Notes under the pieces: model-generated | What the model was told of the DNA's origin: nothing | Databases searched by the model: none | The model's input: the letters and a program-made list of their open reading frames with translations, nothing else | In this document: positions 1 to 64,000 of the stretch, one piece after another | Position numbering within the stretch: position 1 is the first letter of the stretch | How the letters are laid out: every line of letters starts with the position of its first letter | From: an uncultured Gemmatimonadota bacterium | GTDB taxonomy: Bacteria; JAAXHH01 | DNA length: 64,000 bases | NCBI GenBank assembly: GCA_951812955.1 | Contig: OX638340.1 | Location: forward strand, 1,792,001-1,856,000 | Direction of reading: 5' to 3' | Program-made: the position numbers and the translations under genes

Positions 1-117
1 ACCGAAGCCCTGGTGACGGTGGGCATGCCGAAGTGGTGAAGCAGTCGAAGTAGATGCCCTGTTTTACTTAAATATTTGAACCTTAAGATAAAGTTAATCA
101 ATAGAAAGGGAACTTCC

Positions 118-1200
118 ATGATCGGACAGACCAGCCTGGCATCGCTGCCTTCGCTGCGATCCTATGAAAGTCACCGCATATCCAGCTGGAACCACTCCGG
201 CGAAAATGCCGACAGCTGGCGGATCGAGGCCGGTGAAAAACGCGTGATTGGCGAAATCAACGGCCCGGGCTGCATCAAGCACCTCTGGATGACGCTGGGT
301 CTCCAGGCGGAGGACTATTGCCGCCGTATCGTGCTGCGCATGTACTGGGACGGATGCGCCGAACCGAGCGTGGAATGTCCTATCGGCGATTTCTTCGGCC
401 TGGGGCACGGCATGCGGAAGGATTTCATCACCGCGCCTCTGCAGATGAGCCCGCAGGATGGGAAAGGCTTCAACTCGTGGTGGCCCATGCCCTTCAGGGA
501 GAAGGCCGTGCTGGAGGTGGAGAACCAGGGCGACGAAGGATACAATCACTATTTCTACATCGACTACGAGACCTATCCCACGGTAGAAGCAGTGGCGGAC
601 CAGGCGTATTTCCACGTGCAATGGCGCCGGGAAGTCAATACGAGGGGTTGGGCCTACGAGGAAGGGTTGAAGCCGGCCGAGTACCGGAACGATCCGCGCT
701 GGTATAATAAAAGCGACAGCGAAAACTACGTCATGTGCGACATCGAAGGAGACGGAATCTATTGCGGCGCACACCTGGACATCGACTGCTTCCAGCGCAA
801 TCCGAACGACTGGTACGGCGAGGGCGACGACATGATGTTCATCGACGGCGAGGCGTGGCCGCCTTCGCTCCACGGGACCGGTACGGAGGACTGGTACCAC
901 TGCGCCTACTGTCCGACTGAAGAGTACAACGCGCCCTATCACGGCATCATTCTATACAGCGGCACCGACGCATGGCGGTGGAAGGGCAAGAACACGGTCT
1001 ATCGCTACCACATCGAGGATCCGATCCGGTTTCGTGAGAGCTTCCGCATTTCCATCGAACACGGACATGCAAACAAGCTGAGCAACGACTACGCCAGCAC
1101 GGCCTATTACTACCTGTCCGAACCGCGGCGCGGTGGCCCAGCCCTTTTGCCGGTCGAAGCGAGGTTGCCTCGGCCGGACGAGGCGAAATACGGCGGGTGA
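118..1200 (+). CDS. DUF2961 (glycoside hydrolase family 172-like) protein, tandem paralog A
   Basis: ORF 76..1200 trimmed to the internal ATG at 118, which aligns with the paralog start MIGQTSLASLP. A purine-rich RBS (AGAAAGGGAA) lies upstream. Conserved motifs GPGCIKH(L/I)WMT and HGTGTEDWY are shared with the downstream copy. Confidence 0.6.
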   Translation: MIGQTSLASLPSLRSYESHRISSWNHSGENADSWRIEAGEKRVIGEINGPGCIKHLWMTLGLQAEDYCRRIVLRMYWDGCAEPSVECPIGDFFGLGHGMRKDFITAPLQMSPQDGKGFNSWWPMPFREKAVLEVENQGDEGYNHYFYIDYETYPTVEAVADQAYFHVQWRREVNTRGWAYEEGLKPAEYRNDPRWYNKSDSENYVMCDIEGDGIYCGAHLDIDCFQRNPNDWYGEGDDMMFIDGEAWPPSLHGTGTEDWYHCAYCPTEEYNAPYHGIILYSGTDAWRWKGKNTVYRYHIEDPIRFRESFRISIEHGHANKLSNDYASTAYYYLSEPRRGGPALLPVEARLPRPDEAKYGG

Positions 1201-1310
1201 CCGACAGTTCGCGGCAGTTTGCGCGTCCGAATAAAGTGAAATACGGAGAATGACCGGCGATCAGCACGGTAAAATCAAGGTCCGCCATTGCAGTCCACAA
1301 GGGAGGAATC

Positions 1311-2390
1311 ATGATCGGCCAGACCAGCCTGGCGTCGCTGCCAACGCTTCGCACCTACGAAAGCCACCGGATTTCAAGCTGGGAAGAGAACGGGGCCAAT
1401 ACCGACGCCTGGCGGATCGAGGCCGGCGAGAAACGCGTCATCGGGCAGATCGATGGGCCGGGGTGCATAAAGCATATCTGGATGACACTCGGTATTCCCG
1501 CGGAAGACTACTGCCGCCGTATCGTGCTGCGCGTTTACTGGGACGGGGCCGCGGAACCGAGCGTGGAATGTCCCATCGGCGATTTCTTCGGACTCGGCCA
1601 CGGCATGCGCAAGGATTTCATCACCGCGCCGCTCCAGATGAGTCCGCAGGACGGAAAGGGATTCAACTCCTGGTGGCCCATGCCGTTTATGGAAAAGGCC
1701 GTTATCGAGATAGAAAACCAGGGCGACGAAGGCTACTTTCACTACTTCTACATCGACTACGAAACGTATCCCACCGTTGACGCGGTGGCCGATCAGGCGT
1801 ATTTTCACGTGCAGTGGCGCAGGGAAGCCGATACGAAGGGATGGGCCTTCGAAGAAGAGCTCAATCCCGACGTATATCGCAACGACCCTCGCTGGCTGAA
1901 TACGAGCGACAGCGAGAACTATGTCATCTGCGACGTCGAGGGCGACGGTATATACTGCGGAGCCCACCTGGACATCGACTGCTTTCAGCGCAACCCGAAC
2001 GACTGGTACGGCGAAGGCGATGACATGATGTTCATCGACGGCGAGTCGTGGCCGCCCTCGTTGCACGGGACCGGCACCGAAGACTGGTATCACGGTGCAT
2101 ATGGCCCGACGACGGAATTCCAGGCGCCCTATCACGGGATCATTCTCTACAGCGGAAACCCCAACTGGAGGTTCAAAGGCAAGAACACCGTCTACCGGTA
2201 TCATATCGAAGATCCGATCCGGTTTAAAAAGAGTTTCCGCATGTCCATCGAACACGGGCACGCGAACAAGCTGAGTAACGATTACGCCAGCACGGCCTAC
2301 TACTACCTCTCCGCGCCACGGCAAGGCGGCCCGGTTCTCTTGCCGGTCGAAGAACGCCTCCCGCGGCCTGACGAACAGCAGTACGGTTGA
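1311..2390 (+). CDS. DUF2961 (GH172-like) protein, tandem paralog B
   Basis: 359-aa ORF roughly 85% identical to 118..1200 over its full length. A strong RBS (AGGGAGGAATC) sits before the ATG. Confidence 0.6.
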   Translation: MIGQTSLASLPTLRTYESHRISSWEENGANTDAWRIEAGEKRVIGQIDGPGCIKHIWMTLGIPAEDYCRRIVLRVYWDGAAEPSVECPIGDFFGLGHGMRKDFITAPLQMSPQDGKGFNSWWPMPFMEKAVIEIENQGDEGYFHYFYIDYETYPTVDAVADQAYFHVQWRREADTKGWAFEEELNPDVYRNDPRWLNTSDSENYVICDVEGDGIYCGAHLDIDCFQRNPNDWYGEGDDMMFIDGESWPPSLHGTGTEDWYHGAYGPTTEFQAPYHGIILYSGNPNWRFKGKNTVYRYHIEDPIRFKKSFRMSIEHGHANKLSNDYASTAYYYLSAPRQGGPVLLPVEERLPRPDEQQYG

Positions 2391-2467
2391 CGGTAAATCG
2401 ACACCAGGCCGAAAGGCTGGCCAATCAACACGGCTAACGGCAACCAGTACAATAAATGGAGGACCCC

Positions 2468-3322
2468 ATGCTACCCCAGGAGCAGGTTGAATTCTACCAT
2501 GAGAATGGTTACCTGACCGTTGATAAAGTGCTTTCGGACGCCGAGGTCGTGGATCTGCAACGGGTGACCGACGAATTCGTCGAAAAATCCGCCGCTTTCA
2601 CCGAACACACGGACTTGTACGATCTCGAGCCCAATCATACTCCGCACGATCCGAAGGTGCGCCGTTTGAAGAGCCCGATCGAGCACCACGACGTATACAT
2701 GCGCACGATCAAGCACGACGGGATCCTCGACATCGTGGCGCAGTTGGTCGGCGACGGTATTCGAACCAACGGCAACAAGCTGAACATGAAGTCCGCTGAT
2801 TACGGCAGCCCGGTGGAATGGCACCAGGACTGGGCCTTCTACCCCCATACCAACGACGATATCCTGGCCGTGGGCGTCTGCATCGACGAAATGAACGAAG
2901 CGAACGGTGCCCTGCTGGTCATACCCGGTTCGCACAAGGGTCCGACCTACGACCACCACCAGCACGGCCGGTTCTGCGGCGCCGTGACCGATTCGGATTT
3001 CATTCCCGAAAACGTCGTGGCCCTGGAAGTTCCGGCGGGCGGCATCTCGATCCACCACGTGCGGACCCTGCACGGCTCGGCGCCCAACTATTCCGGCGCG
3101 CCCCGACGCCTGCTCCTGTTTCAATACGCTGCCGCCGATGCCTGGCCATTGTCCGGCGCGGGCGACTGGGATGCCTTCAACGGAAACCTGCTCCGGGGAG
3201 AACCGACCAACGAACCGCGCATGGCCGACCTGCCCGTCCGCATGCCCTTGCCCGGGGCTGAACGCGGGGGTTCCATATACGAGAACCAGTCGGTCCTCGA
3301 GAACAAGACCTGGGCCCGGTAG
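2468..3322 (+). CDS. Phytanoyl-CoA dioxygenase (PhyH) family Fe(II)/2-oxoglutarate oxygenase
   Basis: The motif WHQDWAFYPHTNDD...GALLVIPGSHKG (HxD...H facial triad) is present. A GGAGGA RBS lies 5 nt before the ATG at 2468. Confidence 0.7.
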   Translation: MLPQEQVEFYHENGYLTVDKVLSDAEVVDLQRVTDEFVEKSAAFTEHTDLYDLEPNHTPHDPKVRRLKSPIEHHDVYMRTIKHDGILDIVAQLVGDGIRTNGNKLNMKSADYGSPVEWHQDWAFYPHTNDDILAVGVCIDEMNEANGALLVIPGSHKGPTYDHHQHGRFCGAVTDSDFIPENVVALEVPAGGISIHHVRTLHGSAPNYSGAPRRLLLFQYAAADAWPLSGAGDWDAFNGNLLRGEPTNEPRMADLPVRMPLPGAERGGSIYENQSVLENKTWAR

Positions 3323-3365
3323 AACCTGGGCATGGGGTACGCGGCCCAATAAAGGACGCTGAGCG

Positions 3366-3863
3366 GTGAACGACTCGGCCCAAAGTGACGCGGATCACGT
3401 GAAACACACGGATCGCACGGATCGAACCGATCGAGCGGATCGAATGGGCCAAAACGACCAGACCGGTCACCATCATCCCATCTTGTTCTTCGACGGCGTG
3501 TGCGGCCTGTGCAACGGTTTCGTAGATCTGTTACTGAAGGCAGATACCCAGGATCGGTTCAGATTCTCGCCATTACAGGGTGAAACCGCGCATCGCATGC
3601 TGGGGCCGCAGGATCATGCAGGCGGCCCCCATTCCTTCGTTTACCTGGAAAACGACCATATCCACGAGCAGTCTAACGCGGTTTTACTCGCCCTGAGCCG
3701 ATTGGGCGGAGCCTGGCGGCTGCTCGACCTGCTTTACATATTTCCTCGTCCATTTCGGGATTTCGTCTACCGCATCGTTGCGCGAAACCGGTACCGCTGG
3801 TTTGGCAGGCACGACGAGTGCCGCATACCCGCGCCGGAAGAGCGAGAACGGTTTCTGCTGTGA
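3366..3863 (+). CDS. DCC1-like thiol-disulfide oxidoreductase family protein (DUF393)
   Basis: Signature ILFFDGVCGLCNGFV...RFRF...LQ is present. The ORF opens with GTG at 3366; an alternative ATG at 3444 would give a roughly 139-aa product. Confidence 0.55.
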   Translation: MNDSAQSDADHVKHTDRTDRTDRADRMGQNDQTGHHHPILFFDGVCGLCNGFVDLLLKADTQDRFRFSPLQGETAHRMLGPQDHAGGPHSFVYLENDHIHEQSNAVLLALSRLGGAWRLLDLLYIFPRPFRDFVYRIVARNRYRWFGRHDECRIPAPEERERFLL

Positions 3864-3941
3864 CGAGTGGTATAGGTTTTTTAACCGAGAACAGCCGGCT
3901 CGGTCATCACACACCAGGCCATCCTACAAATCTATTTCACC

Positions 3942-4811
3942 ATGACGGCGAGATTCACGTCCGATAACCATCCCTTCATAACGCCCGATCTGGTCAACGC
4001 GCTACCGAGCAAGCCCGCTGACGTCCGTTCTTCGTACGGTCAGGCGCTATCTCAGTTCGGCGAACTGCGCTTACCGAAGGGTGACGGTCCCCATCCTGTG
4101 GCGACCGTCCTGCACGGCGGATGCTGGCTGTCGCTTTATGCCGACCTGCATAACGCGGACGCGCTGGCAGACGCGCTGAGAGACGAGGGCATAGCGACCT
4201 GGAACGTTGAGTACCGATGCGTGGACCAGGACGGCGGTGGATGGCCAGGGACATTTCTCGACGCAGGGCGGGCGACGGACCACCTTCGGACGCTTGCCGC
4301 CGACCACGACCTCGATCTGGACCGTGTGATCACGCTGGGCCACTCGGCGGGCGGTCACCTGGCGCTGTGGACGGCCGCGCGCCACAGGTTGCCGCGAAAC
4401 AGCCCGCTCTGGACCGCCGATCCTTTGCCGCTCCGAGGCGCCGTGGTCCTGGCGGGTCCTGGAGATCTTAAAAGTTTTACGCCCCATGCAGATGCGGAAT
4501 GCCGGCAGGGCGTCGTGTCGGAACTGCTTGGCGGATCGGGCGTATCACTGGACGAGATGGAAGAAAGGTATCTATGCGGATCACCTGCTGAATTGCTGCC
4601 TCTTGGCCTGCGGCAGATCCTGATCAGCGCGGAACACGACTGGGTCGTGCCGCCCGATCTGGGAGAAGCTTACGCGGAGACCGCGCGGGATGCTGGAGAC
4701 GATATCGAACACCTGGTCGTTCCGGACGCCGGTCACCATGAGTTCATGGTTCCGGGTTCTGTGACCTGGCCGGCCGTACTTGGGGCGGTACGGACATTGC
4801 TTGAAACCTGA
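3942..4811 (+). CDS. Alpha/beta hydrolase (esterase/lipase fold-3-like)
   Basis: HGGCW oxyanion motif and GHSAGG nucleophile elbow; 289 aa. Confidence 0.65.
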   Translation: MTARFTSDNHPFITPDLVNALPSKPADVRSSYGQALSQFGELRLPKGDGPHPVATVLHGGCWLSLYADLHNADALADALRDEGIATWNVEYRCVDQDGGGWPGTFLDAGRATDHLRTLAADHDLDLDRVITLGHSAGGHLALWTAARHRLPRNSPLWTADPLPLRGAVVLAGPGDLKSFTPHADAECRQGVVSELLGGSGVSLDEMEERYLCGSPAELLPLGLRQILISAEHDWVVPPDLGEAYAETARDAGDDIEHLVVPDAGHHEFMVPGSVTWPAVLGAVRTLLET

Positions 4812-5015
4812 GTAGGCGTGGCGCAAGATGGCGTGGTGCATGACGGACCAGCCGGAGGACTGCTGGAGAAAGCTGTGAGGGCCCGGCTGAAGGAGTTGGA
4901 GGCTTCGGCCGAATATCCTGGTCGCCCACGTCTTTACGAACGACCTCTACGAACGACCCGAATGACCCGAACCACCTCTTCGAACGTCACTACGAACTAC
5001 CTCAACGTACGAACC

Positions 5016-5468
5016 CTACTCATCCAGACTCAGCGTCCAGTTATTCCACTTGCGATCCGGAGATGCGCCCAGGGACCGGTAGAAGTACTCGGCGGCGGTG
5101 TTCCCGGTCATGACCGTCCAAATCACTTCGGCCGCATTCATGGATTTGGCATGCGCTGTGACCGCCTCCACCAAGGCCTTTCCGGCTCCCAGGCTTCGCG
5201 CGGTCTCATCGACATACAGCTCTTTGAGCACGAGCTTGGGCCGCAGGGTGTAGGTCCATTGAATCGGAAAGGTCACTACCATCCCGACAAGATTATCGTC
5301 GTGTTCGGCTACAAACGCGGTGAATAAGCGCTCGTCTCCAAAACCATGCTCGAGAATACTCTCCCGCGTCACGGCGAACTCATCGATGTATTCCTCGTAT
5401 TTCGCCAGACCGATCATGAGTTCGAGCAGTCGGTCGGTATCTTCAGGAACAGCCAGTCTTACGAGCAT
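5016..5468 (-). CDS. GNAT family N-acetyltransferase
   Basis: 150 aa with a typical GNAT core (LVGMVV...ARSLGAGKALVEAV). Confidence 0.65.
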   Translation of the reverse strand: MLVRLAVPEDTDRLLELMIGLAKYEEYIDEFAVTRESILEHGFGDERLFTAFVAEHDDNLVGMVVTFPIQWTYTLRPKLVLKELYVDETARSLGAGKALVEAVTAHAKSMNAAEVIWTVMTGNTAAEYFYRSLGASPDRKWNNWTLSLDE

Positions 5469-5548
5469 TTAGTAGAGTCCGTATTTGAGGTTTAGACCAT
5501 CCGACGCAGCGGGATCATACGCGGGCAGCCGCCAAGTCCATTCGATGA

Positions 5549-6667
5549 TCAATTCGCAGACTCACGCCCCTGATCGGCCAGCACGTCCCGCAGCGTAGTG
5601 AGAAAAGCGTCATTCTCTTCCGGCAGCCCGATGGTTACCCGCATGCCCCGTTCCAGCATAGGGTAACGGCTGACGTCACGGATGAGCACGCCCCGGTCGA
5701 TCAGTCCGTGGAAGATTTCGTCGACCGGCCGTTCCGCCTCGAACAAAACAAAGTTGGCATGGGAGGGATAGGGTCGGATGCCTGGAAGGTTCAGCAGAGC
5801 CTGGAAGACCCGTTGTCTTTCTGATTGGATTATCGCCGCCCGTTCTTCGATCAAAGTCTCCTGGGCGATCAGCTTGCGCGCGGCAATCAGGGAAATGATG
5901 TTGACGTTGTACGGAAGCTCGACCTTCTCGATTTCCCGTGTCAGCGCCTGATCGGCGACCAGGTATCCCAGGCGGAGTCCAGCGGCGCCGAGGGCTTTCG
6001 AAAAGGTGCGGGTAATGACAATGTTCGGATAATCTGAAATCAGTTCGACGCAGGATACGCCGCCGAATTCGTAGTAGGCCTCGTCCACGACGACCAGGCC
6101 ATCAGTTTCCTCCGCGATCCGCGCCGTGTCCGCCGGTGAAATCATGGATCCGGTCGGGTTGTTCGGAGAGCACAGCACGACCAGTCTGACTTCGGGATGG
6201 GCACTTTCTTCCACCAACCGGTCGACATCGAAGCTCATATCGGCCTTGAGGTATACGGTCCGGATATCTGCACCCGCAATCCTGCCCATGAGTGCGTAGA
6301 GCGTAAAGGTCGGCGCCGGCAGAACGACCCGATCACCCGTAGCAATCGTTGCCTGGAAAACTGCCTGGATCAGTTCGTTCGAACCATTGCCGATAAGGAC
6401 GTACCCGGGACCCAGCCCGTGCCGCTTGCCGATGGACTCCTTGACCTCGCCGGGAACGAATCCCGGATACCGACCCCAGTTTGCGGCCAGGGCCTCGTCC
6501 ACGATCTCCCGCTTGAGATCCTCGGGAACGTCGAAGGGGCATTCGTTCTGGTTGAGTTTGACCGGACAGTCGGGCTGGACCAGGGTGTAGCCGGACATGG
6601 CGCGGACCGCCGCCTTCACACTCCGGACAGCGGCATTGCGTGGCTTTTCATCCATCGGAGCGGCCAC
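5549..6667 (-). CDS. hisC: Histidinol-phosphate aminotransferase
   Basis: KLNQNECPF motif and FSKALGAAGLRLGY (PLP lysine). It lies 4 nt downstream of hisG on the same strand. Confidence 0.85.
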   Translation of the reverse strand: MAAPMDEKPRNAAVRSVKAAVRAMSGYTLVQPDCPVKLNQNECPFDVPEDLKREIVDEALAANWGRYPGFVPGEVKESIGKRHGLGPGYVLIGNGSNELIQAVFQATIATGDRVVLPAPTFTLYALMGRIAGADIRTVYLKADMSFDVDRLVEESAHPEVRLVVLCSPNNPTGSMISPADTARIAEETDGLVVVDEAYYEFGGVSCVELISDYPNIVITRTFSKALGAAGLRLGYLVADQALTREIEKVELPYNVNIISLIAARKLIAQETLIEERAAIIQSERQRVFQALLNLPGIRPYPSHANFVLFEAERPVDEIFHGLIDRGVLIRDVSRYPMLERGMRVTIGLPEENDAFLTTLRDVLADQGRESAN

Positions 6668-6671
6668 CCTT

Positions 6672-7541
6672 TTAGTAAATCACCTTGTTGAGCGGGTATT
6701 CCACCAGGCCATGAGCGCCGGCCCGTTTGAGCGCCGGAACCAACTGGCGTATGGTGTGTTCCTCGATCATCACTTCGATGGCGACCCACTCTTCATCGGC
6801 CAGGGGGGACACAGTGGGGTTCTGCAGGGCGGGCAACAGCGCCGTTACCGCGGCCAGATCCGCTCGTCTGACGTTCATTTTCAGGCCGACCATTTCCTCG
6901 GCGAGCATGGCACCCTTGAGCAACAGGGCGATGTTTTCGATCTTGCGCCGCTTGTCCGGGTCTTCCCAGCTCTTCTTGTTCGCTATGAGCCGGTTGGTGG
7001 ATATCAACAACGTGTCGAGGACGCGTAACTTGTTGGCTCTGATCGAACCGCCGGTCTCGGTGATTTCGACAATCGCATCCGCCAGTTCCGGGGCCTTGGC
7101 TTCCGTCGCGCCCCAGGAGAATTCCACTTTCGCGCTAACGCCGTGTTTTTGCAGGTAGCTCTCGGTGATATTGACGACTTCCGTGGCGACCCGCTTGCCT
7201 TCGAGGTCCTGGACACTACGTATATCCGAAGACTCCGGTACGGCCAGCACCCACCGCAGCGGCCGCCGAGTATGCTTGGCATAGACCAGTTCCGCCACCT
7301 CCACCACGTCCGCCCCGGTCTCCACGATCCAGTCCTTGCCTGTAAGACCCGCGTCGAAGACCTCATCCTCGACGTACCGGCCGATCTCCTGGGCCCGGAT
7401 CAACATGATCTCCAGTTCTTCGTCGTCCACCCAGGGTGAGTAGGACCGGCTGCTGACCGTGCAATGAAACCCCGCCTTGCGCATGAGTTCAAAGGTGGAT
7501 TCCTGCAGGCTTCCCTTGGGCAGCGCCAGTTTGATCAGCAT
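6672..7541 (-). CDS. hisG: ATP phosphoribosyltransferase, long form
   Basis: ORF 6672..7643 trimmed to the ATG at 7541 ([12 protein letters not shown], the typical HisG N-terminus). A GAGGAG RBS lies 9 nt upstream. The C-terminal regulatory domain is present, giving 289 aa. Confidence 0.85.
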
Positions 7542-7951
7542 TTTCTTATACTCCTCGTGACTCTTGTAGGGATCGAGGTCTTTTGTCACCTTAACGATTT
7601 TTACAGTGCATTCTCTTTCTGATCTAACTTGATACTCTAGCACACTCGACTAATTACCTTCGAGTTTCCCTCGAAGATCCTACCATCAGATAAACCGCCT
7701 GAAAATAACACGACCCTACAAAATTGTCCAATCCTATTGATAACCGCACCCCGAAGGCTTCGAAGAGCAAAGCAGCACGGCGTCGAGTTTTGTATTGATA
7801 AATCGACTACATAGTGAGTCAGCACCAGTATATGCACCGCGCCAGAGTAGACCAGGCACGGATATTATATCCCTTTCCGTTTAACGGCATTCGTTATATA
7901 TAGTATAGTGATACGTACTTTCGCAGATCGAGAAACCTGGGAGAGCTTACC

Positions 7952-8272
7952 ATGCGTAACCAGAAACTGGCTCCTGTGCATCCCGGTGAGATTTTGCTAG
8001 AGGAGTTTCTCAAGCCAATGAACCTGAGCCAGAACCGCCTTGCGCTTTCCATCGGTGTACCGCCACGACGCATCAACGAAATCGTACTGGGAAAACGAGG
8101 CATAACCGCGGATACGGCCCTCAGGCTGGCTCGCTACTTCGGCATGTCGCCACAGTTTTGGATGGGCATTCAGATGGATTATGCGCTCGACGTTGCCGAA
8201 GATGAACTCTCAGATCGTCTGACGACTGAGGTTCGGCCACATCCAGCAACTAAGCAAGCCGCATCCTCCTGA
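7952..8272 (+). CDS. higA: HigA-family antitoxin-like XRE HTH protein (orphan; no higB upstream)
   Basis: HPGEILLEEFLKPMNLSQNRLALSIGVPPRRINEIVLGKRGITADTALRLARYFGMSPQFWMGIQMDYAL is the classic HigA/VapI signature. It sits in an AT-rich intergenic patch; no HigB-like reading frame was found in the 400 nt upstream. Confidence 0.7.
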   Translation: MRNQKLAPVHPGEILLEEFLKPMNLSQNRLALSIGVPPRRINEIVLGKRGITADTALRLARYFGMSPQFWMGIQMDYALDVAEDELSDRLTTEVRPHPATKQAASS

Positions 8273-8362
8273 GTGCTTGTACCCGGGATGATTAATCTCG
8301 AAAACGGGAGCCATCCTTTATCTCGGAATCAAAATGGGACGATTATACAGACATGAAGATTC

Positions 8363-8935
8363 ATGGGACCTGAAAAGAACAACACCAATACGGGACGGTC
8401 ATCCTCCCGGCCTCCCCTCGGTTTAAAAAGGGGCAAACTTTGTCTCTCACCCTACCGCTCCGAATGGCCCGCACTGTTCGAATCTGAGAAGAAGTTCATC
8501 GCATCTGCAATAAGAGATCACGTTAAGGAAATTCAGCACGTCGGCAGCACGTCGATACCGGGCATGCCCGCCAAGCCCATACTGGACTTAGGGATCGCAG
8601 TTGACGAGTTTGAAAACGCGCGGACGTGCATCGAACCGCTTACGGATATCGGTTACTTATTTAGAGGCGAACACGGAATCCCCCGAAGGCATTATTTCAC
8701 CAGGGGCGATCCGACGACCCATCACATCCACCTGGTGGAGGAATCCAGTGACGAATGGACGAAGCTGATCCGTTTCAGGGACCTCCTGAGGGCAGATCCC
8801 AAAACGTCTGAAGATTACCGTAACCTGAAACTCGACCTGTGGGAGAGACTTCCAGGTGACCGCAAAGCCTACCAGGCCGCCAAGGCTGCCTTTATAGGGA
8901 AGGTCTTACAGCGGACAGACAAGAAAAAAGACTGA
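8363..8935 (+). CDS. GrpB family protein (UPF0157, nucleotidyltransferase-like)
   Basis: WPALFESEKK...HVGSTSIPGMPAKPILDL matches the GrpB signature. Confidence 0.55.
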   Translation: MGPEKNNTNTGRSSSRPPLGLKRGKLCLSPYRSEWPALFESEKKFIASAIRDHVKEIQHVGSTSIPGMPAKPILDLGIAVDEFENARTCIEPLTDIGYLFRGEHGIPRRHYFTRGDPTTHHIHLVEESSDEWTKLIRFRDLLRADPKTSEDYRNLKLDLWERLPGDRKAYQAAKAAFIGKVLQRTDKKKD

Positions 8936-8973
8936 ATATTCGGTCACGCTGGTACTGTATTGAGCGACACTGC

Positions 8974-9573
8974 ATGGACACGAATAAGAAGATTGCCACG
9001 ATATTCGATATCGACGGTACACTGGTCGAAACTGCTGGTTTCGAAGATGAGCTATACATTGCCATGGTCAGGGACGTTCTTGGTGATGTCCGGATCCGCG
9101 AAGACTGGAGTACTTACAGGCATGTAACCGATATCGGTGTTCTGCGACAGGTGATGGAAGAGAACCAGATCCATGACGAGAGCAGAATCCAGGAAGTTCG
9201 TGCGAAGTTTGGAAAAACCGTGAGTCAGTACCTTCATGACGGAGGTGAATGCCTTCCAATCAACGGAGCCATTGGTCTTGTCGATATGCTCCTCTCTTCA
9301 AACCAATATGCGATTGGCATCGCCACAGGAGGTTGGGGACATACCGCCAAAATGAAACTGAACCATGCGGGATTTAACCTGCAGGACGTAGCCATGACTT
9401 CCAGCGACGATAGTGAAGAGCGTGTTACGATCATGCGGAAGTGTATAGACGCGCTTGGGGAATCATACCGTCGAATCGTTTACGTAGGCGACGCCGAGTG
9501 GGATGTTATTGCGACGCGGAAACTCGGATGGCAATTCATTGGAGTCGGAACACGACTGAAGGGAAAACGTTAA
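8974..9573 (+). CDS. HAD family hydrolase
   Basis: Motif I FDIDGTL; motif IV GDAEWD. Confidence 0.7.
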   Translation: MDTNKKIATIFDIDGTLVETAGFEDELYIAMVRDVLGDVRIREDWSTYRHVTDIGVLRQVMEENQIHDESRIQEVRAKFGKTVSQYLHDGGECLPINGAIGLVDMLLSSNQYAIGIATGGWGHTAKMKLNHAGFNLQDVAMTSSDDSEERVTIMRKCIDALGESYRRIVYVGDAEWDVIATRKLGWQFIGVGTRLKGKR

Positions 9574-9695
9574 AACTGGGTCGAAGACCTTGCACATCAT
9601 GACACGTTTTTGAAAATGCTCCATGCTTAGAAGGGGTATATCTATCTCTTGTACCGGATCCAGTCTGAATCAAACTCTAAAGGGGCTGGAGAATA

Positions 9696-10667
9696 TCAAA
9701 GCAATCCAGCGCTACCGAGCCGTGTCCGCAGTCCTGCGATACCGTTCTCTACAAGTTCCGGTCTTCCTTCCTCCACCCCGTAGATAACCTCGTGACAGGA
9801 TGCCATCCAGGTGTAGGTCCGAAGCCTCCGCTCGTACTGTTCGTCCAAAGCTAGCCTGTAGCTGTCTCGAACCCTTTTAACGGCCTCCGTGCCATAAGTG
9901 ACATAGATACCGACGAAATCGATCGCGGGATCGCCGACCGTCGCGTCCTCGAAGTCAATCAGCCCATTCACAGTCACCCCGTCTTCATTCATCAGAATAT
10001 GCTCGCAACCCAGGTCGCAGTGCACCAGGGCGACATCCTTCAGTGTCGCGAGTTCGTAGTCGAGAAACCGGTCGAATCCGCGTTCTACCGCGTTGAGCGT
10101 GCTTTCTTCCGTGTCCCCGTCGGTGGATACAAGTAGTGGTAATACGTTGGTACGGACTTCTTCTCTCAGCGCGGAATAGCGTTGCCGCCACGTATCGACC
10201 GTGGGCTTCACGGCGCAGGCCTTGGCGACCAGCGATGTGGGTATGTCATGCAGCGAGGAAAGTGCCGCCCCTATGGACCCGGCTGTTTCCACGGATTGTT
10301 TATGACCGGGAGATGGTCGAGCAGACAGGGCCCGGCCGGGAATCCGCCGGTACCCCGCATAGGGCTGGCCGTTCCAACATCCTGCATGCTCGAAACGTGG
10401 TACGGCGAAGTCAACCCGGGAGGCAACAATGGGCAGTACCGCCCGCTCTTTTTGAAGGTTCTCAGCGACCACACTGTTCCTGGGAAAACGAAAGATCCAG
10501 CCGGGTTCGACAGCGGAGGACTCGACTTGCTCACCATGGTCATCCGGTTCGACTTCGAATGTCCAGTAAGACCAGCCTCCAGTGATGGGCTGGATTCGAC
10601 CCTGGTTTATGCTGAGATTGACGAGCAGATTTTCAACATCCCGGGTTGTCACAATAGGGTACTGCAA
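9696..10667 (-). CDS. Phosphotransferase enzyme family protein (APH/choline-kinase-like fold)
   Basis: Brenner motif LVHCDLGCEHILM and IDFEDATVGDPAIDF (metal-binding D). Confidence 0.6.
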   Translation of the reverse strand: MQYPIVTTRDVENLLVNLSINQGRIQPITGGWSYWTFEVEPDDHGEQVESSAVEPGWIFRFPRNSVVAENLQKERAVLPIVASRVDFAVPRFEHAGCWNGQPYAGYRRIPGRALSARPSPGHKQSVETAGSIGAALSSLHDIPTSLVAKACAVKPTVDTWRQRYSALREEVRTNVLPLLVSTDGDTEESTLNAVERGFDRFLDYELATLKDVALVHCDLGCEHILMNEDGVTVNGLIDFEDATVGDPAIDFVGIYVTYGTEAVKRVRDSYRLALDEQYERRLRTYTWMASCHEVIYGVEEGRPELVENGIAGLRTRLGSAGLL

Positions 10668-10786
10668 TGATTGATTCTCCTCACAAATGATCAGAGACGT
10701 ACCGGTAACTGTGTCAGTCGTGATCTTTGTGGACTGCGCAACGGACAGCCGCGGATCTCAAGCGATGAAGCGCTCATTCACGTCAG

Positions 10787-12049
10787 CTAGAGTTTGTAAC
10801 AGCCGGCATTGATTTGACGAGTACCGCCTATCGACCCTTCATCCTCTGCACCAGAATCTTCGTTATCAACTTCCTCCGCCGCGTTAACGTCAACTACGCC
10901 CTCATTCACCATCATCCTCGCTTCCACCGCGCCTTTCTGATCCGGGTTGCAACTTATCACGCCCCAGTTGTAAACTCCCGCGAGATGATCATACAGGACC
11001 TGGGCCTCGACATCTTCTTCGATGGTAACGACGCCGGTATTGTACAATGTGGCGGTCCCTTCGAGAAAGTCGAATCGAGACTTCTGGAGCGTAACCGTGG
11101 TTTGCACGACCCACAGCGTCCCATCATAGAACACCACCCTGGTTTTCAGTGTGTCGCATTTTCTGGACAGGACTTCACTCAGGCTATCCGGGCACAGGAC
11201 CGTACCGATGCATATGAGACCGGCGAGGGCTCTGTCCAGTGAATCCTGATCTACTTCCTCGTGTATGGTGACGTTTTCGGTTGCGAAGATGCTCCTGTCC
11301 TTCCATGTCCGTATGTTTGTGGAGTTCAGAGACAGCTCGTGTTCCACGATCACAAAGCCCTCAGGAATCGCCCAGGTCAGCGGTGTGCCGGCCCTGGGAT
11401 CGAACCTGGATGCCAGCGTGGACAGGTTTTTCTCGCAGCAGAAGACTTTTCCCCTGACGTTGAGTGTCTTGATTTTTTGATCGATCAGTTTATCCGGCAC
11501 GGCCTGCACGATCTGCAGATCACCCGTGATGACCATGTCCGAGTCGTTGGCCATCGAAGCAAGGTAGACTTCATCCAGCAGGAGGTCGCCGACTACCAGA
11601 CGGGCGGAAGACCGGTAAGATGAATGACTTCCCGGGTTTTCCGTCAACCTGTTCATGATCGCTCCGGCTACGTGTTCAGGATAGAGGATGCTCCCTGAAT
11701 TGAGGATTCCGAACCACGAACTTTCCACGTCTTCAGCCTTGACATCAGGTTCCAGGATTATGCTGCCCGAGTTCATGATGAATAGCGGGGCTCCTTCGCC
11801 AGAGAGCGCTTCCCGGCCCATGACCTCCCTCGAATGAACGGTCATCAGTCTGACCTCTGTAGGAACTTCGATAACACTTCCCATATTGATGGTAAACATG
11901 GTCATAAGAGGCCTGGTTGCAGCGGATACCAGTACGTTCCCGGCGTTGACCTGCTTGATCCTCGATGCCGTCTGTTCCGTTGTTTCACGCATGTCCAGTG
12001 TACCGCAATTGATGCTGACCGAACGGGGGGTGCTTTTTTCGAGATTCAT
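10787..12049 (-). CDS. Hypothetical repeat-containing protein (N-x-GS-I/V beta-strand repeats), located downstream of the ECF sigma factor
   Basis: 420 aa with reiterated INMGSVIEVP / IMNSGSIILEP / ILNSGSILYPE / INCGTL / INAGCY motifs suggesting a beta-helix or beta-solenoid. No TM segment, acidic C-terminus. It lies 95 nt downstream of the sigma gene on the same strand. Confidence 0.5.
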   Translation of the reverse strand: MNLEKSTPRSVSINCGTLDMRETTEQTASRIKQVNAGNVLVSAATRPLMTMFTINMGSVIEVPTEVRLMTVHSREVMGREALSGEGAPLFIMNSGSIILEPDVKAEDVESSWFGILNSGSILYPEHVAGAIMNRLTENPGSHSSYRSSARLVVGDLLLDEVYLASMANDSDMVITGDLQIVQAVPDKLIDQKIKTLNVRGKVFCCEKNLSTLASRFDPRAGTPLTWAIPEGFVIVEHELSLNSTNIRTWKDRSIFATENVTIHEEVDQDSLDRALAGLICIGTVLCPDSLSEVLSRKCDTLKTRVVFYDGTLWVVQTTVTLQKSRFDFLEGTATLYNTGVVTIEEDVEAQVLYDHLAGVYNWGVISCNPDQKGAVEARMMVNEGVVDVNAAEEVDNEDSGAEDEGSIGGTRQINAGCYKL

Positions 12050-12144
12050 GGTTTTTCTCCTGTCTTATGTAGTGCATCCAAAGTCGAGACTGGGTGATTG
12101 AGATCGTAAGACTATACATCCTGGTCCTATACTGGTTTATGTGA

Positions 12145-12654
12145 TTAAGTGAGAAGGGATATCCCCGTGCGCAGTTTTTTTATCGCGGCATGCAGCCTGA
12201 AGCGGACGGTCGCAGCCGGGACCCCCGTCAGTTCTGCGATTTCCCTGCTAGTGAGACCTAAAACGAAGCGCATATGAAAGAGATCGCGGTGTTTCTCCGG
12301 CACGTGCTTCATGATTTCCGGCATGTTGGCCATCACGCCGGAACGATCATCCGGTCCGGATTCCCATCCTACGGTATTGCTCGACTCTTCCTGTAAGAGT
12401 TGAAGCCACTTGTGGAGGAACACCGCTTCTCTCTGCCTTGCACGTGTCTTGTCGACGAACAGGTTGCCCATGGTCCGATACAACCAGGCACGCCTCTGGT
12501 GGGGCGAAAGGGATCCCAGCAGTCCAAGGTGCTTCATGGCACGAATGAACGTCTCCTGTAAGAGGTCGTTCGCGTGGTCATTGTCCCTGGTCAGATGACG
12601 GGCATGTGCCGAAAGCGATGATGCGTATGTCCCATATAGATCATCTACGGTCAT
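12145..12654 (-). CDS. RNA polymerase sigma-70 family, ECF subfamily sigma factor
   Basis: Region 2 (DLLQETFIRAMKHL) and region 4 (LTSREIAELTGVPAATVRFRLHAAIKKLR) are both present. Confidence 0.8.
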   Translation of the reverse strand: MTVDDLYGTYASSLSAHARHLTRDNDHANDLLQETFIRAMKHLGLLGSLSPHQRRAWLYRTMGNLFVDKTRARQREAVFLHKWLQLLQEESSNTVGWESGPDDRSGVMANMPEIMKHVPEKHRDLFHMRFVLGLTSREIAELTGVPAATVRFRLHAAIKKLRTGISLLT

Positions 12655-12804
12655 GCCTTGATCCGATCATTGTTTACCGGGATCTCGAATGAGCACCTGT
12701 TCATATGTAGGACGAATTAAGTAGGAGGGCTGTTTGAAAAAAGTCAGGGCACAAATACAATCTGGCATGTTGATATAGCATGGCTCCGGGGCTGGGATGC
12801 TATT

Positions 12805-13098
12805 ATGATAAGATCGTTCCGCAGAAACGGCACTGAGGATATCTTGAGTGGACGGGATACACGTGCGGCGCGCTCCACATGCCCGTCCTCACCGTGGTCC
12901 GTTGTAGTACGGAAACTCGAGCAGTTAGATTCGGTCGATAGACTACGCGACCTGAATAGCCCACCAGGCAATCGTCTCCAGGTCCTGCGGGGTGCGCGTT
13001 CAGGTCAATACAGCATTCGAATTAACATCCAATACCGCATTTGCTTCGTTTGGTTGGATGCTGGTCCTCGAGATGTCGAAATCATCGACTATCACTAA
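12805..13098 (+). CDS. higB: HigB toxin (RelE/ParE superfamily mRNA interferase)
   Basis: MIRSFRRNGTEDI...PGNRLQVLRGARSGQYSIRINIQYRICFVWLDAGPRDVEIIDYH is the canonical HigB architecture. It sits directly upstream of higA. Confidence 0.75.
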   Translation: MIRSFRRNGTEDILSGRDTRAARSTCPSSPWSVVVRKLEQLDSVDRLRDLNSPPGNRLQVLRGARSGQYSIRINIQYRICFVWLDAGPRDVEIIDYH

Positions 13099-13120
13099 AC
13101 TGAGTTGCGAGGTGTCCCCT

Positions 13121-13435
13121 ATGGTACTTGTTCCTACAGATCGTATTCCAACCCACCCGGGTGAGATGCTGCTGGAGGAGTTCCTGATTCCGATGAAGTT
13201 GACACAGCGCGAGTTGGCTGAAGCCCTTCACGTACCATACCAGCGCGTGAACGAATTGGTTAACGGCCGACGAGGTATTACACCAAGCACGGCGCTGCGG
13301 CTGGGCAAATACTTCGATGTAACGCCCTCGTTCTGGCTTAACCTTCAGCTCCGTTGGGATCTTTATCATGCCATGCGGTCAGAGGCCCGGGATTTGGAAG
13401 CGATCGAGCCTCGTGGCATTGGCGTCGAAGTATAA
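13121..13435 (+). CDS. higA: HigA antitoxin (XRE HTH)
   Basis: ORF 12992..13435 trimmed to the ATG at 13121. HPGEMLLEEFLIPMKLTQRELAEALHVPYQRVNELVNGRRGITPSTALRLGKYF matches the HigA signature. The gap to the higB stop is 22 nt. Confidence 0.8.
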   Translation: MVLVPTDRIPTHPGEMLLEEFLIPMKLTQRELAEALHVPYQRVNELVNGRRGITPSTALRLGKYFDVTPSFWLNLQLRWDLYHAMRSEARDLEAIEPRGIGVEV

Positions 13436-13548
13436 ACGACAGACGGGAAGTGGCGCATATGATTCGCTTGTCGGCGACGAAGGTATTGTAGTCTCCTCGT
13501 CTACAAACACCTTCTCGATCGGCATATTGAAAACTCTGGAGATCTTCA

Positions 13549-14259
13549 ATGCCAAGGACAGGCGACTTGAACATCTCCGCAATTTCCTTCGATGTGGACG
13601 CGACGCTGATCGACACGGATCGGGTCATCATGCGATCGATGCAGTCCGTTCGTGATGAGTTGATTCTGTGTGTACCTGGCGGGCGGGCTCAGGACCTTTC
13701 GGTAGAGCAGATGTGGTATATCCGTGACCAGGTGGAAAAGGGATTTACGGGTAACCTGAGAGACTACGACGAAATACGGAAAAGGTCTTTCATCAAGATG
13801 CTTGATCATGTCGGACACACCGGGCCTGATATCTCGACGCGTCTCAATGAAGTATACCTGAAACACCGTTACGAAGAAATCGAACCGTACGGGGATGTGG
13901 TACCCGCGCTCAATGCCCTTGGCCCGCATTTCAAACTGGGTCTACTTTCGAACGGTAACAACTACCCGGAGTACTTCGGACTCGCGGAACGTTTCGACTT
14001 TGCCATATTCGCTCAGGACATCGGTATAGAAAAGCCGGATCCGAGGACCTTTCAGATCGCGGCGCGTAGGGCGGGTTGTGATCTGGACCAGCTGTTACAC
14101 GTGGGAGATTCGCTTGAAACAGACGTCGAAGGCGCGCAGGCTGTCGGAGTACGCGCGGTATGGCTGAACAGGGAGGGGAAACCAAACGACTCTGGAATTA
14201 AGCCGGATTATGAAATCGCATTACTGACCGAACTGCCTGCGTTACTGGGGATAGACTGA
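13549..14259 (+). CDS. HAD family hydrolase (HAD-IA, dehalogenase/phosphatase-like)
   Basis: Motif I FDVDATL; LLSNGNN; motif IV GDSLETDVEGA. A GGAG RBS lies upstream. Confidence 0.7.
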   Translation: MPRTGDLNISAISFDVDATLIDTDRVIMRSMQSVRDELILCVPGGRAQDLSVEQMWYIRDQVEKGFTGNLRDYDEIRKRSFIKMLDHVGHTGPDISTRLNEVYLKHRYEEIEPYGDVVPALNALGPHFKLGLLSNGNNYPEYFGLAERFDFAIFAQDIGIEKPDPRTFQIAARRAGCDLDQLLHVGDSLETDVEGAQAVGVRAVWLNREGKPNDSGIKPDYEIALLTELPALLGID

Positions 14260-14302
14260 ATGACTGCACCCTCACTGAATGACTGTCCCCTCTTGGTATG
14301 AT

Positions 14303-14788
14303 CTACTCCAGTCTCCGAAACCCCAGCCGCTCTCCGGCGAATCCCTCCCGCCAGACGCTCGTACATGCCTCAACCATCTCATCCAGGTTTTCTGTTACTT
14401 CGCCGAAACGATTGCCCGGAACCAGTCCCATGTTGGGCGATAAGATCAAATTGTCCCGTCCGTAGAAGATCGCGAGATCGACCAGGCCCTTGCTATAGGA
14501 AACCTCGCGCAACGATGGAACATTCACCGCGCCAGGTGGAAAGTAGAAGTAGAGCAGATCGCCTGTGAACGGTGTAATCGTTGGATTTTCCATACCAGGC
14601 TCGCTTGGAGCGAAGGGTGGAACGAGAGCAAATACTTCGTTGCTCGCGTATTTGGCATGAAAGGCATCGCCCTCCTGCGGCAGCGCGTTCCACACCGCCT
14701 CGCACGTCTTCGGTGCAAGGTCGTCCAGCATCCGCGCGACACAGCTTACGCCGCGTTTTTTCAAGGTCACTTCAATAAACCGATCCAT
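14303..14788 (-). CDS. DUF3830-like (cyclophilin-like fold) protein
   Basis: The N-terminus IEVTLKKRGVSCVARMLDDLAPKTCEAVWNALP...HAKYASNEVF resembles the DUF3830 family. The assignment is from memory and tentative. Confidence 0.4.
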   Translation of the reverse strand: MDRFIEVTLKKRGVSCVARMLDDLAPKTCEAVWNALPQEGDAFHAKYASNEVFALVPPFAPSEPGMENPTITPFTGDLLYFYFPPGAVNVPSLREVSYSKGLVDLAIFYGRDNLILSPNMGLVPGNRFGEVTENLDEMVEACTSVWREGFAGERLGFRRLE

Positions 14789-14899
14789 GTTGAACTCCTT
14801 GATTCTCAGTCAGTTCCAAGTCAGAAAACGAGCCGGTTGTGAAATCCCGCGAGGTTTACCCCGCGGATAACGGTCCGGCCGAAACCGGCGGCATTCGCG

Positions 14900-15625
14900 T
14901 CAGGCAACAATCATCAAAAGTCGCCCCAAACCGGACTGCGGTGTCAATCGATCCGCAAGGCGCATGGCTTCCCACATGGTCACCTGGTTCGCCGTCAGCA
15001 CCGTTTTCCCGACTGCAGCCTCGAGTTCGGGCAGGAAACCAGCGGTATGCAACGCGGTGTCGGGAATGAGCACAGTCTCCGCGTCCGGATGATCGTTGGC
15101 GCGCGCAAAACGCAGCACCTTGTCACGTTCGATCAGCGCGACCTCGTCACCCGACCAGGCACCGAGGCACCCCATTTTTACTACTTCGATGCCACCTGTT
15201 TCCAAAAAAGCGAGGAAGGCGTTTGACAGGGCCTCGGGGTAGGTCGAGGCAACGGCAACCCGCTTCAGTCCGAGCGCCTTTCCGGCGCTGAGGAACGCCA
15301 GCGATGTGCTCGAAGCCGGTACGCCGAGCGCATCCTCCAGCTCCTGTGCCTGGCGGCGCGCTCCCTCCACGCCAAAGGCAAAACTCCCGCTTGTACATGC
15401 CCACAGGCATACGTCGATATTATGCGGACGTAATTCCTTCGCTCCTGCCAACAGGTACTCCCGGCTGCCGGTGACCCGGCTCTCGTCGATACGATGCAGG
15501 TTTGGACTGCCGGTATGAACAACCTGAACCTCGACCGCAGGCTTCAGCGCGGCAGCAAGACGAGGGTAGTCGTCCTCCGCGGAATGAAGGGGGTAGAGTA
15601 TACCGACTTTCAGCTTGTTATTCAT
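14900..15625 (-). CDS. Asp/Glu/hydantoin racemase superfamily protein (maleate isomerase / arylmalonate decarboxylase-like)
   Basis: WACTSGSF catalytic Cys motif and a two-domain racemase architecture; 241 aa. Confidence 0.6.
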   Translation of the reverse strand: MNNKLKVGILYPLHSAEDDYPRLAAALKPAVEVQVVHTGSPNLHRIDESRVTGSREYLLAGAKELRPHNIDVCLWACTSGSFAFGVEGARRQAQELEDALGVPASSTSLAFLSAGKALGLKRVAVASTYPEALSNAFLAFLETGGIEVVKMGCLGAWSGDEVALIERDKVLRFARANDHPDAETVLIPDTALHTAGFLPELEAAVGKTVLTANQVTMWEAMRLADRLTPQSGLGRLLMIVA

Positions 15626-15778
15626 CCGTCTCGGTACCTCGTGCGAACCATATACGCATACGCTCTCGGCTCAAACCATTGCGGTCCGTCGCACTAGCCT
15701 ATACAGTTCGAAGCATGAGCCGTTGTAGTTCGTCGCGCAGTCCGTTACGCCTCCGAGCACGATTCCCCGCGCACGCCG

Positions 15779-16522
15779 TTATGGTTCGTCGCTCAAATAG
15801 TCATAAACAATCCGCGCATACCCCTCGGAATAGCTGCTCTCCATGTGGTAGGCATCGCCGTATTCCAGCGGCGTGAGCGGAGCGAGGTCGCACCGCGGGG
15901 AAGCGCCAAGGTCGATCGTACCCCGCCCCTTCGCGACGGAGTGGACTTCAACATCCTGGGCTGTTTCGCTGCAATCGATCAGCTGTTTGACGGCCGGCCC
16001 CGGACCGTCTGCCCTTGGAATAACCTTTAACCGCCAGGCCGGGGTAAGAGAAGGCATCGCTTCGCCCGGTGCATCCTTTTCCATGCTGGTATTTATACGC
16101 AATACGGGTTCACCACCATATGTGGTCTCCGTCACCATGCACCGGTCAACTTGCGTCACCTGCAACCCCGCGTACACTTTCGGCGTCCCGTAAATCTCCC
16201 TGCCCGCGGCGATACCGGCGGGGCCGTTATGAAAAACATGGGAACAGTAGAACCCGGTCTGATTCCTGAAGTGGCACTTCATAACGATAAAAGATTCCTG
16301 GAAGGGGCCGTAATTCTCGCAAATCGGTATATCCAATCCAGAGGCCACGCACAGCCCATCCTCCGCTGCTACCAATGGTTCCGGGAGAAAGCCCTGAACC
16401 GCGGCGGGCGCTGCGTGGAAGAACACGAATTGAAACCGGACGTTTCGATAGACCGCCGGCAGCGGTGGATAAAATGGGTTGTCAGGTGGAATGTTCCAGC
16501 CTTCGTCGTGTTTGAGTCCCAT
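15779..16522 (-). CDS. Acetoacetate decarboxylase (ADC) family protein
   Basis: ORF trimmed to the ATG at 16522. PFYPPLPAVYRNVRFQFVFF plus a C-terminal lysine region (VAKGRGTIDLG) resemble the ADC-like fold. Moderately tentative. Confidence 0.45.
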   Translation of the reverse strand: MGLKHDEGWNIPPDNPFYPPLPAVYRNVRFQFVFFHAAPAAVQGFLPEPLVAAEDGLCVASGLDIPICENYGPFQESFIVMKCHFRNQTGFYCSHVFHNGPAGIAAGREIYGTPKVYAGLQVTQVDRCMVTETTYGGEPVLRINTSMEKDAPGEAMPSLTPAWRLKVIPRADGPGPAVKQLIDCSETAQDVEVHSVAKGRGTIDLGASPRCDLAPLTPLEYGDAYHMESSYSEGYARIVYDYLSDEP

Positions 16523-16775
16523 AATTAGATCTCTTGATTTCGGGGCCTGTGATGTACGCCTTAGACCAACGACGCTCTCGAGGGCCACGATTGAGGTGCG
16601 TCACTAAACAATTTCTGCCCGTCTGCTTTGTGTTTCATGATGCCAATCGGACCATGCATCTTGTCATTAACTTAATTGCCTCCCATATTAGGTAAAGGCT
16701 GGAATCACCATTATTCATATCGTAGATCCCGAATAGGAGATGCGGAGCAGGTTCCCTGACCGCAGAGACGCAACC

Positions 16776-18248
16776 ATGGCCAATTCAACGCCCAACATCA
16801 TCTACATCCTCGCGGACGACATGGGATACGGCGACATGGGGTGCAACAACCCCGATTCGAAGATCCCGACGCCCAACCTGGACCTGCTCGCCGAGGAAGG
16901 CATGCGGTTCACCGACGCCCACGCCCCGTCGAGCGTGTGCACGCCTAGCCGCTACGCCCTGCTGACCGGCCGCTACGCCTGGCGCACGCCTTTGAAGAAC
17001 AGCGTCCTTTGGCCCTACGATCCACCCCTGATCGAGCCCGGCCGGCTCACCGCGGCGGAGATGCTTCGCGGGCAGGGATACCGTACCGCCTGTATCGGAA
17101 AGTGGCATCTGGGCTGGGAGTGGACCACTCTGGACGGAAAGCCGGCTCACGAAGGCACGGCGGTGGGCAGGCCGGACCGTGAACTGCGGGAGGAACGGGA
17201 ACGTCAGGTCGATTTCGGCAAGCCCATGCGCGGAGGGCCAGTCGATTGCGGTTTCGACACGTATTTCGGCGTGGACGTCCCGAATTTCCCGCCCTACACC
17301 TGGTTTGAACAGGACCGCCTCGCCGGGGAGCCGACCGTACCCAAGCCCGATGAGATGTTCGGTTGGCCCGGAATCATGAAACAGGGCTGGACGCTCGAGG
17401 AGATGATTCCTGCATTCGTTCGCCGCGTGGTCAACTACATCCAAACATCCGGTCCCGATCCATTCTTTCTCTACTTTCCGCTCACTTCGCCCCACACGCC
17501 CATCGTGCCCAATACGCCGTTTAAAGGCCGCAGCGGCTCAGGACTTTACGGCGACTTCGTGTGCGAAGTGGACTGGGTCGTGGGCCAGGTCATGGCCGCG
17601 CTGGAACGCAAGGGCATTGCCGACGACACCTTGCTGGTCTTCACGAGCGATAATGGCCCGGAGTGCGCCCCCGCTGCGGACGGCGGAAGCTACGAACATG
17701 CACGGATCCACGGCCACTACAGCATGGGGGACCTGCGCGGCGTCAAGCGCGATACCTGGGAAGGCGGGCACCGCGTCCCCTTCCTCGCCCGGTGGCCGGA
17801 CGCGACACCCGCCGGCACGGTCTGCGACCAGCTTACCATCCTGGGAGATTTCATGGCGACCTGCGCGGAGTTGACCGGCGTCGATCTGCAGGAGGACGAA
17901 GGCGAAGACAGCGTGAGCATGCTTCCGCTGCTTCAGGGGGAAACCGGCGCTCCGGTGCGGGACTTCGCCATTCACCACAGTTGCCACGGGAAATTCGCCA
18001 TACGAAAAGGAAGTTGGGTATTTCTCGATTCCCAAAATGGGGACGACAACCGCGAACCCGATTGGTTCAAGGAAGAACGAGGCTACACCGCCCACGAATT
18101 CCCCGGCGAACTCTACAACCTCGAGGACGACATCTCGGAGCGGGTAAACAGGTATGGCGACCATCCGGATCTTGTCCGGGAGATGTCGCAGATGCTGGAA
18201 CGGGTGAAGTCGGAAGACATCTCGGAGAGGCCGTCGCCCACGGTGTGA
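16776..18248 (+). CDS. Arylsulfatase (sulfatase family, formylglycine-dependent)
   Basis: Sulfatase signatures CTPSRYALLTGRY and GKWHLG. No signal peptide. The start is chosen at the internal ATG (MANSTPNIIYILADD); an alternative ATG lies at 16740. Confidence 0.75.
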   Translation: MANSTPNIIYILADDMGYGDMGCNNPDSKIPTPNLDLLAEEGMRFTDAHAPSSVCTPSRYALLTGRYAWRTPLKNSVLWPYDPPLIEPGRLTAAEMLRGQGYRTACIGKWHLGWEWTTLDGKPAHEGTAVGRPDRELREERERQVDFGKPMRGGPVDCGFDTYFGVDVPNFPPYTWFEQDRLAGEPTVPKPDEMFGWPGIMKQGWTLEEMIPAFVRRVVNYIQTSGPDPFFLYFPLTSPHTPIVPNTPFKGRSGSGLYGDFVCEVDWVVGQVMAALERKGIADDTLLVFTSDNGPECAPAADGGSYEHARIHGHYSMGDLRGVKRDTWEGGHRVPFLARWPDATPAGTVCDQLTILGDFMATCAELTGVDLQEDEGEDSVSMLPLLQGETGAPVRDFAIHHSCHGKFAIRKGSWVFLDSQNGDDNREPDWFKEERGYTAHEFPGELYNLEDDISERVNRYGDHPDLVREMSQMLERVKSEDISERPSPTV

Positions 18249-18309
18249 TTAGTGATTCTGCCCCGAATGGCTGTGCAACGTATGTCGTACTTCCGGACTG
18301 AGTCAATCA

Positions 18310-18738
18310 TTGAGTGATTCAGGATACCCCGAGCCCACCGCCGGCGCACTGATTCAGGATCCGGAGGGCAGGATCCTGCTGCTCAAGTCCCACAAGTTCA
18401 AAGACCGGTACACCATACCCGGTGGGCATATCGAACTCGGGGAGACTGCGGAGGAGGCACTGCGAAGAGAGATTCGGGAAGAAACCGGGCTCGAGATCTA
18501 TGACGTGGAGTTCCTGCTCTATCAGGATTTTGTTTTTGACGACTCCTTCTGGAAGAAAAAGCACTTTATATTCCTGGATTTCGCCTGCAGGACCGACTGT
18601 ACTGAAGTAGAGCTAAACGAAGAAGCGCAGGATTACATCTGGTCGACCCCGGAAGACGCCCTGACGCTTCCGATTGACCGGTACACGGCCAGGGCTATCG
18701 AGGCCCTGGTGGCCAGGCGGAGTTCGAACGGGAAATGA
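18310..18738 (+). CDS. NUDIX hydrolase
   Basis: Nudix box GGHIELGETAEEALRREIREETGLEI. Confidence 0.75.
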   Translation: MSDSGYPEPTAGALIQDPEGRILLLKSHKFKDRYTIPGGHIELGETAEEALRREIREETGLEIYDVEFLLYQDFVFDDSFWKKKHFIFLDFACRTDCTEVELNEEAQDYIWSTPEDALTLPIDRYTARAIEALVARRSSNGK

Positions 18739-19385
18739 TTCGCTGTGTCCTCTTTGATCTGGATGGTACGCTGATCGATACCTGGAACCTCTACGTCCGG
18801 ACCATGGAGCGCACCCTCGAAGAGATCGACCACAAGAAAATCCCCGTTGACCAACTTGCGACGCTGCGGCTGAACTCCGAGCCACGGCTGCTGGGTCATT
18901 TCGTTCCACAGGACGAGGTGGGTAGCGCTCATCAGCGGTTTCTGGCGAACTACCATGCCCTTCATGCGTCTTGCTTCGGCGGAGTCTACCCGGGTGTTCA
19001 CGCGCTGTTGACATCCCTTCGAAATCGCGGTATCAGGACGGGGATCGTCACCGGAAAAAGCCGGGGTGCCTGGGAGATCACCCGACAGCACGTCCGGTTG
19101 GGTGACTTCGATACCCTGGTTTTCGATGACGATGTCTCTTTGCCCAAACCGGATTGCGAGGGGATCGTAAAAGCGATGGCCGACCTGGACGTCCCGCCAT
19201 CGGTGACGGTATACGTTGGTGATTCCCTGGATGACCTGAAAGCCGCGGACCGAGCGGGAGTCGGTTTTATTGGTGCAGGATGGTCGAAGACCGCTACGGA
19301 TATCGAGGCTTTCGAGCAGGCCGCCGCCGAGATCGGTCCGTATAACGGTTTGGACCATCCCGGCGAGGTTGAGCGGTTTTTGTAG
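18735..19385 (+). CDS. HAD family hydrolase (phosphoglycolate-phosphatase-like)
   Basis: FDLDGTLIDT, VTGKSR and YVGDSLDDLKAA motifs. A 4-nt ATGA overlap with the NUDIX stop suggests translational coupling. Confidence 0.75.
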   Translation: MIRCVLFDLDGTLIDTWNLYVRTMERTLEEIDHKKIPVDQLATLRLNSEPRLLGHFVPQDEVGSAHQRFLANYHALHASCFGGVYPGVHALLTSLRNRGIRTGIVTGKSRGAWEITRQHVRLGDFDTLVFDDDVSLPKPDCEGIVKAMADLDVPPSVTVYVGDSLDDLKAADRAGVGFIGAGWSKTATDIEAFEQAAAEIGPYNGLDHPGEVERFL

Positions 19386-19463
19386 ATTCTGTTAAGCGGC
19401 GCCATGGCAGAGGAGATCATCGTAGGAGGCGACCGCGACGGATCAGACCTTGGTGGAGGACCC

Positions 19464-20303
19464 ATGCCGGACTATAACTACCATTTCCATCGCGATGATC
19501 TCAAGGCGGCCCTTGCGTGCCTGGATGAATACGGATTCTGCGTCATCCGGCAACTGATCGACCGGGAAATGGTCGCCGCGCTGAAGGAATCCATCGATCG
19601 GCAGCTGGACCCGGAAGGCGATCTGGCGCCGGCTTCCAACCGGTATCACATGGCCTTCGCCGAAGACAGCGAGCCTGTCTGGGACCTGGTCGAGAACCCG
19701 GATTACAAGCGGTTCATTCACACCGTGCACGGCACAACCGACCTTTGCCTGCATCGCTCCGCGGCCATACTGCGCACGCCGGGCGAGGGAATGGGCCGCT
19801 GGCACCAGGATCACCGGGGGCACATCGCCAGGCCGCAGCACGCCAACGACGTGCTGAACCGGTTTCCCATTCCGAGCGGCGCCTGGCTCTATCTCAATGG
19901 AAGCCATCCCGATCGCAGCGGCATCGCGGTCATCGAGAAATCCCACCATTTGGAGTGGGAAGGCCCCGAGGGTTACATCATGGGACCGAATCGCAGTGGT
20001 ATATATCCGGAGGGCGGTACCCCGGAAACTCCCTACGACGGCATGGCCGTGCCCGGGTGCGTCCCGGTCGTGGCAGATCCCGGGGACCTGATCTGCTTCG
20101 CCGCACTCACCTGGCACGCCAACATGGCCACTCGCGAACGGCGATACTCCTGCGGAATCGGGTTCCGCCCCAAGACCTGGCGCATTGACGCGCCCTGGCC
20201 ATTGCCCGATTCGGCCTTGGCCCTGGCTGAAAGACTCCCCGATCACCTCAAGCATTTTACCGAAGGTTACACGGGGTTTGACGGGGAGTGGAGGGCGGAG
20301 TGA
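19464..20303 (+). CDS. Phytanoyl-CoA dioxygenase (PhyH) family protein
   Basis: ORF trimmed to the ATG at 19464, with a GGTGGAGGA RBS. WHQDHRG...LNGSHPD...TWHAN. Confidence 0.7.
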   Translation: MPDYNYHFHRDDLKAALACLDEYGFCVIRQLIDREMVAALKESIDRQLDPEGDLAPASNRYHMAFAEDSEPVWDLVENPDYKRFIHTVHGTTDLCLHRSAAILRTPGEGMGRWHQDHRGHIARPQHANDVLNRFPIPSGAWLYLNGSHPDRSGIAVIEKSHHLEWEGPEGYIMGPNRSGIYPEGGTPETPYDGMAVPGCVPVVADPGDLICFAALTWHANMATRERRYSCGIGFRPKTWRIDAPWPLPDSALALAERLPDHLKHFTEGYTGFDGEWRAE

Positions 20304-20361
20304 CTCGGCGGAATGGCGTTATTACGTGTACACGCACAAACCAACCTGAGTAAGTCTACCG

Positions 20362-21057
20362 TTGATTTCAACTTTGTTCTTAGATGTCGGAGAGACCATT
20401 CTGGACGCCGAGGCGCAGCAAGACGCATTGACGGAAGTGCACAGAATGGTACTGAACGACTCTGGTTTTTCGTTGACGCAGGATGAATATAGACTGCTGT
20501 ACGAGGAGAAAATCCGGTCTTTCGTCCCCAGTGCAATGCACGCGATTACCTGGCACTTTGCTAGTCCGGACCATACCCTGCATAACGAGATCACCCGCGA
20601 GATTCGTGCGCACTATGGTGAAATCAGGAAAATAGGATGCCAACTCTATCCCGGAGTGGCCGAACTGCTTGAAAAGTTGGCGGATGGTTATTCGCTCGGA
20701 CTTGCCGCAAACGCTCCCGCTTCGGTCACGGACATCCTTGATGATTTAGGAGTGCTGTGCTGGTTCAGCCATACGGACGTATCCGGGAGTATCGGTATCA
20801 AGAAGCCGGACCATCGGTTCTTTGAAACCATCCTTACGCATGCAGACACGCGAGCGTCCGAAGCAATCATGATCGGCGACCGACTCGACAACGACATTAT
20901 ACCGGCCAGGCGTATCGGCATGAAGACGATCTGGGTACGATGGGGCCGCTATAGTATCTTGGAACCCCGCACTCCGGATGAAATCCCCGATAAGACCGTT
21001 ACCGACGTGCGGGAGGTACTGGACGCGGTAACCATGTTAAATTCGAGGTTATGGTAA
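20362..21057 (+). CDS. HAD-like hydrolase with atypical motif I (LDVGET)
   Basis: HAD motifs II-IV are recognisable (GLAANA...; GIKKPD; GDRLDNDI). Motif I reads FLDVGETIL, so the second Asp is replaced by Gly. The TTG start at 20362 is the first in-frame start after a stop. Confidence 0.5.
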   Translation: MISTLFLDVGETILDAEAQQDALTEVHRMVLNDSGFSLTQDEYRLLYEEKIRSFVPSAMHAITWHFASPDHTLHNEITREIRAHYGEIRKIGCQLYPGVAELLEKLADGYSLGLAANAPASVTDILDDLGVLCWFSHTDVSGSIGIKKPDHRFFETILTHADTRASEAIMIGDRLDNDIIPARRIGMKTIWVRWGRYSILEPRTPDEIPDKTVTDVREVLDAVTMLNSRLW

Positions 21058-21155
21058 CTATTCCGACATATAGAAATAGGAATTGAATTGATGTTTGGAA
21101 TCAGACAGTACAGTGGTTACTATAGATAAGGAAACTCTCGAAAGTTGGCGTATTT

Positions 21156-21356
21156 ATGAAGAAGACTGATACAGACAGATTCCGCCCTGAGTACTGCCGT
21201 GTAGATCTCGGTTCGGGCGTCCGGGGAAAGTACCTGAAGTCCTTCCAATCTGGAACTAACCTGGTATTGCTACATCCTGATGTAGCAAAGGCATTCCCCA
21301 CCGACGAGTCCGTAAACGCAGCTCTTCGTTCTTTAATGGACCAGGCGAAGGTATAG
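21156..21356 (+). CDS. Small RGKY-motif antitoxin-like protein (BrnA/COG3514-like), orphan
   Basis: 66 aa. EYCRVDLGSGVRGKYLKSFQSGTNLVLLHPDVAKAFPTDESVNAALRSLM resembles the widespread '...RGKY...TNVVxLDPDVAxxFPDSExVNxALRxL' antitoxin family. It lies in a low-GC patch, and no BrnT/RelE-like partner ORF is adjacent. Confidence 0.4.
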   Translation: MKKTDTDRFRPEYCRVDLGSGVRGKYLKSFQSGTNLVLLHPDVAKAFPTDESVNAALRSLMDQAKV

Positions 21357-21610
21357 GCAGACTCTAAAGAGTTTGTTGAAACCTCTAGCTGGTTGCGCTG
21401 TTCTTCCCCTCAACAACTCGCTTTGCTCTAACTGAACCCCGGTAATCGTCCTCTTGGGCTAGACCAGTACCGATTCTCCGGTCATAGACGCAGAATCCAC
21501 AGGTTCTTTCAGCGTGCGGTTCCTGTTGTTGCATATCTTGTTCAACGCGATATCTCGCGACTCGTGTTTAGGATACTGAAAGAACGAAAAGCGCAACGGA
21601 CTCTTAAGTA

Positions 21611-22333
21611 ATGAAAATCGCCATTTTGACTGATGTTCACGGAAACCTGCCGGCGCTAAAAGCAACTCTACGAGCCATCAGTCGAGAGGGTTGCGATGCA
21701 ATCTACCATACCGGAGACTGCATCGGAATTGGTCCGTATCCCGCGGAATGCCTGGATTTAATCCTGAACACACCACGTATGGTTCCGGTCATGGGCAATC
21801 ATGACGCCTGGTTCGCCTACGGCCTTCCCGATCCTCAACCCTCCTGGATGAGTGATGGCGAGGTGAGACATCAGCAATGGGTTCATTCCTGCCTCGATTC
21901 CTCGCTGCGAACCGTAGTCGGCGAATGGCCGTACCTGATACAGGAAGTATTCGAAGGCATCCGCGTGTCGTTCCTCCACTACGGCCTCAATGAATCAGGA
22001 CGGAACTTTGCGAAGTTCCACCAGGAACCCGAACCTGCCGATCTGGCTGAAATGTACGGTAGTCTGAATTCGGATTTGGTGTTTTACGGTCACCACCATT
22101 CAAATTCAGACATGGTGAGTAAAGCCAGGTATGTAAACCCGGGATCGCTGGGTTGTCATACCGAGGCAGTGGCGCGATTTGCAGTGCTTGTATGTCGAGC
22201 GTCGCGATATGAACTGGAAGTCCGCAGCATTTCATATGATGACAACGCTCTTTTTCGTGAATTCGAGAAACGCAAAGTTCCCGAGAGAGAGTTTTTAATC
22301 CGCGCCTTTTTCGGCGATAGATACCCGTTGTGA
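21611..22333 (+). CDS. Metallophosphoesterase (calcineurin-like)
   Basis: DVHGN, GDCIG, GNHD and GHHH motifs. Confidence 0.75.
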   Translation: MKIAILTDVHGNLPALKATLRAISREGCDAIYHTGDCIGIGPYPAECLDLILNTPRMVPVMGNHDAWFAYGLPDPQPSWMSDGEVRHQQWVHSCLDSSLRTVVGEWPYLIQEVFEGIRVSFLHYGLNESGRNFAKFHQEPEPADLAEMYGSLNSDLVFYGHHHSNSDMVSKARYVNPGSLGCHTEAVARFAVLVCRASRYELEVRSISYDDNALFREFEKRKVPEREFLIRAFFGDRYPL

Positions 22334-22341
22334 GATGACTG

Positions 22342-23145
22342 GTGAAAATCAGTGACCTACCAGATCCCGTACGCGCACGCCTGAGAGGCTACTCGTCCGA
22401 CGGCCAAAACCTCCGAACCGAATCCTGCTCGGACGTGAATCTCTACACGCACAGGTTGGGGCGGAGGCCAGGCCTTATCCTGAAGACGAGAGACGTCCGG
22501 GTAAGGCCACAGGAACCGGACCTGCTGGCGGAAACCGTGGCTCTGACCTGGTTGCGGGAAAAACTCCCCGTGCCTGAATGCCGGTGTTTTCACGTAGAAG
22601 GCGATAAGCAATACCTGCTCATGACGCTTATGGAAGGCGTCACGGGTATTCATCCGGAAGCACTCGAAGATCCAGCGCATCTCATTCGGGAATTCGCGGA
22701 AGGCCTGCAGGCAGTACATGCGCTGGATATCGCTTCCTCTCCCCTGGATTGGCGCATGTCGCGATTCATTCCCTGGGCGGAAGGGTTGATTGAAAGCGGC
22801 ACGTTGGACGAGGACATCCCTGAAGGAAAGACCCGAACCTTTCTTTTTGAAAAGTTATCTGATATAAAGGAGGCGGTGCCGGGGGAGGAAGATCTCGTCT
22901 TTACTCACGGCGATTACTGTCTGCCCAACGTCATGTTTCAGGATGGCGGGCTGAACGGCTACATCGACGTGGGTTACGCCGGGGTCGGCGACCGGTACCT
23001 GGATCTCGTGGCGGCCCGCGGAACGATCCATCGGAACCTGGGGGAAGAGTGGATCGAACCGTTCTTCCAGGCATATGGTCTCGAGGAACCTGACCCGGCA
23101 AAACTGCATGCGTATCAAAAAGTGCATGATTGGGGAGACTGGTAG
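22342..23145 (+). CDS. Aminoglycoside 3'-phosphotransferase APH(3') family protein
   Basis: The C-terminal half aligns closely with APH(3')-II (NPTII) as remembered: VFTHGDYCLPNVMFQDGGLNGYIDVGYAGVGDRYLDLVAARGTI...LGEEWIEPFFQAYGLEEPD versus [43 protein letters not shown]...LGGEWADRFLVLYGIAAPD. Confidence 0.8.
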   Translation: MKISDLPDPVRARLRGYSSDGQNLRTESCSDVNLYTHRLGRRPGLILKTRDVRVRPQEPDLLAETVALTWLREKLPVPECRCFHVEGDKQYLLMTLMEGVTGIHPEALEDPAHLIREFAEGLQAVHALDIASSPLDWRMSRFIPWAEGLIESGTLDEDIPEGKTRTFLFEKLSDIKEAVPGEEDLVFTHGDYCLPNVMFQDGGLNGYIDVGYAGVGDRYLDLVAARGTIHRNLGEEWIEPFFQAYGLEEPDPAKLHAYQKVHDWGDW

Positions 23146-23201
23146 CTTCGGCCGACTCGCTGATTGATTCACCAGTATCTGTAACCAACACGGAGTAGGG
23201 A

Positions 23202-24002
23202 TTGTACCGCAATCCACCCAGACTGTTGCAATATCAGGAAACATACGCAGCCCGCTTCAAGCAACGAAGCATGGCAGATTCGTATGAGCTCAGGCCTCCT
23301 TATCCGAATGAAACCTTCTCTATACTCCTGGGGTTGCTTGCGGAGCCGAAAGGTCGAGTACTTGACGTTGGGTGCGGTACCGGGAGAATAGCACGTTCAC
23401 TCGTCGATCACGTAGCGGGTGTGGACGCGGTCGACTTCTCCGGCGAGATGATCCGCGTGGGCAAATCGCTGGACAGGGGCGGCCACCCGAACCTGAACTG
23501 GCTCCATGGTCGAGTCGAAGAGGTTGAGCTGAAACCGGGTTACACTCTAGTGACCGCCGGAGCCAGCATCCATTGGATGGACTGGAACGTGGTTTTTCCG
23601 AGATTCGACGAGGTACTAAAGGCGGATGGATACGTCGCGATCATAGAAGGAGATCGTCCCTTTGATTCGCCGTGGGGTGAAGCAGAGCGCGAACTGATTC
23701 GACAGTATTCCACCAATCTACATTATCAGCAGATAGACCTGATCAAGGAACTTGTAGACCGAAACCACCTGCTTCCGGTTGGAGACCGGAGGACGGTGCC
23801 GGTCAACTTCTCCCAAACCGTGGCTGACTACGTTGAGTCCTTTCATTCGAGAGAGAGTATGTCCAGGGAACACATGGGTGACGGCAATGCGAAGGAATTC
23901 GACGCCGAGTTGTCCCGTATCCTGGCGGATTTCGCAGAAAATCAGGAGATGCTCCACTTCCAGTTGCAGACTAGAGTCGTCTGGGGCAGACCAATACCAT
24001 AG
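23202..24002 (+). CDS. Class I SAM-dependent methyltransferase
   Basis: Motif I VLDVGCGTGRIARSL. TTG start with a GGAG RBS; an alternative ATG lies at 23271. Confidence 0.65.
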   Translation: MYRNPPRLLQYQETYAARFKQRSMADSYELRPPYPNETFSILLGLLAEPKGRVLDVGCGTGRIARSLVDHVAGVDAVDFSGEMIRVGKSLDRGGHPNLNWLHGRVEEVELKPGYTLVTAGASIHWMDWNVVFPRFDEVLKADGYVAIIEGDRPFDSPWGEAERELIRQYSTNLHYQQIDLIKELVDRNHLLPVGDRRTVPVNFSQTVADYVESFHSRESMSREHMGDGNAKEFDAELSRILADFAENQEMLHFQLQTRVVWGRPIP

Positions 24003-24019
24003 AAAGATGAAAGACCCCC

Positions 24020-24853
24020 ATGAACATCCCCCACGCCGAAGTCGAGACCCTCCTTCGTGAGGCAGCCGATCAGATCGTCATGCCGCTGTGGAAAAACCTC
24101 GGCGAGGAGGATGTGACCGAGAAAAGTGAGGGTGATCTGGCGACGATCGCGGATACACGGTGCGAGGCGTTCCTGGCATCTCATCTGCCCGGGTTGATCG
24201 GCGGCTCGCTGGTGCTCGGAGAAGAGAGTGTCCACGAAGACCCGGGCCTGTTGTCCGCGCTGCATACGGATGCGCCTGTCTGGGTCATCGACCCCCTGGA
24301 TGGAACGCGATATTTCGCGGCAGGCCAATCGCAATTCGCCATCATGGTCTGCCTCATCCATTCGGGTGTGACCATCGGCGCATGGATTCTCAATCCGCTG
24401 GATGGCATCCTGACGAGCGCGGAGAGGGGGTGCGGAACCTACCAAGGAAGTAAGCGCCTGTCCGTGGATCCTTCTCGCCTTCCTCTGGAACGTGCTCGGG
24501 GCGTGGCGATGACGTGGTACCTCCCGGACTCCCTGAAGCCCACCGCCGATGCCGCGTCAGATACCTTTCTGTTCATCGAACGCACCCGGTGCGCCGGTTA
24601 TAATTATCCTTCGTTCGCGAAGAGCGAACTACATTTCCTTTTCTTCTATCGCACCCTGGTCTGGGATCATGCACCGGGCGTCCTGATCGCGCAGGAGGCG
24701 GGCGGCTTCGTTCGAAGACTTGACGGTACCGAATATTCACCGGCGGATGACCGCAAGGGCTACTGTGTGCTACGAACAGGGAAATGTGGGCGTTTATACA
24801 AAAGAGGCTGGTTCCGAGTATTTCGGTTGTCCGTTCAGATTAGTGCGTTGTGA
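24020..24853 (+). CDS. Inositol monophosphatase / CysQ family phosphatase
   Basis: WVIDPLDGT and LVLGEE metal-binding motifs. Confidence 0.7.
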   Translation: MNIPHAEVETLLREAADQIVMPLWKNLGEEDVTEKSEGDLATIADTRCEAFLASHLPGLIGGSLVLGEESVHEDPGLLSALHTDAPVWVIDPLDGTRYFAAGQSQFAIMVCLIHSGVTIGAWILNPLDGILTSAERGCGTYQGSKRLSVDPSRLPLERARGVAMTWYLPDSLKPTADAASDTFLFIERTRCAGYNYPSFAKSELHFLFFYRTLVWDHAPGVLIAQEAGGFVRRLDGTEYSPADDRKGYCVLRTGKCGRLYKRGWFRVFRLSVQISAL

Positions 24854-24969
24854 ACCAATATCCATGGGATTACGTGATGTTTTTGATTCCGGCGCGGGAG
24901 AACCGGCACAGGTGTCATAGGAACAGACCCTCGGTCTAGAATTGTCAGTCACGAATCGGGAGGCGCGGG

Positions 24970-25452
24970 ATGAACAACAGCGACACGTGCATAACATGCG
25001 AAATGACGGCGCGAAGAAGGCAGGGGCAGGCGCCGCTCTGGGATCACATCTATCAGACCGAGTTCTGGGACGTCGTGCATGCATACAACTCGGCTCTGCC
25101 CGGGTGGTTGGTGTTGGTGGTGCAGCGTCACATCGAATCGCTCGACGAACTTACTGAGCAGGAAGCCGCTGAATTGGGCCACCTGATTCGCCGTGTCTCG
25201 CTGTCAATGAAGAGCGTAATCGGATGTATGAAAACATACGTCATACAATTCTCCGAGGCCAGACAACACCCGCATGTGCATTTCCATATCGTACCACGAA
25301 TGGCTGATCAACCGCCCGAGCGGCGAAGTACTGGAATCATGGGCTATCGGGGGGTCTCTAGGGAGGAGCGAATCAGTGAAGGCCGAATGAATGAAATCGG
25401 TGCTGAGATCAGAAGCCATCTGTCTTCACAGAGCCATGAACTTCCATTCTAG
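24970..25452 (+). CDS. HIT (histidine triad) family protein
   Basis: HPHVHFHIVPR triad; 160 aa. Confidence 0.7.
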   Translation: MNNSDTCITCEMTARRRQGQAPLWDHIYQTEFWDVVHAYNSALPGWLVLVVQRHIESLDELTEQEAAELGHLIRRVSLSMKSVIGCMKTYVIQFSEARQHPHVHFHIVPRMADQPPERRSTGIMGYRGVSREERISEGRMNEIGAEIRSHLSSQSHELPF

Positions 25453-25824
25453 TTCTTCGAGATGTCACTCCAGCCTGACGTCGAAGCGCCCGATTCTCTG
25501 CGGTTCCGACTGCTGTGAGCCACCACTTCCGCGCTGCACGTTCATGCTCCAGACTGCCAGTTTCGTCATCGTTCACTTCCCTCAGCGTTAATCGGCGCAT
25601 CGAATTGACCCGGTGGGTTTCGCTGGGTACGCCCTAGCCGTCCTTGAGGCTGGCGACCAAAAGACCGAGGATCTTTCCCGGGACCGTGACTCGGCTACGA
25701 CCGGCCACGGAGCCGCGCCAACGCCCAACACGATGTCAATAATTCTTGACATGCAAGGTGATGTCTAGTAATTTTTACAACATGTCAACTATATTAGTCA
25801 TTTTATCAGAATTGGGAGACTCTC

Positions 25825-26244
25825 ATGGATATGTCCTTTGAAGAGAAGAGCGTCTGGATTCAACTCTTCAGTCTCGTCGTCGGCCTGGGCGGCTACCTGG
25901 TAGTCGCCGGCCTAATGCTGTCGAACGGAGTCAGTGCTTTGCCGCCCTTCGTGCCGGTCTTTGCCGTGGCGGTCGTCCTCATCGTGGCCGTCAATATCGC
26001 AGGACACGTCGTCGCGGCGATCACCAACCGGTCGGACGAGGCCGACGAGCGCGATCGGCTTATCGGCTGTCGCGCAGAGAGCGGGTCGTCGTGGATCCTG
26101 GGCGTCGGAGTCATTGGCGCGATCCTGTCGCTGATCCTGTCGGTCGGCGGCGTCTGGGTGGCGCACCTGCTCCTCATCTCGCTGTTCGGTTCCGAGGTGA
26201 CTAAGGATGTGTTGCAGATAGCCTACTACCGTCGGGGGATCTGA
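25825..26244 (+). CDS. Small integral membrane protein (DUF2975-like, 4 TM)
   Basis: Four hydrophobic helices. The gene pairs tightly (2-nt gap) with the downstream XRE regulator, as in the conserved DUF2975 + HTH cassette. Confidence 0.5.
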   Translation: MDMSFEEKSVWIQLFSLVVGLGGYLVVAGLMLSNGVSALPPFVPVFAVAVVLIVAVNIAGHVVAAITNRSDEADERDRLIGCRAESGSSWILGVGVIGAILSLILSVGGVWVAHLLLISLFGSEVTKDVLQIAYYRRGI

Positions 26245-26246
26245 AC

Positions 26247-26492
26247 GTGACTCAGTCGGGGATTAGCATCCGCAACCAGATCCGGACCCTGCGGTTCCAC
26301 CACGGCGAGATGACGCAGCAGAAACTCGCCGACCAGGTCGGCGTCACCCGGCAGACGGTAAACGCGATCGAGGGTGGCAAGTATTCGCCATCGCTCGAGG
26401 TCGCGTTTCGGATTGCCCACGTGTTCGGCAAGCCGCTCGAAGAAGTGTTTCAGTACGTCGCAGCGTCCCGGGTGACGGCGACAAACTCGTGA
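26247..26492 (+). CDS. XRE family HTH transcriptional regulator
   Basis: QQKLADQVGVTRQTVNAIEGGKYSPSLEVAFRIAHVF helix-turn-helix; 81 aa. Confidence 0.75.
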   Translation: MTQSGISIRNQIRTLRFHHGEMTQQKLADQVGVTRQTVNAIEGGKYSPSLEVAFRIAHVFGKPLEEVFQYVAASRVTATNS

Positions 26493-26641
26493 GGCCGCAG
26501 GGAGGGTACAGCGGACCTTTGTGCTGTCTGTCGATATAATCGAAACCATTTAGTCGTACCGGCTTCGGCCGATGGTGAAGCCAGACAGGATGCGCTGCCG
26601 CTTGCCGATTTAGAGTCAGGCTAAGCACTGGCGTGGTTTAC

Positions 26642-26668
26642 GCGGCCCCGCAACAACCACGGGGCCGC
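26642..26668. terminator. GC-rich hairpin (9-bp perfect stem GCGGCCCCG / CGGGGCCGC) between convergent genes
   Basis: The stem and its 9-nt loop (CAACAACCA) are read directly from the sequence. It lies between the XRE stop (26492) and the stop of the minus-strand gene at 26699. Confidence 0.45.
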
Positions 26669-26698
26669 GATGGACCTGTTCACGATCCGAGTCAATCC

Positions 26699-27475
26699 TT
26701 ACCTCGCAGTTTGGATCGTCCGGACCGTTCCTGTGAAAAGGGACGGCGGATCTAGCCGCCATACGCGGGACTCGTCCGCGACCTTTATCAGGTGGGTATA
26801 TGTTCCGTCCTCTGAATCCAATACCTCTTCAGACCGGTGAGCGGGATCGGGGGTTAGCCCAGGGTATTCTCCCATAGATTCGGACGGCGCTGAATGCCGG
26901 GTGGACGCATCATACACCAGCGTAAGGTTGAAGAACTCCGGTTTGCTTTCCGATTTACCGTCACTGGCGTAGATAACAGCCGGCAGTACGGGAACGGTAC
27001 CGGTGTTACCGTAGACGGATGCAAACTCGGACGGCGCTACGTTTCCGTGAGGCAGAATGAGGAATCGATTACCGTCCCGCGTAATCTGAAGCAGGGCTTC
27101 CTCGGGCGATCGAATGCCCAGCTTTCCGGGAATTGCTATGCCGAAACGGTAAGTTAGGAGGTCTTCCTCATAGTCTGTCGCCGGCTCTCCCTCAAATTCC
27201 AGGATAGCCCCGGGCCCTCCGGGGAACAGGACGACGCGGGAACGATCATCGAACGGACTGCTCACAACCGGAGGGTGGTTGGGGCCGTGATGCACCAGTT
27301 TAACCACTGATTTCGGGTTGAAATCGACCGGTACCGATTGCGCATGCTGCGCCGGTTCGGTCGACTGCTCAGGTGGTGTCGACTGCACTGGACTGGAGAA
27401 ACCGATCCAGACGATCACGAACGTCACCGCGAGTAACGGGGCAAAGAAGTAGTTAGTCAGGATAGACCGTGACAT
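26699..27475 (-). CDS. Secreted/membrane-anchored protein sharing a ~150-aa cadherin-like domain with the upstream large lipoprotein
   Basis: ORF trimmed to the ATG at 27475, with an AAGGAG RBS. The N-terminal hydrophobic segment is MSRSILTNYFFAPLLAVTFVIVW. The domain HHGPNHPPV...DLLTYRF...LPAVIYASDGKSES is paralogous to residues ~115-260 of 27513..29762. Confidence 0.55.
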   Translation of the reverse strand: MSRSILTNYFFAPLLAVTFVIVWIGFSSPVQSTPPEQSTEPAQHAQSVPVDFNPKSVVKLVHHGPNHPPVVSSPFDDRSRVVLFPGGPGAILEFEGEPATDYEEDLLTYRFGIAIPGKLGIRSPEEALLQITRDGNRFLILPHGNVAPSEFASVYGNTGTVPVLPAVIYASDGKSESKPEFFNLTLVYDASTRHSAPSESMGEYPGLTPDPAHRSEEVLDSEDGTYTHLIKVADESRVWRLDPPSLFTGTVRTIQTAR

Positions 27476-27512
27476 TGGTAGCTCCTTGTTGAATTGTGAG
27501 TGAGAATCGCCA

Positions 27513-29762
27513 TCACAAACATCCATCGATCCGGTGATCCAAATCATCCGGGAGTCCGTTCTGTTGCAGATCCGCTGCCATGCCGGTTGCAACGGCGTTG
27601 ATGGACCCCTCGGTCAACTGGATGTCACCGCCAGCAACTCCGACACCGTTTGTGTCAAGGTCGTGCAAGCGTACCCTGTACTGAAAGTAGAGCTTATTCG
27701 TACCCGTTCCGTGTGTGTACCGAGCTTCCTTCCGATCCGGGTAGTCCACCTCGAGCCACAAGTACAGTTCGGTTGATGCCATTACCTCGACCGGTTCACT
27801 GAATTCCACTTCAACCTCTATGGTTTCTCCCCTGTCATAGTAGACTTCGTGTAAGGGGGTGGAGGATATCCTCAGGCCTATGATATACGGGAACGTAGGC
27901 TGGTTCCTCAGAATCACCGTCGCGGAGGCCGGAGAATCGGCGGTTACGTTTGATGGGAGATCAGCAAACGTCAACCGGATGGATTCTCCCCTCCCTTCAC
28001 GCTCGTCTGATTCCGAAACCGATACGACCGTGAAGGTCTTTACGGATTCATGAGGCTGAAAGGTTATACCTGGTGGTACGCCGGAGTAGTCTTCGGGCCC
28101 GGCGCCGTTTTCCTCTGTGACGGAGACCGGGACGGTGACCGGCAGGTACAACGGTGGCGGATCCAAGCGCACCTCGATTTCCACGCGGTCTGCGTTTCCA
28201 TCAACGGCGGTGTACTGAGAAGTTCCAAAGTGCACGGTGTGCATGTACTTGCCCGTTTCAACGATCTCAGACCACTCACCGGGGCCCTCTCGATTGTTGC
28301 CGCGGACCTGTACCTCGTAAGCCGCTTCCGTTAGTCCCTCGACTGTTGCGGAATCATTCATCGGCAGGCCGGCTGTATTTTCCGTCCAGGCCGACGTACC
28401 GGCCTCACGGTAACGATAGTCGTAGCCGGTCACCTCGAATCCGGAAGGGAATGGCGCCAGCGTGTCGTTATCCATATAACCCTCTGGCTCTGTCCAGAAG
28501 ATTTTGAACACCGTGTCTCCCGTTTCAGGTGTCCCGTGATACGAAGCGTTTAAGATTCCAGGAGGCGCGGGTACGCCCACGTCCCTGACCCTTATGGCGA
28601 AGTCAAGCACCGATCCGTTGCACCCTGTCGGGTTTCCTTCATTCTCGATGTAATTGATGTTATGCGTGTTTACCGCGCGTAAGCGGTATATGTTGTCCCC
28701 ATCCTCGTCACCCGGCGCTTCGAAGTCCGGAGGCGAATTGAAGGACAATCGCACGGTTCCTGAAGTTGCCCCGGTCTCTGATGCAACGGCAAACAGGTTA
28801 TTGTCCTCGCCCCCTTCCTCGAAACTGTAAAAGCCTGTGAACGTCAGGATCTCGCATCGGATCGTACCAGGCGCGCGGACCAGCCTCCAGTCACGTTGCC
28901 CGGCCGTCACCCCTGTCCACGCGGGGAACGTCCCGCCGGCCGGCTCCGATGTCCCCTCGTACCAATCTATGGGTTCCGGGTACTCCCAGCGCTGATCGCC
29001 CACGTATTCTGCCGGTGCCGAGAACTGGGCTGAGCCGTCGTAGATTATGTCCAGGTTGTACACTTCCGGACTGCTTTCGGCGTTTCCGTCGCTGGCGTAA
29101 ACCGCGGCCGGTAGACCGGAGATGCTGGCGTGCGCACCGTATACCGCGCGGAACTCGGCCGGCGTGATGTCGCCATCCGGAAGGATTTCGAAGTTGTTGC
29201 CCGACCGGGTAATCCGCAACAGGGCCTCTTCCGGTGTCTGGAGGCCGGTCATGCCGAATAGCGCAAAAGCGACACGGTAGGTTAGCTCATCACCATCCGG
29301 GTCGCTCGCCGGTTCTCCCGAAAACTCAACCAGGGCCGCAGGCCCCCTGGGGAAGAGAAGGACCCGGGACTCGTTTGGAATGTGCGAATTCATCACCGGG
29401 GGATGGTTGGACCCGTGATGCCTGGGTTCGAGCGTGAATCGCGGATTGCTGGCGCCGGACGTAACTTCGCCACTCGCAAATCGTGCGGAACCGGCGGCTT
29501 CACCGCTAGCATCGGTAAGCACGCTTTGTACACGGGGATTTCGCGAGGCAAGATCAGGCTGATGCTCTGAAGTCACACCGATCGAATTACCAGCAGCAGT
29601 ATCAGCAGTAACTCTTTGAGTTGGCTGCGCAGGCGGTGTCGCCTTTGCCGACTGCGTTGGTTCCGTCGATCGCATCGGGTTGGAGGATTTCCCACAGGAA
29701 ACCGCGAGCGTGACTGCGAGCATCGTTACTAGTGCGAAGAAATATCTGGTAGGCCATAGCAT
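27513..29762 (-). CDS. Large surface lipoprotein with cadherin-like, FN3-like and Calx-beta-like domains
   Basis: 749 aa with a lipoprotein signal peptide (MLWPTRYFFALVTMLAVTLAVSC) followed by a Thr/Pro/Ala-rich linker. A DxDGDELTYRV cadherin-like motif and a Calx-beta-like segment (YTAVDGNADRVEIEV...EDYSG...TFQPHESVKTFTV) are present. A GGGAGCT RBS lies upstream. Confidence 0.6.
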   Translation of the reverse strand: MLWPTRYFFALVTMLAVTLAVSCGKSSNPMRSTEPTQSAKATPPAQPTQRVTADTAAGNSIGVTSEHQPDLASRNPRVQSVLTDASGEAAGSARFASGEVTSGASNPRFTLEPRHHGSNHPPVMNSHIPNESRVLLFPRGPAALVEFSGEPASDPDGDELTYRVAFALFGMTGLQTPEEALLRITRSGNNFEILPDGDITPAEFRAVYGAHASISGLPAAVYASDGNAESSPEVYNLDIIYDGSAQFSAPAEYVGDQRWEYPEPIDWYEGTSEPAGGTFPAWTGVTAGQRDWRLVRAPGTIRCEILTFTGFYSFEEGGEDNNLFAVASETGATSGTVRLSFNSPPDFEAPGDEDGDNIYRLRAVNTHNINYIENEGNPTGCNGSVLDFAIRVRDVGVPAPPGILNASYHGTPETGDTVFKIFWTEPEGYMDNDTLAPFPSGFEVTGYDYRYREAGTSAWTENTAGLPMNDSATVEGLTEAAYEVQVRGNNREGPGEWSEIVETGKYMHTVHFGTSQYTAVDGNADRVEIEVRLDPPPLYLPVTVPVSVTEENGAGPEDYSGVPPGITFQPHESVKTFTVVSVSESDEREGRGESIRLTFADLPSNVTADSPASATVILRNQPTFPYIIGLRISSTPLHEVYYDRGETIEVEVEFSEPVEVMASTELYLWLEVDYPDRKEARYTHGTGTNKLYFQYRVRLHDLDTNGVGVAGGDIQLTEGSINAVATGMAADLQQNGLPDDLDHRIDGCL

Positions 29763-30185
29763 AGGTAGCTCCCAAGTTGCTGAGTGAGGGAATTGGGAAG
29801 GAACTACGACTATGAAGGCCGGGAGGGGATCTTGACTGCCAACGTCGGGGAATTAGATCAGATGAAGCGATTTTGCCATGGGAGTCGTTTGTGGTATGTA
29901 TGAATTCAGGTAGGTATGGGAGTATCAGTGCGGTGCCGGGCAGTGAATTGAGGTGATGTCCACAAATTCGGATCAACCTGTCCAGCGACAGTTTGCCCTG
30001 CATGAACGAGAAGCATTTGCCCACCCAGTTACCGACCATGGCCTTTACCTCGCGGACGTGTCGTGACTGACGGCGTCTCTACCCCGTTTAACTAACGTGG
30101 TCGGTCGCGAGTTCCCATGAAACTGTTACATTTGTAAAAGAAACAGTTAACAATTGCAGACCGGGTCGGTAAAATCTGCTGCAAA

Positions 30186-31409
30186 TCAGGAATTTGAAAC
30201 ATTGGGCGGCCGCAACCCGACATATTTGGCCCGCGGCCGAATCAACTGGTCCCTTTCGTACTGCTCGATCGCGTGTCCGATCCAGCCGGCGGTGCGGCCC
30301 AGGGCGAACAGGGCCATGGCGCTTCCTTCGGGCATCTTAAGGACGCGAACCAGCGCCGTAAGGGCCAGGTCGATGTTGTACCTGTCCGGAATGAGCCGGT
30401 GGGTCGTATCGATGATTTCACGGGCAAGCTGCAGATCCTTCGAACCCGGAAATCGATCTTCCAGCTTGTGCAACAGCAGGCTCGCTCTCGGGTCCTCGCC
30501 GCGGTAAACGGCGTGCCCGAACCCTGGAATCTTCTCGCCAAGCCGCAGCCGGTGGGCGATCGCCAGTTCAGTGCTACCGGCCGATTCCACCTCTTGGAAC
30601 AGCGATTCGACGCGCTCGCTGGCCGCGCCGTGCTTATAGCCGCGCAGTGCGGCGAGTCCCGCGCAGACCGCGCTATAGGGCGTCGTACCTGCCGACGCGG
30701 CGCATCGCACCGTGAAGGTCGATACATTCAACTCGTGATCCGCGAACAGTACCAGCGTCGTATTGATCAACTCCGCCGCGCCATCTATATCCGCGGCCCA
30801 GGCCCTTCGCAAGGCCTGGGCGATCCCGCCCATCGGGTCTACGCCCGTGGCCACCCCCGTCATGAACCAGAGAATCCGCATGCCCGTAGCGGCGACCGCG
30901 TCCCTTCGCAGGTCCAGTGCGGCCAGGTCATCCGCCTCCGCAAGGGGCAGCAATGTTTGAAAGCGTTCGACGGGCTTCAGCGACTTCATTTTCAACCAGG
31001 ATTCCCGAAAATCTCTCTGGTAGGTATTTGAGAAAATCGGAAAGGAGAATCGTTTGTCTCCCGTCCAGATCAGTGCAGCGACGCGCTCAAACGATTCTTT
31101 CGCCGCAAGTATCGTCGCGTCGCGCCCTCTGTAAAACAACCTTTCGTCGGTGATCAGGGTAATGGCCGATTCAAGGATGGGATCTCCTGTATGCAAGGCG
31201 CGCTTGACCGCCCAGCCCGGATTCTGGCGGGCTTTCTTACGGGCCTTCAACCGCTCGATATCTTCACTGCGGTACAAACGCGTCCGCCGGCCGTCTCCGC
31301 TTTCTTCGGATCGGATCATGCCCCGGCTGACGTACGCATATAGTGTCGACGGATTGATGTTCAGTACGGAAGCCGCCTCGGTGGATGTCATGTATCTTCG
31401 GCTGTTCAT
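30186..31409 (-). CDS. Excisionase-type HTH domain fused to a citrate synthase-like domain (putative enzyme-derived regulator or divergent citrate synthase)
   Basis: The N-terminus MTSTEAASVLNINPSTLYAYVSRGMIRSEE...RLYRSEDIERL resembles HTH_17/Xis-like. The rest carries a citrate synthase fold with GFGHAVYRGEDPRA and the HELNVSTFTVR motif. Confidence 0.7.
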   Translation of the reverse strand: MNSRRYMTSTEAASVLNINPSTLYAYVSRGMIRSEESGDGRRTRLYRSEDIERLKARKKARQNPGWAVKRALHTGDPILESAITLITDERLFYRGRDATILAAKESFERVAALIWTGDKRFSFPIFSNTYQRDFRESWLKMKSLKPVERFQTLLPLAEADDLAALDLRRDAVAATGMRILWFMTGVATGVDPMGGIAQALRRAWAADIDGAAELINTTLVLFADHELNVSTFTVRCAASAGTTPYSAVCAGLAALRGYKHGAASERVESLFQEVESAGSTELAIAHRLRLGEKIPGFGHAVYRGEDPRASLLLHKLEDRFPGSKDLQLAREIIDTTHRLIPDRYNIDLALTALVRVLKMPEGSAMALFALGRTAGWIGHAIEQYERDQLIRPRAKYVGLRPPNVSNS

Positions 31410-31450
31410 GAATTAGTCCTCTCGAAAATGAGCTGTTTGGCGGACTGGGC

Positions 31451-31519
31451 CCGTGGCGTCACGGACGGGCCTGAGGTGTCAATGGCGGGCGCGTGGCGTC
31501 AATGGCGGGCCCGTGGTGG
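31451..31519. repeat. Three tandem ~20-bp direct repeats (consensus GCGTGGCGTCAATGGCGGGC) in the divergent promoter region
   Basis: Copies CCGTGGCGTCACGGACGGGC, TGAGGTGTCAATGGCGGGC and GCGTGGCGTCAATGGCGGGC plus a partial 4th copy are read directly. The same intergenic region holds an AT-rich imperfect palindrome TTGATAT...ATATCAA at 31598-31640. Confidence 0.6.
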
Positions 31520-31706
31520 TTCCGGCCGCGGACGGTATGTAAGGTGCGCCGGATTTGCGAGGTGCGCCTTCTATTTATCCCAATTCGAAAATAGATGTTG
31601 ATTGATATTTTAATCAATATTGACAATATATCAAAACGCTTTTTTGTTATATACTGACCGGCCAGAGACGCGCAACGTTCAATCTGACTAGAACAGGAGC
31701 ATTGCT

Positions 31707-32785
31707 TTGCATCATATCGCGGTATTGCCCGGTGACGGGATAGGTCCGGAAATTACTCGAGAAGCGGTAAAAGTACTGAAGGTTGTCGGCAGGTACCACC
31801 ACCTGGATCTTGCCTTCTCCCATCATCTCATAGGAGGAGCTTCGATAGACGCCCGTGGCGATGCGCTTTCTAAAGAGGTAGTTTTACATGCAAGCAAAGT
31901 GACGCGGTCCTTTTCGGCGCGGTGGGCGGCCCCAAATGGGACCACCTCGACATGGCAGACCGGGCGGATCAATCCCTTATTCGTTTAAGGCAGGAACTGG
32001 CCGTGTATGCGAATCTAAGGAAATTCAGTTCGTACGCGGGTTTGGAAGACGCGTCGGCGGTCAAAGCCGATCGCATGGACGGGGGCATTGATTTCATCAT
32101 AGTGCGCGAACTTTCCAGTGGCGCGTACTATGGTCGACCGAAATTCATGGAAAAAACGCCCAGGGGTAGAAGGGCCGTCGACACCATCGAGTACTTCGAT
32201 TTTCAGGTTGAACGACTGGCGCGTTACGGATTCGAACTGGCGCGACACAGGCGATGCAAATTGACCTCGATGTCCAAATGGAACGTTTTGGAAACCTCCA
32301 GGCTCTGGCGCGATGTGGTCGAGGAAGTGGCCAAGGATTATCCCGATGTGGATACACGGCACGAAATAATCGACGCTGGTGCGATGAACCTGATCCTGAG
32401 ACCCAGCGAGTACGACGTCATCATTATGCCCAACATGTTCGGCGATATCCTTGGAGATGAGGCAGCTGTCCTGGCCGGCTCGATCGGTATGGTCCCGTCC
32501 GCGGAGATATCCCTGGATAGCACGTCTTTGTACGAGCCCATACACGGGAGCGCCAATGATATCGAGGGGCGGGACATCGCCAATCCCCTGGGGATGATTC
32601 TAAGTGCCTCAATGCTTCTCAGGTATAGCCTCAATTGCCCGGAAGGTGCCGACAACATCGACCAGGCGGTCGAGACTGTGATCTCGAATGGATACAGGAC
32701 GGCCGATATCTGGTCTTCAGAAGATCAGAAGAAAGTATCAACAACGGAAATGGGGGACCTGGTGGCTGAAATTTTGGCCGCGTAG
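31707..32785 (+). pseudogene. 3-isopropylmalate/isocitrate dehydrogenase family gene (LeuB-like) interrupted by a +1 frameshift
   Basis: Two overlapping ORFs, 31707..31988 ([14 protein letters not shown]-terminus, TTG start, GGAG RBS) and 31922..32785 (GGPKWD...GSANDIEGRDIANPLGMILSASMLLRYSL), together give a ~360-aa IPMDH. The frames meet at a TTTT run at 31882-31885. Adding one T would restore ...[23 protein letters not shown], which matches the LeuB consensus. Confidence 0.6.
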
Positions 32786-32817
32786 CCGTATCAGCTTGAT
32801 TACGACAGGAGCCTATC

Positions 32818-33933
32818 ATGTCTTATTCACCCGGACTCAAGGACATCGTCGCGGCGGAAACTCGGCTGAGTCATGTAGATGGAGAAGCCGGCAAACTGGT
32901 CATCGGTGGATATCCGCTCGAAGGGATCGCGGAACGAGCGACGTACGAGGAGATGGCGCACCTACTCTGGCACGGGTCACTGCCTGACGCGGCCGCCCTG
33001 GATCGATTCGCTGGCGAACTGGCCGCCGGCCTCGCGCTATCCGGTACTTCGATCGACATCCTGCGGAACGCCGCGAAGGAACGCCGCCCCGTCATCGACG
33101 CCGTTCGCATGACCGTTGCCTCCCTTCCCTCCACCGACGATGCCGCGGACGCCCGGTCCCTGGTGACCGGATTGCCGATCGTCGTGGCAGCCTACTGGCG
33201 TCTTCTTCACGGGAAAGAACCTGTAGAACCCGACCCCGTCCTCGGTCACGTGGCCAACCTGCTGTACATGCTGCACGGCGAGATTCCCGGAGACGAACGT
33301 GTACGCGCACTCACGACATACCTCAACACCGTGATCGACCACGGCATGAACGCATCTACGTTCGCGGCACGCGTCATTGTGTCCACACGTTCCGACTTCA
33401 TCTCGGCTGTTACGGGCGCCATCGGCGCGCTTAAGGGTCCGTTGCACGGCGGGGCGCCGGGTCCGGTCATTTCCATGCTCGAAGCGATTGGCGACGCTGA
33501 CAACGCTGACGATGCAGAACGATACCTCCGCAAAAAACTTGAATCAGGTGAACGCCTCATGGGTTTCGGACATGCCGTGTATCGCGTTCGAGACCCGCGG
33601 GCCGATGTACTCTCGCGCGCCGCCAGATCCTTTTTCGCCGATGAAGACGAGCTATACGCCCTGGCCCTGCACGTCGAGAAGACCGCTATCGAACTGCTCG
33701 AAGAATACAAGCCAGGTCGGCGTCTGCAGACCAACGTGGAGTTCTATACCGCCCTGCTCCTCCGAGGGCTGGGCCTCCACCCGGACCTGTTCACCCCCAT
33801 GTTCGCCACGGGACGTGTCGCAGGTTGGGTTGCCCATTGCATGGAACAACGGTCCGTTGACCGCATCTTCCGGCCCGAGTCCCGGTATACGGGCATTGAA
33901 TCAAATCGCTGGACGCCGGTCGAAGATCGATGA
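32818..33933 (+). CDS. Citrate synthase / 2-methylcitrate synthase family enzyme
   Basis: GFGHAVYRVRDPRA, GPLHGGA and the HGMNASTFAARV motif; 371 aa. Confidence 0.8.
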   Translation: MSYSPGLKDIVAAETRLSHVDGEAGKLVIGGYPLEGIAERATYEEMAHLLWHGSLPDAAALDRFAGELAAGLALSGTSIDILRNAAKERRPVIDAVRMTVASLPSTDDAADARSLVTGLPIVVAAYWRLLHGKEPVEPDPVLGHVANLLYMLHGEIPGDERVRALTTYLNTVIDHGMNASTFAARVIVSTRSDFISAVTGAIGALKGPLHGGAPGPVISMLEAIGDADNADDAERYLRKKLESGERLMGFGHAVYRVRDPRADVLSRAARSFFADEDELYALALHVEKTAIELLEEYKPGRRLQTNVEFYTALLLRGLGLHPDLFTPMFATGRVAGWVAHCMEQRSVDRIFRPESRYTGIESNRWTPVEDR

Positions 33934-34029
33934 GCGACGGCAGTTTCTCAGTAGGGAATCGACTTTATCCTAATGGGGCCTTGTCAGTACTTCGGGGTTT
34001 TCTATAGTGCTAGCTATACGGTGCAATCC

Positions 34030-34049
34030 TATTGTACAATTGTACAATA
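34030..34049. promoter_or_regulatory. Perfect 20-bp palindrome TATTGTACAATTGTACAATA (two tandem TTGTACAA boxes)
   Basis: Read directly from the sequence, in the AT-rich intergenic region upstream of the PhyH gene at 34295. The TTGTACAA core recurs at 50788 and 56745. Confidence 0.5.
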
Positions 34050-34152
34050 CAAATCCGAATTGTCAGGTTTGATTCAAGTCCTTGATCGGTCCGAACGGAA
34101 TATACTGGCATTTAGCATTTCATGTTTTCATTTTAGTTGACGTCTGAGCGAC

Positions 34153-34247
34153 TGGCGCATCGGTCGACGGCTGACAAATTGGTCGGCGACTGGCGCAATG
34201 GTCGGCGGCATGCGCAATGGTCGGCGGCATGCGCAATGGTCGGCGGC
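34153..34247. repeat. Five tandem 19-bp direct repeats (TGGCGCAATGGTCGGCGGC-like), ending about 50 nt upstream of the PhyH start
   Basis: Units at 34153, 34172, 34191, 34210 and 34229; the last three are near-identical (A/TGCGCAATGGTCGGCGGC). They share a CAATGG...CGGC core with the 31451-31519 array. Confidence 0.65.
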
Positions 34248-34294
34248 TGGCACTTTCGAAAATCCCAGTATCGATTCCAGGAAAGGAATCCCCC

Positions 34295-35185
34295 ATGGCG
34301 ATGGTCGACATGAAACAGATCCACGGTCTGGAAGATGTCACGGGGCTGCTGACGCGTCCCGACGAACTACGACAACGTGCCGTGGAGCAAGGTTGTCTGT
34401 TCTTTCGCGGACTTCTCGATCCGGGGAGCGTCCTTGAGGTCCGGCGGCAGGTGCTCGGCGTGTGCCGGGACCACGGGTGGCTCGCGGATGAATCGGACCT
34501 GATGGATGGCGTCGCGAATCCCGGAATCCGCGTAGGTGAAAGCGGCATCCCTAGCTGGCAGGCCTTTTACGATGACGTGCAGCGGATCCGCGATTTTCAC
34601 GCGCTCGCACTGGACCCGTCGATGATCGGGATGCTGGAAGCGCTGTTCGGAGAAACGGTACTGGCCCACAGCCGGAATATCTGCAGGCTGGTGTTCCCGG
34701 ATATGAACGCCCACTCGACACCGCCCCACCAGGACAACTACTTCATCGGCGGATCGGACGAGACGTGGACGGCCTGGATTCCCCTGGGCGACTGTCCCGA
34801 GGAACTCGGCGGACTCGCCGTCAACCGGGGATCCCATCGCAGGGGCATGCTGGAGACGACCGAAGGCGTCGGACCCGGCGGGCGGCAGGTGTACGTCGAA
34901 GACGATTCCACCTGGGTCGGCGGCGACTATGAATGTGGCGACGTGATCATTCTCCACAGCCTGACGATCCACCAGGGCCGGGACAACGTGACATCTGACC
35001 GCCTCAGGATTTCGACCGACTACCGTTACCAGCCAAGAAGCCACCCGGTCCGGGAGGATTCACTCCAACCACACATGAACTGGTTGACCTGGGACGAGAT
35101 ATACGAACAGTGGGATGAGGAAGATCCGGTGAAGTACTACTGGAAGGGCTGGGACTTGGACGTGGTCACGCGGGAGCCTCGATAG
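34295..35185 (+). CDS. Phytanoyl-CoA dioxygenase (PhyH) family protein
   Basis: ORF 34217.. trimmed to the ATG at 34295 (AGGAAAGGAA RBS). The upstream part of the ORF is simply the translated repeat array. PPHQDNYF...GSHRRG motifs are present. Confidence 0.7.
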   Translation: MAMVDMKQIHGLEDVTGLLTRPDELRQRAVEQGCLFFRGLLDPGSVLEVRRQVLGVCRDHGWLADESDLMDGVANPGIRVGESGIPSWQAFYDDVQRIRDFHALALDPSMIGMLEALFGETVLAHSRNICRLVFPDMNAHSTPPHQDNYFIGGSDETWTAWIPLGDCPEELGGLAVNRGSHRRGMLETTEGVGPGGRQVYVEDDSTWVGGDYECGDVIILHSLTIHQGRDNVTSDRLRISTDYRYQPRSHPVREDSLQPHMNWLTWDEIYEQWDEEDPVKYYWKGWDLDVVTREPR

Positions 35186-35219
35186 GCGTCGCAGGGAGAG
35201 CAACCGGAGAAACGCCGCT

Positions 35220-36350
35220 GTGCGCATCGTGGGAGCCGCGCTGATCCGCTACTTGAACATGCCCAATTCCTTCTCCAAAACCGTCAAGCACCTGATTCGT
35301 CTCTTCCTCAGTAAACCGATGGCGGCACCGGTTGATATGACGGGACGCCACGTAATCGTAACCGGCGCGTCCCCTGGTTCGCTCGGGTACGAAACCGCGC
35401 GGGTCCTTGCGGGTTGGGGCGCGACGGTCGCAGCAACCTGCGTGCGCAATGTCCCTCTCATGGAAGCGACATTAAAAGACGACTTGCTTAAGCTAGGCGC
35501 CAGTGAGGACAACATCACGGCCCACAGGTTGGACCTCAGCGATCCGGACAGCGTAAACGACTTCGCCGCATGGTACCGCGACAGACACCAGGGTAAGCTC
35601 CACGTACTGGTCAACAACGCGGGCATCCACCGGAAGACCTTCGCACCACGCAAGCAGCCGCCGCTGGCCGAAGATGGCTTCGAAATACACTGGCGGACCA
35701 ACTACCTCGGCGCTTTTCACCTGACCTGGGTCCTGCTGCCCTTCCTGCAACGGACAGGACTCGAAAGCGGCGACGCACGCGTTGTCAACGTGTCCTCCGG
35801 CCTGCACGAACGGGTCGGGAACGAGGACCTTTTCGATGAGGGGACGCGCCACGGAGTGCCGCACCGCGAGGAGCCACGACAAGGAAGACCGCGCGACGGG
35901 GAGCCGCTCCAAGGGGAGCCGCGCTCCGATATGCCGCGCTACCACTCCTGGGACGCCTACGGAAAGTCGAAACTGGCGATGATCCACATGGCATTTGAGA
36001 TCGAAAGACGATTCGCCGAATCCCACAATCTGCACGCGGTGGCTGTGCATCCGGGTGTCGTGATGACCAACCTGACCCTTCCACAGGCGTTTCGTGGACT
36101 GTTGGGCAAGGCATTGCATCGAGTCAGTACCGCGCTGACCTCACTGGTCCTGCTGTCTCCGAATGCCGGGGCGCAGACCATTGTGATGTGTGCGAGCCAG
36201 CGGCAACTGCAAGGTGGGAAATACTACGAGCGCTGCGCCGTCGGCGAGCCGTCCGCGGACAGCCAGGACGAGACCGTGGCAAAACGCCTTTGGGACCTGT
36301 CGGAACTGTGGGCCGGGACGCTCGCACAGTCAGGTGGAGATGCCCGTTGA
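35220..36350 (+). CDS. Short-chain dehydrogenase/reductase (SDR) with an internal Pro/Arg/Glu-rich insertion
   Basis: VIVTGASPGSLGYETAR (TGxxxGxG), NNAG and YGKSK (YxxxK) motifs. There is an unusual insertion HREEPRQGRPRDGEPLQGEPRSD with a GGGGAGCCGC nucleotide repeat. The GTG start at 35220 is uncertain; alternative ATGs lie at 35259 and 35337. Confidence 0.65.
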   Translation: MRIVGAALIRYLNMPNSFSKTVKHLIRLFLSKPMAAPVDMTGRHVIVTGASPGSLGYETARVLAGWGATVAATCVRNVPLMEATLKDDLLKLGASEDNITAHRLDLSDPDSVNDFAAWYRDRHQGKLHVLVNNAGIHRKTFAPRKQPPLAEDGFEIHWRTNYLGAFHLTWVLLPFLQRTGLESGDARVVNVSSGLHERVGNEDLFDEGTRHGVPHREEPRQGRPRDGEPLQGEPRSDMPRYHSWDAYGKSKLAMIHMAFEIERRFAESHNLHAVAVHPGVVMTNLTLPQAFRGLLGKALHRVSTALTSLVLLSPNAGAQTIVMCASQRQLQGGKYYERCAVGEPSADSQDETVAKRLWDLSELWAGTLAQSGGDAR

Positions 36351-36495
36351 CGATTCATGAAGTCCGTACCGGTCCCATCATGTTCAGCTTGACTGCCAGG
36401 ATTCACAAACTGCACGGCATTCGCGGCTCACACGACTCTCACGGCACCCACGGCACGCAGAGTAAAACCGGAATCAATCCACAAGGACATGCAAT

Positions 36496-37257
36496 TTGGA
36501 CAGCGAACTACTGAAACGGGGATTCGCACCTCGGCCGCTGACGGACGCGCAACGCAGCGCGCTGGACACCGATGGCTTCATCGTGCTGGAGGAGGTCATC
36601 TCGCCAGACTGGCTCTCCGAACTGCGCCATGCATTCGATGAGATATTTGACAGCGAGGGCGATAGAGCCGGTGAGGAGGTCTCCCAGATGGAAGGGGTGC
36701 GCCGGCTTGCCGATCTGGTCAACAAGGGATCGGTATTCGATGCGGTTTACCTGCAGCCCGAGCTTTTGACGGCCGTCTACCATGTCCTGCAGAGGCCGTT
36801 CAAACTGCACTCGCTCAACGGGCACGACCCGCTTCCCAGCAACGGGTTACAGGTGCTGCACGCCGATTGGGGCCAACCTGCCGAGCCCGGCGGGCCGTAT
36901 CATGTCGTTAACTCTTTGTGGATGCTCGACGATTTCACCCTCGCCAACGGTGCGTCACGCTGCGTGCCGGGCAGCCACCTGAAACCCGGCAGGATCGGCG
37001 ACCTCGTAACGGACCGCCTGGCGGACCACCCCGACCAGGTACACCTGACGGGCCGTGCGGGATCGGTTGCCGTATTCAACGGCAGCCTCTGGCACAGCTC
37101 GTATGTCAACCTCAGCGGTGCCCCTCGCCGGACCCTGCACTGCGCCTTCATAGCCCGCGAACACCCGCAACAGACTAATCAGCGGGAGTATCTGCGGCCC
37201 GAGACCGCCCAACGGCTATCCCCACTGGCGCGCTACATCCTCGACGTCCCTCCGTAA
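36496..37257 (+). CDS. Phytanoyl-CoA dioxygenase (PhyH) family protein
   Basis: VLHADWG...PGSHLKPG...SLWHSS motifs. TTG start with an AAGGA RBS. Confidence 0.7.
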   Translation: MDSELLKRGFAPRPLTDAQRSALDTDGFIVLEEVISPDWLSELRHAFDEIFDSEGDRAGEEVSQMEGVRRLADLVNKGSVFDAVYLQPELLTAVYHVLQRPFKLHSLNGHDPLPSNGLQVLHADWGQPAEPGGPYHVVNSLWMLDDFTLANGASRCVPGSHLKPGRIGDLVTDRLADHPDQVHLTGRAGSVAVFNGSLWHSSYVNLSGAPRRTLHCAFIAREHPQQTNQREYLRPETAQRLSPLARYILDVPP

Positions 37258-37496
37258 CACGATTACACGGTAGTTTGTTAATTTTTGTAGGGGAATTAGT
37301 ATGTAAAAACAACAATACGGCAGGCAATAGAAGTTGGGTCTAGTTGTTCCCACCCGTATTGTCCCCAAGTGCTGTACTTTCAACGTACATTCAGTCAATT
37401 AAAAAAATCGTGACCCACCTCTTTAATTCTGATGTTCATTCTCCTTCGGGTGATGTTTGGTTTGATTTCAGTCGACATTGTATCCTTACGTGCATT

Positions 37497-39572
37497 CTAG
37501 TTCACTAACTCAAATACATGCTTAACACTACCGTCCGGTTTTAACACGAGCCCAAACCACTTTTCCAACTTATGTGGGTATACACTTTCTTTGGAATCCC
37601 GGTGAAATTTCTCCTCTAACACCTCCACGGTAGATCTACTACAGTAAATAAACAGTCCTATAGGTAAACCTGGGAACAAAGCACGAACTGTCTGGCTCTT
37701 CTTATTTAATAAATGCCGATTACAAATCCGATTGATATTTTTGTTTATAGTTTTACAAACATCGTCAGACAAGGTTATCAAGAAAAGCCCAAGGTCGATT
37801 TTCAATGGATCGGGGGAGGTTTCCAATTCCTTCAAGATGCTTCCCAAGGGCGTACCAACCAATCTTGTCAGTATGCCATCTGGAGTCGGTATTCCGTCTA
37901 TGCCGTCCCTCCTGACCGCCATTGCAGTATCGAGATGCACTGAGAAATCGTCATCAATTAACATCAAGTCAATATCGTCTCTAAGCCATAGGTTATGTCT
38001 TAGGTGATAGGACAGCAACATATGCTCATGACTCGCCATCAGACGCTCGCCAAATCGTGCCCGTAACTCAAGGTAACTTAAAAACCATAGAGGCGTAGAT
38101 AACATTTCTGATATCGCATCGAGTGAAAAAACGTCGGTGACAAGTGGAGGTAAAATCTGAGTAGTTGACTTGTATTCTAAAAACTGTCTCAACTGAAAAG
38201 CCAACGCCGGGTAATGGTCCGCGATGATTGCTACAGGAAAAATAACCTTCTGAGATTCTTCTATACGGATTACCTCGTTGTTCTTGGTATATAGACTTAC
38301 GGACTGATCTCCGAGGAGTTTAGCACACTCAAATGACTGCTCTACTGCATCTTGAATCGCCATCCTAAAGTCGGATCTTAACACTCGATCGTTCCCTCTT
38401 CGAGATTCCAGTGTTAGCCTTTTTGATTTCGATTGCACCAAAACAACCCGGTCGCCAAATATCACCAAGACATCAATCTCTCCAAGTGTGTGCCCTTTGG
38501 TCTTTCGTAACTCGACGTTTTTATACACTCGATCAGAACCAAAGACATGAACAAGTCTATCATATGTAAAGCTCTCCGTGAAATCCCCTCGATGTGTAAG
38601 TGCTGTTGGTGCATACAAACTATCAGTGCACATCCAATAGAACGGTGTTTCATAAAACGCTTCCGTTAATCCGTAATACTGCAAGAGTACGTATTTATCT
38701 ACATCTCTACGTATGAACGGGTAGATATAGGCTTTGTTAAAGTCATTGATAGTTGAGAAGCCAGCATTTCTTTCGCAAGAAGGTAAAGTAAATGCGTTTA
38801 CAAATGCTTGAACGTCTTCTGTAGGAAATCCTATATAGGAAGCAAGTTCAGTGCAGGAAAAGGTAAAGAAAGGTAAGACCGCCCGATCCTTAGCAGGCCC
38901 TTTTATTTGGTCGCTCAAGACTGTTTCTAAACTCCGGTTTAGGACGTAAGGAATCCCATCACACACCGCCTTTCCAACTACCAAATCAACTGATTTGTTC
39001 TGAGAAAGCCAGTCGGAATCGAGACTGTATTTTGTCAATGCTAGATCACGGTATTGAAAGGGATATGCAGACTCGCCTGCGTAGAAAATGGGTTCCCTAA
39101 GGGATTCCCCGGTAGAGAATGGATTTGCATTAGGGACAGACCCGCCGACTACTCTCCGCTGCATCAACTTCAACGTAGGTTGCACCATAGTTAAGTGCAA
39201 TTCATCCAACAGTTCCGCGGACTTCTTGATGTAATCATTAAGAACTGTAGGTGTTGGCATGGAAAAGTCGATAGGGCCTCGCATCATGAGACCGATTAGC
39301 GTGGTGATTTCGGTACGGATTAGCTGCGAATGGGATCGCCATTGAAGAAGTTCGTCGGAATTTAGTTCATCCTTGAAACCGACGACATTGTCCCGCAGTG
39401 AAATAAAAGCGATTGCGTGAATAAAACCTACGGAGAGGCACAATGCAGCCAGGTCATCAAACACAGACTGTTCTGAGCGCATATAAACGATCCTGGGCTG
39501 TAGCAGACAATTCCAAATTGCGTCTATTGGATTCGAAAGCCAAGAGTTGGATTCTGAATCCGAACCGTTCAT
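37497..39572 (-). CDS. Large (691 aa) protein with a central NERD-like PD-(D/E)xK nuclease motif; N- and C-terminal regions unassigned
   Basis: FGSDRVYKNVELRKTKGHTLGEIDVLVIFGDRVVLVQSKSK at residues ~343-384 fits the NERD / PD-(D/E)xK pattern (GE..hh...E-h-D-hhhh...hhhh-Q/E-x-K). No Walker A motif. AT-rich codon usage. Confidence 0.55.
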   Translation of the reverse strand: MNGSDSESNSWLSNPIDAIWNCLLQPRIVYMRSEQSVFDDLAALCLSVGFIHAIAFISLRDNVVGFKDELNSDELLQWRSHSQLIRTEITTLIGLMMRGPIDFSMPTPTVLNDYIKKSAELLDELHLTMVQPTLKLMQRRVVGGSVPNANPFSTGESLREPIFYAGESAYPFQYRDLALTKYSLDSDWLSQNKSVDLVVGKAVCDGIPYVLNRSLETVLSDQIKGPAKDRAVLPFFTFSCTELASYIGFPTEDVQAFVNAFTLPSCERNAGFSTINDFNKAYIYPFIRRDVDKYVLLQYYGLTEAFYETPFYWMCTDSLYAPTALTHRGDFTESFTYDRLVHVFGSDRVYKNVELRKTKGHTLGEIDVLVIFGDRVVLVQSKSKRLTLESRRGNDRVLRSDFRMAIQDAVEQSFECAKLLGDQSVSLYTKNNEVIRIEESQKVIFPVAIIADHYPALAFQLRQFLEYKSTTQILPPLVTDVFSLDAISEMLSTPLWFLSYLELRARFGERLMASHEHMLLSYHLRHNLWLRDDIDLMLIDDDFSVHLDTAMAVRRDGIDGIPTPDGILTRLVGTPLGSILKELETSPDPLKIDLGLFLITLSDDVCKTINKNINRICNRHLLNKKSQTVRALFPGLPIGLFIYCSRSTVEVLEEKFHRDSKESVYPHKLEKWFGLVLKPDGSVKHVFELVN

Positions 39573-39708
39573 CCATGGCTTTTAACTTTAGATTCTCCAG
39601 ATAGCTGTTTCGGATAATTAAACAAGTCAGTTCGCCGGAAACATCTCGTGCAACCCGCGCTGATACACCGTTGGTGACTACAGCTTCACCGTCGGTGTGA
39701 ACGCACCT

Positions 39709-39957
39709 TTACCGGTTGTTGTGATTATCCACGGGTTTGTTTTCTTCTGAAGCGTGGTGGTCATCGCCTAACGGGATTAAATCCTTCGATATAGCCAGCG
39801 AACCGCCTATTAGAGCCATGAGTGGAGACTTTACGACTTCGTAAGCGTCCTCCGCTGTCATTCCTCCGCTCCAACACATCGCAACGAAGATGATTATAAG
39901 CGAAGAGTAACCTAAACCCACAAGGACCAGTACATTCTTCCGCCACGGAACCTTCAT
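39709..39957 (-). CDS. Small 2-TM membrane protein preceding the NERD-like gene
   Basis: ORF 39709..39990 trimmed to the second of two adjacent ATGs (GGAGGA RBS). It carries the hydrophobic helices VLVLVGLGYSSLIIIFVAMCW and LMALIGGSLAI. Same strand and same low-GC composition as the NERD gene. Confidence 0.45.
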   Translation of the reverse strand: MKVPWRKNVLVLVGLGYSSLIIIFVAMCWSGGMTAEDAYEVVKSPLMALIGGSLAISKDLIPLGDDHHASEENKPVDNHNNR

Positions 39958-40029
39958 CATATCCTCCTTTTGGGTATTCTCCCAATTCACATAATATGTT
40001 TGACAATCGCTTTATAATGCTCCGAGCAA

Positions 40030-41445
40030 CTAACCAAACAACTCCTGCACCATTCCCCGCGCCCGATCGATCACGGTTTCGAGACAGCCGGGTGCTAGCT
40101 TGGCCCAGTAGGTGACATCTTCGTTGGCCTCGTGTCCACCGCGGGCATATGCCTCCCTCGTCGGCAGGTAACCGACATAGTGCGTCGTGAGGTGTGCCGG
40201 AAACAGATAGGAAGCTGGCGAGTTTACTTTAAGCGACAGTTGTCCTTCCACAAAGGGCTCACCGGGGAGGCCTACAATACAAAGATTACCGATGCGCAAG
40301 GCCTGTATCTCATAGCTGAACTCGCCGTCCCTCTGCCTGCATAGTTCGACGCTGCGGGTCGATGCCGCCCGAAACCAGCGCGGCTCCACTTGACCGTTCT
40401 CTTCGCGCGGCGGTTCCGGATGCTCAGTGAGAATCGCATCGACTTCGCGCAGTCGTTCGTCCGATATCTCGCGAAAGGGCAGTCTGATCTTTTCTATCCT
40501 TGTATCTAGCGCAGCATCGCCGGCGAACGTCATGTTGCGCATGATACGTTCGCTCAGACCGGATAATCCTCGCCCCATACGCCGGTGGTCCGGCTTAAAA
40601 TCGGGGTCGAAGGGGTGCCAGGGGTTGATGTTGCCGCAACATCCGTTGACGACCAACGGCACGGAATCCGGATCGAAAATCTGCTGCATCTCCCGGGACC
40701 AGGCGCCGGGCCAATCCGCCGACGCGGCCATGAAGGTCTCCTCGTTTCCGTATGCATTGACCGGATGACACGTGTAGTGCAGGAGAAAGGCCAGCGGTTT
40801 CGAATTCATATCCTGGACGCAGCACACGCCTACCTCCGGGTCCATCGGCCCTTCCAGGTAGCACACATCCGAGATCCCGAAGGGCTGCCGCTCCCGACCA
40901 AGGGGTCTGGGCATAACTATGGTACCGTCCCTTCGAACGCCGCGGCGGTTAAAAGCCAGGTCGCCCAACACGCCGCGGCCCAGACCGATGCGTGCCGGTT
41001 GTAGCCTGCCGGCTGCCTCGACCGCGGCCTCAACGGCAGCGGCTGCGGCCCGGTCGCCATAGGCGCGTTCGGCCCCCCGCAGATACTCCGTTTCCTCGCT
41101 AGTCTCCATTGGAAAATCCGAATCCAGCATGAAGTAACCGAGGCTCGGGGCGGAATGCGTCTGCGTCGCCTGGACCATGATGGCGTCTCGTTCTATGCCC
41201 GTCTGCTCGCTGATGGCCGCACGGATCCGGTCTGTGTATTCACCGGTGACAATGGTGAGATCCAGGATCACGATGCAGACGCGCCGCCCATCCGCTTCGA
41301 AAACGATGGCCTTGGCAAAGAGCGGATCCAAAACGGCCTGGGTCGGACGGTGGTCACCGGCTCCGCTGCCCGCCAGATGCGTCCCCTCCGAAGGGGATAT
41401 GTCGATCATTGCCGCACCGGCGCTCAGCTGGTTCGACTCGTTCAT
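40030..41445 (-). CDS. Neutral/alkaline ceramidase family protein
   Basis: ORF trimmed to the ATG at 41445 (AAAGGAAAG RBS). AIMVQATQTHSAPSLGY and LLHYTCHPVNAYG resemble neutral-ceramidase catalytic-domain motifs (THTHSGP / AIHPVS) as remembered. Confidence 0.55.
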   Translation of the reverse strand: MNESNQLSAGAAMIDISPSEGTHLAGSGAGDHRPTQAVLDPLFAKAIVFEADGRRVCIVILDLTIVTGEYTDRIRAAISEQTGIERDAIMVQATQTHSAPSLGYFMLDSDFPMETSEETEYLRGAERAYGDRAAAAAVEAAVEAAGRLQPARIGLGRGVLGDLAFNRRGVRRDGTIVMPRPLGRERQPFGISDVCYLEGPMDPEVGVCCVQDMNSKPLAFLLHYTCHPVNAYGNEETFMAASADWPGAWSREMQQIFDPDSVPLVVNGCCGNINPWHPFDPDFKPDHRRMGRGLSGLSERIMRNMTFAGDAALDTRIEKIRLPFREISDERLREVDAILTEHPEPPREENGQVEPRWFRAASTRSVELCRQRDGEFSYEIQALRIGNLCIVGLPGEPFVEGQLSLKVNSPASYLFPAHLTTHYVGYLPTREAYARGGHEANEDVTYWAKLAPGCLETVIDRARGMVQELFG

Positions 41446-41796
41446 GGCTTTCCTTTCGCAGTCTGAAGAGTAACCCGTGGGGCGTAACCCAGGGACCCGC
41501 GCGGGGATTATCCCGTGTGGGGAGGATCCCAGTCCATGTGGGGAGTAACTCGTAACGTACAGACTATGGCACCAGTACCGTTTCGTCAACGCCGTTCAGC
41601 CTTGACAGACGCGTGTATCTTACTTGTATCACAGTGTACGAAGATATGGGTTAAACGGCGCGGTCCAGTGGAGTACTCGAGCAACAGGCGAACGGAGCGC
41701 CGCGTATTAGCCGCCGGCCAGTTGATGAAGACCGACATGCATGATGAAGACTAACGCACAGAATGGTCACACCATCTGAGAAAGGACTGGTCAATC

Positions 41797-42936
41797 ATGA
41801 TTGAATTGCTCGGCATCGGCCACTTTTTTGAACTTACACGGTCGGAAGCTATTATGGGGTTTTTCACCCCGCTGATCGTCTATGCCGTGTTTTTCCTGGT
41901 GCAGCTCATCCTGCCCGGGCGGAGGGTTCCCGGTTACGTCATCAATCCGGAGACGGGTAAACCGCGCAATTACCGGCTCAACGGCATGCTCGTGTTCCTG
42001 ATCATGCTGATCGTCTGGGCGTTCGAACTCACCGGGATGCCCCACGACTGGTTCTTCCGGTCCTCGATCTACGCTGTGGCCGGCGGAACGGTTTTCGCCA
42101 TTATCTTTACCATAATCGCGACATTTACCCAGCCTGAAGGCAAGGTGAAGAGCCGGTTCCTGGCATGTTGGTTCGGCCGGGCCCAGGAGATTTCGTTCTT
42201 CAACGAGCGTATCGACGTTAAGATGTACATGTACGTTGTCGGCGGGTCGATGCTGTCGCTAAACGCCCTATCCGGGGCCGTGTACCACTACCAGGTATTT
42301 GGAGAGAACGCCAACCCAGGCGTTTTCATCTATGCGGGTTTCTTCACGTTCTACATCCTCGATTACTTCGTCTTTGAGCGCGTGCAACTCTACACCTACG
42401 ACCTGATCCACGAGAATGTGGGCTTCAAGCTGATCTGGGGCTGTCTCGTGGTCTACGGATGGCTATTCATCCTCCCGCTTTGGGGCATGGCCGCCTACCC
42501 GAACCCAGGCTTCTCACCGGCATGGACGAACTTCTGGCTGATTGGCACCTCAGCACTGTTCCTGTTGGGATGGAGCATTTCCCGCGGCGCCAACCTGCAG
42601 AAGTATACGTTTAAAAGGTGGCCCGAACGAAAGTTCCTGGGGCTCATCGAACCGAAATACATTCAGGCTGGCGACCGCAAGATACTCTACAGCGGCCTGT
42701 GGGGCGTCGCCCGCCATCTCAACTACATGGGCGAGGGCTTCCTTTCCCTGTCCATCGCCCTGATATTCGGCTATTTCACCAATTTCTGGGCCTGGACCTA
42801 CCTCCTCTTCATCGTCTCGATGTTCTCCTACCGTCAACTCGATGACGACAGGCACTGCGCCGAGAAATACGGTACCAAAAAGTGGGCGGAATACCAGGAG
42901 AAGGTGAAGTACCGGATCGTGCCGGGGATTTATTGA
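41797..42936 (+). CDS. ERG4/ERG24 family sterol reductase-like integral membrane protein
   Basis: GLWGVARHLNYMGEGFLSLSIAL matches the sterol-reductase signature (RHPNYxGE), and roughly 8 TM helices are predicted; 379 aa. A GAAAGGA RBS lies upstream. Confidence 0.6.
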   Translation: MIELLGIGHFFELTRSEAIMGFFTPLIVYAVFFLVQLILPGRRVPGYVINPETGKPRNYRLNGMLVFLIMLIVWAFELTGMPHDWFFRSSIYAVAGGTVFAIIFTIIATFTQPEGKVKSRFLACWFGRAQEISFFNERIDVKMYMYVVGGSMLSLNALSGAVYHYQVFGENANPGVFIYAGFFTFYILDYFVFERVQLYTYDLIHENVGFKLIWGCLVVYGWLFILPLWGMAAYPNPGFSPAWTNFWLIGTSALFLLGWSISRGANLQKYTFKRWPERKFLGLIEPKYIQAGDRKILYSGLWGVARHLNYMGEGFLSLSIALIFGYFTNFWAWTYLLFIVSMFSYRQLDDDRHCAEKYGTKKWAEYQEKVKYRIVPGIY

Positions 42937-43400
42937 GCGAGGTTATGAGAAACGCTAGTTCAGATTGCTTCCAAATCGTAGCGATATAGATCAGCGGACC
43001 AGGGAAGAGGGCATACCCTCTCAAGCGCTGCCGTCTAGCGCCATCCAAAGGCACCTGTCCGGCCGCCTTACAGAGAAGAAGTAAAATGACCCTGTGTCCG
43101 CCTCTGCATGGGCACCGGGGTTGTATTAAACCGGTTTGTCGACGAGCTTTTTATCCTCCTCGCCCGGTTGGTACTCCTTACATATCCTGGTGACCGGTTT
43201 TACCCGAACCTGACCAGACTCATCTTCCTCTGTTTATCACATGAAGCATACTGATCTACGGTTGCGCTGCTGTCTGCGAATGCTATATTGCCTCGTCGAC
43301 AACGTAAACGCACGCGACCCAAATGCACCCGAACCAAACGCACCTGAAGAAAATACACTCATAGCAAATGCACGCACCGAACAGGAAACGTTAGGATAGT

Positions 43401-45713
43401 TTGAACATGACAAAGGCTAGTTTGATTTTTACGGCAGTGGCGCGCTGTTGTATGGCAGCGGGCGCAATTTACTTCGCGAGCGCGATTCATTCCACTCCGA
43501 CCGCCGACGCCCAGGTTACCGAGCATCGGCTCACCATTCTCCACACCAACGATCTACAGGGCGGTATCTACTCCGAGGACGGTTTCGACGATGGGGACCA
43601 GGCTGGGAACCAGGATCCGGAAGATGCGGCGGACCGGGGCGGCCTGGCCACGCTCGCGTCGATGATCCAAGCCCATGGCCGCGCCGGTGCAGACTCGATC
43701 TTGGTACTGGACGGCGGAAATGCCATGGGCGCGACGCCTGCCTGCGACGTGGACGGCTGCCGCACGCTGTTTCAACTCATGAGTATGGCGGGGTACGATG
43801 CCATGGCCGTAGGCAGCCACGAGTTCACATATGGTATCGACACCCTCACCACCCGTGCGGGGCAGGCGGATTTCCCCATACTGGGCGCTAATCTGGGACT
43901 TGGCGACACGGTCCATGGGGCCACCACGCCATTCCTCCTGACCGAAAGGAGCGGATTGCGGATCGCCGTCATGGGGCTCGTTTCCTCCCGAACGGCCGAC
44001 GACCTTTCATCGGTGAACCCCGCGGACTTGGAATTCCACGATCCGCGGGCGACGCTCGAGTCACTTCTGGCTGGGCCCGCGGGCCTCGCAGACTTGCGAA
44101 TCGCACTCGTCAACATGAGCATGGACGAGGCAAGGGACCTCGCGCTGGCCTTTCCCCAGGTACAGCTGTTCATCGCGGGAGGCACGGCTGCCGGTCCCGA
44201 ACCGCGCCCTGCGGAACATGTGGTCCGCTTCGTCGGTGGTCGATACCTGGTTACCACGCCGGGACGGGGTACCCACCTGGGTAGACTCGAAATCACTTTC
44301 CGCCGGGACGGTGCCAAGACGGTTGTTTCCAATCTGATTCCCGTCCTGGTACCTGCCGGTTCGTCCCTGCTTCCATACCTCGCGACCGCAACAGGTTCGT
44401 CCGATACATCCGGTGCCGCGACACCAAATCCTGCGCCCGTGCCTATGGATCCCGCGGTATCGGCTCTCGTCGCCGGGCACAGAGAAACCGTGCGCAGAAT
44501 CTATGACGTCCGCATTGGCAGGACCCGGGAACCCATCGAGGATACCGGATCCTGGATCGCCGACCTGGCGCGCACGAAACTGGCGGCCGACGTCGCGGTG
44601 ATCGATCGGCACGCGCTTCGGCCGTTACGATTGGACGGGGAGGTTCGACTGCGTTCGGTTACACGGCTGGTGCGCGACAACGATGTGCTGGTCCGCGTTT
44701 CCATGTCTGGACGGCAGTTGCGGACATGGGCCGGCGGGCTGCCGCGGGAACACGAAGTGGTCTTTGCGGGGTACGATGGGGATTCCGGCGAGGTCGACGG
44801 GCGGCCGCTGAATCGGGACAGGACGTACGTGGTGGCAGTCCCGTTGGTCCTGGCGGATCAGAATCTGACCCGGCAGGTCAGGAATTCTCGCTTATCGAAC
44901 GTTCCCGGTGCACGCATTGGACTGAGGGAAATGGTGGCAGCCCACGTGCGGATTCACGGTACCGTGGACCGCTGGCAGGGAATTCGGCGGGGGCCGCGCA
45001 GTGCAACGGAGGGCAGCACACGGTTAAACGGCTCCTTGTCGCAGACTACGCTGGAAGGGCCCGTCGACCAGTACAGCCGCGATCCGTTCCTGAGTGGAGA
45101 GGAAGCCCTGGCCTGGATCGTCAACGTAGAGCACAATTCAACCCGGTACACCCCGGCGGGAACGTTTTCGGCTCTGTTGAGGACAGGCTACGGCAGGTTG
45201 AACAACAACGGGAGCCAACGGGAGGCCTTGGACCGGATCGACGGCGAACTGCTCTATTCACTGCCGCATTCGCAACTGTCCCAGTTCCTCGGGTTCGACG
45301 TCAACACGGTGTGGACGGGTGACGAAGGTCGGAAACACCCTGTTGTGCTTCGGTTCAAGGGAGGTCTCCAGTCGGAGCTCGGTTCCCAGGCGATCGTTCG
45401 TGTCGGTCTGGCCCTGGAGAGAGACCGGATCACCGCGATGAATGTCGTGGGCATCGAGGTGGCGCCCGAGTACCGGACGACACTTCTTCCAGGCAATACG
45501 CTATCGTCTCAGGCCCGCGTTTTCTGGGGAACCGGTCAGCACCAGACCATGTCTGTACAGCACTTCAACCACCTGCGTTTCCGCCTGCTGGACGATCTTG
45601 CCGCCACGCTCGACGCGAACATCTTCCTCCACCGGGACAGCGACATCGACCGGTCGGCCGTCAAGTTCGAACTGCAGGTCGGCCTCGGATACGACTGGCG
45701 TTACTACAGGTGA
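43401..45713 (+). CDS. Secreted bifunctional metallophosphatase/5'-nucleotidase family protein with a ~250-aa C-terminal extension
   Basis: Signal peptide, then LTILHTNDLQGG, GNAMG and GSHEF metallophosphatase motifs and a 5'-nucleotidase C-domain. The extra C-terminal domain has alternating hydrophobic residues (possible beta-barrel) and ends in ...GYDWRYYR. Confidence 0.6.
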   Translation: MNMTKASLIFTAVARCCMAAGAIYFASAIHSTPTADAQVTEHRLTILHTNDLQGGIYSEDGFDDGDQAGNQDPEDAADRGGLATLASMIQAHGRAGADSILVLDGGNAMGATPACDVDGCRTLFQLMSMAGYDAMAVGSHEFTYGIDTLTTRAGQADFPILGANLGLGDTVHGATTPFLLTERSGLRIAVMGLVSSRTADDLSSVNPADLEFHDPRATLESLLAGPAGLADLRIALVNMSMDEARDLALAFPQVQLFIAGGTAAGPEPRPAEHVVRFVGGRYLVTTPGRGTHLGRLEITFRRDGAKTVVSNLIPVLVPAGSSLLPYLATATGSSDTSGAATPNPAPVPMDPAVSALVAGHRETVRRIYDVRIGRTREPIEDTGSWIADLARTKLAADVAVIDRHALRPLRLDGEVRLRSVTRLVRDNDVLVRVSMSGRQLRTWAGGLPREHEVVFAGYDGDSGEVDGRPLNRDRTYVVAVPLVLADQNLTRQVRNSRLSNVPGARIGLREMVAAHVRIHGTVDRWQGIRRGPRSATEGSTRLNGSLSQTTLEGPVDQYSRDPFLSGEEALAWIVNVEHNSTRYTPAGTFSALLRTGYGRLNNNGSQREALDRIDGELLYSLPHSQLSQFLGFDVNTVWTGDEGRKHPVVLRFKGGLQSELGSQAIVRVGLALERDRITAMNVVGIEVAPEYRTTLLPGNTLSSQARVFWGTGQHQTMSVQHFNHLRFRLLDDLAATLDANIFLHRDSDIDRSAVKFELQVGLGYDWRYYR

Positions 45714-45771
45714 CCGCGGAAGCGCCTGAGCTTGCTGGTCCATTTACCGAAACAGGGCCACTTCGGCGCAC

Positions 45772-46509
45772 TCAGTTCTTCCTCGCCACATGCCGATCTT
45801 CATACACACCCTTCAGAAACTTCTTCGGATTGAATTCTTCGGGCATGTAATGCCATGCTGTACTGTAGCGCGTGCGATGGCTGTGATTATCATAGGCGCC
45901 GTGCAGCAGATTTGCGGAAAACAGCACGACCGTCCCCGCGGGGATGACCAGGTCCACCGCCTGCGCTTCATCGACCTTCGTCCAGCTGCCATGGCGGCTT
46001 AATTCGCTGCAGTGCTCGACAATCTCGCCTATCCGGTGGCTGCCGGGCACTACCCGCAGACAACCATTCTCCACGTCTGCATCTTCCAGGTAAATTCCGC
46101 AGCTGACAATACGATCCGTGTCGGTCCCAAAATAGAAATTGTCCTGGTGCCAGCCCGTCGACGTGCCGCCATTGGGCAGCTTCGGGAAGAACTTGGTACC
46201 GAACACGTCGATATCTCCACCAATCAGATCGGCCACACGGTCCACAATCGCCGGCTCGCGCGCCAGTTCCAGCACACGGTCGTCGACCACGCAAACCCCC
46301 TGGACTTTGTGCAACAAACCCGCCCGAGGTTCGCCTCGCTCGTCCAACTCGAGCGCCCAGTGGGGTGTCTGCTCTTTCAATTTGCTTCCCTCGGCGACCA
46401 TTTCATCGAACACCTGCTTGTACCAGTCCAGTCGCTCACCTTGAATGAGGGCTTCAAAAACGAGATAGCCATCTTCTCGAAACTGCAGTATCTGTTCGCT
46501 AGTCAACAT
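45772..46509 (-). CDS. Phytanoyl-CoA dioxygenase (PhyH) family protein
   Basis: ORF trimmed to the ATG at 46509 (GAGG RBS). GWHQDNFYF...PGSHR...LLHGA motifs. Confidence 0.7.
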   Translation of the reverse strand: MLTSEQILQFREDGYLVFEALIQGERLDWYKQVFDEMVAEGSKLKEQTPHWALELDERGEPRAGLLHKVQGVCVVDDRVLELAREPAIVDRVADLIGGDIDVFGTKFFPKLPNGGTSTGWHQDNFYFGTDTDRIVSCGIYLEDADVENGCLRVVPGSHRIGEIVEHCSELSRHGSWTKVDEAQAVDLVIPAGTVVLFSANLLHGAYDNHSHRTRYSTAWHYMPEEFNPKKFLKGVYEDRHVARKN

Positions 46510-46636
46510 GAGAACCTCATTAGAATCCGCGTCCTTCGCCAACTAGCGCTCCAGCAGTCGGCGACCGGCGGCGGCCATCTTCCCCGCAATCCGCTTATCT
46601 TCCTCGCGCTCCGACAAGTAGCAACAGGCCGCGGGA

Positions 46637-47479
46637 TCATTCGCCTGGCATTTCTTCAAGCGTCTCCAGCCAGCGATAGCCATATTCCGGAACAGTTGGC
46701 GAGCCGGTCATACCATCGGGAAACATGCTGAATTTTTCGACGCGCAGGCGATAGTTGTATTCGTGCCTGGGATTGAAACCCACGATCTCGCCGCGGTAGG
46801 GGTCGCCGTTATAGACCTTGCAGAAACCGGGATGGCCGTCGCCGCACTCGACCCTGCCCCAATCGACGGTGATCTCCTCTTCCGTGCCTTCCGCCCTGGT
46901 TTTCGAGACGATTTCATCCAACAAGTACCGGCCGTCTGCATACCTGTTGACTTCGAGGACATAGTGATAGCCGGCCTCATAATCGAAGCCCGTGATCAAG
47001 TCTTCGTACGGCACGCCGTCCAACACCAGGCAGAAGTCGTCGCTTTGAGCGCACACCACACGCGCCGAACCCACCGCCAGGGTTGTGTGGGTGGAAGGCG
47101 CCGGGGTCTTCTCCAGCTGCTCCAGCAAGCGATAGGCATACTGGCCTGCGTCCTGCGGCGGCTCTCTCCCGCCCCAGGGATCGTACTTGCCGATTCGCAG
47201 GCGATAGTTATAACCTGCTTCGTATTCGAATCCTTCGATCGCATCGTAGAACAAACCGCCGTCGACGATCATGCACGACTGCTCGCCCACGCCGTAGCAC
47301 CTGACCAGGGTGGGGCCGACGGTAACGACCCGTGTCTCGATATACTCCGGTCCGGCCGGCCCGGGCCCTACCGGATCCGTGGAATCGTCACAGCCGGTGA
47401 ATACCAGGGCCGTCAGGGTAATCAACAACGAGAGAACGGAGCTTTGGCGGCGATAGGTCGAAGTAAGCTCAGGTTGCAT
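46637..47479 (-). CDS. Lipoprotein with three DUF4377-like repeats
   Basis: Signal peptide plus a lipobox (LVFTGC). Three repeats follow the pattern V.C.G.G...C..VDG.......I.GF.YE.GY.Y.L. Confidence 0.5.
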   Translation of the reverse strand: MQPELTSTYRRQSSVLSLLITLTALVFTGCDDSTDPVGPGPAGPEYIETRVVTVGPTLVRCYGVGEQSCMIVDGGLFYDAIEGFEYEAGYNYRLRIGKYDPWGGREPPQDAGQYAYRLLEQLEKTPAPSTHTTLAVGSARVVCAQSDDFCLVLDGVPYEDLITGFDYEAGYHYVLEVNRYADGRYLLDEIVSKTRAEGTEEEITVDWGRVECGDGHPGFCKVYNGDPYRGEIVGFNPRHEYNYRLRVEKFSMFPDGMTGSPTVPEYGYRWLETLEEMPGE

Positions 47480-47660
47480 GCTGGCGTATCTCGGATGGGA
47501 CAGCAGGAACAGTATTCTAACTTACTTCTAAACTTACCAAAACTTCCTATGAAGCATCAAGACCAATTTGAGGGAGCTGTGGTTCTCGCACGCGTGCAAT
47601 TCGCCCCATATTCCTCTTGCCTGGACAAGGGTAAGATCGGTATTTTTCCTAACCGAATGA

Positions 47661-49862
<2,202 letters not shown>

Positions 49863-49969
49863 TCGCGGCATATGCCGGGCGCGACTTCGTGAGCGCGCGG
49901 ACCAAGCATCAGGAGGAGGGCGAATCGTTCGCGTGATTCGCGATTTCGAGCGCCAGTTGAAGGTGGCGA

Positions 49970-50641
49970 TCAGTGCCCCAGAACACGGTAGCTGTCGTCC
50001 AGGATCAGACGAACCGACACGTAGCATCCTAATAGCGCGAAGAGCACCCAGGGCGCATTCATAGCGCCGATATAGATGTACAATTCGCTCCTGGTGATGA
50101 GACGATGCCGGCCGGCCAAGAAGAAGCTGATCCAATAGACCGACGTGACGTAGGCCCACTGCCAGGAGAGCACGAGCCCGAGTATGCCAGCCAGGACAGC
50201 CGGCATGAAATCGATGGTAAAAGCCGCGTAGAGAAACACGGTCGGTAGCGGCGTAAAGAATCCGTTTGCCACGTCTACGTTGAAGCCCAATGTACGGCGG
50301 TCCGAGAAGGATTCGTCGATTTGGGAGTACGTAGCCCAGACATCCGCCCATACGACCGGGTTCAATATCCGCCTCAGCGGTACCCTGGTTAAAAGAAACT
50401 CAACAGCCGGCGTCCGGCCGGTTTCGCGTTTCCGAGTGCGCCAATACTCGGTGCGCGTCTCGACATAATCCCGTTTGAGGAAAAGACACACTTCCCAATA
50501 GCACACCACCAGGTTGGTCGAGAAAAAAAGACTCAGCAGCCCGTGGATGGCGTTGAAATCCCCTGAGATATAGATTCGGGTACCGATTCCGAGCAGTGCC
50601 AGCAGCATGACCGCCAGCGCTGCGAACAGTCCGGGTGCCAT
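49970..50641 (-). CDS. Integral membrane protein of unknown function (4-5 TM)
   Basis: Hydrophobicity pattern only; no confident family assignment. Confidence 0.45.
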   Translation of the reverse strand: MAPGLFAALAVMLLALLGIGTRIYISGDFNAIHGLLSLFFSTNLVVCYWEVCLFLKRDYVETRTEYWRTRKRETGRTPAVEFLLTRVPLRRILNPVVWADVWATYSQIDESFSDRRTLGFNVDVANGFFTPLPTVFLYAAFTIDFMPAVLAGILGLVLSWQWAYVTSVYWISFFLAGRHRLITRSELYIYIGAMNAPWVLFALLGCYVSVRLILDDSYRVLGH

Positions 50642-50900
50642 CTCAACACTCCTTCTGCTTCTGCTGTGCGCGCCTGATCATTGCCTCTACCGGGCCAACC
50701 TGACTTTGCGAACTTCGTTCATGGTTGATCTTTATGGACAGACATTCCCCTAAGCGTGCCGATAATTCAAGTTAAAGCGCCGGCTTAACGTTGTACAAGT
50801 TCCTTTCATCGACTTATTTTACCTTTTCATTCCTCAGGTCCGGACAATGCTTCGACGCCGGTAAGACCCGCACTGATCGTCTGATTACAGGAGGACTTCG

Positions 50901-51893
50901 ATGCTGATCGTCGATTCTCACCTCGATATCGCCTTCAACGCCCTAGAATGGGACCGGGACCTGTTCCAGCCCATCGCCAGGATCCGCGAAGCCGAGGCCG
51001 GCATGGGTCAGAAAGGACGCGGTCTGGGCGTAGTGAATTTCGAGGAACTGCGGCGCGGCGGGATCGGACTCATATTCGTCACGGTGAACTGCCGGATCGC
51101 TTCGATGGGGAAGCGTTTTGTCGGGGTGCGCACCCAGGACATCGCCTACGCCAAGTGCATGGGAGAACTGGCGTATTATCGCCTGATGGAATCTAAGGGT
51201 GCCTTTCGGCAGGTGCGTAACCGAACCGAACTCGACGCCCACTTGGCCGAGTGGGAAGCCGATCCCGAGACGACTCCGCTCGGGTTTGTCCTCAGCATGG
51301 AAGGGGCGGACGGCATCGTGGCGCCGGAGCAGGTGTCTGAGTGGTGGGATGAAGGGCTGAGAGTAGTCAGCCTGTGCCACTACGGGGTCAGCTCCTACGC
51401 CCATGGGACCCAGGCCCCCGGAGGCCTGACTGACAGGGGCCGCCCCATGCTCGAAGCCCTGGAAGCAGCCGGGGTGATCCTCGACGTGAGCCACCTGGCC
51501 GAGCAGGCGTTCTGGGAATCGATGGACGTCTTCAACGGCCCCGTGCTGGCCACCCACAACTGTTGCCGGGCGCTGTGCGACCACGATCGGCAGCTCGACG
51601 ATCGACAGATCAAGGCCCTGGCCGAGCGCGGAGGCGTCATCGGCACGGCGATGGATATCTGGATGATCTCCCCCCTGTGGGACCCGGTCGCGATGGACAA
51701 CAAGGCCATCACCTTTGAAACCGTGGTGGACCACATCGACCATGTCTGCCAGTTGACTGGGAGTGCGCGCCACGCCGCCATCGGGACCGACCTGGACGGC
51801 GGCTACGGCAAGGAACAAAGTCCCGCCGATATGGAGACCATCGCCGATCTTCGGAAAATACCCGCCATCCTCGAACGTCGCGGCTATTCATAG
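50901..51893 (+). CDS. Membrane dipeptidase (peptidase family M19)
   Basis: MLIVDSHLD N-terminus, HNCCRAL, and the VIGTAMD / GTDLDGG region typical of renal-dipeptidase homologues. Confidence 0.7.
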   Translation: MLIVDSHLDIAFNALEWDRDLFQPIARIREAEAGMGQKGRGLGVVNFEELRRGGIGLIFVTVNCRIASMGKRFVGVRTQDIAYAKCMGELAYYRLMESKGAFRQVRNRTELDAHLAEWEADPETTPLGFVLSMEGADGIVAPEQVSEWWDEGLRVVSLCHYGVSSYAHGTQAPGGLTDRGRPMLEALEAAGVILDVSHLAEQAFWESMDVFNGPVLATHNCCRALCDHDRQLDDRQIKALAERGGVIGTAMDIWMISPLWDPVAMDNKAITFETVVDHIDHVCQLTGSARHAAIGTDLDGGYGKEQSPADMETIADLRKIPAILERRGYS

Positions 51894-52083
51894 ACCGACA
51901 TTGCGGACATAATGCATGGCAATTGGGTACGGACGTTGCGCGCGGCGTGGAGTTGATTTAAACGGAATCGTACATTGATCTATGGCGGTTCCTGCTTCGC
52001 GCATCGGGGACGAAGTTGCCGAGTGGTCCCACATATGCCACGCAGCCAATACATGCAGTCGAATGAATCCGGAGGCCCGACTG

Positions 52084-53196
52084 ATGCCTGAAACACCCGT
52101 GTTCCAACGACACACGATCTACGAAGGAACGCCCGCCGAACGCATGTCGTGCATCGTGGGCGACCTCGACAACGATGGCGTTCCCGAGTTCATCATCCCC
52201 ACCCGCAATCCGGATGAACTCGTCTGGTTCGGGAGAACGGGCCAGGGCGAATGGGAACCGCACCTGATGGACGATACTTTTCCAAGCATCAGCGTTGGCG
52301 CCGCCATGGTGGACCTGACCGGTAGCGGCAAGCTCGATTTGATTTCCGGCACCAGTGACCGCGGTAATTTCATCTACTGGTGGGAATGCCCCGACGATCC
52401 CACCCAGCGGTGGACGCGGCGCGTGGTCTTCGAGCTTCCCCACAACCGGATCCACGACATGATCCTGGCGGACATCGACGGGGACGGAAGACAGGAATTA
52501 TACGTCTGGAACCCGGACGAGGAATTGATTCTTACGGTCCCGGTGCCCGACGATCCATACGTGACCCCCTGGCCCGGCGTCCGCAAGATAGACACCGGTG
52601 TAAACGAACAGGCGCTCGACGTTGCCGACGTCGACGGGGACGGACGGCTCGAGCTCATCGCCGGGACTTCCTGGTACCGCCTGCTGGAGAACGGCGAATG
52701 GGAAAGACATGTTTTCGCCGAGGGCTATGGCGGCGTACGGGTTGGAGCCGCAGACTTCGACGGGGACGGCCGTATCGAGATCGCCCTCTGCGAGGTGGCC
52801 CTCGACATCGGCCAGACCTATGGCCGACTCGCGATATTCAGACCGGGGGCGGACGTGGAGAAACCATGGGAAGCCAAAATCCTGCACGACCGGTTGCTCG
52901 ATGCGCACACGCTCCAGGTGGCGGACTTCGACGGCGACGGACGGCCCGACATCTACGTGGGAGAGATGGGCCGTGGGGACTGGACTCTTCCGCATCCACC
53001 CCAGCAGATACTCTTCCTGAGCCGTGGGGACCGGATGGAGCAGCACGTCATCGATACGGGGATCGGAACGCACGAGGCCCAGGTCATCGAACTGGACGGG
53101 AAGGTCGGCATCATCAGCAAGCCCTACCGCTGGCTCCAGGACACCGCGCCGAGACCGCAGTTGGTGGACAACCTCTACCTGTACCTGCCGGAATAA
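52084..53196 (+). CDS. FG-GAP / VCBS repeat beta-propeller protein
   Basis: ORF trimmed to the ATG at 52084 (GGAGG RBS). Repeated DxDGDGR motifs (DIDGDGRQEL, DVDGDGRLEL, DFDGDGRIEI, DFDGDGRPDI). Confidence 0.55.
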   Translation: MPETPVFQRHTIYEGTPAERMSCIVGDLDNDGVPEFIIPTRNPDELVWFGRTGQGEWEPHLMDDTFPSISVGAAMVDLTGSGKLDLISGTSDRGNFIYWWECPDDPTQRWTRRVVFELPHNRIHDMILADIDGDGRQELYVWNPDEELILTVPVPDDPYVTPWPGVRKIDTGVNEQALDVADVDGDGRLELIAGTSWYRLLENGEWERHVFAEGYGGVRVGAADFDGDGRIEIALCEVALDIGQTYGRLAIFRPGADVEKPWEAKILHDRLLDAHTLQVADFDGDGRPDIYVGEMGRGDWTLPHPPQQILFLSRGDRMEQHVIDTGIGTHEAQVIELDGKVGIISKPYRWLQDTAPRPQLVDNLYLYLPE

Positions 53197-53266
53197 CGTC
53201 GCGGTAATCTCCAATCATTCGACTCCTGACGAACATAACACGCATTTTACATCCTGTGGCAATGAC

Positions 53267-54007
53267 ATGACCAGCATCCGACACGACAGGCCATCCTGGG
53301 CGGGCAGGGTTCCGCGCCACAAGATTGCCGAGTTGTACAGGAAGGACGCGCTCGGAATTTGTGACGAAGAGTTGATCGACGAAGTGGGAATAGGCCTGCT
53401 TGTGAGAATCAGGGAGATATTCCGGGCGAGGGAAGCGAACAGTGGTCTCGCAAGATGTCCGCTTTGCAGGCGTGGGATCGCGCACGACTTCGACCCGGCA
53501 TTCCTGCTGCGATGTGAAACCTGCAACTGGGAACTGGCGTGGTCGGAATTCCAGAAGTCGTTTCAGGGCAAACACCTCATCGCATCCGGCATGACCGCTT
53601 TCCTGAAGGAATACCTGGAGAAATACCAGGTCGCGAAGTCACCCCAGAATAAGATGATCCTGATCGACACGCTGATTCATAGATACCACTGGGAACTCGA
53701 AGGCGGGTTGACCGGGCCGGGCGCCCGTGATCTAATCGGCGGGAAACCGCAGGATGTTATCGATTTCCTGAACGAACTGAGCTATGGGACCAAAAGCAAT
53801 CCGGATATCCTGGCTACCCGCCAGGAGTGGCTGGATAAAGTGCGGGCAAGCCGAGCACAGCATGCGGAAGCGGCCCAGGAGCGACAGCGAAAGGCTGAGG
53901 ACAAGAGACAAAAGGCGGAAGAGAAAACGAGGCGGGGAATATTGAAGAAGCAAGCGCGCGAGACTGGGCTTGCAGGTCAGGATCAGGAAGGAGCGATCCA
54001 TGACTGA
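53267..54007 (+). CDS. Hypothetical protein with a CxxC...CxxC zinc-ribbon-like motif and a K/E/R-rich C-terminal tail
   Basis: ORF 53024.. trimmed to the first ATG after the FG-GAP stop. CPLCRRG...CETCNW. Its stop overlaps the HIT gene start by 8 nt. Confidence 0.45.
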   Translation: MTSIRHDRPSWAGRVPRHKIAELYRKDALGICDEELIDEVGIGLLVRIREIFRAREANSGLARCPLCRRGIAHDFDPAFLLRCETCNWELAWSEFQKSFQGKHLIASGMTAFLKEYLEKYQVAKSPQNKMILIDTLIHRYHWELEGGLTGPGARDLIGGKPQDVIDFLNELSYGTKSNPDILATRQEWLDKVRASRAQHAEAAQERQRKAEDKRQKAEEKTRRGILKKQARETGLAGQDQEGAIHD

Positions 54008-54458
54008 GAGCGCCCGCGACTGCGTCTTCTGTCGCATAATCCAGGGCGAACTGGACTCTGCGATCATTTACGAGGATGACTCTACCCTGGCATTCCTCAA
54101 TCTGCGCCAGAGCAACGAAGGACATGTCCTGGTGGTCCCCAAACGCCATTTCGAACAGATCTACGACCTTGACGAGGACACGGCCTGCGCGCTCGCCGGC
54201 ACGGTCTGTAAAGTGTCCCGAGCAGTGCGTAGAGTATACGCACCGGAAGGGTTATCGATCTGGCAATCCAATGGTCCGGCGGCGTTTCAGGAAGTGCCGC
54301 ATGTCCACTGGCATGTCTTCCCACGGTACACTGACGATGGGCTCTTGGTCGTATATCCCAGGGATATCGCTGACCGTGCACGTCTGATAAAGTCGGTGGA
54401 CTCCCTAAAGACGATTGCAGGACCCTTGATAGAGGCGCTTGAGGAAGACATCGAATAG
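54000..54458 (+). CDS. HIT (histidine triad) family protein
   Basis: Trimmed to the ATG at 54000 (AGGAAGGAG RBS). HVHWHVFPR triad. Confidence 0.7.
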   Translation: MTESARDCVFCRIIQGELDSAIIYEDDSTLAFLNLRQSNEGHVLVVPKRHFEQIYDLDEDTACALAGTVCKVSRAVRRVYAPEGLSIWQSNGPAAFQEVPHVHWHVFPRYTDDGLLVVYPRDIADRARLIKSVDSLKTIAGPLIEALEEDIE

Positions 54459-54521
54459 GAGTATCCGCATCAGAACGGTGCCAGTTCGAACGGCATCTGA
54501 GGGACCACCTGGTAAATACCT

Positions 54522-55400
54522 ATGCCGTACGCATCCATTAACGGATTCAAGATGTTCTACGAAGTTCAAGGGGAAGGCGAGACCGTCGTATTCATACACG
54601 GCGGATTCCCTTCCTTAGATATGCACCTCCGCGCACAATCGATTGGCAAGTGGACCTGGGAGATGGATTTCACTTCGAGTCACCGTTTCATGACGTACGA
54701 TCGCCGAGGCTGCTGGCGGTCCTCTTGTCCTGAAGGTGGGTATGACCTTGAGAATCAAGTACGGGACCTGAATGAGTTGCTGGAACTTCTTGAAGTGGAA
54801 GAAGCGCATGTGATCGGTTCGTCTGCGGGTGGTCCCATCGCAATGCTGTTCGCGTCCATCTACCCGAATAGAGTCAATACGCTTGTACTGGCTGGTACCG
54901 CTGCAGATCTCTGGCCGAAGTACGACCCGGTTACCCGTATCGTAGAAGAACAGTTTGAATGCCTGAAAAAACAAGGCGCGAACGTAATCTGGAAGAACCG
55001 GCCGTCTGGAGTTGAGCTTTCATTTGACGTACTGTGGGAACGGGAGGAGATGAAGGAGCGGGGAGTTCTGGCAGAATACGAAGATCGCATAGCGCAGTCT
55101 CTGAAGAAGTGCAGTGTGCAAGACCGTGTGCAATGGTACGAAATCCAGCTTCGGGCCATCGGTGCTTACCTTGACAGGGATCTGACGAAGGAATGTGCTC
55201 GGATATCGGTTCCCACCCTTGTGGTTCACGGAGCGAATGACAGAGAAGTGCCCGTAGATTGGGGCCGAGATCTCTCCACGAAGATTCCAGGCGCCACATT
55301 CAGGATGTATAAGAGTGAATCACACGGCCTCGTCCACCGGTATGGCGTCGTTCGGCAGGATCTCATCGCGTTTTACGACCAGAATGGAACCACCTCATGA
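54522..55400 (+). CDS. Alpha/beta hydrolase
   Basis: HGGFPS and GSSAGG nucleophile elbow. Confidence 0.7.
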   Translation: MPYASINGFKMFYEVQGEGETVVFIHGGFPSLDMHLRAQSIGKWTWEMDFTSSHRFMTYDRRGCWRSSCPEGGYDLENQVRDLNELLELLEVEEAHVIGSSAGGPIAMLFASIYPNRVNTLVLAGTAADLWPKYDPVTRIVEEQFECLKKQGANVIWKNRPSGVELSFDVLWEREEMKERGVLAEYEDRIAQSLKKCSVQDRVQWYEIQLRAIGAYLDRDLTKECARISVPTLVVHGANDREVPVDWGRDLSTKIPGATFRMYKSESHGLVHRYGVVRQDLIAFYDQNGTTS

Positions 55401-56635
55401 AAATCACCGAGATCGAGGTACACGAAATCACCCTCGAATACGAGGACTGGATCGCGTACCAGCTGAACCATTTCTACGGACCGGCAAAGCGGACCGTCTA
55501 CGTCGCCCACACCGACGACGGGCTCATCGGCCTGGGCGAAGGGCACGATACGGAGCCGGAAGAAGTGATCGACCAGTACGTGGGCACGAACCCCTTCGAA
55601 TGGATTGGAGACGAAACCTCCCTCGCGCTGGGCACGGCGATGTACGACCTGATGGGCAAGGCAGCAGGCGTACCGGTGTACAAGCTTTTCGGACAGAAGG
55701 TCCGTTCCTGGGTGCCGGTGGGAAGCTGGACAGTATCTACGCATCCGGACCGCATGGCCGAAGCGGTGCGTAAATACGCAGCCCAGGGCTACACCTGGAT
55801 GAAATACCACCTTTCGCCCTTCGAGAATGTCATCGACCAGACCGAGGCGATGCAGGAGGTGGCGCCTGAAGGTTTCCGGATCCACTACGACTTCACAATG
55901 CACGGCACCGACGACCACATGCCCGAACTCCTGGACAAACTGGAGCAATTCCCGGTAGCGGGATGCTTCGAGGATCCGCTACCTCCGGGCGATATCCAGG
56001 GTTACATCGAATTGCGGAAGCGGTCCCGGTTGCCCGTCGTGCTGCACCATTTTCCAACGAATGCGACGTACGAAGTGTTCATGAAGCCCGCCGATGCGTA
56101 CATGCTGGGACATCAACTGATCGGGGAATCGGTACGGCGAGCCGGCCTGTTCGCCGCGGACAACAGCCCCTTCATGCTCCAGAACGTGGGCGGGAACATC
56201 ACCCGGGCCATGACCTCCCACATGATGGCGGCCTTCCCCTCGGCGAACTTCCACTTCGTCAGCACGACGGAGACCTGGAAATCCGACGTGGTCGAGGAAC
56301 GGTTGGAACCGGTCAACGGTTTCGTGCGGGTACCGGAAGCGCCGGGGTTGGGCGTCACGCTGGATCGGGATGAACTGGAACAGCTGAAACAAATCGAAGT
56401 GCCTCGCCAGGAGAAATGGATCATCAGGTCGCGATTCGAGAACGGCGCACGCATGTACAACATCGCCGATCCGGAGGATTCCATTTTCATGGTGCGGCCG
56501 GACCGGCGGCGCGGGATGGTGCCCATGCGATACGACGCACCGATCACCACCGACTACTGGGACGACAACGGCACGGAGGCATACCGGGAGATGTTCGCCC
56601 GGATCGAACGGGAAGGCGTCGTGCTCGAGAGATGA
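55397..56635 (+). CDS. Enolase superfamily enzyme (mandelate racemase / muconate lactonizing enzyme-like)
   Basis: The N-terminal capping domain (KITEIEVHEITLEY...GLGEG) and a barrel domain with acidic metal ligands are present. A 4-nt ATGA overlap with the upstream hydrolase gene suggests coupling. Confidence 0.65.
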   Translation: MKITEIEVHEITLEYEDWIAYQLNHFYGPAKRTVYVAHTDDGLIGLGEGHDTEPEEVIDQYVGTNPFEWIGDETSLALGTAMYDLMGKAAGVPVYKLFGQKVRSWVPVGSWTVSTHPDRMAEAVRKYAAQGYTWMKYHLSPFENVIDQTEAMQEVAPEGFRIHYDFTMHGTDDHMPELLDKLEQFPVAGCFEDPLPPGDIQGYIELRKRSRLPVVLHHFPTNATYEVFMKPADAYMLGHQLIGESVRRAGLFAADNSPFMLQNVGGNITRAMTSHMMAAFPSANFHFVSTTETWKSDVVEERLEPVNGFVRVPEAPGLGVTLDRDELEQLKQIEVPRQEKWIIRSRFENGARMYNIADPEDSIFMVRPDRRRGMVPMRYDAPITTDYWDDNGTEAYREMFARIEREGVVLER

Positions 56636-56666
56636 TATAAGACCTCACGCGGTGATGGGAAGGCCG

Positions 56667-56732
56667 CACGCCGGAAACGCCAGTCGGGTCGACTTTACGA
56701 CATAAAGCACGCCGGAAACGCCAGTCGGGTCG
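56667..56732. repeat. Perfect 25-bp direct repeat CACGCCGGAAACGCCAGTCGGGTCG x2 (copies at 56667 and 56708)
   Basis: Read directly from the sequence, in the intergenic region between the enolase-superfamily gene and the gene at 56835. Confidence 0.65.
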
Positions 56733-56744
56733 GCCTGACATTCT

Positions 56745-56764
56745 AATGTACAATTGTACATTAG
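56745..56764. promoter_or_regulatory. Perfect 20-bp palindrome TAATGTACAATTGTACATTA
   Basis: Read directly. It shares the TGTACAATTGTACA core with 34030-34049 and lies ~70 nt upstream of the ATG at 56835. Confidence 0.5.
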
Positions 56765-56834
56765 CCAGTTGGCCGCGACGTTGATTGACTGATACAACCC
56801 AAAGTGAGATGGCCACTCGGCCACCGAGGTAGCC

Positions 56835-58382
56835 ATGCAGAAACCGAAACTGATCCACTACAACGACGCCCGGCACTACAGTATTTACCGGTACGAACCG
56901 CCCATGAGCTTGCATCAGTGGCGTCAGCCCGTGGACGAGATCCTGGGGACCGACGTGGATACCCTGGTCTATGGCCTGGGATCGGGCGAGACCTTTCTGC
57001 ACGGTACGCAGGCGGGGCTGAAGTGGGGCGAGGACGTCGAAAAGCACAACATGAGCATGATGTGGTGGACTGCGACGGAGAATTTGAACCTGGCACTCGA
57101 AGCGGGGATCGATCCGCTCGCTGTGGCGGTGGAGAGAGCGCACGAAAAAGGACGGCGCATCCTGGGAAGCCTGCGGATGACAGAACCCACCTCTCCGGAC
57201 GACGACAATCCCTACATGCTGGGCCGCCTCAAGCGCGAACATCCGGAAGTCATGATCGGCGGGAACCATCCCGACTACCCCCGAGCTGCTGGATGCGCGG
57301 ATTACACCCACGAGAGCGTGCGCTCGGAGCGGCTAAGCGTCATCGAGGAGGTGTGCGGCCGGTACGGAATGGATGGGTTGGAATTTGATCCCTATGTGGG
57401 CGTGTTCTTTAATCCCACCGAAGCCCGGGAGAAAACGCCCGTACTCACGGAGTTCGTCAGGGAAGTGCGCAGGCTGCTCGATCGTGTCGGCGCTGCCCGC
57501 GGTCAATCGCTGTGTCTGGCCGTGAGAGTGCGTAGTACCGAGGAGGCGAATCTCGCGTTGGGCATGGACGTGCGCGGGTGGCTGAACGAGGGTCTGTTGG
57601 ATATCGTCGCCCTGTGGACCGAAAGTTTCCTCTTCGACCAAGAGATGCCGATTGGTTGGCTGGTCGAAGCGGCGTCCGGCTCGCAGACGCCGGTCTACCC
57701 CATGCTGGGACGAACACCGTACGACGACCGCCACCACCTGCCAACGATCGAGATGTACCGGGCCGCGGCGGCAAACTACAGCGCCATGGGGACGGACGGG
57801 CTGTACCTGCTGGACCTGCCCTGGCCGCACACGGAACGCGAATACCAGATCTTCCGCGAGATGAGCGACCCGGACATCCATCTCAGGAAGAAGAAGCATT
57901 ACTTTCCTGCGCAAAGGGAACCGAACGCCGAGCCTCACTCTCCGGAGCGGAATCTCCCTATGGATCTGGAGGAAGGAGCGCCCGTCCAGGTGCCGTTCCT
58001 GGTTGGCGACGATTTGGACGCTGCCCGGGACGACGGCGAACTCAAGGCGGCAAGGCTTGGGGTACGCATCCTGAGGACCTGCCCCGAAGACCTGTACATG
58101 TTCCGGTTCAACGATGCGGTGATCGGACCAGCGGAGATCACCCACATCTATGGCGGTGTGGTGTCATATACAGCCCACAGATCCGGTCTCCCGGAACGCA
58201 TCGACACCCACTACTGGTTCGACTTCGATCTTCCCATCGAACTGGTCCGGGAGGGCCAGAACGAGTTGGAAGTCGTCCTCGAACAACGCCATGCGCCTTT
58301 AGGCAAGGACCGCGAACTACAACAGGTCGAGTTGATCGTGGAATACAGGGAGCCCCATGTACCGGTGGGCGGGCAGATGTGA
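56835..58382 (+). CDS. Hypothetical protein (515 aa), possibly a TIM-barrel glycosyl-hydrolase-like fold
   Basis: Long ORF with protein-like composition and no confident family assignment. The GHL10/DUF-type resemblance is weak. Confidence 0.45.
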   Translation: MQKPKLIHYNDARHYSIYRYEPPMSLHQWRQPVDEILGTDVDTLVYGLGSGETFLHGTQAGLKWGEDVEKHNMSMMWWTATENLNLALEAGIDPLAVAVERAHEKGRRILGSLRMTEPTSPDDDNPYMLGRLKREHPEVMIGGNHPDYPRAAGCADYTHESVRSERLSVIEEVCGRYGMDGLEFDPYVGVFFNPTEAREKTPVLTEFVREVRRLLDRVGAARGQSLCLAVRVRSTEEANLALGMDVRGWLNEGLLDIVALWTESFLFDQEMPIGWLVEAASGSQTPVYPMLGRTPYDDRHHLPTIEMYRAAAANYSAMGTDGLYLLDLPWPHTEREYQIFREMSDPDIHLRKKKHYFPAQREPNAEPHSPERNLPMDLEEGAPVQVPFLVGDDLDAARDDGELKAARLGVRILRTCPEDLYMFRFNDAVIGPAEITHIYGGVVSYTAHRSGLPERIDTHYWFDFDLPIELVREGQNELEVVLEQRHAPLGKDRELQQVELIVEYREPHVPVGGQM

Positions 58383-58496
58383 TCGAAGGACCGGGGTGCT
58401 TGATTTGCATGGCCGGACGCCATAAACACATTAATTAAATCGAAACTGCGATTTGGTTTCAAATCTATCAAGTAGTTATCAGCAGGGATCGACGCC

Positions 58497-59345
58497 ATGA
58501 AGCTTTGCACAGTACAACCTCACATGTCGGACTCGATTTCCGAGAACGTGATTGAAATCACCAGGTGGGTTCAAAGGGCCGCCGGTGAAGGCGCAGATGT
58601 GGTGCTGTTTCCTGAAATGATGCTGACTGGTTACGACCATCAACTACATGATCTGTTTAAGGATACCCGTTGGCATAGGCAGGTTGATGAAGCGCTGTCT
58701 GAACTAAGTGACGTGGTCGACGCATCTGGAACTAGCGCATTCGTAGGAATGCCATATCCTTATGGCGGTGGTCATCTCAACGCGCTTGTACTGCTTCAAC
58801 CGGAAAGCGACGCTGTTCTCGCTGGTGCCAGGTCCCATTTGCCGGTGGGGGATAGAAACCGATGGGGATTCGTAGAACCTGAAAACCGCGTTCCCACGGA
58901 CTTCCATGGCATTTCATTCGGATCGATATTCTGCGCCGAAGCGCATCATCTCGACTACACACAGGGAAAGGGTCTGGAGAAAAGCGATGTAATACTCTGG
59001 CCCGGCGTTGTCGGGAGCGATCATAACGAAAAGAGTGAGGTCACCACGGATTGGAACGTTGAGCTGGCAAGGAAAATCGCCATTTTCTACAATGTCCCAG
59101 TGCTCCAGTCAAACTATCTTACCTATGCCACTGACATTTCCACCCAGTCAATGCTGGAAAGTAACCGAATGCTGGGTGGCTCCATTGCCTGTGATGCATC
59201 TGGACAGGTTCTCGATCAAGCCTCTCGGAAAGACGAAGAAATACGGTGGTTCGAGTTGAGTCGTGTAAACGGAACTGTCAAAGTAACCGCATTGGATACG
59301 ACGCATCAGGCCGAATGTTCTGGTGAGGCCCGTTCAATTGAATAG
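58497..59345 (+). CDS. Carbon-nitrogen hydrolase (nitrilase superfamily)
   Basis: VVLFPEM (Glu), K, and FCAE (Cys) catalytic triad context. GC is lower than the flanks. Confidence 0.65.
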   Translation: MKLCTVQPHMSDSISENVIEITRWVQRAAGEGADVVLFPEMMLTGYDHQLHDLFKDTRWHRQVDEALSELSDVVDASGTSAFVGMPYPYGGGHLNALVLLQPESDAVLAGARSHLPVGDRNRWGFVEPENRVPTDFHGISFGSIFCAEAHHLDYTQGKGLEKSDVILWPGVVGSDHNEKSEVTTDWNVELARKIAIFYNVPVLQSNYLTYATDISTQSMLESNRMLGGSIACDASGQVLDQASRKDEEIRWFELSRVNGTVKVTALDTTHQAECSGEARSIE

Positions 59346-60207
59346 TGTTTCCGACTTCGACGAATTGTGGGACTACAACGATCTGGTGAAGACCGAAAAG
59401 GACTTCCGTGAACTGCTGCCCGAATCACGGGCCTCCGGAGACCCCGAATACCACACCCAACTTCTCACCCAAATTGCGCGCACCCACAGCCTTCGACGGC
59501 AATTCGACGAAGCTCACAGCATCCTAGATGATGCCGAGGCGCTGCTCAGCGACAAGATCCCGGTCGCGCGTGTCCGATACCTCCTCGAGCGCGGCCGCAC
59601 CTTCAATTCAGCGGGCGAAATTGATGCTGCCCGTCCGCTCTTCGAGGAAGCCTGTGATCTGGCGCGCGGGATCGGTGCGGACTACCACGCCGTGGACGCG
59701 GCGCACATGATTGGGATCTGCGAGACAGGCGATAAAGCACTGCGGTGGAACGAAACTGCGATGGATATGGCGGAAGCTTCCCCCGATGCCCGCGCGAAGG
59801 AATGGCTCGGTGCGCTCTACAACAACACGGGGTGGACGTACCACGACGCGGGGGAGTACCATTGTGCGCTGGAACGCTTCGAAAAAGGCCTGGCGTGGCG
59901 CGTCGAACGGAACGATCCTGTTACCATACGGATCGCAAAATGGTCCGTTGCCAGGGCATTGCGCTCACTGGGTCGTGCAGTCGAGGCCCTGGATATGCAA
60001 CGGTCTCTGCTCGCGGAGCACGAATCGGAGGGCACGAAGGACGGCTACGTTTACGAAGAACTCGCCGAGTGCCTTCTAATCCTTGGAAAGGCAGACGATG
60101 CGCGGCCTTTCTTCAACCTCGCGTACCATGAATTGTCGAAGGACGCCTGGCTGAAGGAAAATGAAAGGGGTCGTCTCGACCGGCTTCAGCGGTTTGGTAA
60201 ACTGTAG
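59323..60207 (+). CDS. TPR repeat-containing protein
   Basis: Helical-repeat composition (W-LG-Y, A-F-A patterns). The start is uncertain because it overlaps the upstream gene by 23 nt. Confidence 0.5.
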   Translation: MRPVQLNSVSDFDELWDYNDLVKTEKDFRELLPESRASGDPEYHTQLLTQIARTHSLRRQFDEAHSILDDAEALLSDKIPVARVRYLLERGRTFNSAGEIDAARPLFEEACDLARGIGADYHAVDAAHMIGICETGDKALRWNETAMDMAEASPDARAKEWLGALYNNTGWTYHDAGEYHCALERFEKGLAWRVERNDPVTIRIAKWSVARALRSLGRAVEALDMQRSLLAEHESEGTKDGYVYEELAECLLILGKADDARPFFNLAYHELSKDAWLKENERGRLDRLQRFGKL

Positions 60208-60266
60208 TCAGCGTTAGTCAGCTTGAGTCAGCGTTAGTCGGCGTGAGACAGCTCGAGTCAACGTGG
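60207..60266. repeat. Six tandem 10-bp repeats (GTCAGCGTTA-like) overlapping the TPR gene stop
   Basis: The units GTCAGCGTTA, GTCAGCTTGA, GTCAGCGTTA, GTCGGCGTGA, GACAGCTCGA and GTCAACGTGG are read directly. Confidence 0.6.
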
Positions 60267-60386
60267 CACATTTCTCGGGGTTTCAGCAGCAAAGATGGTG
60301 TTTTTTGTGAATCCGTTTGTGCATCCTATATTGTATAAAACGTAACTAAAAACCAACCATTTACCATCACCCCACCTAAGGCGCGT

Positions 60387-62783
60387 ATGTTCCAGAATTA
60401 CTTCGTCGTGGCCATACGCAATCTCCTCCGGCATCCCGCCTACTCGTTAATCAACATCGCCGGCCTCGCCATCGGTTTGACCGCGTGCATCCTGATCCTG
60501 TTGTACGTCCAGGACGAGCTCAGCTACGATCGTCATCACGAGAAAGCCAATCGCATTTACCGGATCGTCGATGATATTGAAAGCGGTGGGCAGACCATAG
60601 AGACTGCGGGTACGCCCCCTGGATGGGCTGCCGCGCTGAAGCGGGACTACCCGGAAGTCGAGCAGTTCGTCCGCATGAGGGGCACGATGTCCGCATGGCT
60701 GATTACCCATGGTGAATCCCGGTTTTACGAAAAGAAAGTCATCTGGGCGGAGCCAACCCTGTTCGAGTTGTTTTCTATCCCTCTGGTTTCCGGCAATCCC
60801 CGGACCGCACTGAGAGATCCAAAATCGATGGTGGTTTCGGAGGAAATGGCGTTCAAGTACTTCGGCGAGGAAGAAGCATTGGGAAAGATCATCAACGTGG
60901 ATCAAAGCTGGGACTTCGTCGTGACCGGCGTCATGCGGAACATGCCCGCCAATTCCCACATGCGTGCGGACATGTTCGCTTCCTTCAGAGAATTCAGAGC
61001 CATGGGTCTGGATCAGGACTGGGAAAACCATGACAACAACTACACCTATCTTCTGTTGCGTGAAGGCGCCTCTCCCGAAGCACTCGAAGCGCGGTTGCCG
61101 TCCTTCCTGGAACGCTACGCTGGGGACATGTACAGCGAAGCGGGCGTCACCTTGAACCCGTCGCTGCAATCTCTGGTAGATATCCATCTGCATTCGCACC
61201 GGGAGAGCGAACTCGAGCCCAATGGAGATATCCGTTACGTGGCGCTCTTCATGATCATCTCGTTCCTGATTCCGCTGATCGCGTGCATCAACTTCGTCAA
61301 CATGGCTACGGCACGGGCGGCCATGCGCGCAAGGGAAGTAGGCGTACGCAAGGTGATGGGCGCAGATCGACCCCAGTTGATCAGGCAATTCCTGGGAGAA
61401 GCAGTCTTGATCGCGGCATTCGCCATGATCCTTGCGGTGGTCCTGGTACATCTCGCCCTGCCTTCTGTCAATGCGCTCGCGGGCAAGCAACTGGCGTTCC
61501 CCCTGTCGAATGGCTTTGTATTGGCCGTATTGGCCGGTGGCACATTGGCCACAGGATTAGCCGCTGGCTGCTATCCGGCATTCTATCTGTCGCGTTTCCT
61601 GCCTACCGAAGTTTTGAAGGGCAACCCAATATCGGGAACACAAGGATTGGGGTTGCGCAAAGTGCTGGTCGTTACTCAGTTCGCCATGTCCATATTCCTG
61701 CTCGTCAGCACGGCCATCATCTTCGACCAACTCGAGTACATCCAGACCAAACGCCTCGGATTCGATAAGGAACAGGTAATGGTCGTGCCCATAACGGGAT
61801 TCCTGCAGCGGCAGAATACGCCCGTACTGAAAGATCGATTGTCCCAGTTACCGGGCGTTATGAGCATGGCGACGTCAACCGCCGTACCGGGCATGCGGGT
61901 GTTACCGATTATGCCGGTCCGTCCGGAGGGGATGCGGCCCGAGGATCACCTGATGATGGCCACACTGCAGGTGGACGATCATTTCCTGGACGTCATGGAG
62001 ATCGGACTGGTGACCGGGCGGAACTTTTCAACAGACTGGGGAACGGATTCGACCACGGGGTTCCTGCTGAACGAGACTGCAGTGCGGTACCTGGGGTGGG
62101 GAGCGCCTGCCGACGCGATTGGCAAGCGATTCGAGTGGATCCCATTCGGCGGGAAGAAAGGGGACGTAATCGGTGTGGTAGAGGATTTTCACCTGCGAAC
62201 GATTCACGAGGAGATCGAACCGGTCGTTATACTAACGAGTTCGTACCAGGAATATGTCCTTATCCGTATCGCACCGGACGGGATCCCCGAGACCGTCTCG
62301 CGCATTGAGAAAGTATGGCGGGACGTCGATCCCAGGTACCCGCTTGAATACACGTTCCTGGAAGAGGATTTTGACCGGCTGTACCGTGCCGACCGCCAGC
62401 TTGGCGAGGTCTTCGCGTCCTTTGCGTTTCTCGCGGTCTTCGTGGCCTGCCTGGGCCTCCTGGGGCTGTCTTCGTTCTCGATACAGCAGCGTACGAAAGA
62501 GATCGGCATTCGCAAGGTACTCGGCTCTACGGTTTCAGGAATCGTGGTATTGCTGTCCAGGGATTTCATGAAGTACGTCCTGCTGGCCAATGTCATCGCC
62601 TGGCCGCTGGCGTACTACGCCATGACGATTTGGCTACAAAATTACGCCTATTCATCGGAGATCAGGTTGGCGTGGTTTGTCTCGGGCGGCGTCACCGCGC
62701 TGGTCATCGCCTGGCTGACGATCGGCGCCCACGCGATGGCCGCTTCGCGGCGAAATCCGGTTAACGCCTTGAGGCAGGGGTGA
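60387..62783 (+). CDS. ABC transporter permease, FtsX/MacB-like (two FtsX domains)
   Basis: N-terminus MFQNYFVVAIRNLLRHPAYSLINIAGLAIGL, two 4-TM FtsX modules and a large periplasmic domain; 798 aa. Confidence 0.8.
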   Translation: MFQNYFVVAIRNLLRHPAYSLINIAGLAIGLTACILILLYVQDELSYDRHHEKANRIYRIVDDIESGGQTIETAGTPPGWAAALKRDYPEVEQFVRMRGTMSAWLITHGESRFYEKKVIWAEPTLFELFSIPLVSGNPRTALRDPKSMVVSEEMAFKYFGEEEALGKIINVDQSWDFVVTGVMRNMPANSHMRADMFASFREFRAMGLDQDWENHDNNYTYLLLREGASPEALEARLPSFLERYAGDMYSEAGVTLNPSLQSLVDIHLHSHRESELEPNGDIRYVALFMIISFLIPLIACINFVNMATARAAMRAREVGVRKVMGADRPQLIRQFLGEAVLIAAFAMILAVVLVHLALPSVNALAGKQLAFPLSNGFVLAVLAGGTLATGLAAGCYPAFYLSRFLPTEVLKGNPISGTQGLGLRKVLVVTQFAMSIFLLVSTAIIFDQLEYIQTKRLGFDKEQVMVVPITGFLQRQNTPVLKDRLSQLPGVMSMATSTAVPGMRVLPIMPVRPEGMRPEDHLMMATLQVDDHFLDVMEIGLVTGRNFSTDWGTDSTTGFLLNETAVRYLGWGAPADAIGKRFEWIPFGGKKGDVIGVVEDFHLRTIHEEIEPVVILTSSYQEYVLIRIAPDGIPETVSRIEKVWRDVDPRYPLEYTFLEEDFDRLYRADRQLGEVFASFAFLAVFVACLGLLGLSSFSIQQRTKEIGIRKVLGSTVSGIVVLLSRDFMKYVLLANVIAWPLAYYAMTIWLQNYAYSSEIRLAWFVSGGVTALVIAWLTIGAHAMAASRRNPVNALRQG

Positions 62784-62941
62784 CAGAGTGGTTGCGGCAC
62801 TGGTTCGCATGGTAGACTATGGATGCTCGATTGCCGTGCAAATCGACATAGTCTAAGTGCAACGGAGTGGGGCATGAATTGCCAATTGCCAAGTCCCGAA
62901 TGGCTCTGTCAGAAGTACGGGATTGAGTTTATGGAACAGCC

Positions 62942-63736
62942 ATGTTGACCGCCCATCAGAGATCCGAATTCGATGAGCATGGCTGGGTTCGCGTGCCCGG
63001 CATGATTCCGATCGAGGACGTCCGGCAGGTGCTGGATCGCATCTGGGACGATCTGGAGCAAAGGTGCGGGATCCCGCGCGATGATCCTGAGACCTGGCCT
63101 GTGACCAGGCCCAAGGGGTTCAATACGTTAATGCGGTCCGGAGCCTTCGAACCCACGTGCAGCCAAGCCGTGCAGGATGCGATTGACGATCTCCTGGGAC
63201 CTGGCCAATGGGAGAAACCATCCCCCTGGGGAGCACTCCTCCTTACCTTTCCTTCTAGCGAGCCGTGGGTTCTGCCCAATCATTCATGGCACATGGACCT
63301 GCTCAAAGCCGTGCATGACGGGGCCGAAACAACCCCGGGCGTACAGGTCTTCGCGATGCTGGAACCGCTGACCGCACAGGGCGGTGCAACGATTGGCCTT
63401 GCCGGGTCCCATCGGCTCGTTCGCCACCTTGCTCGGCAACCGGAGCTAATCGGTGAGGGCCGGTCTAAAGATATCAGTAAAGCAGTCAGGAGAGCGGCGC
63501 CAAATCTACGAGATCTGTGGTCCCGCGACCCTGGCGGTGACCGCGAGGAGCGTTACCTTATGAAACCAGTCGATGTTTTCGGCATCCCGGTGCAGGCCGT
63601 CGAATTCACCGGCGATCCAGGCGATGTGATCTTTATGCATCCGTGGATTTTGCATACAGCTTCTGCCAACTGCGGAAAGCGGCCTCGCATCGTGATTACA
63701 GAACGCAATTACAGAATCGAAAGAGAAGAGGCATAG
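62942..63736 (+). CDS. Phytanoyl-CoA dioxygenase (PhyH)-like protein
   Basis: VLPNHSWHMD...GSHRL...FMHPWILHTASANCGKRPR. More divergent than the other five paralogs. Confidence 0.55.
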   Translation: MLTAHQRSEFDEHGWVRVPGMIPIEDVRQVLDRIWDDLEQRCGIPRDDPETWPVTRPKGFNTLMRSGAFEPTCSQAVQDAIDDLLGPGQWEKPSPWGALLLTFPSSEPWVLPNHSWHMDLLKAVHDGAETTPGVQVFAMLEPLTAQGGATIGLAGSHRLVRHLARQPELIGEGRSKDISKAVRRAAPNLRDLWSRDPGGDREERYLMKPVDVFGIPVQAVEFTGDPGDVIFMHPWILHTASANCGKRPRIVITERNYRIEREEA

Positions 63737-64000
63737 GTGTTCCAGAACTACCTCAGTGTAGCCTTACGCAACCTCCGCAGGCATCCCGCCTACTCGCTCA
63801 TCAACATCGCAGGGCTTGCAATCGGCATGGCCACCTGCGTCCTGATCCTCCTGTATATCCAGGATGAGCTCAGCTACGACCGATATCATCCTCATGCCGA
63901 CCGCGTATACCGGATCGTCGACGACATCGAAAGCGGGGGACAGACCGTCCAGACCGCCGGGACTCCCACTGCCTGGGGACCTGCCCTGAAGCGCGACTTC
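63737..64000 (+). CDS. ABC transporter permease FtsX/MacB-like, second paralog (5' partial, runs off the window)
   Basis: GTG start with a GAGAAGAGG RBS. VFQNYLSVALRNLRRHPAYSLINIAGLAIGMATCVLILLYIQDELSYDR... is about 75% identical to the N-terminus of 60387..62783. Confidence 0.65.
   Translation, partial: MFQNYLSVALRNLRRHPAYSLINIAGLAIGMATCVLILLYIQDELSYDRYHPHADRVYRIVDDIESGGQTVQTAGTPTAWGPALKRDF

Follow-up and report, generated by a model that had tools for sequence, protein, structure and literature searches.

Expansion of the PhyH family of oxygenases is already known from sponge symbionts, and in the Poribacteria more than 1.9% of genes belong to this family (Kamke et al. 2014, PMC3909097). 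The stretch of DNA analysed here (64,000 nucleotides, hereafter the window) appears to be another case. Its host is apparently an uncultured, marine, sponge-associated lineage of the Latescibacterota; MAG names and the literature make the lineage look sponge- or invertebrate-associated, and its genomes are probably about 3.3–3.9 Mb in size. As in the Poribacteria, many mutually divergent PhyH genes are found in an uncultured, sponge-linked marine lineage, and their best homologues lie mostly within that lineage or in other sponge symbionts, PhyH1 being about 66% identical to poribacterial proteins. The differences are that the phylum here is, by record title, Latescibacterota/Gemmatimonadetes, and that the density refers to this one window. 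A literature search found no report of PhyH enrichment for this lineage. What the present data add is the positional conservation of the PhyH genes across species and their embedding among housekeeping genes.

Characterized PhyH oxygenases (the set compared comprised EctD, PtlH, PrhA/AusE/SptF, KanJ, GriE, EvdO2, human PHYH/PHYHD1 and FJS, a bacterial 2'-O-methyl-nucleoside demethylase of the PhyH family; PMC12709175) share with the window proteins an HxD...H triad, an Arg that binds 2-oxoglutarate (2OG), a double-stranded beta-helix fold and a length of 250–300 aa. However, the window proteins are remote from them (E values of 1e-6 to 1e-18), identity to tested FJS-like proteins, including a poribacterial one, is 28% or less, and none of the six reaches an NCBIfam equivalog cut-off, the margin being wide. 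No substrate is transferable from the characterized enzymes.

Two further patterns bear comparison. Ancient paralogue expansions of catabolic enzymes are reportedly present in SAR202 Chloroflexota, in work ascribed to Landry et al. 2017, the old oxidative-enzyme paralogues being thought to widen the range of organic substrates. This is the same concept as that of the original prediction for the window, although enzyme families and organism differ. Bacterial pangenomes, moreover, show a core/flexible gene-pool pattern in which a conserved backbone carries flexible insertion slots. The window likewise has a fixed backbone with a few intervals holding small, lower-GC, species-variable genes, but its slots lack the usual tRNA and integrase landmarks, and a single enzyme family makes up an unusually large share of its backbone. 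We consider it probable that the window is stable, vertically inherited core chromosome, in which six old PhyH subfamilies occupy fixed positions and reflect enrichment of the family at the level of lineage or lifestyle.

Gene content of the window

The original prediction described six divergent members of one PhyH family set among many small-molecule enzymes, and this description is upheld. All six ORFs score above 22 bits, the gathering cut-off of the Pfam PhyH model PF05721 (Table 1), and have an intact iron/2OG motif: in 6/6 the distal His lies 78–121 residues after HxD and the Arg motif begins 7–10 residues beyond that His. For the two weakest members, PhyH2 and PhyH6, the motif residues do not vary across the family alignments (H114/D116/H218/R227 among 26 homologues and H117/D119/H238/R249, respectively), and AlphaFold models (pLDDT 94.2 and 90.5) match solved PhyH-type dioxygenases with a Foldseek probability of 1.00, at 12–18% identity. 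In hhalign, the family profile of PhyH6 matches that of PhyH1 with 95% probability. The genes are indeed mutually divergent, since the best pair, PhyH1 and PhyH5, shares 27% identity and for most pairs BLASTP finds hardly any similarity. The starts first proposed at 2468, 19464 and 34295 fit orthologue lengths or alignment extents, and the true start of PhyH5 is probably Met-12, at about 46509.

Pfam also confirmed the interleaved enzymes, namely four HAD, two APH and two HIT proteins, NUDIX, IMPase, metallophosphoesterase, SAM-methyltransferase (MTase), GNAT and two alpha/beta hydrolases. The second APH scores 180.7 bits against the NCBIfam APH(3') model (cut-off 205), and the match of the ERG4-like protein is 4quv, a delta14-sterol reductase from bacteria (E = 5e-34). 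Citrate synthase (CS) scores 347 bits (cut-off 332). In the window leuB is frameshifted near 31896–31900, the gene being intact in relatives; with the frameshift repaired it scores 423 bits (cut-off 353).

Table 1. Features of the window, with positions in nucleotides and the supporting domain evidence
Feature	Position	Strand	Evidence
Two tandem GH172/DUF2961 genes	76–2390	+	Pfam DUF2961, 262 and 265 bits
PhyH1	2456/2468–3322	+	PF05721, 111 bits
DCC1-like thiol-disulfide oxidoreductase and alpha/beta hydrolase (3942)	3366–4811	+	Pfam
GNAT (5016–5468, variable), hisC-like aminotransferase, hisG	5016–7643	−	Pfam
HAD (four)	8974, 13549, 18735, 20362		Pfam
APH (two)	9696 (−), 22342		Pfam
Sulfatase, NUDIX, HAD3 (same direction as PhyH2)	16740–19385	+	Pfam
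NUDIX	18310		Pfam
PhyH2	19404/19464–20303	+	PF05721, 39 bits
HAD4, metallophosphoesterase, APH(3')-like kinase, SAM-MTase, IMPase/CysQ-like, HIT1 (co-directional)	20362–25452	+	Pfam
Metallophosphoesterase	21611		Pfam
SAM-MTase	23202		Pfam
IMPase	24020		Pfam
HIT (two)	24970, 53970		Pfam
MerR-fused CS paralogue (−), leuB (+), CS (+)	30186–33933	−, +, +	Pfam
PhyH3	34217/34295–35185	+	PF05721, 54 bits
Short-chain dehydrogenase (SDR)	35220–36350	+	Pfam adh_short, 84 bits
PhyH4	36496–37257	+	PF05721, 79 bits
Strain-specific insertion: NERD-domain 691-aa ORF and 93-aa ORF	37258–40029	−	ORF GC 0.43, 0.48
Ceramidase-like (−), ERG4/ERG24 sterol-reductase homologue (+), 770-aa UshA/5'-nucleotidase-like (+)	40030–45713	−, +, +	Pfam
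PhyH5	45772–46542	−	PF05721, 118 bits
DUF4377 (−), katG catalase-peroxidase (+)	46637–49862	−, +	Pfam
HIT2, alpha/beta hydrolase 2, enolase-superfamily MR_MLE	53970–56635	+	Pfam
Alpha/beta hydrolases (two)	3942, 54522		Pfam
MacB_PCD/FtsX duplicated permease, PhyH6, start of second permease	60387–64000	+	Pfam
PhyH6	62942–63736	+	PF05721, 31 bits, C-terminal part only

Conservation of gene order

Synteny was compared in 14 species-representative genomes (L001–L013 and L019) and five ENA-assembly contigs (L035–L038 and L126, the last belonging to the chromosome of L019), the relatives' record titles being Gemmatimonadetes or Candidatus Latescibacterota. A PhyH orthologue is present at 39 of the 42 covered positions (PhyH1 2/2, PhyH2 11/12, PhyH3 9/9, PhyH4 7/8, PhyH5 7/8, PhyH6 3/3), all three absences falling in L009, and the order and orientation of the PhyH genes are identical in the relatives. 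Positional orthologues share about 75–93% amino acid identity, on a par with the neighbouring housekeeping genes. Three runs are kept: GH172-PhyH1-DCC1-alpha/beta hydrolase-hisC-hisG-GrpB-HAD1-APH1; sulfatase-HAD3-PhyH2-APH2-IMPase-MerR-CS-leuB-CS-PhyH3-SDR-PhyH4-ceramidase-like-PhyH5-DUF4377-KatG; and M19-FG-GAP-HIT2-MR_MLE-515aa-TPR-PhyH6-permease. Relatives thus carry the same genes in conserved order, which is the first half of what the original prediction had named as counting against it. Among these relatives, whose citrate synthases are 69–87% identical, the conserved order could partly reflect slow rearrangement and not selection.

Among the neighbours, citrate synthase is present in 14/14 loci, its MerR-fused paralogue in 12/13, sulfatase in 6/6, HAD3 in 11/12, APH2 in 12/13, IMPase in 11/13, the ceramidase-like gene in 6/8, DUF4377 in 7/8 and KatG in 5/5. 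HIT2 and MR_MLE are each found in 3/4 loci, in the same order in L037, L038 and L126, and the variable second alpha/beta hydrolase in 1/4. At the other end, the GH172 pair is also found 5' of PhyH1 in L035, L036 and L048; hisC and hisG, as well as the order PhyH1-DCC1-alpha/beta hydrolase, are retained in L035, L036, L046, L048 and L049, and GNAT is missing from L036. The PhyH genes lie in separate small transcription units amid hisG/hisC, leuB, citrate synthase and katG.

The comparison also shows a few insertion slots on this backbone, where small genes of lower GC content occur in some species and are missing from others: NUDIX is present in 2/8 loci, HAD4 in 5/12, metallophosphoesterase in 1/12, MTase in 2/13, HIT1 in 1/13, the ERG4-like gene in 4/8 and the 5'-nucleotidase-like gene in 2/8. 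A clear recent insertion, the NERD pair, is missing from 8/8 related loci; its GC content compares with a mean of 0.58 for conserved genes, it has no PADLOC match, and in L001, which lacks it, the ceramidase-like gene begins 23 nt after PhyH4. These features, the presence of several small, lower-GC genes in 1–5 of 12–13 relatives and the dense set of accessory-type enzymes would suit a hypervariable or horizontally acquired island that included the PhyH genes and differed between close relatives. We regard such an island as highly improbable. Variable-slot genes do have a lower GC content than conserved genes (0.54 vs 0.58; P = 6e-4), but the composition of the PhyH genes is that of the conserved genes (GC3 0.73 vs 0.69; P = 0.26); the region includes core biosynthetic genes, neither tRNA genes nor Rfam elements were found in the window, and the Pfam scan of its ORFs revealed no integrase or transposase domains. 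The original term, hypervariable accessory region, therefore suits a subset of the small enzymes in fixed variable slots and is refuted for the PhyH genes by their occupancy and conserved order.

PhyH density and the origin of the paralogues

The window holds six PhyH genes among about 57, a density of 0.94 per 10 kb. In other phyla, 20 loci anchored on citrate synthase contained none in 324 kb, and the flanks of PhyH1 orthologues in metagenome contigs contained 0.31 per 10 kb over 677 kb, about one-third of the density in the window (Poisson P = 0.049 for at least five extra in 63 kb). The binomial probability of at least six in 58 genes is 8e-4 at the poribacterial 1.9% and 2e-9 at 0.2%. On these figures the density is above chance for bacteria generally but only modestly above that of PhyH-rich genomes. 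The low probability at the poribacterial rate and the excess over the flanks both weigh against the favoured reading, in which the count mirrors enrichment at the level of lineage or lifestyle. Another Latescibacterota MAG contig carries five PhyH genes in 12.2 kb, and three other PhyH-anchored loci have two each within about 13 kb.

The notion of a lineage-specific paralogue expansion was borne out in so far as both this window and another Latescibacterota contig show a clear excess of the family, and PhyH5 and PhyH6 belong to narrow subfamilies. It fails as regards recent local expansion: since the six share no more than 27% identity, they represent ancient subfamilies, and since PhyH1 and PhyH2 are closer to proteins of other phyla (63–77% identity for PhyH1, in Poribacteria, Planctomycetota and Caldilineaceae; 50–67% for PhyH2, in Verrucomicrobia and other phyla), old subfamilies have accumulated without local duplication.

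Change over deep time is apparent in the more distant L009 and L046, which show the gene order of the window without most of the interleaved blocks. L009 reads sulfatase-CS-PhyH3 (frameshifted)-KatG-M19-FG-GAP-515aa-permease; L046 reads PhyH1-DCC1-alpha/beta hydrolase-hisC-hisG-MerR-CS-PhyH3-FG-GAP within about 8 kb. Given this compact backbone, blocks including PhyH2, PhyH4 and PhyH5 have been gained or lost over deep time; the pattern itself is plain and allows either direction. One possible, though rather unlikely, explanation is gain: a compact ancestor would have received blocks at the base of the clade (PhyH2, PhyH4, PhyH5 and conserved small enzymes), perhaps in adaptation to a new, host-associated niche, and the window would be an old accessory region that is now fixed. 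In keeping with this, the HAD3-PhyH2...IMPase and SDR-PhyH4...PhyH5-DUF4377 blocks are both missing from L009 and L046 with flanking order and orientation kept, PhyH5 and PhyH6 come from narrow subfamilies, and today's variable slots fall in the same intervals. However, L009 also lacks MerR-CS and leuB, the MerR-CS/CS adjacency exists in other phyla (L020, L025, L027 and L029), and PhyH3 is frameshifted in L009, all of which point to loss there; L046, with a GC content of 40%, may be a streamlined genome, and the composition of PhyH2, PhyH4 and PhyH5 is that of resident genes.

Individual PhyH genes and their partners

Under the favoured reading of a stable core chromosome, and judging from the chemistry of the family, each PhyH protein would most likely be an independent soluble enzyme, binding Fe(II) through the HxD...H triad and 2OG through the downstream Arg, and would carry out O2-driven hydroxylation, oxidative demethylation or desaturation of its own small-molecule substrate. 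The high local count would then represent lineage- or lifestyle-level enrichment, comparable with that in sponge-associated Poribacteria, and would stem neither from one pathway nor from a mobile island or recent duplication.

Alternatively, the PhyH enzymes might act in series with the phosphatases, kinases, methyltransferase and acetyltransferase on one class of compound, in a catabolic island or a biosynthetic cluster for, for example, aminoglycoside-, inositol- or terpenoid-like scaffolds. Long same-direction runs with short gaps (16.7–25.5 kb and 31.9–37.3 kb), the grouping of an APH(3')-like kinase with IMPase and MTase, the SDR between PhyH3 and PhyH4, and the activity of the nearest solved relatives of these two on terpenoids or kanamycin are consistent with such a cluster. 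We nevertheless think it improbable, as the region is broken up by hisG/C, leuB, gltA and katG and changes strand at least 13 times, nothing in the Pfam scan corresponds to a core enzyme of the PKS, NRPS, terpene cyclase or sugar-nucleotide type, and MTase, metallophosphoesterase, HIT1, NUDIX and HAD4 are individually dispensable between species. In addition, likeness to characterized enzymes is remote, and no neighbour of PhyH1 or PhyH2 homologues in other phyla is related to those in the window. On a smaller scale, PhyH3-SDR-PhyH4, HAD3-PhyH2 and PhyH6-permease are tight, clade-conserved arrangements that could be true functional modules.

PhyH1 (284 aa from 2468; H123/D125/H206 and an Arg motif at 216, in the numbering of the 288-aa ORF) has orthologues of 89–97% identity at the same position in L035 and L036. 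By sequence it is a predicted Fe(II)/2OG dioxygenase, and its subfamily is widespread and strongly conserved; among solved structures EvdO2 and EctD are best, both remote. Its order with DCC1 and the alpha/beta hydrolase was not seen in the poribacterial locus or in the other distant contigs inspected. PhyH2, always immediately preceded by HAD3 in this clade, has no match among PDB sequences, and Foldseek places its AF2 model with PrhA, FtmOx1 and AsqJ (TM 0.60–0.65).

PhyH3, 3' of citrate synthase, has PtlH as its best solved relative (E = 1.9e-14), its score with the NCBIfam PtlH model being 69 bits (cut-off 550); the orthologue in L046 is 63% identical. The SDR sits between PhyH3 and PhyH4 in 8/9 loci, with gaps of 34 and 145 nt, respectively, and all three on the same strand, possibly as a three-gene unit. 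PhyH4 averages 87% identity to its orthologues (7/8 loci), and it is remotely similar to the solved enzymes PrhA, SptF and KanJ (E about 1e-6). PhyH5, downstream of the DUF4377 gene, averages 89% (7/8 loci) and belongs to a narrow subfamily, with 35 representatives at E <= 1e-30 as against 7190 at E <= 1e-3 among 1.84 billion cluster representatives. Among the solved proteins remotely related to it are PHYHD1 and SyrB2, but because its HxD is intact it is not a halogenase.

PhyH6 is lineage-restricted, with 66 homologues in 5.8 billion proteins, and has a helical insertion; Foldseek matches of its AF2 model are GriE, PrhA and human PHYH. It is flanked by two MacB/FtsX-type permease genes of about 800 aa, and the pairing, with tandem permease paralogues after PhyH6, is kept in L037, L038 and L126. 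In L126 a seventh, distinct PhyH gene lies about 9 kb past PhyH6.

PhyH-family proteins of the window

The assignment of six genes (PhyH1 to PhyH6) to the PhyH family is borne out by scores of 31–118 bits on the Pfam model PF05721, against a gathering cut-off of 22. All six proteins contain the HxD motif, the distal His and an Arg motif starting 7–10 residues past that His. Homologues were collected for PhyH2 and PhyH6, the two weakest Pfam matches; H114, D116, H218 and R227 are invariant in 26 relatives of PhyH2, as are H117, D119, H238 and R249 in the 66 relatives of PhyH6 found among 5.8 billion proteins, and the triad and Arg motif residues of PhyH1 are invariant across its homologues. The family profiles of PhyH6 and PhyH1 match each other with 95% probability, and the alignment keeps their motifs in register. 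AF2 models of PhyH6 (pLDDT 90.5) and PhyH2 (pLDDT 94.2) match GriE, PrhA, SptF, human PHYH, FtmOx1 and AsqJ (probability 1.00, TM 0.5–0.65), which puts the predicted PhyH-type double-stranded beta-helix fold in two of the six; PhyH1, PhyH3, PhyH4 and PhyH5 match solved PhyH-type chains by sequence, at a remote level. Presumably all six are catalytically competent.

The original prediction described the six as mutually divergent, and indeed they are at most 27% identical pairwise, most pairs being barely detectable by BLASTP. PhyH1 shares 63–77% identity with proteins of Poribacteria, Planctomycetota and Caldilineaceae and of many metagenomes, PhyH2 shares 50–67% with proteins of Verrucomicrobia and others, and PhyH3 has a 63% identical orthologue in a distant contig. 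The PhyH5 subfamily is narrow (35 cluster representatives at E <= 1e-30 versus 7190 at E <= 1e-3, of 1.84 billion), as is that of PhyH6. Judged from these sequence comparisons, the six are old, separate subfamilies gathered on one stretch of chromosome, with no recent local expansion. Of the proposed paralogue expansion, the over-representation of the family here stands, but recent local duplication does not, given identities of this order and the closer similarity to proteins of other phyla.

The window has a GC content of about 57%, is about 86% coding and contains about 57 genes, their content being taken from Pfam scans that covered essentially all long ORFs. The small enzymes said to be interleaved with the PhyH genes are real: four HAD proteins, two APH-fold kinases, two HIT proteins, a NUDIX hydrolase, an IMPase/CysQ-like phosphatase, a metallophosphoesterase, a SAM methyltransferase and a GNAT protein, with two alpha/beta hydrolases (abH) also among the PhyH genes. 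Further genes encode two GH172/DUF2961 proteins, a sulfatase, a DCC1-like oxidoreductase, an ECF sigma factor, HisG, a HisC-like aminotransferase, a citrate-synthase paralogue fused to MerR (MerR-CS), LeuB, citrate synthase (CS), KatG, an M19 dipeptidase, an FG-GAP protein, an enolase-superfamily protein, a sterol-reductase homologue and MacB/FtsX-type permeases.

Features of the window, with presence given as the number of related loci containing the gene out of those covering its position
Feature	Position	Strand	Basis	Presence
PhyH1	2468-3322	+	PF05721, 111 bits	2/2
GNAT	5016-5468	-	Pfam	1/2
DUF3830, Amdase/EutA-like, acetoacetate-decarboxylase-family run	14303-16588	-	Upstream of sulfatase	
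PhyH2	19464-20303	+	PF05721, 39 bits	11/12
APH2, APH(3')-like phosphotransferase	22342-23145	+	NCBIfam APH(3') equivalog, 180.7 bits (cut-off 205)	12/13
MerR/HTH_17-fused citrate-synthase paralogue	30186-31409	-		
leuB	31707-32785	+	TIGR00169, 423 bits (cut-off 353) after frame repair	
Citrate synthase	32818-33933	+	NCBIfam, 347 bits (cut-off 332)	
PhyH3	34295-35185	+	PF05721, 54 bits	9/9
PhyH4	36496-37257	+	PF05721, 79 bits	7/8
NERD insert	37258-40029	-	691-aa NERD-domain ORF and 93-aa ORF; ORF GC 0.43 and 0.48	0/8
ERG4/ERG24-family membrane protein (ERG4-like)	41797-42936	+	Pfam, 125 bits; bacterial delta14-sterol reductase 4quv, E = 5e-34	4/8
PhyH5	45772-46542	-	PF05721, 118 bits	7/8
Permease-PhyH6-permease	60387-64000	+		
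PhyH6	62942-63736	+	PF05721, 31 bits	3/3
NUDIX				2/8
HAD4				5/12
Metallophosphoesterase				1/12
MTase				2/13
HIT1				1/13
5'-Nucleotidase-like				2/8
abH2				1/4

Gene order in related genomes

A one-genome-per-species scan with the citrate synthase of the window as query returned 14 close loci (69–87% identity), titled 'Gemmatimonadetes bacterium' (APA_bin_41, IRC1_bin_16, SB0665_bin_8), 'Candidatus Latescibacterota bacterium' or 'bacterium', several of them on contigs or chromosomes of 2.5–3.9 Mb. The ends of the window were covered by contigs reached through PhyH1 and PhyH6 homologues, among them the closest contig (L035), which is 92–95% identical to the window at the DNA level. When all window proteins were compared with the 14 loci by tblastn, order and orientation were the same in the relatives. 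With variable genes in parentheses, the central order reads sulfatase-(NUDIX)-HAD3-PhyH2-(HAD4)-(metallophosphoesterase)-APH2-(MTase)-IMPase-(HIT1/unknowns)-MerR-CS-leuB-CS and continues PhyH3-SDR-PhyH4-ceramidase-like-(ERG4-like)-(5'-nucleotidase-like)-PhyH5-DUF4377-KatG. The left end reads topoisomerase-lactamase_B-GH172-PhyH1-DCC1-abH-(GNAT)-hisC-hisG-GrpB-HAD1-APH1, and the right end M19-FG-GAP-unknown-HIT2-(abH2)-MR_MLE-515aa-(CN hydrolase)-TPR-(permease)-PhyH6-permease.

The region had been suspected of being a hypervariable island, and a synteny comparison with relatives had been proposed. That comparison finds the PhyH genes in conserved order, with 39 of the 42 covered positions filled and with typical composition (GC3 of 0.73 versus 0.69 for conserved genes, P = 0.26), which refutes an island as far as these genes are concerned. 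The mean identities of their orthologues (75–93%) may be set beside those of citrate synthase (80%), HisG (91%) and KatG (88%), and positional conservation at the level of histidine, leucine and TCA genes argues that the PhyH set represents core functions of the lineage and not dispensable cargo. In the window, scans found no tRNA gene and no Rfam element, and Pfam found no integrase or transposase domain in the scanned ORFs.

What does hold of the suggested hypervariability is confined to small genes of lower GC in fixed slots (Table), to which three unknown or Calx-fn3 ORFs may be added; the PhyH genes and the backbone do not share in it. The GC content of flexible genes is 0.54 versus 0.58 for conserved genes (P = 6e-4). 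Only the 2.8-kb NERD insert has the character of a genomic island, and single small genes have it in part. The insert separates PhyH4 from the ceramidase-like gene and is missing from all eight loci that cover the position, the flanking genes being 23 nt apart in one of them (L001); PADLOC gave no match for the NERD ORF or four unknown ORFs. APH2, kept in all but one of 13 related loci, is thus a resident gene, not an acquired resistance cassette. For genome scanning, the lesson is that 'tailoring/detox' genes can be densely packed outside any island.

Two more distant relatives have a compact form of the segment. In L009 the order is DUF3830-Amdase-sulfatase-CS-PhyH3-KatG-M19-FG-GAP-515aa-permease, the PhyH3 orthologue (L009 11108-12044) being split into two overlapping ORFs by a frameshift or as a pseudogene. 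In L046 (a 528-kb contig of 40% GC) PhyH1-DCC1-abH-hisC-hisG-MerR-CS-PhyH3-FG-GAP occupies about 8 kb (9992-18088), genes that are spread over about 51 kb of the window. As both keep the backbone order in compact form, the PhyH2, PhyH4 and PhyH5 blocks must have entered at the root of the window's clade or else have disappeared from L009 and L046. Gain, which could make the segment a clade-specific accretion zone marking a shift to host association, would account for an absence common to L009 and L046; however, L009 also lacks MerR-CS and leuB and its PhyH3 is decaying, which suggests loss there.

Density of PhyH genes

The window contains six PhyH genes among about 57, or 0.94 per 10 kb. As the stretches of relatives covered were of 21 kb or less, it was compared with flank-based and anchored-locus backgrounds: 20 citrate-synthase-anchored loci from other phyla have no PhyH gene in 324 kb, and 80 metagenome loci anchored on PhyH1 orthologues contain, besides the anchor, 21 PhyH genes over 677 kb of flank (0.31 per 10 kb), a density at which the five extra genes of the window would have P = 0.049. 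In Poribacteria, 1.9% of genes have been reported to be PhyH (PMC3909097); at such a frequency the binomial P for the six is 8e-4. By these backgrounds the window is dense in PhyH genes, but not beyond the range of PhyH-rich lineages. Segments rich in PhyH genes are a common sight in organisms like this one. A contig from another Candidatus Latescibacterota MAG (L044; GCA_036343635.1, JAYYVF010000023.1, 886-12209) contains 13 genes in 12.2 kb, five of them of the PhyH family, far above the density of the window, three other PhyH-anchored loci have two PhyH genes within about 13 kb, and L126, on the same chromosome as one of the citrate-synthase-anchored relatives, has a seventh, distinct PhyH gene about 9 kb past PhyH6. 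We infer a lineage-wide enrichment in PhyH genes.

In L044 one of the PhyH proteins has HEAT repeats fused to it, and its genes have a sulfatase gene alongside. In six metagenome contigs (L051, L053, L055, L057, L058 and L068) a PhyH1 orthologue (58–65% identity) is directly followed by a distant second PhyH gene; the arrangement resembles a conserved tandem pair and is missing from the window's lineage.

Functional units and candidate substrates

Our working interpretation, and the most likely one, is that the six genes encode independent Fe(II)/2OG hydroxylases, each in a separate small unit, and that these units have become fixed in the core chromosome of a lineage enriched for the family overall, with flexible slots for small hydrolases interspersed among them. 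Independence of function among the six, and a link to a host-associated lifestyle, would be parts of this interpretation. Several pairings are kept within the clade (HAD3-PhyH2, PhyH3-SDR-PhyH4, DUF4377-PhyH5, PhyH1-DCC1-abH and PhyH6-permease) and are candidates for small functional units; those of PhyH1 and PhyH2 are not kept outside the lineage, and the neighbourhoods of PhyH1 and PhyH2 homologues in distant phyla revealed no conserved operon partners, the neighbours being unrelated to those in the window. A biosynthetic or catabolic cluster was rejected, as Pfam and NCBIfam found no core scaffold-forming or pathway-defining enzyme and the tailoring-type genes come and go between species independently of one another.

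PhyH3-SDR-PhyH4 may form a mini-module. A scan for promoter and terminator consensus sequences around PhyH3 to PhyH5 gave counts no higher than in shuffled sequence. The ERG4-like gene adjoins the conserved ceramidase-like gene near this trio, and as a sterol-reductase homologue of what is putatively a sponge symbiont it may deserve attention in its own right. We consider it improbable that the run from PhyH3-SDR-PhyH4 through the ceramidase-like gene and the delta14-sterol-reductase homologue to PhyH5 is a host-lipid module, or that the whole segment is an accretion zone. Such a module, if real, would act on sterols, terpenoids or sphingolipids of the invertebrate host, and its two or three PhyH hydroxylases would work with a dehydrogenase and a sterol reductase in remodelling isoprenoid lipids from the sponge.

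In the window and in three contigs (L037, L038 and L126) PhyH6 is always followed by at least one duplicated MacB_PCD/FtsX permease of about 800 aa. The PhyH6 of the window is also preceded by such a permease, and in L126 three stand in tandem after an MFS gene. In L038 a second PhyH6-like fragment precedes another permease copy, beside a transposase, which suggests duplication of the PhyH6-permease cassette.

None of the six proteins reached the cut-off of an NCBIfam equivalog for ectoine hydroxylase, methylphosphonate hydroxylase, PtlH or halogenase. Scores on the ectoine hydroxylase EctD/ThpD model (TIGR02408, cut-off 336.5) were 52.7 bits for PhyH1, 33.1 for PhyH4 and 54.2 for PhyH5, and those on the PhnY-type methylphosphonate hydroxylase model (NF052437, cut-off 500) were 38.8 bits for PhyH1 and 30.4 for PhyH5; Pfam found no HD-domain gene in the window that might supply the HD-phosphohydrolase (PhnZ) partner of the PhnY type. 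In Fe(II)/2OG halogenases the triad carboxylate is swapped for Ala or Gly (HxA/G). All six proteins keep HxD, and PhyH5 scored 63 bits on the SyrB2/CytC3-type model (TIGR01762, cut-off 226). Orthology to the 2'-O-methyl-nucleoside demethylases of the FJS/PHYHD1 type (PMC12709175) was rejected, as the best identities were 23–28%, and other PhyH members are just as close; the comparison covered four FJS-related enzymes tested in that report (Poribacteria, Acidisoma, Sphingomonas and Fadolivirus), and such an activity may still occur among the six. The Iso_dh gene beside citrate synthase was considered as an isocitrate dehydrogenase feeding 2-oxoglutarate to the adjoining PhyH enzymes, and was rejected in that role, the gene being leuB.

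Bin names, and literature placing the Latescibacterota class UBA2968 among sponge symbionts, suggest that the lineage is associated with sponges. PhyH expansion in sponge symbionts was reported in 2014 for Poribacteria (PMC3909097), the only report on PhyH in Latescibacterota or sponge MAGs that we found, and the present case adds that the PhyH genes belong to the core and keep their positions. Few enzyme families of sponge-associated bacteria are as expanded, and as poorly understood, as the PhyH-family oxygenases, and the genes described here offer orthology-anchored targets for substrate discovery, with PhyH1 broad, PhyH2 intermediate and PhyH5 and PhyH6 lineage-restricted in distribution.

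Other features of the window

A 1-nt frameshift in the A-run 'agcaaagtgac', near 31896-31900, breaks leuB and leaves its first 64 codons in a separate frame; the gene is intact in 10 related loci, in a single frame of about 357 aa, and the break in the window represents an assembly error or else a pseudogene specific to the strain. The leuB gene lies between MerR-CS, in which the MerR/HTH_17 part is an N-terminal DNA-binding domain, and the canonical citrate synthase, the latter two being on opposite strands. The two citrate synthase genes are directly adjacent in four contigs from other phyla (L020, L025, L027 and L029), and the pair also occurs in contigs titled Deltaproteobacteria and in unclassified bacterial contigs (42–46% identity). 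The Amdase/EutA-like gene reached 99 bits on the EutA model for ectoine utilisation (cut-off 318), and the DUF3830-Amdase-acetoacetate-decarboxylase-family run to which it belongs is partly kept in three relatives (L009–L011).

Follow-up and report, generated by a model that had tools for sequence, protein, structure and literature searches.

Within the window, i.e. the whole stretch of 64,000 nucleotides that was analysed, an open reading frame on the plus strand (positions 22342..23145, stop codon included) codes for an APH(3')-like small-molecule kinase of 267 amino acids. It begins with a GTG codon, and both this start and the N-terminus were the same in relatives. Where the gene is intact, dN/dS values of 0.20-0.36 reflect purifying selection. 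Its GC content (56.8%) matches that of the window (56.9%), a value for which the description 'high-GC' in the original prediction was generous. No exact match to the 267-residue protein is on record. That the reading frame is real and that its homology to APH(3') enzymes goes far beyond chance follows from matches in Pfam and the PDB and from those of an AF2 model in Foldseek.

The kinase gene is part of a same-strand array. Upstream, two HAD genes (18735-19385 and 20362-21057) enclose a gene for a PhyH dioxygenase (19404-20303); they are followed by a 66-amino-acid BrnA-type antitoxin gene (21156..21356) and by a metallophosphoesterase gene (21611..22333; Pfam families Metallophos_2 and Metallophos) located 8 bp upstream of the kinase gene. 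Downstream, a class-I SAM methyltransferase (MTase) gene assigned by Pfam (23202..24002) separates the kinase gene from a member of the inositol-monophosphatase (IMPase) family (24020..24853; Pfam Inositol_P, E=2e-35), and a HIT gene (24970-25452) lies further downstream. All of these are on the plus strand, with gaps of 56 bp between kinase and MTase and 17 bp between MTase and IMPase-family gene. The metallophosphoesterase, the antitoxin-like gene and the patch of lower GC content around the latter had been pointed out from the bare sequence and were all recovered, the patch with 47-50% GC in a sliding-window profile and with values of 35% and 48% in its intergenic stretches.

Comparison with family models placed the protein next to the APH(3') enzymes. 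Residues 53-257 matched the Pfam phosphotransferase enzyme family APH (PF01636) with 101.8 bits (E=6.3e-29), above the gathering threshold of 23.2 bits. The NCBIfam model APH_3p (NF033068), a curated equivalog model for APH(3') family aminoglycoside O-phosphotransferases, yielded a whole-protein score of 180.7 bits (E=3.5e-53) and hence one below the cutoff of 205, by only 24 bits. The kinase remained far under every APH(3') subtype cutoff; with the APH(3')-II subfamily model NF032898 it reached 151.6 bits, the cutoff being 360. The sub-cutoff NF033068 score is a property of the lineage, as the other members of the kinase's clade that were tested (P0005, P0027, P0042 and P0052; 187.6-198.7 bits) also stayed below 205. 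Sorted by identity to the query, two relatives at 73-79% scored 188-190 bits and two at 57-58% scored 191-199 bits. An outlier outside the clade (P0084, 36% identity) reached 200.7 bits and thus likewise fell short of 205, while proteins with the canonical C-terminal ending scored 303-321 bits. Two proteins (P0073 and P0077) lack the LLDEFF tail and yet exceed the NF033068 cutoff.

The closest sequence match in the PDB was 1ND4, i.e. APH(3')-IIa (E=5.2e-30), followed by APH(3')-IIb, -IIIa, -Ia and -VIII. An AF2 model computed from a 41-sequence alignment of the clade had a mean pLDDT of 84.8 and a pTM of 0.82. When this model was compared with the PDB by Foldseek, the top 46 matches were all APH(3') or APH(3'') structures, with 1ND4 in first place (TM 0.79/0.82). 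Judged by sequence and by predicted fold, APH(3') is thus the nearest known family. The kinase is APH(3')-like in fold and chemistry and fails two of the family features that were tested, namely the curated score and the C-terminal motif. The original claim of a clear APH(3') homologue was therefore borne out with regard to homology (Pfam, NCBIfam, PDB and fold), but it has to be qualified in view of the sub-cutoff NF033068 score, the missing LLDE[FL]F ending and the separate clade described below. Among functional APH(3') subtypes, pairwise identity is itself no higher than about 25-35%, and a low value alone is therefore no argument against kanamycin/neomycin activity.

The catalytic core is complete. 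Lys48 (22483-22485) and Glu64 (22531-22533), which span positions 22483..22533 of the plus strand and align with K44 and E60 of APH(3')-IIIa, are conserved in at least 90% of the 41 aligned clade sequences. The catalytic loop HGDYCLPN (residues 189-196; 22906..22929, plus strand) conforms to the Brenner motif H-x-D-x4-N, comprises Asp191 and Asn196, and is invariant in the same alignment; the role of this motif has been described (PMC3691515). Asp209 within YIDVGY (22966..22968, plus strand) is the equivalent of the metal-binding D208 of APH(3')-IIa and -IIIa. The HGD sequence and the metal-binding aspartate named in the original prediction are therefore both present, and together with the Lys-Glu pair these elements are invariant or nearly so in the clade. 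Going by motif conservation, Lys48 and Glu64 would position the ATP phosphates, Asn196 and Asp209 would hold the metal ions, and Asp191 may serve as a base, activating a hydroxyl of the substrate so that it attacks the gamma-phosphate.

Further, the kinase was compared with individual APH(3') enzymes. Over its entire length it is 32% identical to NPTII, 28% to APH(3')-IIIa and 27% to APH(3')-Ia; the NPTII reference sequence was verified from an annotated plasmid copy (pZE21). It resembles APH(3')-IIa (NPTII of Tn5; 1ND4) in its bilobal kinase fold, similar length and acidic pI, and K50, HGD188-190, N195 and D208 of that enzyme are all conserved. Residues 183-247 align without gaps at 51% identity, which explains the original impression that the C-terminal half follows NPTII almost residue by residue; that impression holds for this segment but not for the last 20 residues, which are 17% identical and contain a two-residue insertion. 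By contrast, R211, R226, D227, E230 and D261 of APH(3')-IIa are replaced by Y, G, T, R and H, respectively, and its LLDEFF end corresponds to HDWGDW with two extra residues. The prediction that the C-terminal aminoglycoside-binding region is conserved thus failed: the protein ends with KVHDWGDW rather than LLDEFF, and all five of these positions are substituted.

With APH(3')-IIIa of Enterococcus and Staphylococcus (1J7L, 1L8T) the kinase shares the fold, the equivalents of K44/E60, D190, N195 and D208, and apparently an acidic flexible loop between helices alphaA and alphaB, which, however, is about three residues shorter in the kinase. It differs from that enzyme in the replacement of R211, R226, E230, D261 and E262 by Y, G, R, H and D, and of F264 by G. 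APH(3')-IIb of Pseudomonas aeruginosa (9QOS/9QOY), the second PDB sequence match (E=3.5e-28; TM 0.75-0.82), is about 29-30% identical to the kinase in a structural alignment; it is intrinsic to that species and, like the query, a chromosomally encoded APH(3')-type kinase of a non-producer. The differences in pocket and tail seen relative to APH(3')-IIa are expected to apply to this enzyme as well. In a large protein collection, the nearest named relatives were environmental APH(3') proteins of Bacillota and Chloroflexota (among them P0093 of Alkalicoccobacillus and P0106 of Paenibacillus), which cover 73-96% of the query at 39-42% identity. Unlike the kinase, these proteins end with LLDEFF or MDEFF and pass NF033068 with 315-321 bits.

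The divergent tail KVHDWGDW-stop (23119..23145, plus strand) takes the place of the canonical ...LLDE[FL]F. Compared with the latter, Asp261 is replaced by His and Glu262 by Asp, and two residues are added, which displaces the terminal carboxylate. In the C-terminal helix of APH(3') enzymes, contacts made by Glu262 and by Phe264, in the latter case through its terminal carboxylate, are critical for drug binding, and the flexible loop also binds the drug, through Glu157 and Glu160 in type IIIa (Berghuis-lab review, PMC3691515). An LDEFF, LDELF or MDEFF ending was found in 33 proteins of a 114-row alignment, including three typed reference enzymes. Members of the query clade end with KVHD[WF]xx and those of its tier B, i.e. 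the Latescibacterota and Poribacteria, with KVHDFI[DE]; among close relatives, the last four residues vary (WGDW, LGFW, LGCW, SVFW). The equivalents of Arg211 and Arg226 are Y212 and G227 in the query and Y/F and G/Y/W in the clade, whereas both arginines are conserved in types IIa and IIIa, and Arg211 also in type Ia. The kinase as a whole is strongly acidic (pI 4.86, net charge -18), as true APH(3') enzymes are. Its loop region (residues 146-170) has a net charge of -5 and falls short of the reference loops by 1-3 residues, with an alignment that was ambiguous between two MAFFT runs. As far as charge counts, which are a crude proxy for the pocket, can be used for such a comparison, the difference between the query clade and true APH(3') enzymes is concentrated in the C-terminal tail.

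A neighbour-joining tree of 114 sequences was constructed with 100 bootstraps. The query lineage, comprising 65 sequences, was monophyletic in 100/100 bootstraps, with a mean identity of 63% within the clade and of about 33% to proteins with the LLDE[FL]F ending. Clade members with at least 51% identity originated from metagenome-assembled genomes (MAGs) labelled Gemmatimonadota/Gemmatimonadetes, Candidatus Latescibacterota and Candidatus Poribacteria, and several carriers are complete chromosomes of 3-6.5 Mb. Contig and isolate names (KARI17, ENGE20, ROBB21, PANK22; IRC1_bin, SB0665_bin, Plut_) point to an origin from sponge and coral metagenomes; Gemmatimonadota, Latescibacterota and Poribacteria are among the typical sponge-associated lineages (PMC8163846). 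In a pattern scan of general metagenomes (241 million records), one of the 80 best loci (L093, 78% identity) fell into the clade while the remainder did not exceed 42% identity; the clade is thus nearly absent from general metagenomes. In the library that was searched, no paper ties it to sponges or to any function. Public databases already list clade relatives generically as 'aminoglycoside 3'-phosphotransferase', the name carried by P0027, P0033 and P0052. On the basis of the alignments and the tree, the clade appears to be distinct from, and sister to, the APH(3') resistance enzymes; it is uncharacterised. A placement outside the APH(3') clade and among non-resistance kinases had been named as an outcome that would speak against the original prediction. 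This turned out to be half the case, given the separate clade at 100/100 bootstraps and the identity of about 33% to canonical-ending proteins.

Taken together, we consider it fairly probable (roughly 60%) that the gene encodes a functional ATP/Mg2+-dependent small-molecule O-phosphotransferase that has an APH/eukaryotic-protein-kinase-like fold, belongs to a distinct sister clade and would differ in acceptor specificity from the kanamycin/neomycin kinases. In such an enzyme the acceptor pocket would be remodelled relative to those kinases by the Tyr, Gly and His replacements and by the displaced carboxylate. Since the protein is strongly acidic and appears to have kept an acidic substrate loop, its acceptor is probably still a cationic, amine-bearing compound, which need not be a classical 2-deoxystreptamine aminoglycoside. 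The second option of the original prediction, a repurposed small-molecule kinase, may thus still apply.

The best-placed rival is a genuine APH(3') enzyme, i.e. an intrinsic resistome gene whose product phosphorylates the 3'-OH of kanamycin/neomycin-class drugs and raises MICs on expression. This would agree with the best matches in family, structure and fold, with the intact catalytic core, with the acidity of protein and loop, with the Asp retained at the Glu262 position and with the names given to three clade members by public pipelines. We nevertheless regard it as possible rather than probable for the following reasons: (i) the kinase and four other tested clade members score below the equivalog cutoff; (ii) the near-universal LLDE[FL]F terminus, and with it the Glu262/Phe264 contacts reported to be critical (PMC3691515), is missing; (iii) the whole clade has other residues in place of Arg211, Arg226 and Asp261; (iv) the final four positions differ between close relatives, which is unexpected for a precise drug-binding element; (v) neither aminoglycoside biosynthesis genes nor other resistance genes are located nearby.

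The conservation of the surrounding genes depended on the distance of the relatives. Loci in which the APH protein is 69-92% identical keep a backbone of Amdase-ADC-sulfatase-HAD-PhyH ... APH ... IMPase ... MerR-citrate synthase, with synteny over about 15 kb. Within this backbone, the downstream neighbour retained most consistently among close relatives is the IMPase-family gene, whose product scores far under the cutoffs for HisN and CysQ. The metallophosphoesterase adjoins the APH gene in one sub-lineage only (L001, L007, L010, L088 and L173-L175/L177) and is absent from L002, L008, L009, L011, L012 and L021; in about half of the loci its place is taken by a HAD gene or by nothing. The MTase gene is absent from L008-L012 and from the 92% relative L088, where the APH gene abuts the IMPase-family gene, and the HIT gene occurs in some loci only. 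Specific NCBIfam models produced only sub-threshold matches with the neighbours. When open reading frames located up to about 5 kb on either side of the APH gene were clustered for 11 loci, the tier-B loci shared no neighbour with one another or with the window, which makes gene context uninformative. One exception was L092, where an MTase orthologue (63% identity) lies directly upstream of a tier-B APH gene. The MTase family shows the same two-tier Gemmatimonadota-Poribacteria pattern as the APH clade. The association between MTase and kinase is thus loose and recurrent, and it amounts to a weak lead rather than to an operon.

These data also bear on a second alternative, a dedicated metabolic module in which the kinase, the MTase and the phosphatases (metallophosphoesterase, IMPase-family, HAD and HIT proteins) act on a host- or symbiont-derived metabolite. 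The same-strand array with its short gaps (8, 56 and 17 bp), the HAD-PhyH ... APH-IMPase order kept in close relatives, the occurrence of an orthologous MTase next to the APH gene in two orientations and lineages, and the common Gemmatimonadota-Poribacteria distribution of both families would fit such a module. However, immediate neighbours come and go, with the MTase gene missing from L008-L012 and L088 and the metallophosphoesterase gene from about half of the loci; none of the neighbours is shared by the tier-B loci, recent common ancestry alone can explain the conservation seen in tier A, and the MTase family has far more members than the APH clade. A module of this kind is accordingly improbable. 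An aminoglycoside biosynthetic cluster, which the combination of PhyH, IMPase-like, MTase and APH genes might suggest, was rejected: genes for sugar or aminocyclitol biosynthesis are not present, and the neighbours are generic hydrolases that score far below specific NCBIfam cutoffs and vary among close relatives.

The segment just upstream of the kinase gene is variable. The 66-amino-acid antitoxin has more than 2200 homologues and belongs to no Pfam family. In the homologues it is normally preceded by an overlapping BrnT_toxin (PF04365) gene, of which close relatives retain a truncated version; in window positions 20000-23500 no BrnT-like sequence was detected even at E values up to 10. The antitoxin gene is considered an orphan because its BrnT partner is missing from this region, and it marks the segment as historically variable. 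In L176, a complete relative, a deletion joins residues 1-108 of the metallophosphoesterase to residues 176-267 of the APH protein, and the kinase is therefore dispensable. Although the variable segment with its orphaned antitoxin and the deletion in L176 could be taken as signs of a decaying remnant, i.e. of a pseudo-kinase or a gene heading for loss, this is very improbable in view of the full-length frame, the invariant or nearly invariant catalytic residues, the dN/dS values of 0.20-0.36 and the conservation across three phylum-level lineages.

The original prediction had suggested that the flanking sequence be checked for mobility. No mobile features were detected, and the region is syntenic with chromosomes of relatives. 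None of the annotated genes between 14900 and 31409 codes for an integrase or transposase; their Pfam matches were to metabolic and regulatory families, or there was no match. The search for tRNA genes was negative, repeats (16-29 nt, imperfect) were at chance level, and matches to promoters and terminators did not exceed the level of shuffled sequences. A close plasmid copy was not found, the best plasmid match being 35% identical and aph(3')-IIa plasmids 31.5%. A mobile element was therefore dismissed on the grounds of the missing tRNA, chance-level repeats, average GC content and distant plasmid matches. Likewise, the idea that the low-GC patch might harbour a regulatory RNA such as a riboswitch was discarded, since no Rfam element matched in the entire window. 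Most likely, the kinase gene is chromosomal, vertically inherited and accessory, lies in a variable segment in a lineage annotated as Gemmatimonadota, and is not a mobilised resistance determinant. It differs in this respect from the gene for APH(3')-IIa, which is borne on transposons and plasmids, whereas the kinase genes are located on chromosomes of uncultured MAGs. As there is no evidence of mobility, the gene is of no direct clinical concern.

If the kinase is an O-phosphotransferase of a sister clade with an acceptor of its own, a more specific, tentative proposal can be made. The enzyme might be specific to the holobiont and shared horizontally among unrelated symbiont phyla of sponges and corals, where it could act on a host or community metabolite or on an unconventional cationic antibiotic made in the sponge, and not on classical aminoglycosides. 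Possibly, it might do so together with the co-distributed class-I MTase. We hold this to be rather doubtful at present; the limitation of the clade to host-associated symbiont phyla constitutes a modest lead. If true, the proposal would mean that a new substrate specificity has arisen from inside the APH(3') radiation, with a niche-specific role in detoxification or signalling. A substrate other than a classical aminoglycoside would, moreover, illustrate how the APH(3') scaffold can be retuned, and would reveal a niche function common to three symbiont phyla.

The locus also calls for caution in resistome surveys. On visual inspection the protein resembles NPTII, and annotation pipelines give its relatives the APH(3') name, yet it fails the curated antimicrobial resistance (AMR) model and is devoid of the C-terminal drug-binding motif. 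If genes of this kind in marine host-associated metagenomes were scored as kanamycin resistance, the resistome would be overestimated. A second kinase-fold gene that had been noticed elsewhere in the window (9696..10667) was confirmed to be of the APH fold; it is located on the minus strand.

Within 18735..25452 of the window, the segment between the PhyH dioxygenase gene and the IMPase-family gene is a hotspot of gene gain and loss among close relatives, as seen at the syntenic loci L001, L002, L007 and L088. The genes gained or lost encode small hydrolases: (i) HAD; (ii) NUDIX; (iii) metallophosphoesterase; (iv) HIT. Phosphatase-type enzymes are unusually dense around a single kinase.

The gene for the SAM methyltransferase (23202..24002, + strand), next to the APH-like gene (22342..23145), is an insertion relative to L088, the closest relative, where the APH gene directly abuts the IMPase-family gene with no methyltransferase gene between them. 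In a distant genome, an orthologue with 63% identity flanks the APH gene on its opposite side (locus L092, 2047-2850). The methyltransferase family comprises more than 1000 homologues and shows the same Gemmatimonadota-Poribacteria pattern as the clade formed by the APH-like protein. A natural deletion was detected in a relative with a circular contig of 3.85 Mb (ERZ25069711:ctg17301_75x_c; locus L176, 2456-3042), joining codons 1-108 of the metallophosphoesterase gene with the APH-like gene from codon 176 to codon 267, so that this genome has lost the function of both.

Upstream of the kinase gene, a small antitoxin-type gene (21156..21356, + strand) is flanked by non-coding DNA at 21058-21155 (GC content of 35%) and 21357-21610. 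Its identity to the counterparts in relatives (91-95%) exceeds that of its neighbours (75-88%). Over 2200 homologues of the 66-aa product, with identities of 68-93%, are spread across many phyla, and no family was found for it in Pfam or NCBIfam. Elsewhere, homologues are preceded by an overlapping gene for a BrnT toxin; the family is therefore an undescribed one of BrnA-type antitoxins. In the window the gene is orphaned. An intact BrnT/BrnA pair is present on another contig (L178, 1742-3910), which also codes for an ankyrin-repeat protein; the pair adjoins a NUDIX gene as well as one that encodes an Aminoglyc_resit domain (PF10706, ANT(2'')-like). Given this arrangement, small toxin-antitoxin-marked islands with antibiotic-modifying-type enzymes may recur in these communities.

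A scan of metagenome contigs (241 million general metagenome records) yielded a single clade member, L093, among the 80 best loci, which suggests that the clade is strongly habitat-restricted.

Another protein of 323 aa with the APH fold is encoded at 9696..10667 (- strand; E=2e-27 for Pfam APH). It is not related to the first one and scored 25 bits against APH_3p, the NCBIfam APH(3') model. Its weak best matches, all far under the cutoffs, were capreomycin phosphotransferase, APH(2'') and macrolide phosphotransferases. The 749-aa product of 27513..29762 (- strand) gave weak sub-threshold Pfam matches to fibronectin type III and Calx-beta domains; it fits the eukaryote-like protein repertoire reported in sponge symbionts (PMC8163846). 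Finally, 30186..31409 (- strand) encodes a protein that combines a MerR-type HTH at its N-terminus with a complete citrate-synthase domain. This fusion is conserved in all close relatives (75-92%), and at L001 and L002 it adjoins genes for an isocitrate/isopropylmalate dehydrogenase-family protein and a second citrate synthase.

Follow-up and report, generated by a model that had tools for sequence, protein, structure and literature searches.

The locus described here lies in a window of 64 kb, the whole stretch of DNA that was analysed, and centres on a gene whose product joins an N-terminal helix-turn-helix (HTH) domain to a citrate synthase (CS) domain (Table 1). Divergent from it is an operon that begins with a leuB-like gene, followed by a canonical small CS gene, with a PhyH-SDR-PhyH cluster further along the same strand. 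The leuB-like gene is frameshifted in the window, by a 1-bp deletion near 31886 relative to the related locus L002, and is intact in L001, L002 and L088; its C-terminal piece alone scores 327.6 bits against TIGR00169 (leuB). The canonical CS reaches 347 bits on NF009005, the cut-off being 332.

Table 1. Features at the fusion-gene locus, in window coordinates
Feature	Position	Strand	Basis or remark
HTH-citrate synthase fusion gene	30186..31409	-	407 aa ORF
Fusion protein parts	residues 6-62; ~63-76; 77-393		winged HTH; flexible linker; complete CS domain
Array 1, 20-bp unit x 3.5 (GCGTGGCGTCAATGGCGGGC)	31447..31516	.	Tandem Repeats Finder score 91
Composite AT-rich operator candidate	31598..31634	.	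family-wide motif; sole window copy
Additional overlapping TTGAT in operator candidate	31598-31602		
Dyad 1 of operator candidate	31602-31617		TTGAT-ATTTTA-ATCAA
Inverted repeat arms in operator candidate	31602-31611 and 31625-31634		
Promoter-like site of fusion gene	31607..31634	-	TTGATA, 16-nt spacer, TAAAAT; consensus match, 10/12
Central palindrome of operator candidate	31614-31623		TCAATATTGA
Dyad 2 of operator candidate	31620-31634		TTGAC-AATAT-ATCAA
Possible extended -10, divergent leuB-like/CS operon	31645..31653	+	TGtTATATA; reading of sequence
leuB-like gene (3-isopropylmalate dehydrogenase family), first in divergent operon	31707..32785	+	Pfam Iso_dh, both pieces
Canonical small citrate synthase, CitA/PRK12350 type, 371 aa	32818..33933	+	Pfam Citrate_synt E 5.5e-108
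Perfect 20-bp palindrome TATTGTACAATTGTACAATA	34030..34049	.	22 bp downstream of promoter-like site 33981-34008
Array 2, 19-bp unit x 5.5 (TGCGCAATGGTCGGCGGCA)	34148..34251	.	Tandem Repeats Finder score 117
PhyH-SDR-PhyH cluster	34295..37257 (34295-35185, 35220-36350, 36496-37257)	+	Pfam

The proposal of the initial annotation that this gene fuses an excisionase-type HTH to a complete CS is borne out by profile searches. In Pfam, MerR_1 matches residues 7-62 (34 bits, cut-off 21.6), HTH_17 matches residues 6-58 (32.1 bits, cut-off 27) and Citrate_synt matches residues 77-393 over profile positions 6-357 of 357 (E 5e-61), while the TIGR01764 'excise' profile gives 26.6, below its cut-off of 28.8. 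The ORF starts with MNSRRYMTS, 6 codons upstream of the 'MTSTEAAS' given earlier, and close homologues are 407 aa long too. In the AlphaFold2 model (mean pLDDT 89.7; 56-60 in the linker) the elements of the HTH follow the order b1-a1-a2-b2-b3-a3, and structure comparison finds its closest solved folds in RacA, BldC, Pukovnik Xis, SoxR and NmlR. By sequence, the solved structure that it matches best is that of SoxR (E 0.017), and the body of the protein matches CS and methylcitrate synthase structures in Foldseek. Profiles, model and nearest folds agree in supporting the assignment of the N-terminal segment as a winged HTH of DNA-binding type. This fold is common to proteins that bind palindromes as dimers (SoxR, RacA) and to head-to-tail binders (BldC, Xis).

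The CS domain of the fusion shares 31% identity with the canonical CS of the divergent operon and, judging by the family alignment, is not degenerate. H225, H260, H299, R308, D347, R372 and R391/R393 do not vary across the family or are shared by at least 90% of it, every catalytic and substrate residue being kept, including the catalytic His and Asp that the initial annotation had singled out. The recognition helix, TLYAYVSRG, is conserved to at least 90% in the fusion family, and T22-L23-Y24-x-Y26-V27-S28-R29-G30 together with R42 and Y46 of the wing are invariant or nearly so in alignments down to ~30% overall identity.

A family-wide site accompanies this gene. Among 160 non-redundant loci from more than 8 phyla, with fusion proteins of 36-95% identity, 143 have an exact TTGAT-N5-7-ATCAA palindrome no more than 320 bp upstream of the fusion gene and 17 do not. 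The motif was counted 144 times in 51.5 kb of upstream regions and 4 times in 1.08 Mb elsewhere in the loci (2.8 against 0.0037 per kb), an enrichment of about 760-fold, and the family operator consensus reads ttgTCAAtaTTGATt.a..AATCAAtatat. Both TTGAT-N5-7-ATCAA and exact TCAAYRTTGA occur once in the 64 kb window, the former as dyad 1 and the latter within the operator candidate, and the block is conserved in L001, L002, L003, L084, L086, L088, L090 and L091. The predicted site that the fusion family conserves has dyad symmetry and is not built head-to-tail. Motif and protein are linked by their co-occurrence across loci; in addition, the near-invariant recognition helix and wing residues match an invariant operator half-site, which counts in favour of the palindrome as the binding site. 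We infer that the palindrome beside the gene, and not the GC-rich arrays, is the conserved predicted binding site of the family.

The promoter-like TTGATA-16-TAAAAT of the fusion gene, found by consensus scan, lies entirely within the operator block. The palindrome also resembles a pair of -35 boxes set back to back, with TTGAT on either strand, and its conservation could in part be that of a promoter. On the other side, the operator candidate ends ~11 bp upstream of an extended -10 that may serve the divergent leuB-like/CS operon, a position that also fits activation. Resembling elements are present in L002 (TGTAATATA) and in L001/L091 (TGTTAGATA); the consensus promoter scan did not call the site in the window and gave no good -35 of normal spacing on the plus strand. 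In short intergenic regions of the Acidobacteria type, by our reading, the half-sites coincide with a promoter-like TTGACA-17-TACGTT that points towards the CS gene.

The fusion gene keeps the canonical CS as its partner across the family loci compared: of 123 loci, 91 have a divergent CS that starts within 400 bp and 100 have one that starts within 1800 bp. The palindrome stays with the fusion gene even where something other than a CS is divergent from it, namely in six Burkholderiales loci, which have a family-III CoA-transferase there, and in L032, which has an HMGL-like enzyme; what co-occurs is the fusion gene, the palindrome and a divergent gene for a CS or an acyl-CoA enzyme. In L084-L087 decay has left only remnants of the divergent CS and leuB, with the fusion gene and operator still intact, which argues that the adjacent CS is not the sole purpose of the fusion.

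On the PhyH side, the start assigned to the first gene by the initial annotation is correct, and the PhyH-SDR-PhyH synteny is found in a close clade (L001, L002, L084, L085). A scan of the 64 kb window found no copy of the family operator upstream of PhyH, so that control of a cluster extending beyond the divergent operon is not supported. The perfect palindrome upstream of these genes, which is conserved in L002 and absent from L001, L091 and L084, is a candidate operator of the PhyH-SDR-PhyH genes unrelated to the family operator.

With the family-wide operator candidate and the conserved divergent target gene in mind, the fusion protein is very probably a regulator that uses CS as its scaffold. 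We consider it reasonably probable that it acts as a dimeric, trigger-enzyme-like regulator of its own gene and of the divergent leuB-like/CS operon via the palindrome. Citrate synthases dimerise, and their open-to-closed domain movement is well known. According to this model, the CS body of the fusion would dimerise and offer two HTHs to the dyad TTGAT-N6-ATCAA; the composite site would overlap the fusion gene's core promoter elements and abut the promoter of the divergent operon, and binding there would most likely repress both. Oxaloacetate, acyl-CoA or citrate in the CS active site would then provoke the open-to-closed movement, which would alter the geometry of the HTHs and in turn their affinity for DNA. 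Palindrome binding, the dimeric mode, repression over activation and the identity of the ligand are elements that we infer, and since the CS active site is intact the same holds for the role of this domain as a ligand sensor, as had been suggested initially; residual catalysis may persist.

The initial annotation had likewise proposed an enzyme-derived regulator, but with the two arrays as its operators, bound head-to-tail by the HTH and controlling its own gene and the PhyH cluster. The regulator survives our analysis and the operators do not, and we regard binding to the arrays as very improbable. Both arrays are more than chance, since their scores exceed the best of every one of 40 dinucleotide-preserving shuffles of the window (period of at least 10; mean 45, maximum 72). 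The HTH fold is as near to direct-repeat binders (BldC, Pukovnik Xis) as to palindrome binders, the units of array 1 contain GTCAAT, as does the family operator in its outer half-site (tgTCAAta), and the units of both arrays align as GCG(T)CAATGG(T)CGG at a nominal p of ~0.02. This core is alignable but weak: it needs two indels, its local score of 14 (7.1 +/- 2.4 for shuffled units) is reached by 1.9% of shuffled units, and a common pattern fits both arrays only at 2 mismatches, with a count in the window not above expectation. GTCAAT/ATTGAC occurs 31 times in the window, so the 6-mer match weighs little. Array 1 is absent from L001 and L091, whose fusion proteins are 91% identical and where unrelated repeats occupy the same position (17 bp x 3.9 in L091, 14 bp x 2 in L001), and in L002/L003 (95%) it amounts to ~2 degenerate units with GTCAGT replacing GTCAAT. 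Array 2 is confined to the window and to L002, which has ~4 degenerate units of it, and is not present in L001, L091, L084 or L085; in the other 160-odd related loci no unit of either array was found except three chance-like matches with 3 mismatches. Such absence from orthologous loci is what the initial annotation itself had named as speaking against its reading. Both arrays, moreover, lie downstream of promoter-like sites, in leaders. Array 1 had been placed in the divergent promoter, but it lies between the operator/promoter-like block and the start codon of the fusion gene and is thus probably in the 5' leader; the end of array 2 is 44 bp short of the PhyH start codon. In all, 5 arrays in the window have a period of at least 9 and a score of at least 50, so such arrays are not special to this locus, and the element that the family conserves is a dyad. 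Our best explanation, which we hold to be probable as a whole, takes the arrays to have arisen recently, by lineage-specific tandem duplication in 5' leader regions, and does not count them as operators of the fusion protein.

Since all catalytic residues are retained, the fusion protein may be primarily an enzyme, that is, a second citrate, methylcitrate or acyl-CoA-condensing synthase with a vestigial or non-regulatory HTH, the palindrome being a shared divergent promoter or the site of another regulator. The complete CS fold, the intact active site and the -35-like TTGAT on both strands fit this account, which we nevertheless judge unlikely: a vestigial domain would not retain a near-invariant recognition helix over more than 8 phyla, promoters do not usually keep 10/10 positions at a fixed dyad spacing all the way from Chloroflexota to Proteobacteria, the motif tracks the fusion gene irrespective of the divergent partner, and a probable family member in Caulobacter, considered below, did not complement a gltA mutant, which its neighbour did. 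Somewhat unlikely, in our view, is that the same protein on the same operator is a ligand-dependent activator of the divergent operon that represses itself. LysR-type activators typically combine a divergent layout with autoregulation, and the distance from the operator to the possible extended -10 would suit a -35 or class II activator position where no good -35 was called. However, that plus-strand promoter is a reading of the sequence, and in many family members the half-sites read as overlapping a good -35 and spacer facing the CS gene, which fits repression.

The regulator that we favour has counterparts among trigger enzymes that carry their own DNA-binding domain, such as PutA (RHH and proline dehydrogenase), BirA (HTH and biotin ligase) and NadR (HTH and NMN adenylyltransferase). 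Like these, the fusion has, in a single chain, a DNA-binding domain at the N-terminus and an enzyme domain with its catalytic equipment, appears to regulate its own gene as well as one of the same pathway, and is expected to bind DNA according to its ligand state; unlike them, it uses a CS scaffold and a MerR/excisionase-type HTH. In MocR/GabR-type regulators a GntR HTH is fused to a fold-type-I aminotransferase domain, and GabR binds direct repeats. They share with the fusion a whole enzyme fold serving as dimerisation module and effector domain of a transcription factor, large families, and operators beside their own gene, divergent from the target gene; the HTH class and enzyme fold differ, and the site of the fusion family is a dyad. 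The fold and element order of the HTH are those of the MerR family (SoxR, NmlR, GlnR, TipA), RacA and BldC, but in place of the C-terminal antiparallel coiled coil or small effector domain of the MerR family there is a citrate synthase, and the predicted promoter spacer is 16-17 nt rather than the 19-20 nt of MerR-activated promoters. Excisionases and HTH_17 proteins resemble the HTH in profile, Pukovnik (mycobacteriophage) Xis superposing at 1.5-1.7 A over 50 residues, but they are small stand-alone proteins, and what is conserved here is an inverted rather than a head-to-tail repeat; no integrase or att site was found near the fusion gene. Bacillus subtilis CitR, a LysR-type regulator divergent from the minor citrate synthase gene citA, is similarly a dedicated regulator divergent from a secondary CS gene, but is a LysR protein of the ordinary kind, which lacks the CS fold and has no sequence relationship to the fusion.

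In Caulobacter crescentus, citB and citC (CCNA_03757/03758) are likewise two adjacent CS paralogues, of which CitB is a working CS whereas CitC fails to complement E. coli gltA (PMC7083601). The citC cloning primer OMB196 encodes MTDWMD, to be compared with the alphaproteobacterial N-termini MTDWLTANEA and MANWMSADEV (P0174) of the family, and from its six residues and the gene order CitC is probably a member. We take the pair as an indirect hint from experiment in favour of the proposed regulator. That paper cites the trigger enzyme concept and makes no mention of an HTH or a regulatory role for CitC; its moonlighting enzyme, CitA, has no DNA-binding domain.

Our literature search found no paper describing the HTH-CS family and no described DNA-binding fusion of citrate synthase. 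PF12728 and PF00285 are both present in nearly all of the best 120 homologues, and the family extends over genomes of Gemmatimonadota, Latescibacterota, Chloroflexota, Acidobacteriota, Rubrobacter, Alpha-, Beta- and Gammaproteobacteria and Sorangium. The fusion gene belongs to a very large, phylum-spanning and apparently unstudied family whose members are likely metabolite-sensing regulators. If the proposed model is true, the fusion protein would act as a sensor of the trigger-enzyme type that reads the flux entering the TCA cycle.

The initial annotation proposed that a gene joining an excisionase-type helix-turn-helix (HTH) to a complete citrate synthase (CS) encodes an enzyme-derived regulator, and that two nearby GC-rich tandem arrays are its operators. 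A regulator built on a CS scaffold is, from our comparisons, very probable, but the arrays are not its operators. In their place we infer as operator an AT-rich composite dyad at 31598-31634, between the fusion gene and a divergent leuB-like/CS operon.

The fusion itself is confirmed by Pfam, in which MerR_1 (34 bits against a curated cut-off of 21.6) and HTH_17 (32.1 bits against 27) match a winged helix at residues 6-62, and Citrate_synt (PF00285) covers residues 77-393 at profile positions 6-357 of 357 (E 4.9e-61, above its curated cut-off). The N-terminal segment is therefore a DNA-binding HTH by profile, as had been supposed, and the protein fits the architecture of its family, HTH_17/MerR_1 followed by Citrate_synt in about 380-425 residues. 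The excisionase profile TIGR01764 ('excise') scored 26.6, under its cut-off of 28.8. In an AlphaFold2 model (mean pLDDT 89.7) made with an alignment of 67 family members, residues 6-62 form b1-a1-a2-b2-b3-a3 and residues 63-76 a low-confidence linker, followed by the CS body, for which Foldseek gave target-length-normalised TM-scores of up to 0.65-0.78 to citrate and methylcitrate synthase structures. The nearest folds of the isolated N-terminal domain are RacA, BldC, Pukovnik Xis, SoxR and NmlR, with GlnR also among the nearest, and SoxR is the best solved match by sequence profile. The modelled fold is that of the MerR/excisionase winged-helix group. Both classes are equally near, so that a choice between Xis-type and MerR-type by fold was dropped, and the predicted fold alone does not discriminate binding to a dyad from binding to direct repeats. 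Structure searches found no solved structure with both an HTH and a CS.

The catalytic residues are also retained. H225 (DHELN), H299 (GFGH), D347, H260, R308, R372 and R391/R393 are invariant in an alignment of 12 sequences; among 67 sequences R308 and R372 are still invariant, and H225, H260, H299, D347 and R391/R393 are conserved in at least 90%. We take their counterparts in pig CS, mapped by motif, to be H274, H320, D375, H238, R329, R401 and R421', which comprise the catalytic His/His/Asp and the Arg and His residues that bind oxaloacetate and CoA. Since catalytic and substrate-binding residues are kept, the CS domain is not degenerate. The protein reaches no equivalog cut-off in NCBIfam (best TIGR01800, 161.6 bits against 421.3), and its CS domain is 31% identical over 222 residues to the neighbouring canonical CS. 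In classical citrate synthases the catalytic Asp lies in an NVDF motif. The canonical neighbour has Glu at this place (NVEF), as does M. tuberculosis CitA in a PDB alignment, and the HTH fusion retains Asp (NIDL).

The site conserved upstream of the family is an inverted repeat and not a head-to-tail one. In metagenomes and GTDB genomes we sampled 170 loci that encode relatives with 36-95% identity, and the AT-rich element was present in every intergenic region read directly. In 143 of 160 non-redundant loci an exact TTGAT-N5-7-ATCAA falls within the 320 bp that precede the fusion gene. Its density there is 2.8 per kb, compared with 0.0037 per kb over the other 1.08 Mb; most phyla have an N6 spacer, and Proteobacteria an N7 spacer. 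In the consensus, ttgTCAAtaTTGATt.a..AATCAAtatat, a third half-site adds a second palindrome, TCAAT|ATTGA. The window holds TTGAT-N5-7-ATCAA once in 64 kb, and TCAATATTGA is matched exactly at a single place (Table). Read directly, the block 31598-31634 contains two adjoining dyads, TTGAT-ATTTTA-ATCAA and TTGAC-AATAT-ATCAA; it is identical or nearly so in the loci encoding the closest relatives (L001, L002, L003 and L091) and can still be made out in L084, L086, L088 and L090. The TLYAYVSRG segment of the recognition helix varies little or not at all down to ~30% overall identity, and the same holds for R42 and Y46 in the wing, which fits the invariant half-site of the palindrome.

Table. Features of the fusion-gene region and of related loci. 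Positions are in the window unless a locus encoding a relative (L number) is named.
Feature	Coordinates	Strand	Remarks
Fusion ORF	30186-31409	-	407 aa
Array 1	31447-31516		20 bp x 3.5, score 91 (Tandem Repeats Finder)
Array 2	34148-34251		19 bp x 5.5, score 117 (Tandem Repeats Finder)
Exact TTGAT-N5-7-ATCAA	31602-31617
Exact TCAATATTGA	31614-31623
Possible extended -10, TGtTATATA	31645-31653		by reading; candidate operator just upstream
Canonical CS	32818-33933		divergent operon, after leuB-like; passes NCBIfam PRK12350 cut-off
Promoter-like TTGTCA-16-TATAGT	33981-34008		between CS and PhyH genes
Perfect 20-bp palindrome TATTGTACAATTGTACAATA	34030-34049		22 bp downstream of TTGTCA-16-TATAGT; unrelated to family operator
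Further array	43306-43373		15-bp unit x 4.5, ending 28 bp upstream of gene start 43401; also L002 2393-2453
Further array	60205-60264		10/20/30-bp units, upstream of MacB/FtsX-like gene at 60387
Repeat at array 1 position	L091 2915-2981		17 bp x 3.9, unrelated
Repeat at array 1 position	L001 about 9960-10000		14 bp x 2
Leader/intergenic repeat	L002 9725-9768		19 bp x 2.2
CCCTTTG-type run	L083 about 270-370		beside fusion gene
CS/leuB remnants	L084 7368-8000; L085 2516-3165; L086 6939-8000; L087 7000-8000
STAS/PKS region	L086 1-5826; L088 1-4145		upstream of CS

The two arrays are real, since their scores lie above those of all 40 dinucleotide-preserving shuffles of the window, whose top score never exceeded 72. 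The core they were said to share is weak: the two units align at best as GCG(T)CAATGG(T)CGG, with two indels and at a score that 1.9% of shuffled units reach, so that the similarity appears only nominal, and a search for the common pattern elsewhere in the window gave one chance match. What rules the arrays out as operators is their lack of conservation in orthologous loci, an outcome that the initial annotation had itself named as refuting its proposal. Both are missing from L001 and L091 (the latter from a Gemmatimonadetes MAG), which encode 91% identical proteins in the gene order of the window, namely fusion gene, divergent leuB-like gene, citrate synthase and PhyH, extending in L001 to the SDR and second PhyH genes. 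At the position of array 1 these two loci carry repeats of their own. The loci of the 95% relatives, L002 and L003, have about two array 1 units, with GTCAGT for the window's GTCAAT, and a different 19-bp repeat on the opposite side of the promoter block. Array 2 was seen only in the window and in L002 (about four degenerate units), and the intergenic sequence at its place differs from the window in L001, L091, L084 and L085. With up to 3 mismatches allowed, the other related loci gave no array units but three chance-level matches.

This distribution is that of lineage-specific tandem duplications within 5' leaders. A known RNA element in the arrays or leader was ruled out, as Rfam gave no match at E <= 1 on 29800-34600. 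An unusual density of arrays in the lineage was dropped as an argument: with five such arrays the window reaches 7.8 per 100 kb, against 25 in close-clade loci and 11 in all other loci, a modest difference. Two further arrays in the window (Table) are intergenic and unrelated in sequence to arrays 1 and 2. That each relative has a differing repeat suggests either a tandem-duplication hotspot or selection for a variable leader; a weaker possibility is that fast-changing leader repeats might tune fusion-gene expression. The lesson from the window is that GC-rich tandem repeats, however eye-catching, make poor candidates for operators when conservation is lacking.

The divergent partner of the fusion gene is most often a second CS. 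Of 123 non-redundant loci with enough flank, 91 have a divergent canonical small CS whose start is no more than 400 bp away, and with a limit of 1800 bp the number rises to 100; in the clade of the window a leuB-like gene lies between the promoter and this CS. The divergent gene is a family-III CoA-transferase in six Burkholderiales loci and an HMGL-like enzyme in L032. The leuB-like gene of the window (31707-32785) has a 1-bp deletion relative to the 95% orthologue L002 (GTAGTTTTA-CATGC against GTAGTTGCATCATGC, at 31880-31890), which divides it into ORFs 31707-31988 and 31922-32785 and marks either a pseudogene or a sequencing error. In the 78-79% relatives, L084-L087, the divergent CS and leuB are remnants of 51-173 aligned residues; the operator is intact in L084-L086, and L087 is without an exact dyad. 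Because CS and leuB have decayed there but the fusion gene is intact in all four, the fusion protein must have a role beyond control of the adjacent CS.

Upstream of the PhyH-SDR-PhyH genes (34295-37257, + strand) a scan of the window found no family operator. The palindrome TATTGTACAATTGTACAATA, kept in L002 and not in L001, L091 or L084, probably serves as operator for a different regulator of these genes. In L086, L087 and L088 the place of PhyH-SDR-PhyH is taken by a STAS-domain gene and by a PKS of ~2350 aa with a single module (KS-AT-DH-ER...). The stretch 37497-49862 encodes a NERD-domain protein, a ceramidase-like protein, an ERG4/ERG24-type sterol reductase homologue, a further PhyH, a DUF4377 protein and a catalase-peroxidase. 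Among genomes, a Gemmatimonadetes MAG (isolate IRC1_bin_16) is nearest.

Because citrate synthases form obligate dimers, the fusion would be expected to present two HTHs to the dyad. The promoter-like TTGATA-16-TAAAAT of the fusion gene lies wholly inside the candidate operator, and in many family members the half-sites, as read, fall on a good -35 and on the spacer in a promoter-like site that faces the CS gene. This arrangement favours a model in which the fusion protein would repress both divergent promoters, with repression relieved or tightened as the CS domains close on oxaloacetate, acyl-CoA or citrate. The protein could also act as an activator at the divergent promoter, as the site in the window sits just upstream of the possible extended -10. 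We lean on balance towards a broader view: HTH-CS fusions would be a ubiquitous, uncharacterised class of transcription factors of soil, marine and symbiont bacteria, in which the intact CS serves as sensor and dimerisation module and, through one universal dyad, TTGAT-N6/7-ATCAA, expression of a second CS or of a CoA-transferase is set by how much oxaloacetate, acyl-CoA or citrate is present.

In function, the known systems nearest to this one are the trigger enzymes that carry a DNA-binding domain themselves (PutA, BirA and NadR) and the MocR/GabR regulators. Comparison suggests that the fusion family may share the ligand-modulated, sequence-specific DNA binding of trigger enzymes, and the fusion protein would then be a variant of this theme with a CS scaffold. 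The MerR family shares the winged HTH but has a C-terminal coiled-coil dimerisation helix and a small effector region, both of which are lacking here: after helix 48-62 and the low-confidence linker, the chain enters the CS domain. MerR-type operators place the dyad in an over-long (19-20 bp) spacer between -35 and -10; the predicted promoter spacers here are 16-17 nt, and the dyad overlaps the promoter-like hexamers (consensus matches). Excisionases are small, stand-alone proteins that work with an integrase partner on head-to-tail att sites, whereas the fusion protein is neither small nor stand-alone at 407 residues, and no integrase was found among the neighbours of its gene.

The fusion gene belongs to a large family, listed in databases under the NCBI name 'citrate synthase family protein' but apparently uncharacterised. 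A full-text literature search found no paper on an HTH-citrate synthase fusion as a regulator; a Collimonas 'citrate synthase family protein' and Streptomyces SCO5831 are mentioned only in passing. The one experimental hint comes from Caulobacter, in which citB and citC are adjacent; CitB is an active CS, and E. coli gltA is not complemented by CitC (PMC7083601). The N-terminus MTDWMD, encoded by the citC primer, fits those of alphaproteobacterial members of the fusion family, and CitC would accordingly seem to be a member; a search for homologues starting from a Caulobacterales member yielded neither a named Caulobacter protein nor an exact MTDWMD N-terminus.

If our inference holds, a transcription factor of thousands of bacteria has taken its effector domain from an enzyme fold of central metabolism, the carriers including the cultured genera Bradyrhizobium, Paraburkholderia, Achromobacter, Bordetella, Roseibium/Labrenzia and Sorangium. 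Conservation of the operator would let regulons be predicted straight from genome sequences, and entry to the TCA cycle would be under direct enzyme-based feedback. The same inference may account for the 'extra', apparently inactive CS paralogues that many bacteria retain, Caulobacter CitC among them.

Follow-up and report, generated by a model that had tools for sequence, protein, structure and literature searches.

A citrate synthase-fold protein with an N-terminal HTH as probable regulator of a divergent leuB-citrate synthase operon in an uncultured Gemmatimonadota bacterium

Introduction

In Bacillus subtilis, the work of Jin and Sonenshein from 1994 is said to have described citA as the gene of a minor citrate synthase and citR as its divergent, dedicated regulator. 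A comparable arrangement was found in the stretch of 64,000 nucleotides analysed here (the window), in which a dimer-type citrate synthase (CS) gene lies divergent from a presumed regulator gene. Among solved structures, the CS of the window is most similar to citrate synthase 1 of B. subtilis. However, while CitR is a LysR-type protein, the presumed regulator in the window is itself a CS paralogue with an HTH of the MerR/excisionase type (HTH-CS), and its operator is different.

With the MerR family, HTH-CS shares the N-terminal winged HTH, a presumed dimer and a palindromic operator over divergent promoters. In contrast to this family, it comprises neither the coiled-coil dimerisation helix nor the small effector domain; instead, a CS fold follows after the helices at residues 48-73, and both the dimer contacts and the ligand site would be provided by an enzyme fold of 330 aa. 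Similar to the trigger enzymes PutA and BirA, HTH-CS would couple an enzyme fold to regulation, with the catalytic site as the likely sensor. As far as a literature search found, no trigger enzyme built on a citrate synthase and an HTH has been described, and no published description of the HTH-CS family was found in this search. The CitA protein of Caulobacter moonlights in gene or cell-cycle regulation independently of DNA binding (PMC7083601), but in contrast to HTH-CS it has no DNA-binding domain. The CitA structures of Mycobacterium tuberculosis and M. bovis were among the best matches to the enzyme domain of HTH-CS, with identities of about 25-27%. The standalone CS of the window passes the model NF009005 and is in this respect comparable to M. 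tuberculosis CitA (Rv0889c, PRK12350), for which, unlike for the window CS, no HTH partner is reported.

Organization of the region

All six ORFs described in the sequence-only reading were recovered with their families by ORF calls and Pfam matches (Table 1). Two citrate-synthase-family genes had been claimed, and both do match Citrate_synt, although the first one is an HTH fusion on the opposite strand. The reported lack of aconitase and LeuCD was confirmed as well, since a profile scan of about 47 larger ORFs across the 64 kb showed no aconitase, LeuCD or LeuA domains.

Table 1. Positions of genes, ORFs and intergenic elements, counted from the first letter of the window
Feature	Position	Strand	Remarks
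HTH-CS ORF	30186-31409	-	Pfam Citrate_synt and N-terminal HTH; winged HTH aa ~6-47, linker helices 48-73, complete CS fold aa ~77-400
20-nt tandem array, 3.5 copies	31447-31516		between operator and HTH-CS start
Predicted operator	31602-31634	-	TCAATATTGATTAAAATATCAA on -, overlapping TCAATATTGACAATATATCAA on +
leuB-like 3-isopropylmalate dehydrogenase (IPMDH) gene	31707-32785	+	interrupted, reconstructed
C-terminal leuB-like ORF	31922-32785	+	Pfam Iso_dh
Standalone CS ORF	32818-33933	+	Pfam Citrate_synt
CS-PhyH1 spacer, 361 nt	33934-34294		sigma-70-like site 33981-34008 and 19-nt array
19-nt tandem array, 5.5 copies	34148-34251		in spacer before PhyH1
PhyH1 ORF as called	34217-35185	+	Pfam PhyH
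PhyH1, Fe(II)/2-oxoglutarate dioxygenase	34295-35185	+	iron-site HxD H171-Q-D173
SDR oxidoreductase ORF, PRK06197-like	35220-36350	+	Pfam adh_short; Y247GKSK; low-complexity insertion of ~45 aa
PhyH2 ORF, Fe(II)/2-oxoglutarate dioxygenase	36496-37257	+	Pfam PhyH; iron-site HxD H122-A-D124
519-aa protein with weak ceramidase-N-like match (-) and ERG4/ERG24-family reductase (+)	within 40030-42936		

A comparison with about 100 related loci (numbered with the prefix L) suggests with good confidence that the region is composed of two units which are not related to each other. Unit A (30186-33933) would be a divergon of a regulator and its target, and Unit B (34295-37257) a separate PhyH-SDR-PhyH operon with its own promoter.

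The HTH-CS protein and its predicted operator

The N-terminus of HTH-CS was assigned by Pfam to a MerR_1/HTH_17 domain at residues 6-62, with 34.0 bits for MerR_1 (cutoff 21.6) and 32.1 bits for HTH_17 (cutoff 27), while the CS domain PF00285 reached 207 bits at residues 77-393. In the AlphaFold model (pLDDT 79.6), residues 6-47 form a strand-helix-helix-hairpin, and a Foldseek search with the model matched citrate and methylcitrate synthases with a target TM of about 0.7. In an alignment of 15 sequences His225, His260, His299, Arg308, Asp347, Arg372 and Arg391/393 were invariant or nearly so, with no variation at all in the catalytic triad H225, H299 and D347. The residues of the HTH, e.g. 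STLYAYVSRG, were conserved equally with the active site. Using the N-terminal 120 aa as query, 1347 representatives of 50%-identity clusters were obtained at E<=1e-10.

Between HTH-CS and the divergent gene a near-invariant motif was found, with the consensus TCAATnTTGAT-N6-ATCAA, which is the predicted operator. In the window it is present as a single copy in the HTH-CS/leuB intergenic region, and no copy was found upstream of the PhyH genes. A search of the HTH-CS loci (1.19 Mb) with the pattern TCAA-NN-TTGA-N6-9-TCAA gave 79 sites of the same orientation in 78 of 86 loci, i.e. the operator occurs once per locus and with fixed orientation across phyla; each of the 15 matches on the reverse strand lay within about 15 nt of such a site. 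In every locus where the operator was placed, it is located just upstream of HTH-CS or a co-directional gene. The dyad is preceded by TTGTCA in 29 of the 79 sites. A promoter geometry as known for the MerR family is not general, as the combination of a -35-like hexamer, a 19-nt spacer and a -10-like hexamer was found under strict criteria at 13 of the 79 sites.

The neighbourhood of HTH-CS is similarly constant. In about 70 of 78 evaluable genome loci a CS gene is located divergently upstream, usually at a distance of 40-300 nt, and this pairing was observed in Chloroflexota, Acidobacteriota, Gemmatimonadota, Actinomycetota, Proteobacteria and others. In four loci (L006, L021, L038, L060) the CS gene is replaced by an HMGL-family, Re-citrate-synthase-like gene, whose close homologues are named citrate (Re)-synthase or 2-phosphinomethylmalate synthase by JGI, an identity given by database names only.

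HTH-CS is most likely a transcription factor rather than a condensing enzyme, and a probable regulator of the divergent operon. It is assumed that two CS-fold subunits, each carrying a winged HTH at the N-terminus, would form an obligate dimer, which would bind the palindromic operator overlapping the divergent promoters. In this way the protein would control both the leuB-CS operon and its own transcription, and oxaloacetate, acetyl-CoA or citrate would probably be sensed in the active site, which is fully conserved. The citrate synthase gene alone would be the target in most bacteria. An even chance is given to the wider proposal that HTH-CS represents a pan-bacterial class of one-component regulators with the whole CS fold as sensor, which would recognise a nearly invariant 22-bp palindrome and control an accessory or main citrate synthase gene, either Si-type or Re-type-like, and whose regulon would have captured the divergent leuB in sponge-associated Gemmatimonadota.

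The divergent leuB-like and citrate synthase genes

The standalone CS gene, starting 32 nt downstream of leuB, encodes a dimer-type enzyme of the CitA/PRK12350 class. It matched PF00285 over the full length with 361.6 bits (cutoff 27) and NF009005 with 347.4 bits (cutoff 332), and the best PDB match was 2c6x, the B. subtilis citrate synthase 1, with 307 bits. The motifs DH176GMNAST, LH210GG, GFGH252, DPR261 and NVE308FY were determined, with Glu308 at the position of the catalytic Asp, which is the same in 2c6x. Catalytic residues are retained in both CS homologues.

When compared with L007 and L001, the leuB-like gene lacks one nucleotide between 31886 and 31887, which breaks its reading frame. 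The C-terminal ORF comprises 287 aa of the product, while the N-terminal 60 codons are found in another frame from 31707. Possibly this deletion is an artefact of the assembly. Contigs with long-read-style names (ctg..._NNx_l; L001, L106, L107) were found to carry frameshifts, in different genes from one contig to another, and the block is intact in the SPAdes/MEGAHIT-style contigs L007 and L101 as well as in L102 and L105. The dN/dS of leuB was 0.10-0.11 compared to L001 and L007.

The reconstructed LeuB reached 429.2 bits on TIGR00169 (cutoff 353.2), close to the 425.4 bits of the L007 orthologue. The next-best model was TIGR02088, the archaeal isopropylmalate/isohomocitrate dehydrogenase subfamily, with 267 bits (cutoff 410), followed by homoisocitrate dehydrogenase with 242, tartrate dehydrogenase with 230 and ICDH with at most 202 bits, all below the cutoffs. 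The best 33 PDB matches were all IPMDHs, with an identity of about 52% to 3u1h, and R95, R105, R134, Y141, K191, D223, D247 and D251 were invariant compared to two PDB IPMDH sequences. Of the IPMDH-family assignments considered by the sequence-only reading, LeuB is thus the one whose model is passed. This agrees with the first half of what that reading had named as its refutation, namely a canonical LeuB in a genome with no further leuB. HTH-CS, leuB and CS are located outside any leu or TCA operon. Compared to the canonical protein, the window gene shares score and catalytic residues and differs in the frameshift, in its position between regulator and CS, and in clade-specific substitutions of the substrate loops. 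These conserved changes in active-site and substrate loops, located beside catalytic residues, include TSMSKWNVLE instead of TSVDKANVLE and GDILGDEA instead of GDILSDEA; RELSSGAYYG is likewise the clade form of a changed loop, and RPEKGLLGIR is the comparison-side sequence of a further one.

A leuB gene between HTH-CS and CS was found in one sponge-associated Gemmatimonadota clade only. It is assumed that an insertion would have brought a leuB-type gene in front of the CS gene in this clade. Another explanation would be that leuB and CS form a clade-specific two-enzyme unit, in which a LeuB-like enzyme acts on a new 2-hydroxyacid substrate connected with the product that the CitA-type enzyme makes, HTH-CS controls both, and PhyH and SDR are unrelated. 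Since the clade keeps the trio as a stable unit outside leu and TCA operons, with at least 20 protein clusters showing it, and since the LeuB loops are changed next to catalytic residues, such a dedicated leuB-CS function is still conceivable. The LeuB clusters of the trio share 78-94% identity, followed by a drop to at most 57% for any other LeuB, and leuB and CS were lost together in L002 and L100. On the other hand, an identity of about 50-55% with LeuB proteins from other phyla lies in the usual range of orthologues, the score lies well above the equivalog cutoff, the catalytic Arg, Tyr, Lys and Asp are invariant, and outside the clade the HTH-CS/CS pair occurs without leuB. Moreover, citrate-type products are tertiary alcohols which require an isomerase, and none is present here. 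Altogether, the two-enzyme unit is considered unlikely, and an HTH-CS regulator with a divergent leuB-CS target is preferred.

HTH-CS as a possible second isozyme

Due to the intact catalytic triad, HTH-CS may be mainly an enzyme. It would then be a second active citrate synthase isozyme, the HTH being vestigial or not used for the transcription of neighbouring genes. This would agree with the complete CS fold and with the invariant or nearly invariant catalytic and citrate-/oxaloacetate-binding residues, and a possible parallel, which can serve as a lead only, is the divergent pair sco5831/sco5832 of Streptomyces coelicolor, treated as two putative citrate synthases (PMC12323332). However, an isozyme would not explain why the HTH residues are conserved like the active site, why the 22-bp palindrome accompanies the gene in fixed orientation across phyla, why a non-homologous, Re-type-like synthase can serve as partner, or why HTH-CS is intact in L002, where the CS partner is deleted. 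Based on these sequence comparisons, a second isozyme appears quite improbable compared with a regulator.

The PhyH-SDR-PhyH block and its boundary to Unit A

PF05721 was matched with 54 and 79 bits by the two PhyH proteins (cutoff 22), and candidates for the distal His were found by eye in 'LTIHQG' (PhyH1) and 'SLWHSS' (PhyH2). PF05721 and the HxD motif are shared with PhyH dioxygenases such as phytanoyl-CoA hydroxylase, ectoine hydroxylase and PtlH, but the scores are far below the equivalog cutoffs (PtlH 69 vs 550 bits, ectoine hydroxylase 33 vs 336). The SDR matched adh_short with 83.9 bits and carries the variant Gly motif TGASPGSLG. Reportedly, PhyH genes are expanded in sponge symbionts, with Poribacteria as an example. 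The window itself comprises at least five clear PhyH genes and a weak one, about one every 10 kb, so that two PhyH genes beside a given gene say little about linkage. Ceramidase-like and ERG4/ERG24 genes are the usual partners of PhyH-SDR-PhyH (L001, L002, L007, L087-L089, L106, L107); in the window an insertion separates them from PhyH2. Unit B would form a group with these ceramidase-like and sterol-reductase-like genes; a lipid-like substrate would most likely be hydroxylated and oxidised by its enzymes.

Judging from relatives, which begin with MAMVDMKQ, the true start of PhyH1 is probably 34295, which places the 19-nt array upstream of the gene and not inside. Tandem arrays are indeed present in both intergenic regions, as expected for the shared regulatory repeats claimed before, and by eye the consensus units share a GGCG(T)CAATGG core. 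In the orthologous loci, however, they are absent or different: at the position of the array near HTH-CS, L007 shows a different 17-nt array, L001 two short copies and L002 none. This array is a variable minisatellite. Compared to L001 and L007, the 19-nt array and two further insertions in the CS-PhyH1 spacer are specific for the window. The arrays do not represent a regulatory element that is both shared and conserved. No HTH-CS operator was found in the spacer. Transcription may continue from CS into PhyH1, and no terminator was predicted between the two genes.

Units A and B adjoin in the majority of the clade (L007, L101, L104-L107), and LeuB, PhyH1, SDR and PhyH2 co-occur with HTH-CS in the sponge-associated clade only; HTH-CS loci outside it showed no LeuB and no PhyH or SDR match above 67 bits. 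Nonetheless, the blocks separate in both directions. In L102, HTH-CS, LeuB and CS are followed by STAS and PKS genes without PhyH or SDR. L100 has lost LeuB and CS, and its PhyH1-SDR lies beside the 49 aa that remain of HTH-CS. L002, L003 and L004 have no LeuB and a 106-aa remnant of CS, while PhyH-SDR-PhyH is intact. PhyH-SDR-PhyH, found only in the sponge-associated Gemmatimonadota clade, is an independently inherited operon typical of sponge symbionts. A single pathway for an alkylcitrate- or alkylmalate-like hydroxy-acid, with condensation by the CS-family proteins, oxidative decarboxylation by the IPMDH-like enzyme and tailoring by SDR and PhyH, is most improbable and is not supported given this separation across loci: the adjacency and, except for HTH-CS, common orientation of the six genes in the window and in L007, L101 and L104-L107, the lack of a predicted terminator and the purifying selection on all genes stand against a variable spacer with a promoter-like site and no operator, the frequency of PhyH in the window, the lack of an isomerase and a supposed condensing enzyme that has an HTH and behaves like a regulator across phyla. 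The check for conserved synteny in related genomes, proposed along with the dedicated six-gene pathway, gave a negative result for the six genes as one unit.

Implications

With the failure of the cluster as a candidate for a novel pathway, effort on a false lead is spared. The most interesting element of the region is the HTH-CS regulator family, which is represented in many phyla by at least about 1300 50%-identity clusters, is labelled in databases only as 'citrate synthase family protein', and shows the hallmarks of an enzyme-built transcription factor, i.e. conservation of the HTH, of the operator and of the divergent target. If the proposed role is true, the entry into the TCA cycle would be coupled to the levels of oxaloacetate, acetyl-CoA or citrate. 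Metabolic reconstructions that count HTH-CS genes as additional citrate synthases would be corrected, and operator and sensor would form a pair for the biosensing of oxaloacetate, acetyl-CoA or citrate. Furthermore, this would explain the control of citrate synthase in Chloroflexota, Acidobacteriota, Gemmatimonadota and others without the regulators of the model organisms.

Gene content of the region

The ORF listing combined with Pfam and NCBIfam assignment revealed six substantial ORFs in the region (table). These six genes and their family matches agree with the sequence-only reading, while the single small-acid pathway into which it had joined them was not supported. The best-supported reading is a mosaic, in which a widely conserved divergon of HTH-CS and CS, with a leuB captured in the clade, lies beside an unrelated PhyH-SDR-PhyH operon. 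The earlier statement that aconitase and LeuCD are missing holds true, as a domain scan of the larger ORFs, covering the whole window, found no aconitase, LeuCD or LeuA domains. Scans for Rfam families, tRNAs and terminators over the region detected nothing. The exact-sequence look-up of the window CS and other window proteins returned no record, and the closest relatives stem from sponge-associated metagenomes and MAGs that carry the label Gemmatimonadetes, such as the orthologous locus L007 (isolate IRC1_bin_16) with 91% identity.

Features of the window, with positions, strands and assignments
Feature	Position	Strand	Assignment or remark
HTH-CS	30186-31409	-	MerR_1/HTH_17 aa 6-62, Citrate_synt aa 77-393
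20-nt tandem array	31447-31516
Operator	31602-31634		core 31602-31623
Iso_dh ORF (leuB)	31922-32785	+	Pfam Iso_dh, profile positions 72-348 only
CS	32818-33933	+	Citrate_synt; passes NF009005 (347 bits, cutoff 332)
Sigma-70-like site	33981-34008
19-nt tandem array	34148-34251
PhyH1 ORF	34217-35185	+	Pfam PhyH
SDR	35220-36350	+	SDR family match
PhyH2	36496-37257	+	Pfam PhyH
Low-G+C insertion	37258-40029		2.8 kb
NERD-domain protein	37497-39572	-	691 aa, within the low-G+C insertion
Small ORF	39709-39990	-	within the low-G+C insertion
PhyH genes (at least five clear, one weak)	2456-3322, 19404-20303, 34295-35185, 36496-37257, 45772-46542, 62942-63736
Further short tandem arrays	43306-43373, 60205-60264
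Overlapping ORFs, different frames	51982-53196, 53024-54007	same strand	first ORF with FG-GAP repeats, second without Pfam match
DUF2961 genes	76-2390		two tandem copies

HTH-CS and its divergent partner

The AlphaFold model of HTH-CS (pLDDT 79.6) comprises a winged HTH joined by two linker helices to a complete CS fold, and a Foldseek search with this model matched citrate and methylcitrate synthases with a target TM of about 0.7. In an alignment of 15 sequences, the HTH residues (STLYAYVSRG) as well as the citrate-/oxaloacetate-binding and catalytic residues H225, H260, H299, R308, D347, R372 and R391/393 were invariant or nearly so. Searching with the N-terminal 120 residues alone (E<=1e-10) retrieved 1347 sequences, each standing for a cluster at 50% identity.

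Scanning a single genome from each species yielded 597 homologues of HTH-CS. The loci of 80 of them were fetched, and these originate from Chloroflexota, Acidobacteriota, Gemmatimonadota, Actinomycetota, Alpha-, Beta-, Gamma- and Deltaproteobacteria, Binatia and others. Of the 78 loci whose upstream sequence was usable, about 70 have a standalone CS divergently upstream of HTH-CS; these partners are 40-68% identical to the window CS, with intergenic gaps of mostly 40-300 nt. In four of the loci lacking a CS (L006, L021, L038 and L060), the divergent gene codes for a synthase of the HMGL family (about 440-460 aa), close homologues of which are named citrate (Re)-synthase or 2-phosphinomethylmalate synthase by JGI at the level of annotation. 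Judged from this recurrence, HTH-CS and CS appear to form a conserved pair of putative regulator and target. At residue 308 the window CS itself carries a Glu (NVEFY) in place of the catalytic Asp (NVDFY) found in most citrate synthases; the same substitution is present in citrate synthase 1 of B. subtilis (2c6x).

In four Chloroflexota loci (L009, L018, L022 and L032), a threonine/serine-dehydratase-like gene (product about 320 aa) lies on the same strand between operator and HTH-CS, about 1 kb upstream of the latter. Its product reaches neither the IlvA cutoff nor that for 3-hydroxyaspartate ammonia-lyase and may feed a 2-oxoacid, e.g. oxaloacetate, to the regulated synthase.

No paper describing an HTH-citrate synthase regulator was found in the literature. 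The sole lead to a candidate HTH-CS/CS pair is the divergent pair sco5831/sco5832 of S. coelicolor, treated there as two putative citrate synthases (PMC12323332).

Conserved operator

The HTH-CS loci have an intergenic element in common, roughly (T)TGTCAAT-n-TTGATT-N5-AATCAAT-AT, which is also shared by the four HMGL-partnered loci. A single copy of the exact pattern TCAATNTTGAT-N6-ATCAA is present in each of 51 of the 86 HTH-CS loci, with all copies in one orientation relative to HTH-CS. In every locus where the operator was placed, HTH-CS or a co-directional gene ahead of it follows shortly after the operator. With a relaxed pattern, 79 same-orientation sites were found in 78 of the 86 loci (1.19 Mb searched), while each of the 15 matches on the reverse strand lies no more than about 15 nt from such a site. 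From the core of the single window copy it is 84 nt to the start of leuB and about 190 nt to that of HTH-CS; the pattern search of the window gave no second copy, including none ahead of PhyH1. The HTH-CS locus L045 holds a second near-perfect copy (6382-6403), 2.5 kb downstream of its HTH-CS gene and with no informative ORF beside it, which may have arisen by duplication of a promoter fragment or mark an extra regulon member.

The obligate CS dimer would set two HTHs onto the palindrome, and a ligand bound in the active site that HTH-CS has retained could be the signal by which it controls the divergent promoters. Some loci show a MerR-like geometry, comprising a -35-like hexamer, a 19-nt spacer with the dyad and a -10-like hexamer. 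Under strict criteria, only 13 of the 79 operator sites, a minority, conform to this promoter model, so regulation may or may not follow the MerR mode.

Identity and integrity of leuB

The truncated Iso_dh ORF lacks the first 60 codons of leuB, which lie in another frame from 31707 onwards, and an alignment with two orthologous loci located a single-base deletion at 31886/7. With this base restored, the protein passed the LeuB equivalog TIGR00169 with 429 bits (cutoff 353), while the models for tartrate, homoisocitrate and isocitrate dehydrogenase gave at most 242 bits, all under their cutoffs. Its best 33 matches among solved structures were all 3-isopropylmalate dehydrogenases. The earlier assignment to the IPMDH family can thus be narrowed to LeuB.

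Among all HTH-CS loci, leuB lies between HTH-CS and CS only in the sponge-associated Gemmatimonadota clade. Within this clade the gene is stable: the order HTH-CS/leuB/CS was found in all clade loci whose context was read (L101-L107), and at least 20 protein clusters with 78-94% identity carry the gene, compared to 57% or less identity to any other LeuB. The catalytic residues of the clade LeuB are all kept, along with conserved substitutions in active-site loops, including GDILGDEA. Of the dedicated pathway proposed earlier, the six-gene form did not stand; a narrower form, in which leuB and CS would constitute a dedicated unit with a regulator of its own, is possible but rather improbable, and the mosaic with a captured leuB is preferred.

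The dN/dS of leuB compared to its orthologues is about 0.10, and the gene has therefore been under purifying selection, which means that the frameshift in the window is either very recent or an assembly error. Contigs with long-read-style names show frameshifts in leuB and CS (L001), in leuB (L106) or in PhyH1 and SDR (L107), while the genes of the block are intact in the SPAdes/MEGAHIT-style contigs L007 and L101 and in L102 and L105. Recurrent pseudogenisation of leuB and CS (window, L001, L106) was dropped as an explanation, since in L107 the frameshifts hit PhyH1 and SDR and the short-read-named contigs are intact; from the same pattern, the frameshifts look like indel errors of contigs with long-read-style names. 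For the window leuB an assembly error is favoured, if the two causes can be told apart at all, and the only losses that can be regarded as robust are the deletions in L002-L004 and L100. The overlapping ORFs starting at 51982 and 53024 might represent a single gene split by a frameshift, in which case they would inform on how frequent indel errors are in the assembly.

The PhyH-SDR-PhyH genes as a separate unit

PhyH-SDR-PhyH accompanies HTH-CS in the sponge clade only, and even there the two parts separate. On the 736-kb scaffold of L102, HTH-CS, LeuB and CS are followed by STAS and PKS genes, with neither PhyH nor SDR. Conversely, LeuB is missing from L002, L003 and L004, where CS is reduced to its last 106 codons, with HTH-CS and PhyH-SDR-PhyH intact; the deletion seen in the 3.5-Mb contig behind L002 recurs on the 7.4-kb MAG scaffold of L003 (GCA_028818875.1). 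In L100, LeuB and CS are deleted and PhyH1-SDR directly adjoins a C-terminal HTH-CS remnant of 49 aa. A single six-gene pathway is unsupported, as each part occurs without the other. In the window itself, 361 nt lie between CS and PhyH1, and this stretch contains the sigma-70-like site as well as window-specific insertions. The genes following the trio in L102 (13587-20636) comprise STAS-domain genes, a type I PKS of 2349 aa and a B12-radical SAM gene.

Both PhyH proteins contain the HxD motif and SDR the YxxxK motif, with all three far under every equivalog cutoff. In the related loci L087-L089, PhyH1-SDR-PhyH2 is followed by a ceramidase-N-like protein of 519 aa and then by an ERG4/ERG24-like gene or a 770-aa protein. 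The neighbours of the block are ceramidase-like and sterol-reductase-like, in relatives also steroid-5-alpha-reductase-like and a methyltransferase, which tentatively suggests a lipid-like substrate for PhyH/SDR. The low-G+C insertion of the window (44.6% at 38001-40000 compared to about 58% around) splits PhyH2 from the 519-aa gene, which directly adjoins it in L001, L002, L007 and L087-L089; a DDE transposase occupies this junction in L106. The window also holds sulfatase, HAD, APH and FG-GAP genes, and its gene content, including the further PhyH genes, is typical of sponge symbionts.

Tandem repeats

The 20-nt and 19-nt arrays are real and have a core motif in common. At the site of the first, L007 carries a different 17-nt array (7915-7985), L001 two short copies and L002 none; the units of L007 and the window, at the same position of the HTH-CS leader, share GGCCCGT. 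The 19-nt array upstream of PhyH1 is missing from L001, L007 and L002 and present in the window only, where it is among the specific insertions of the 361-nt CS-PhyH1 spacer. Since the arrays are missing or different in these three loci, the shared regulatory repeats proposed by the sequence-only reading were rejected in favour of window-specific insertions. The arrays behave as fast-evolving minisatellites of leader regions and not as a conserved common operator. It is the HTH-CS family together with its conserved operator that is the part of the region deserving follow-up.
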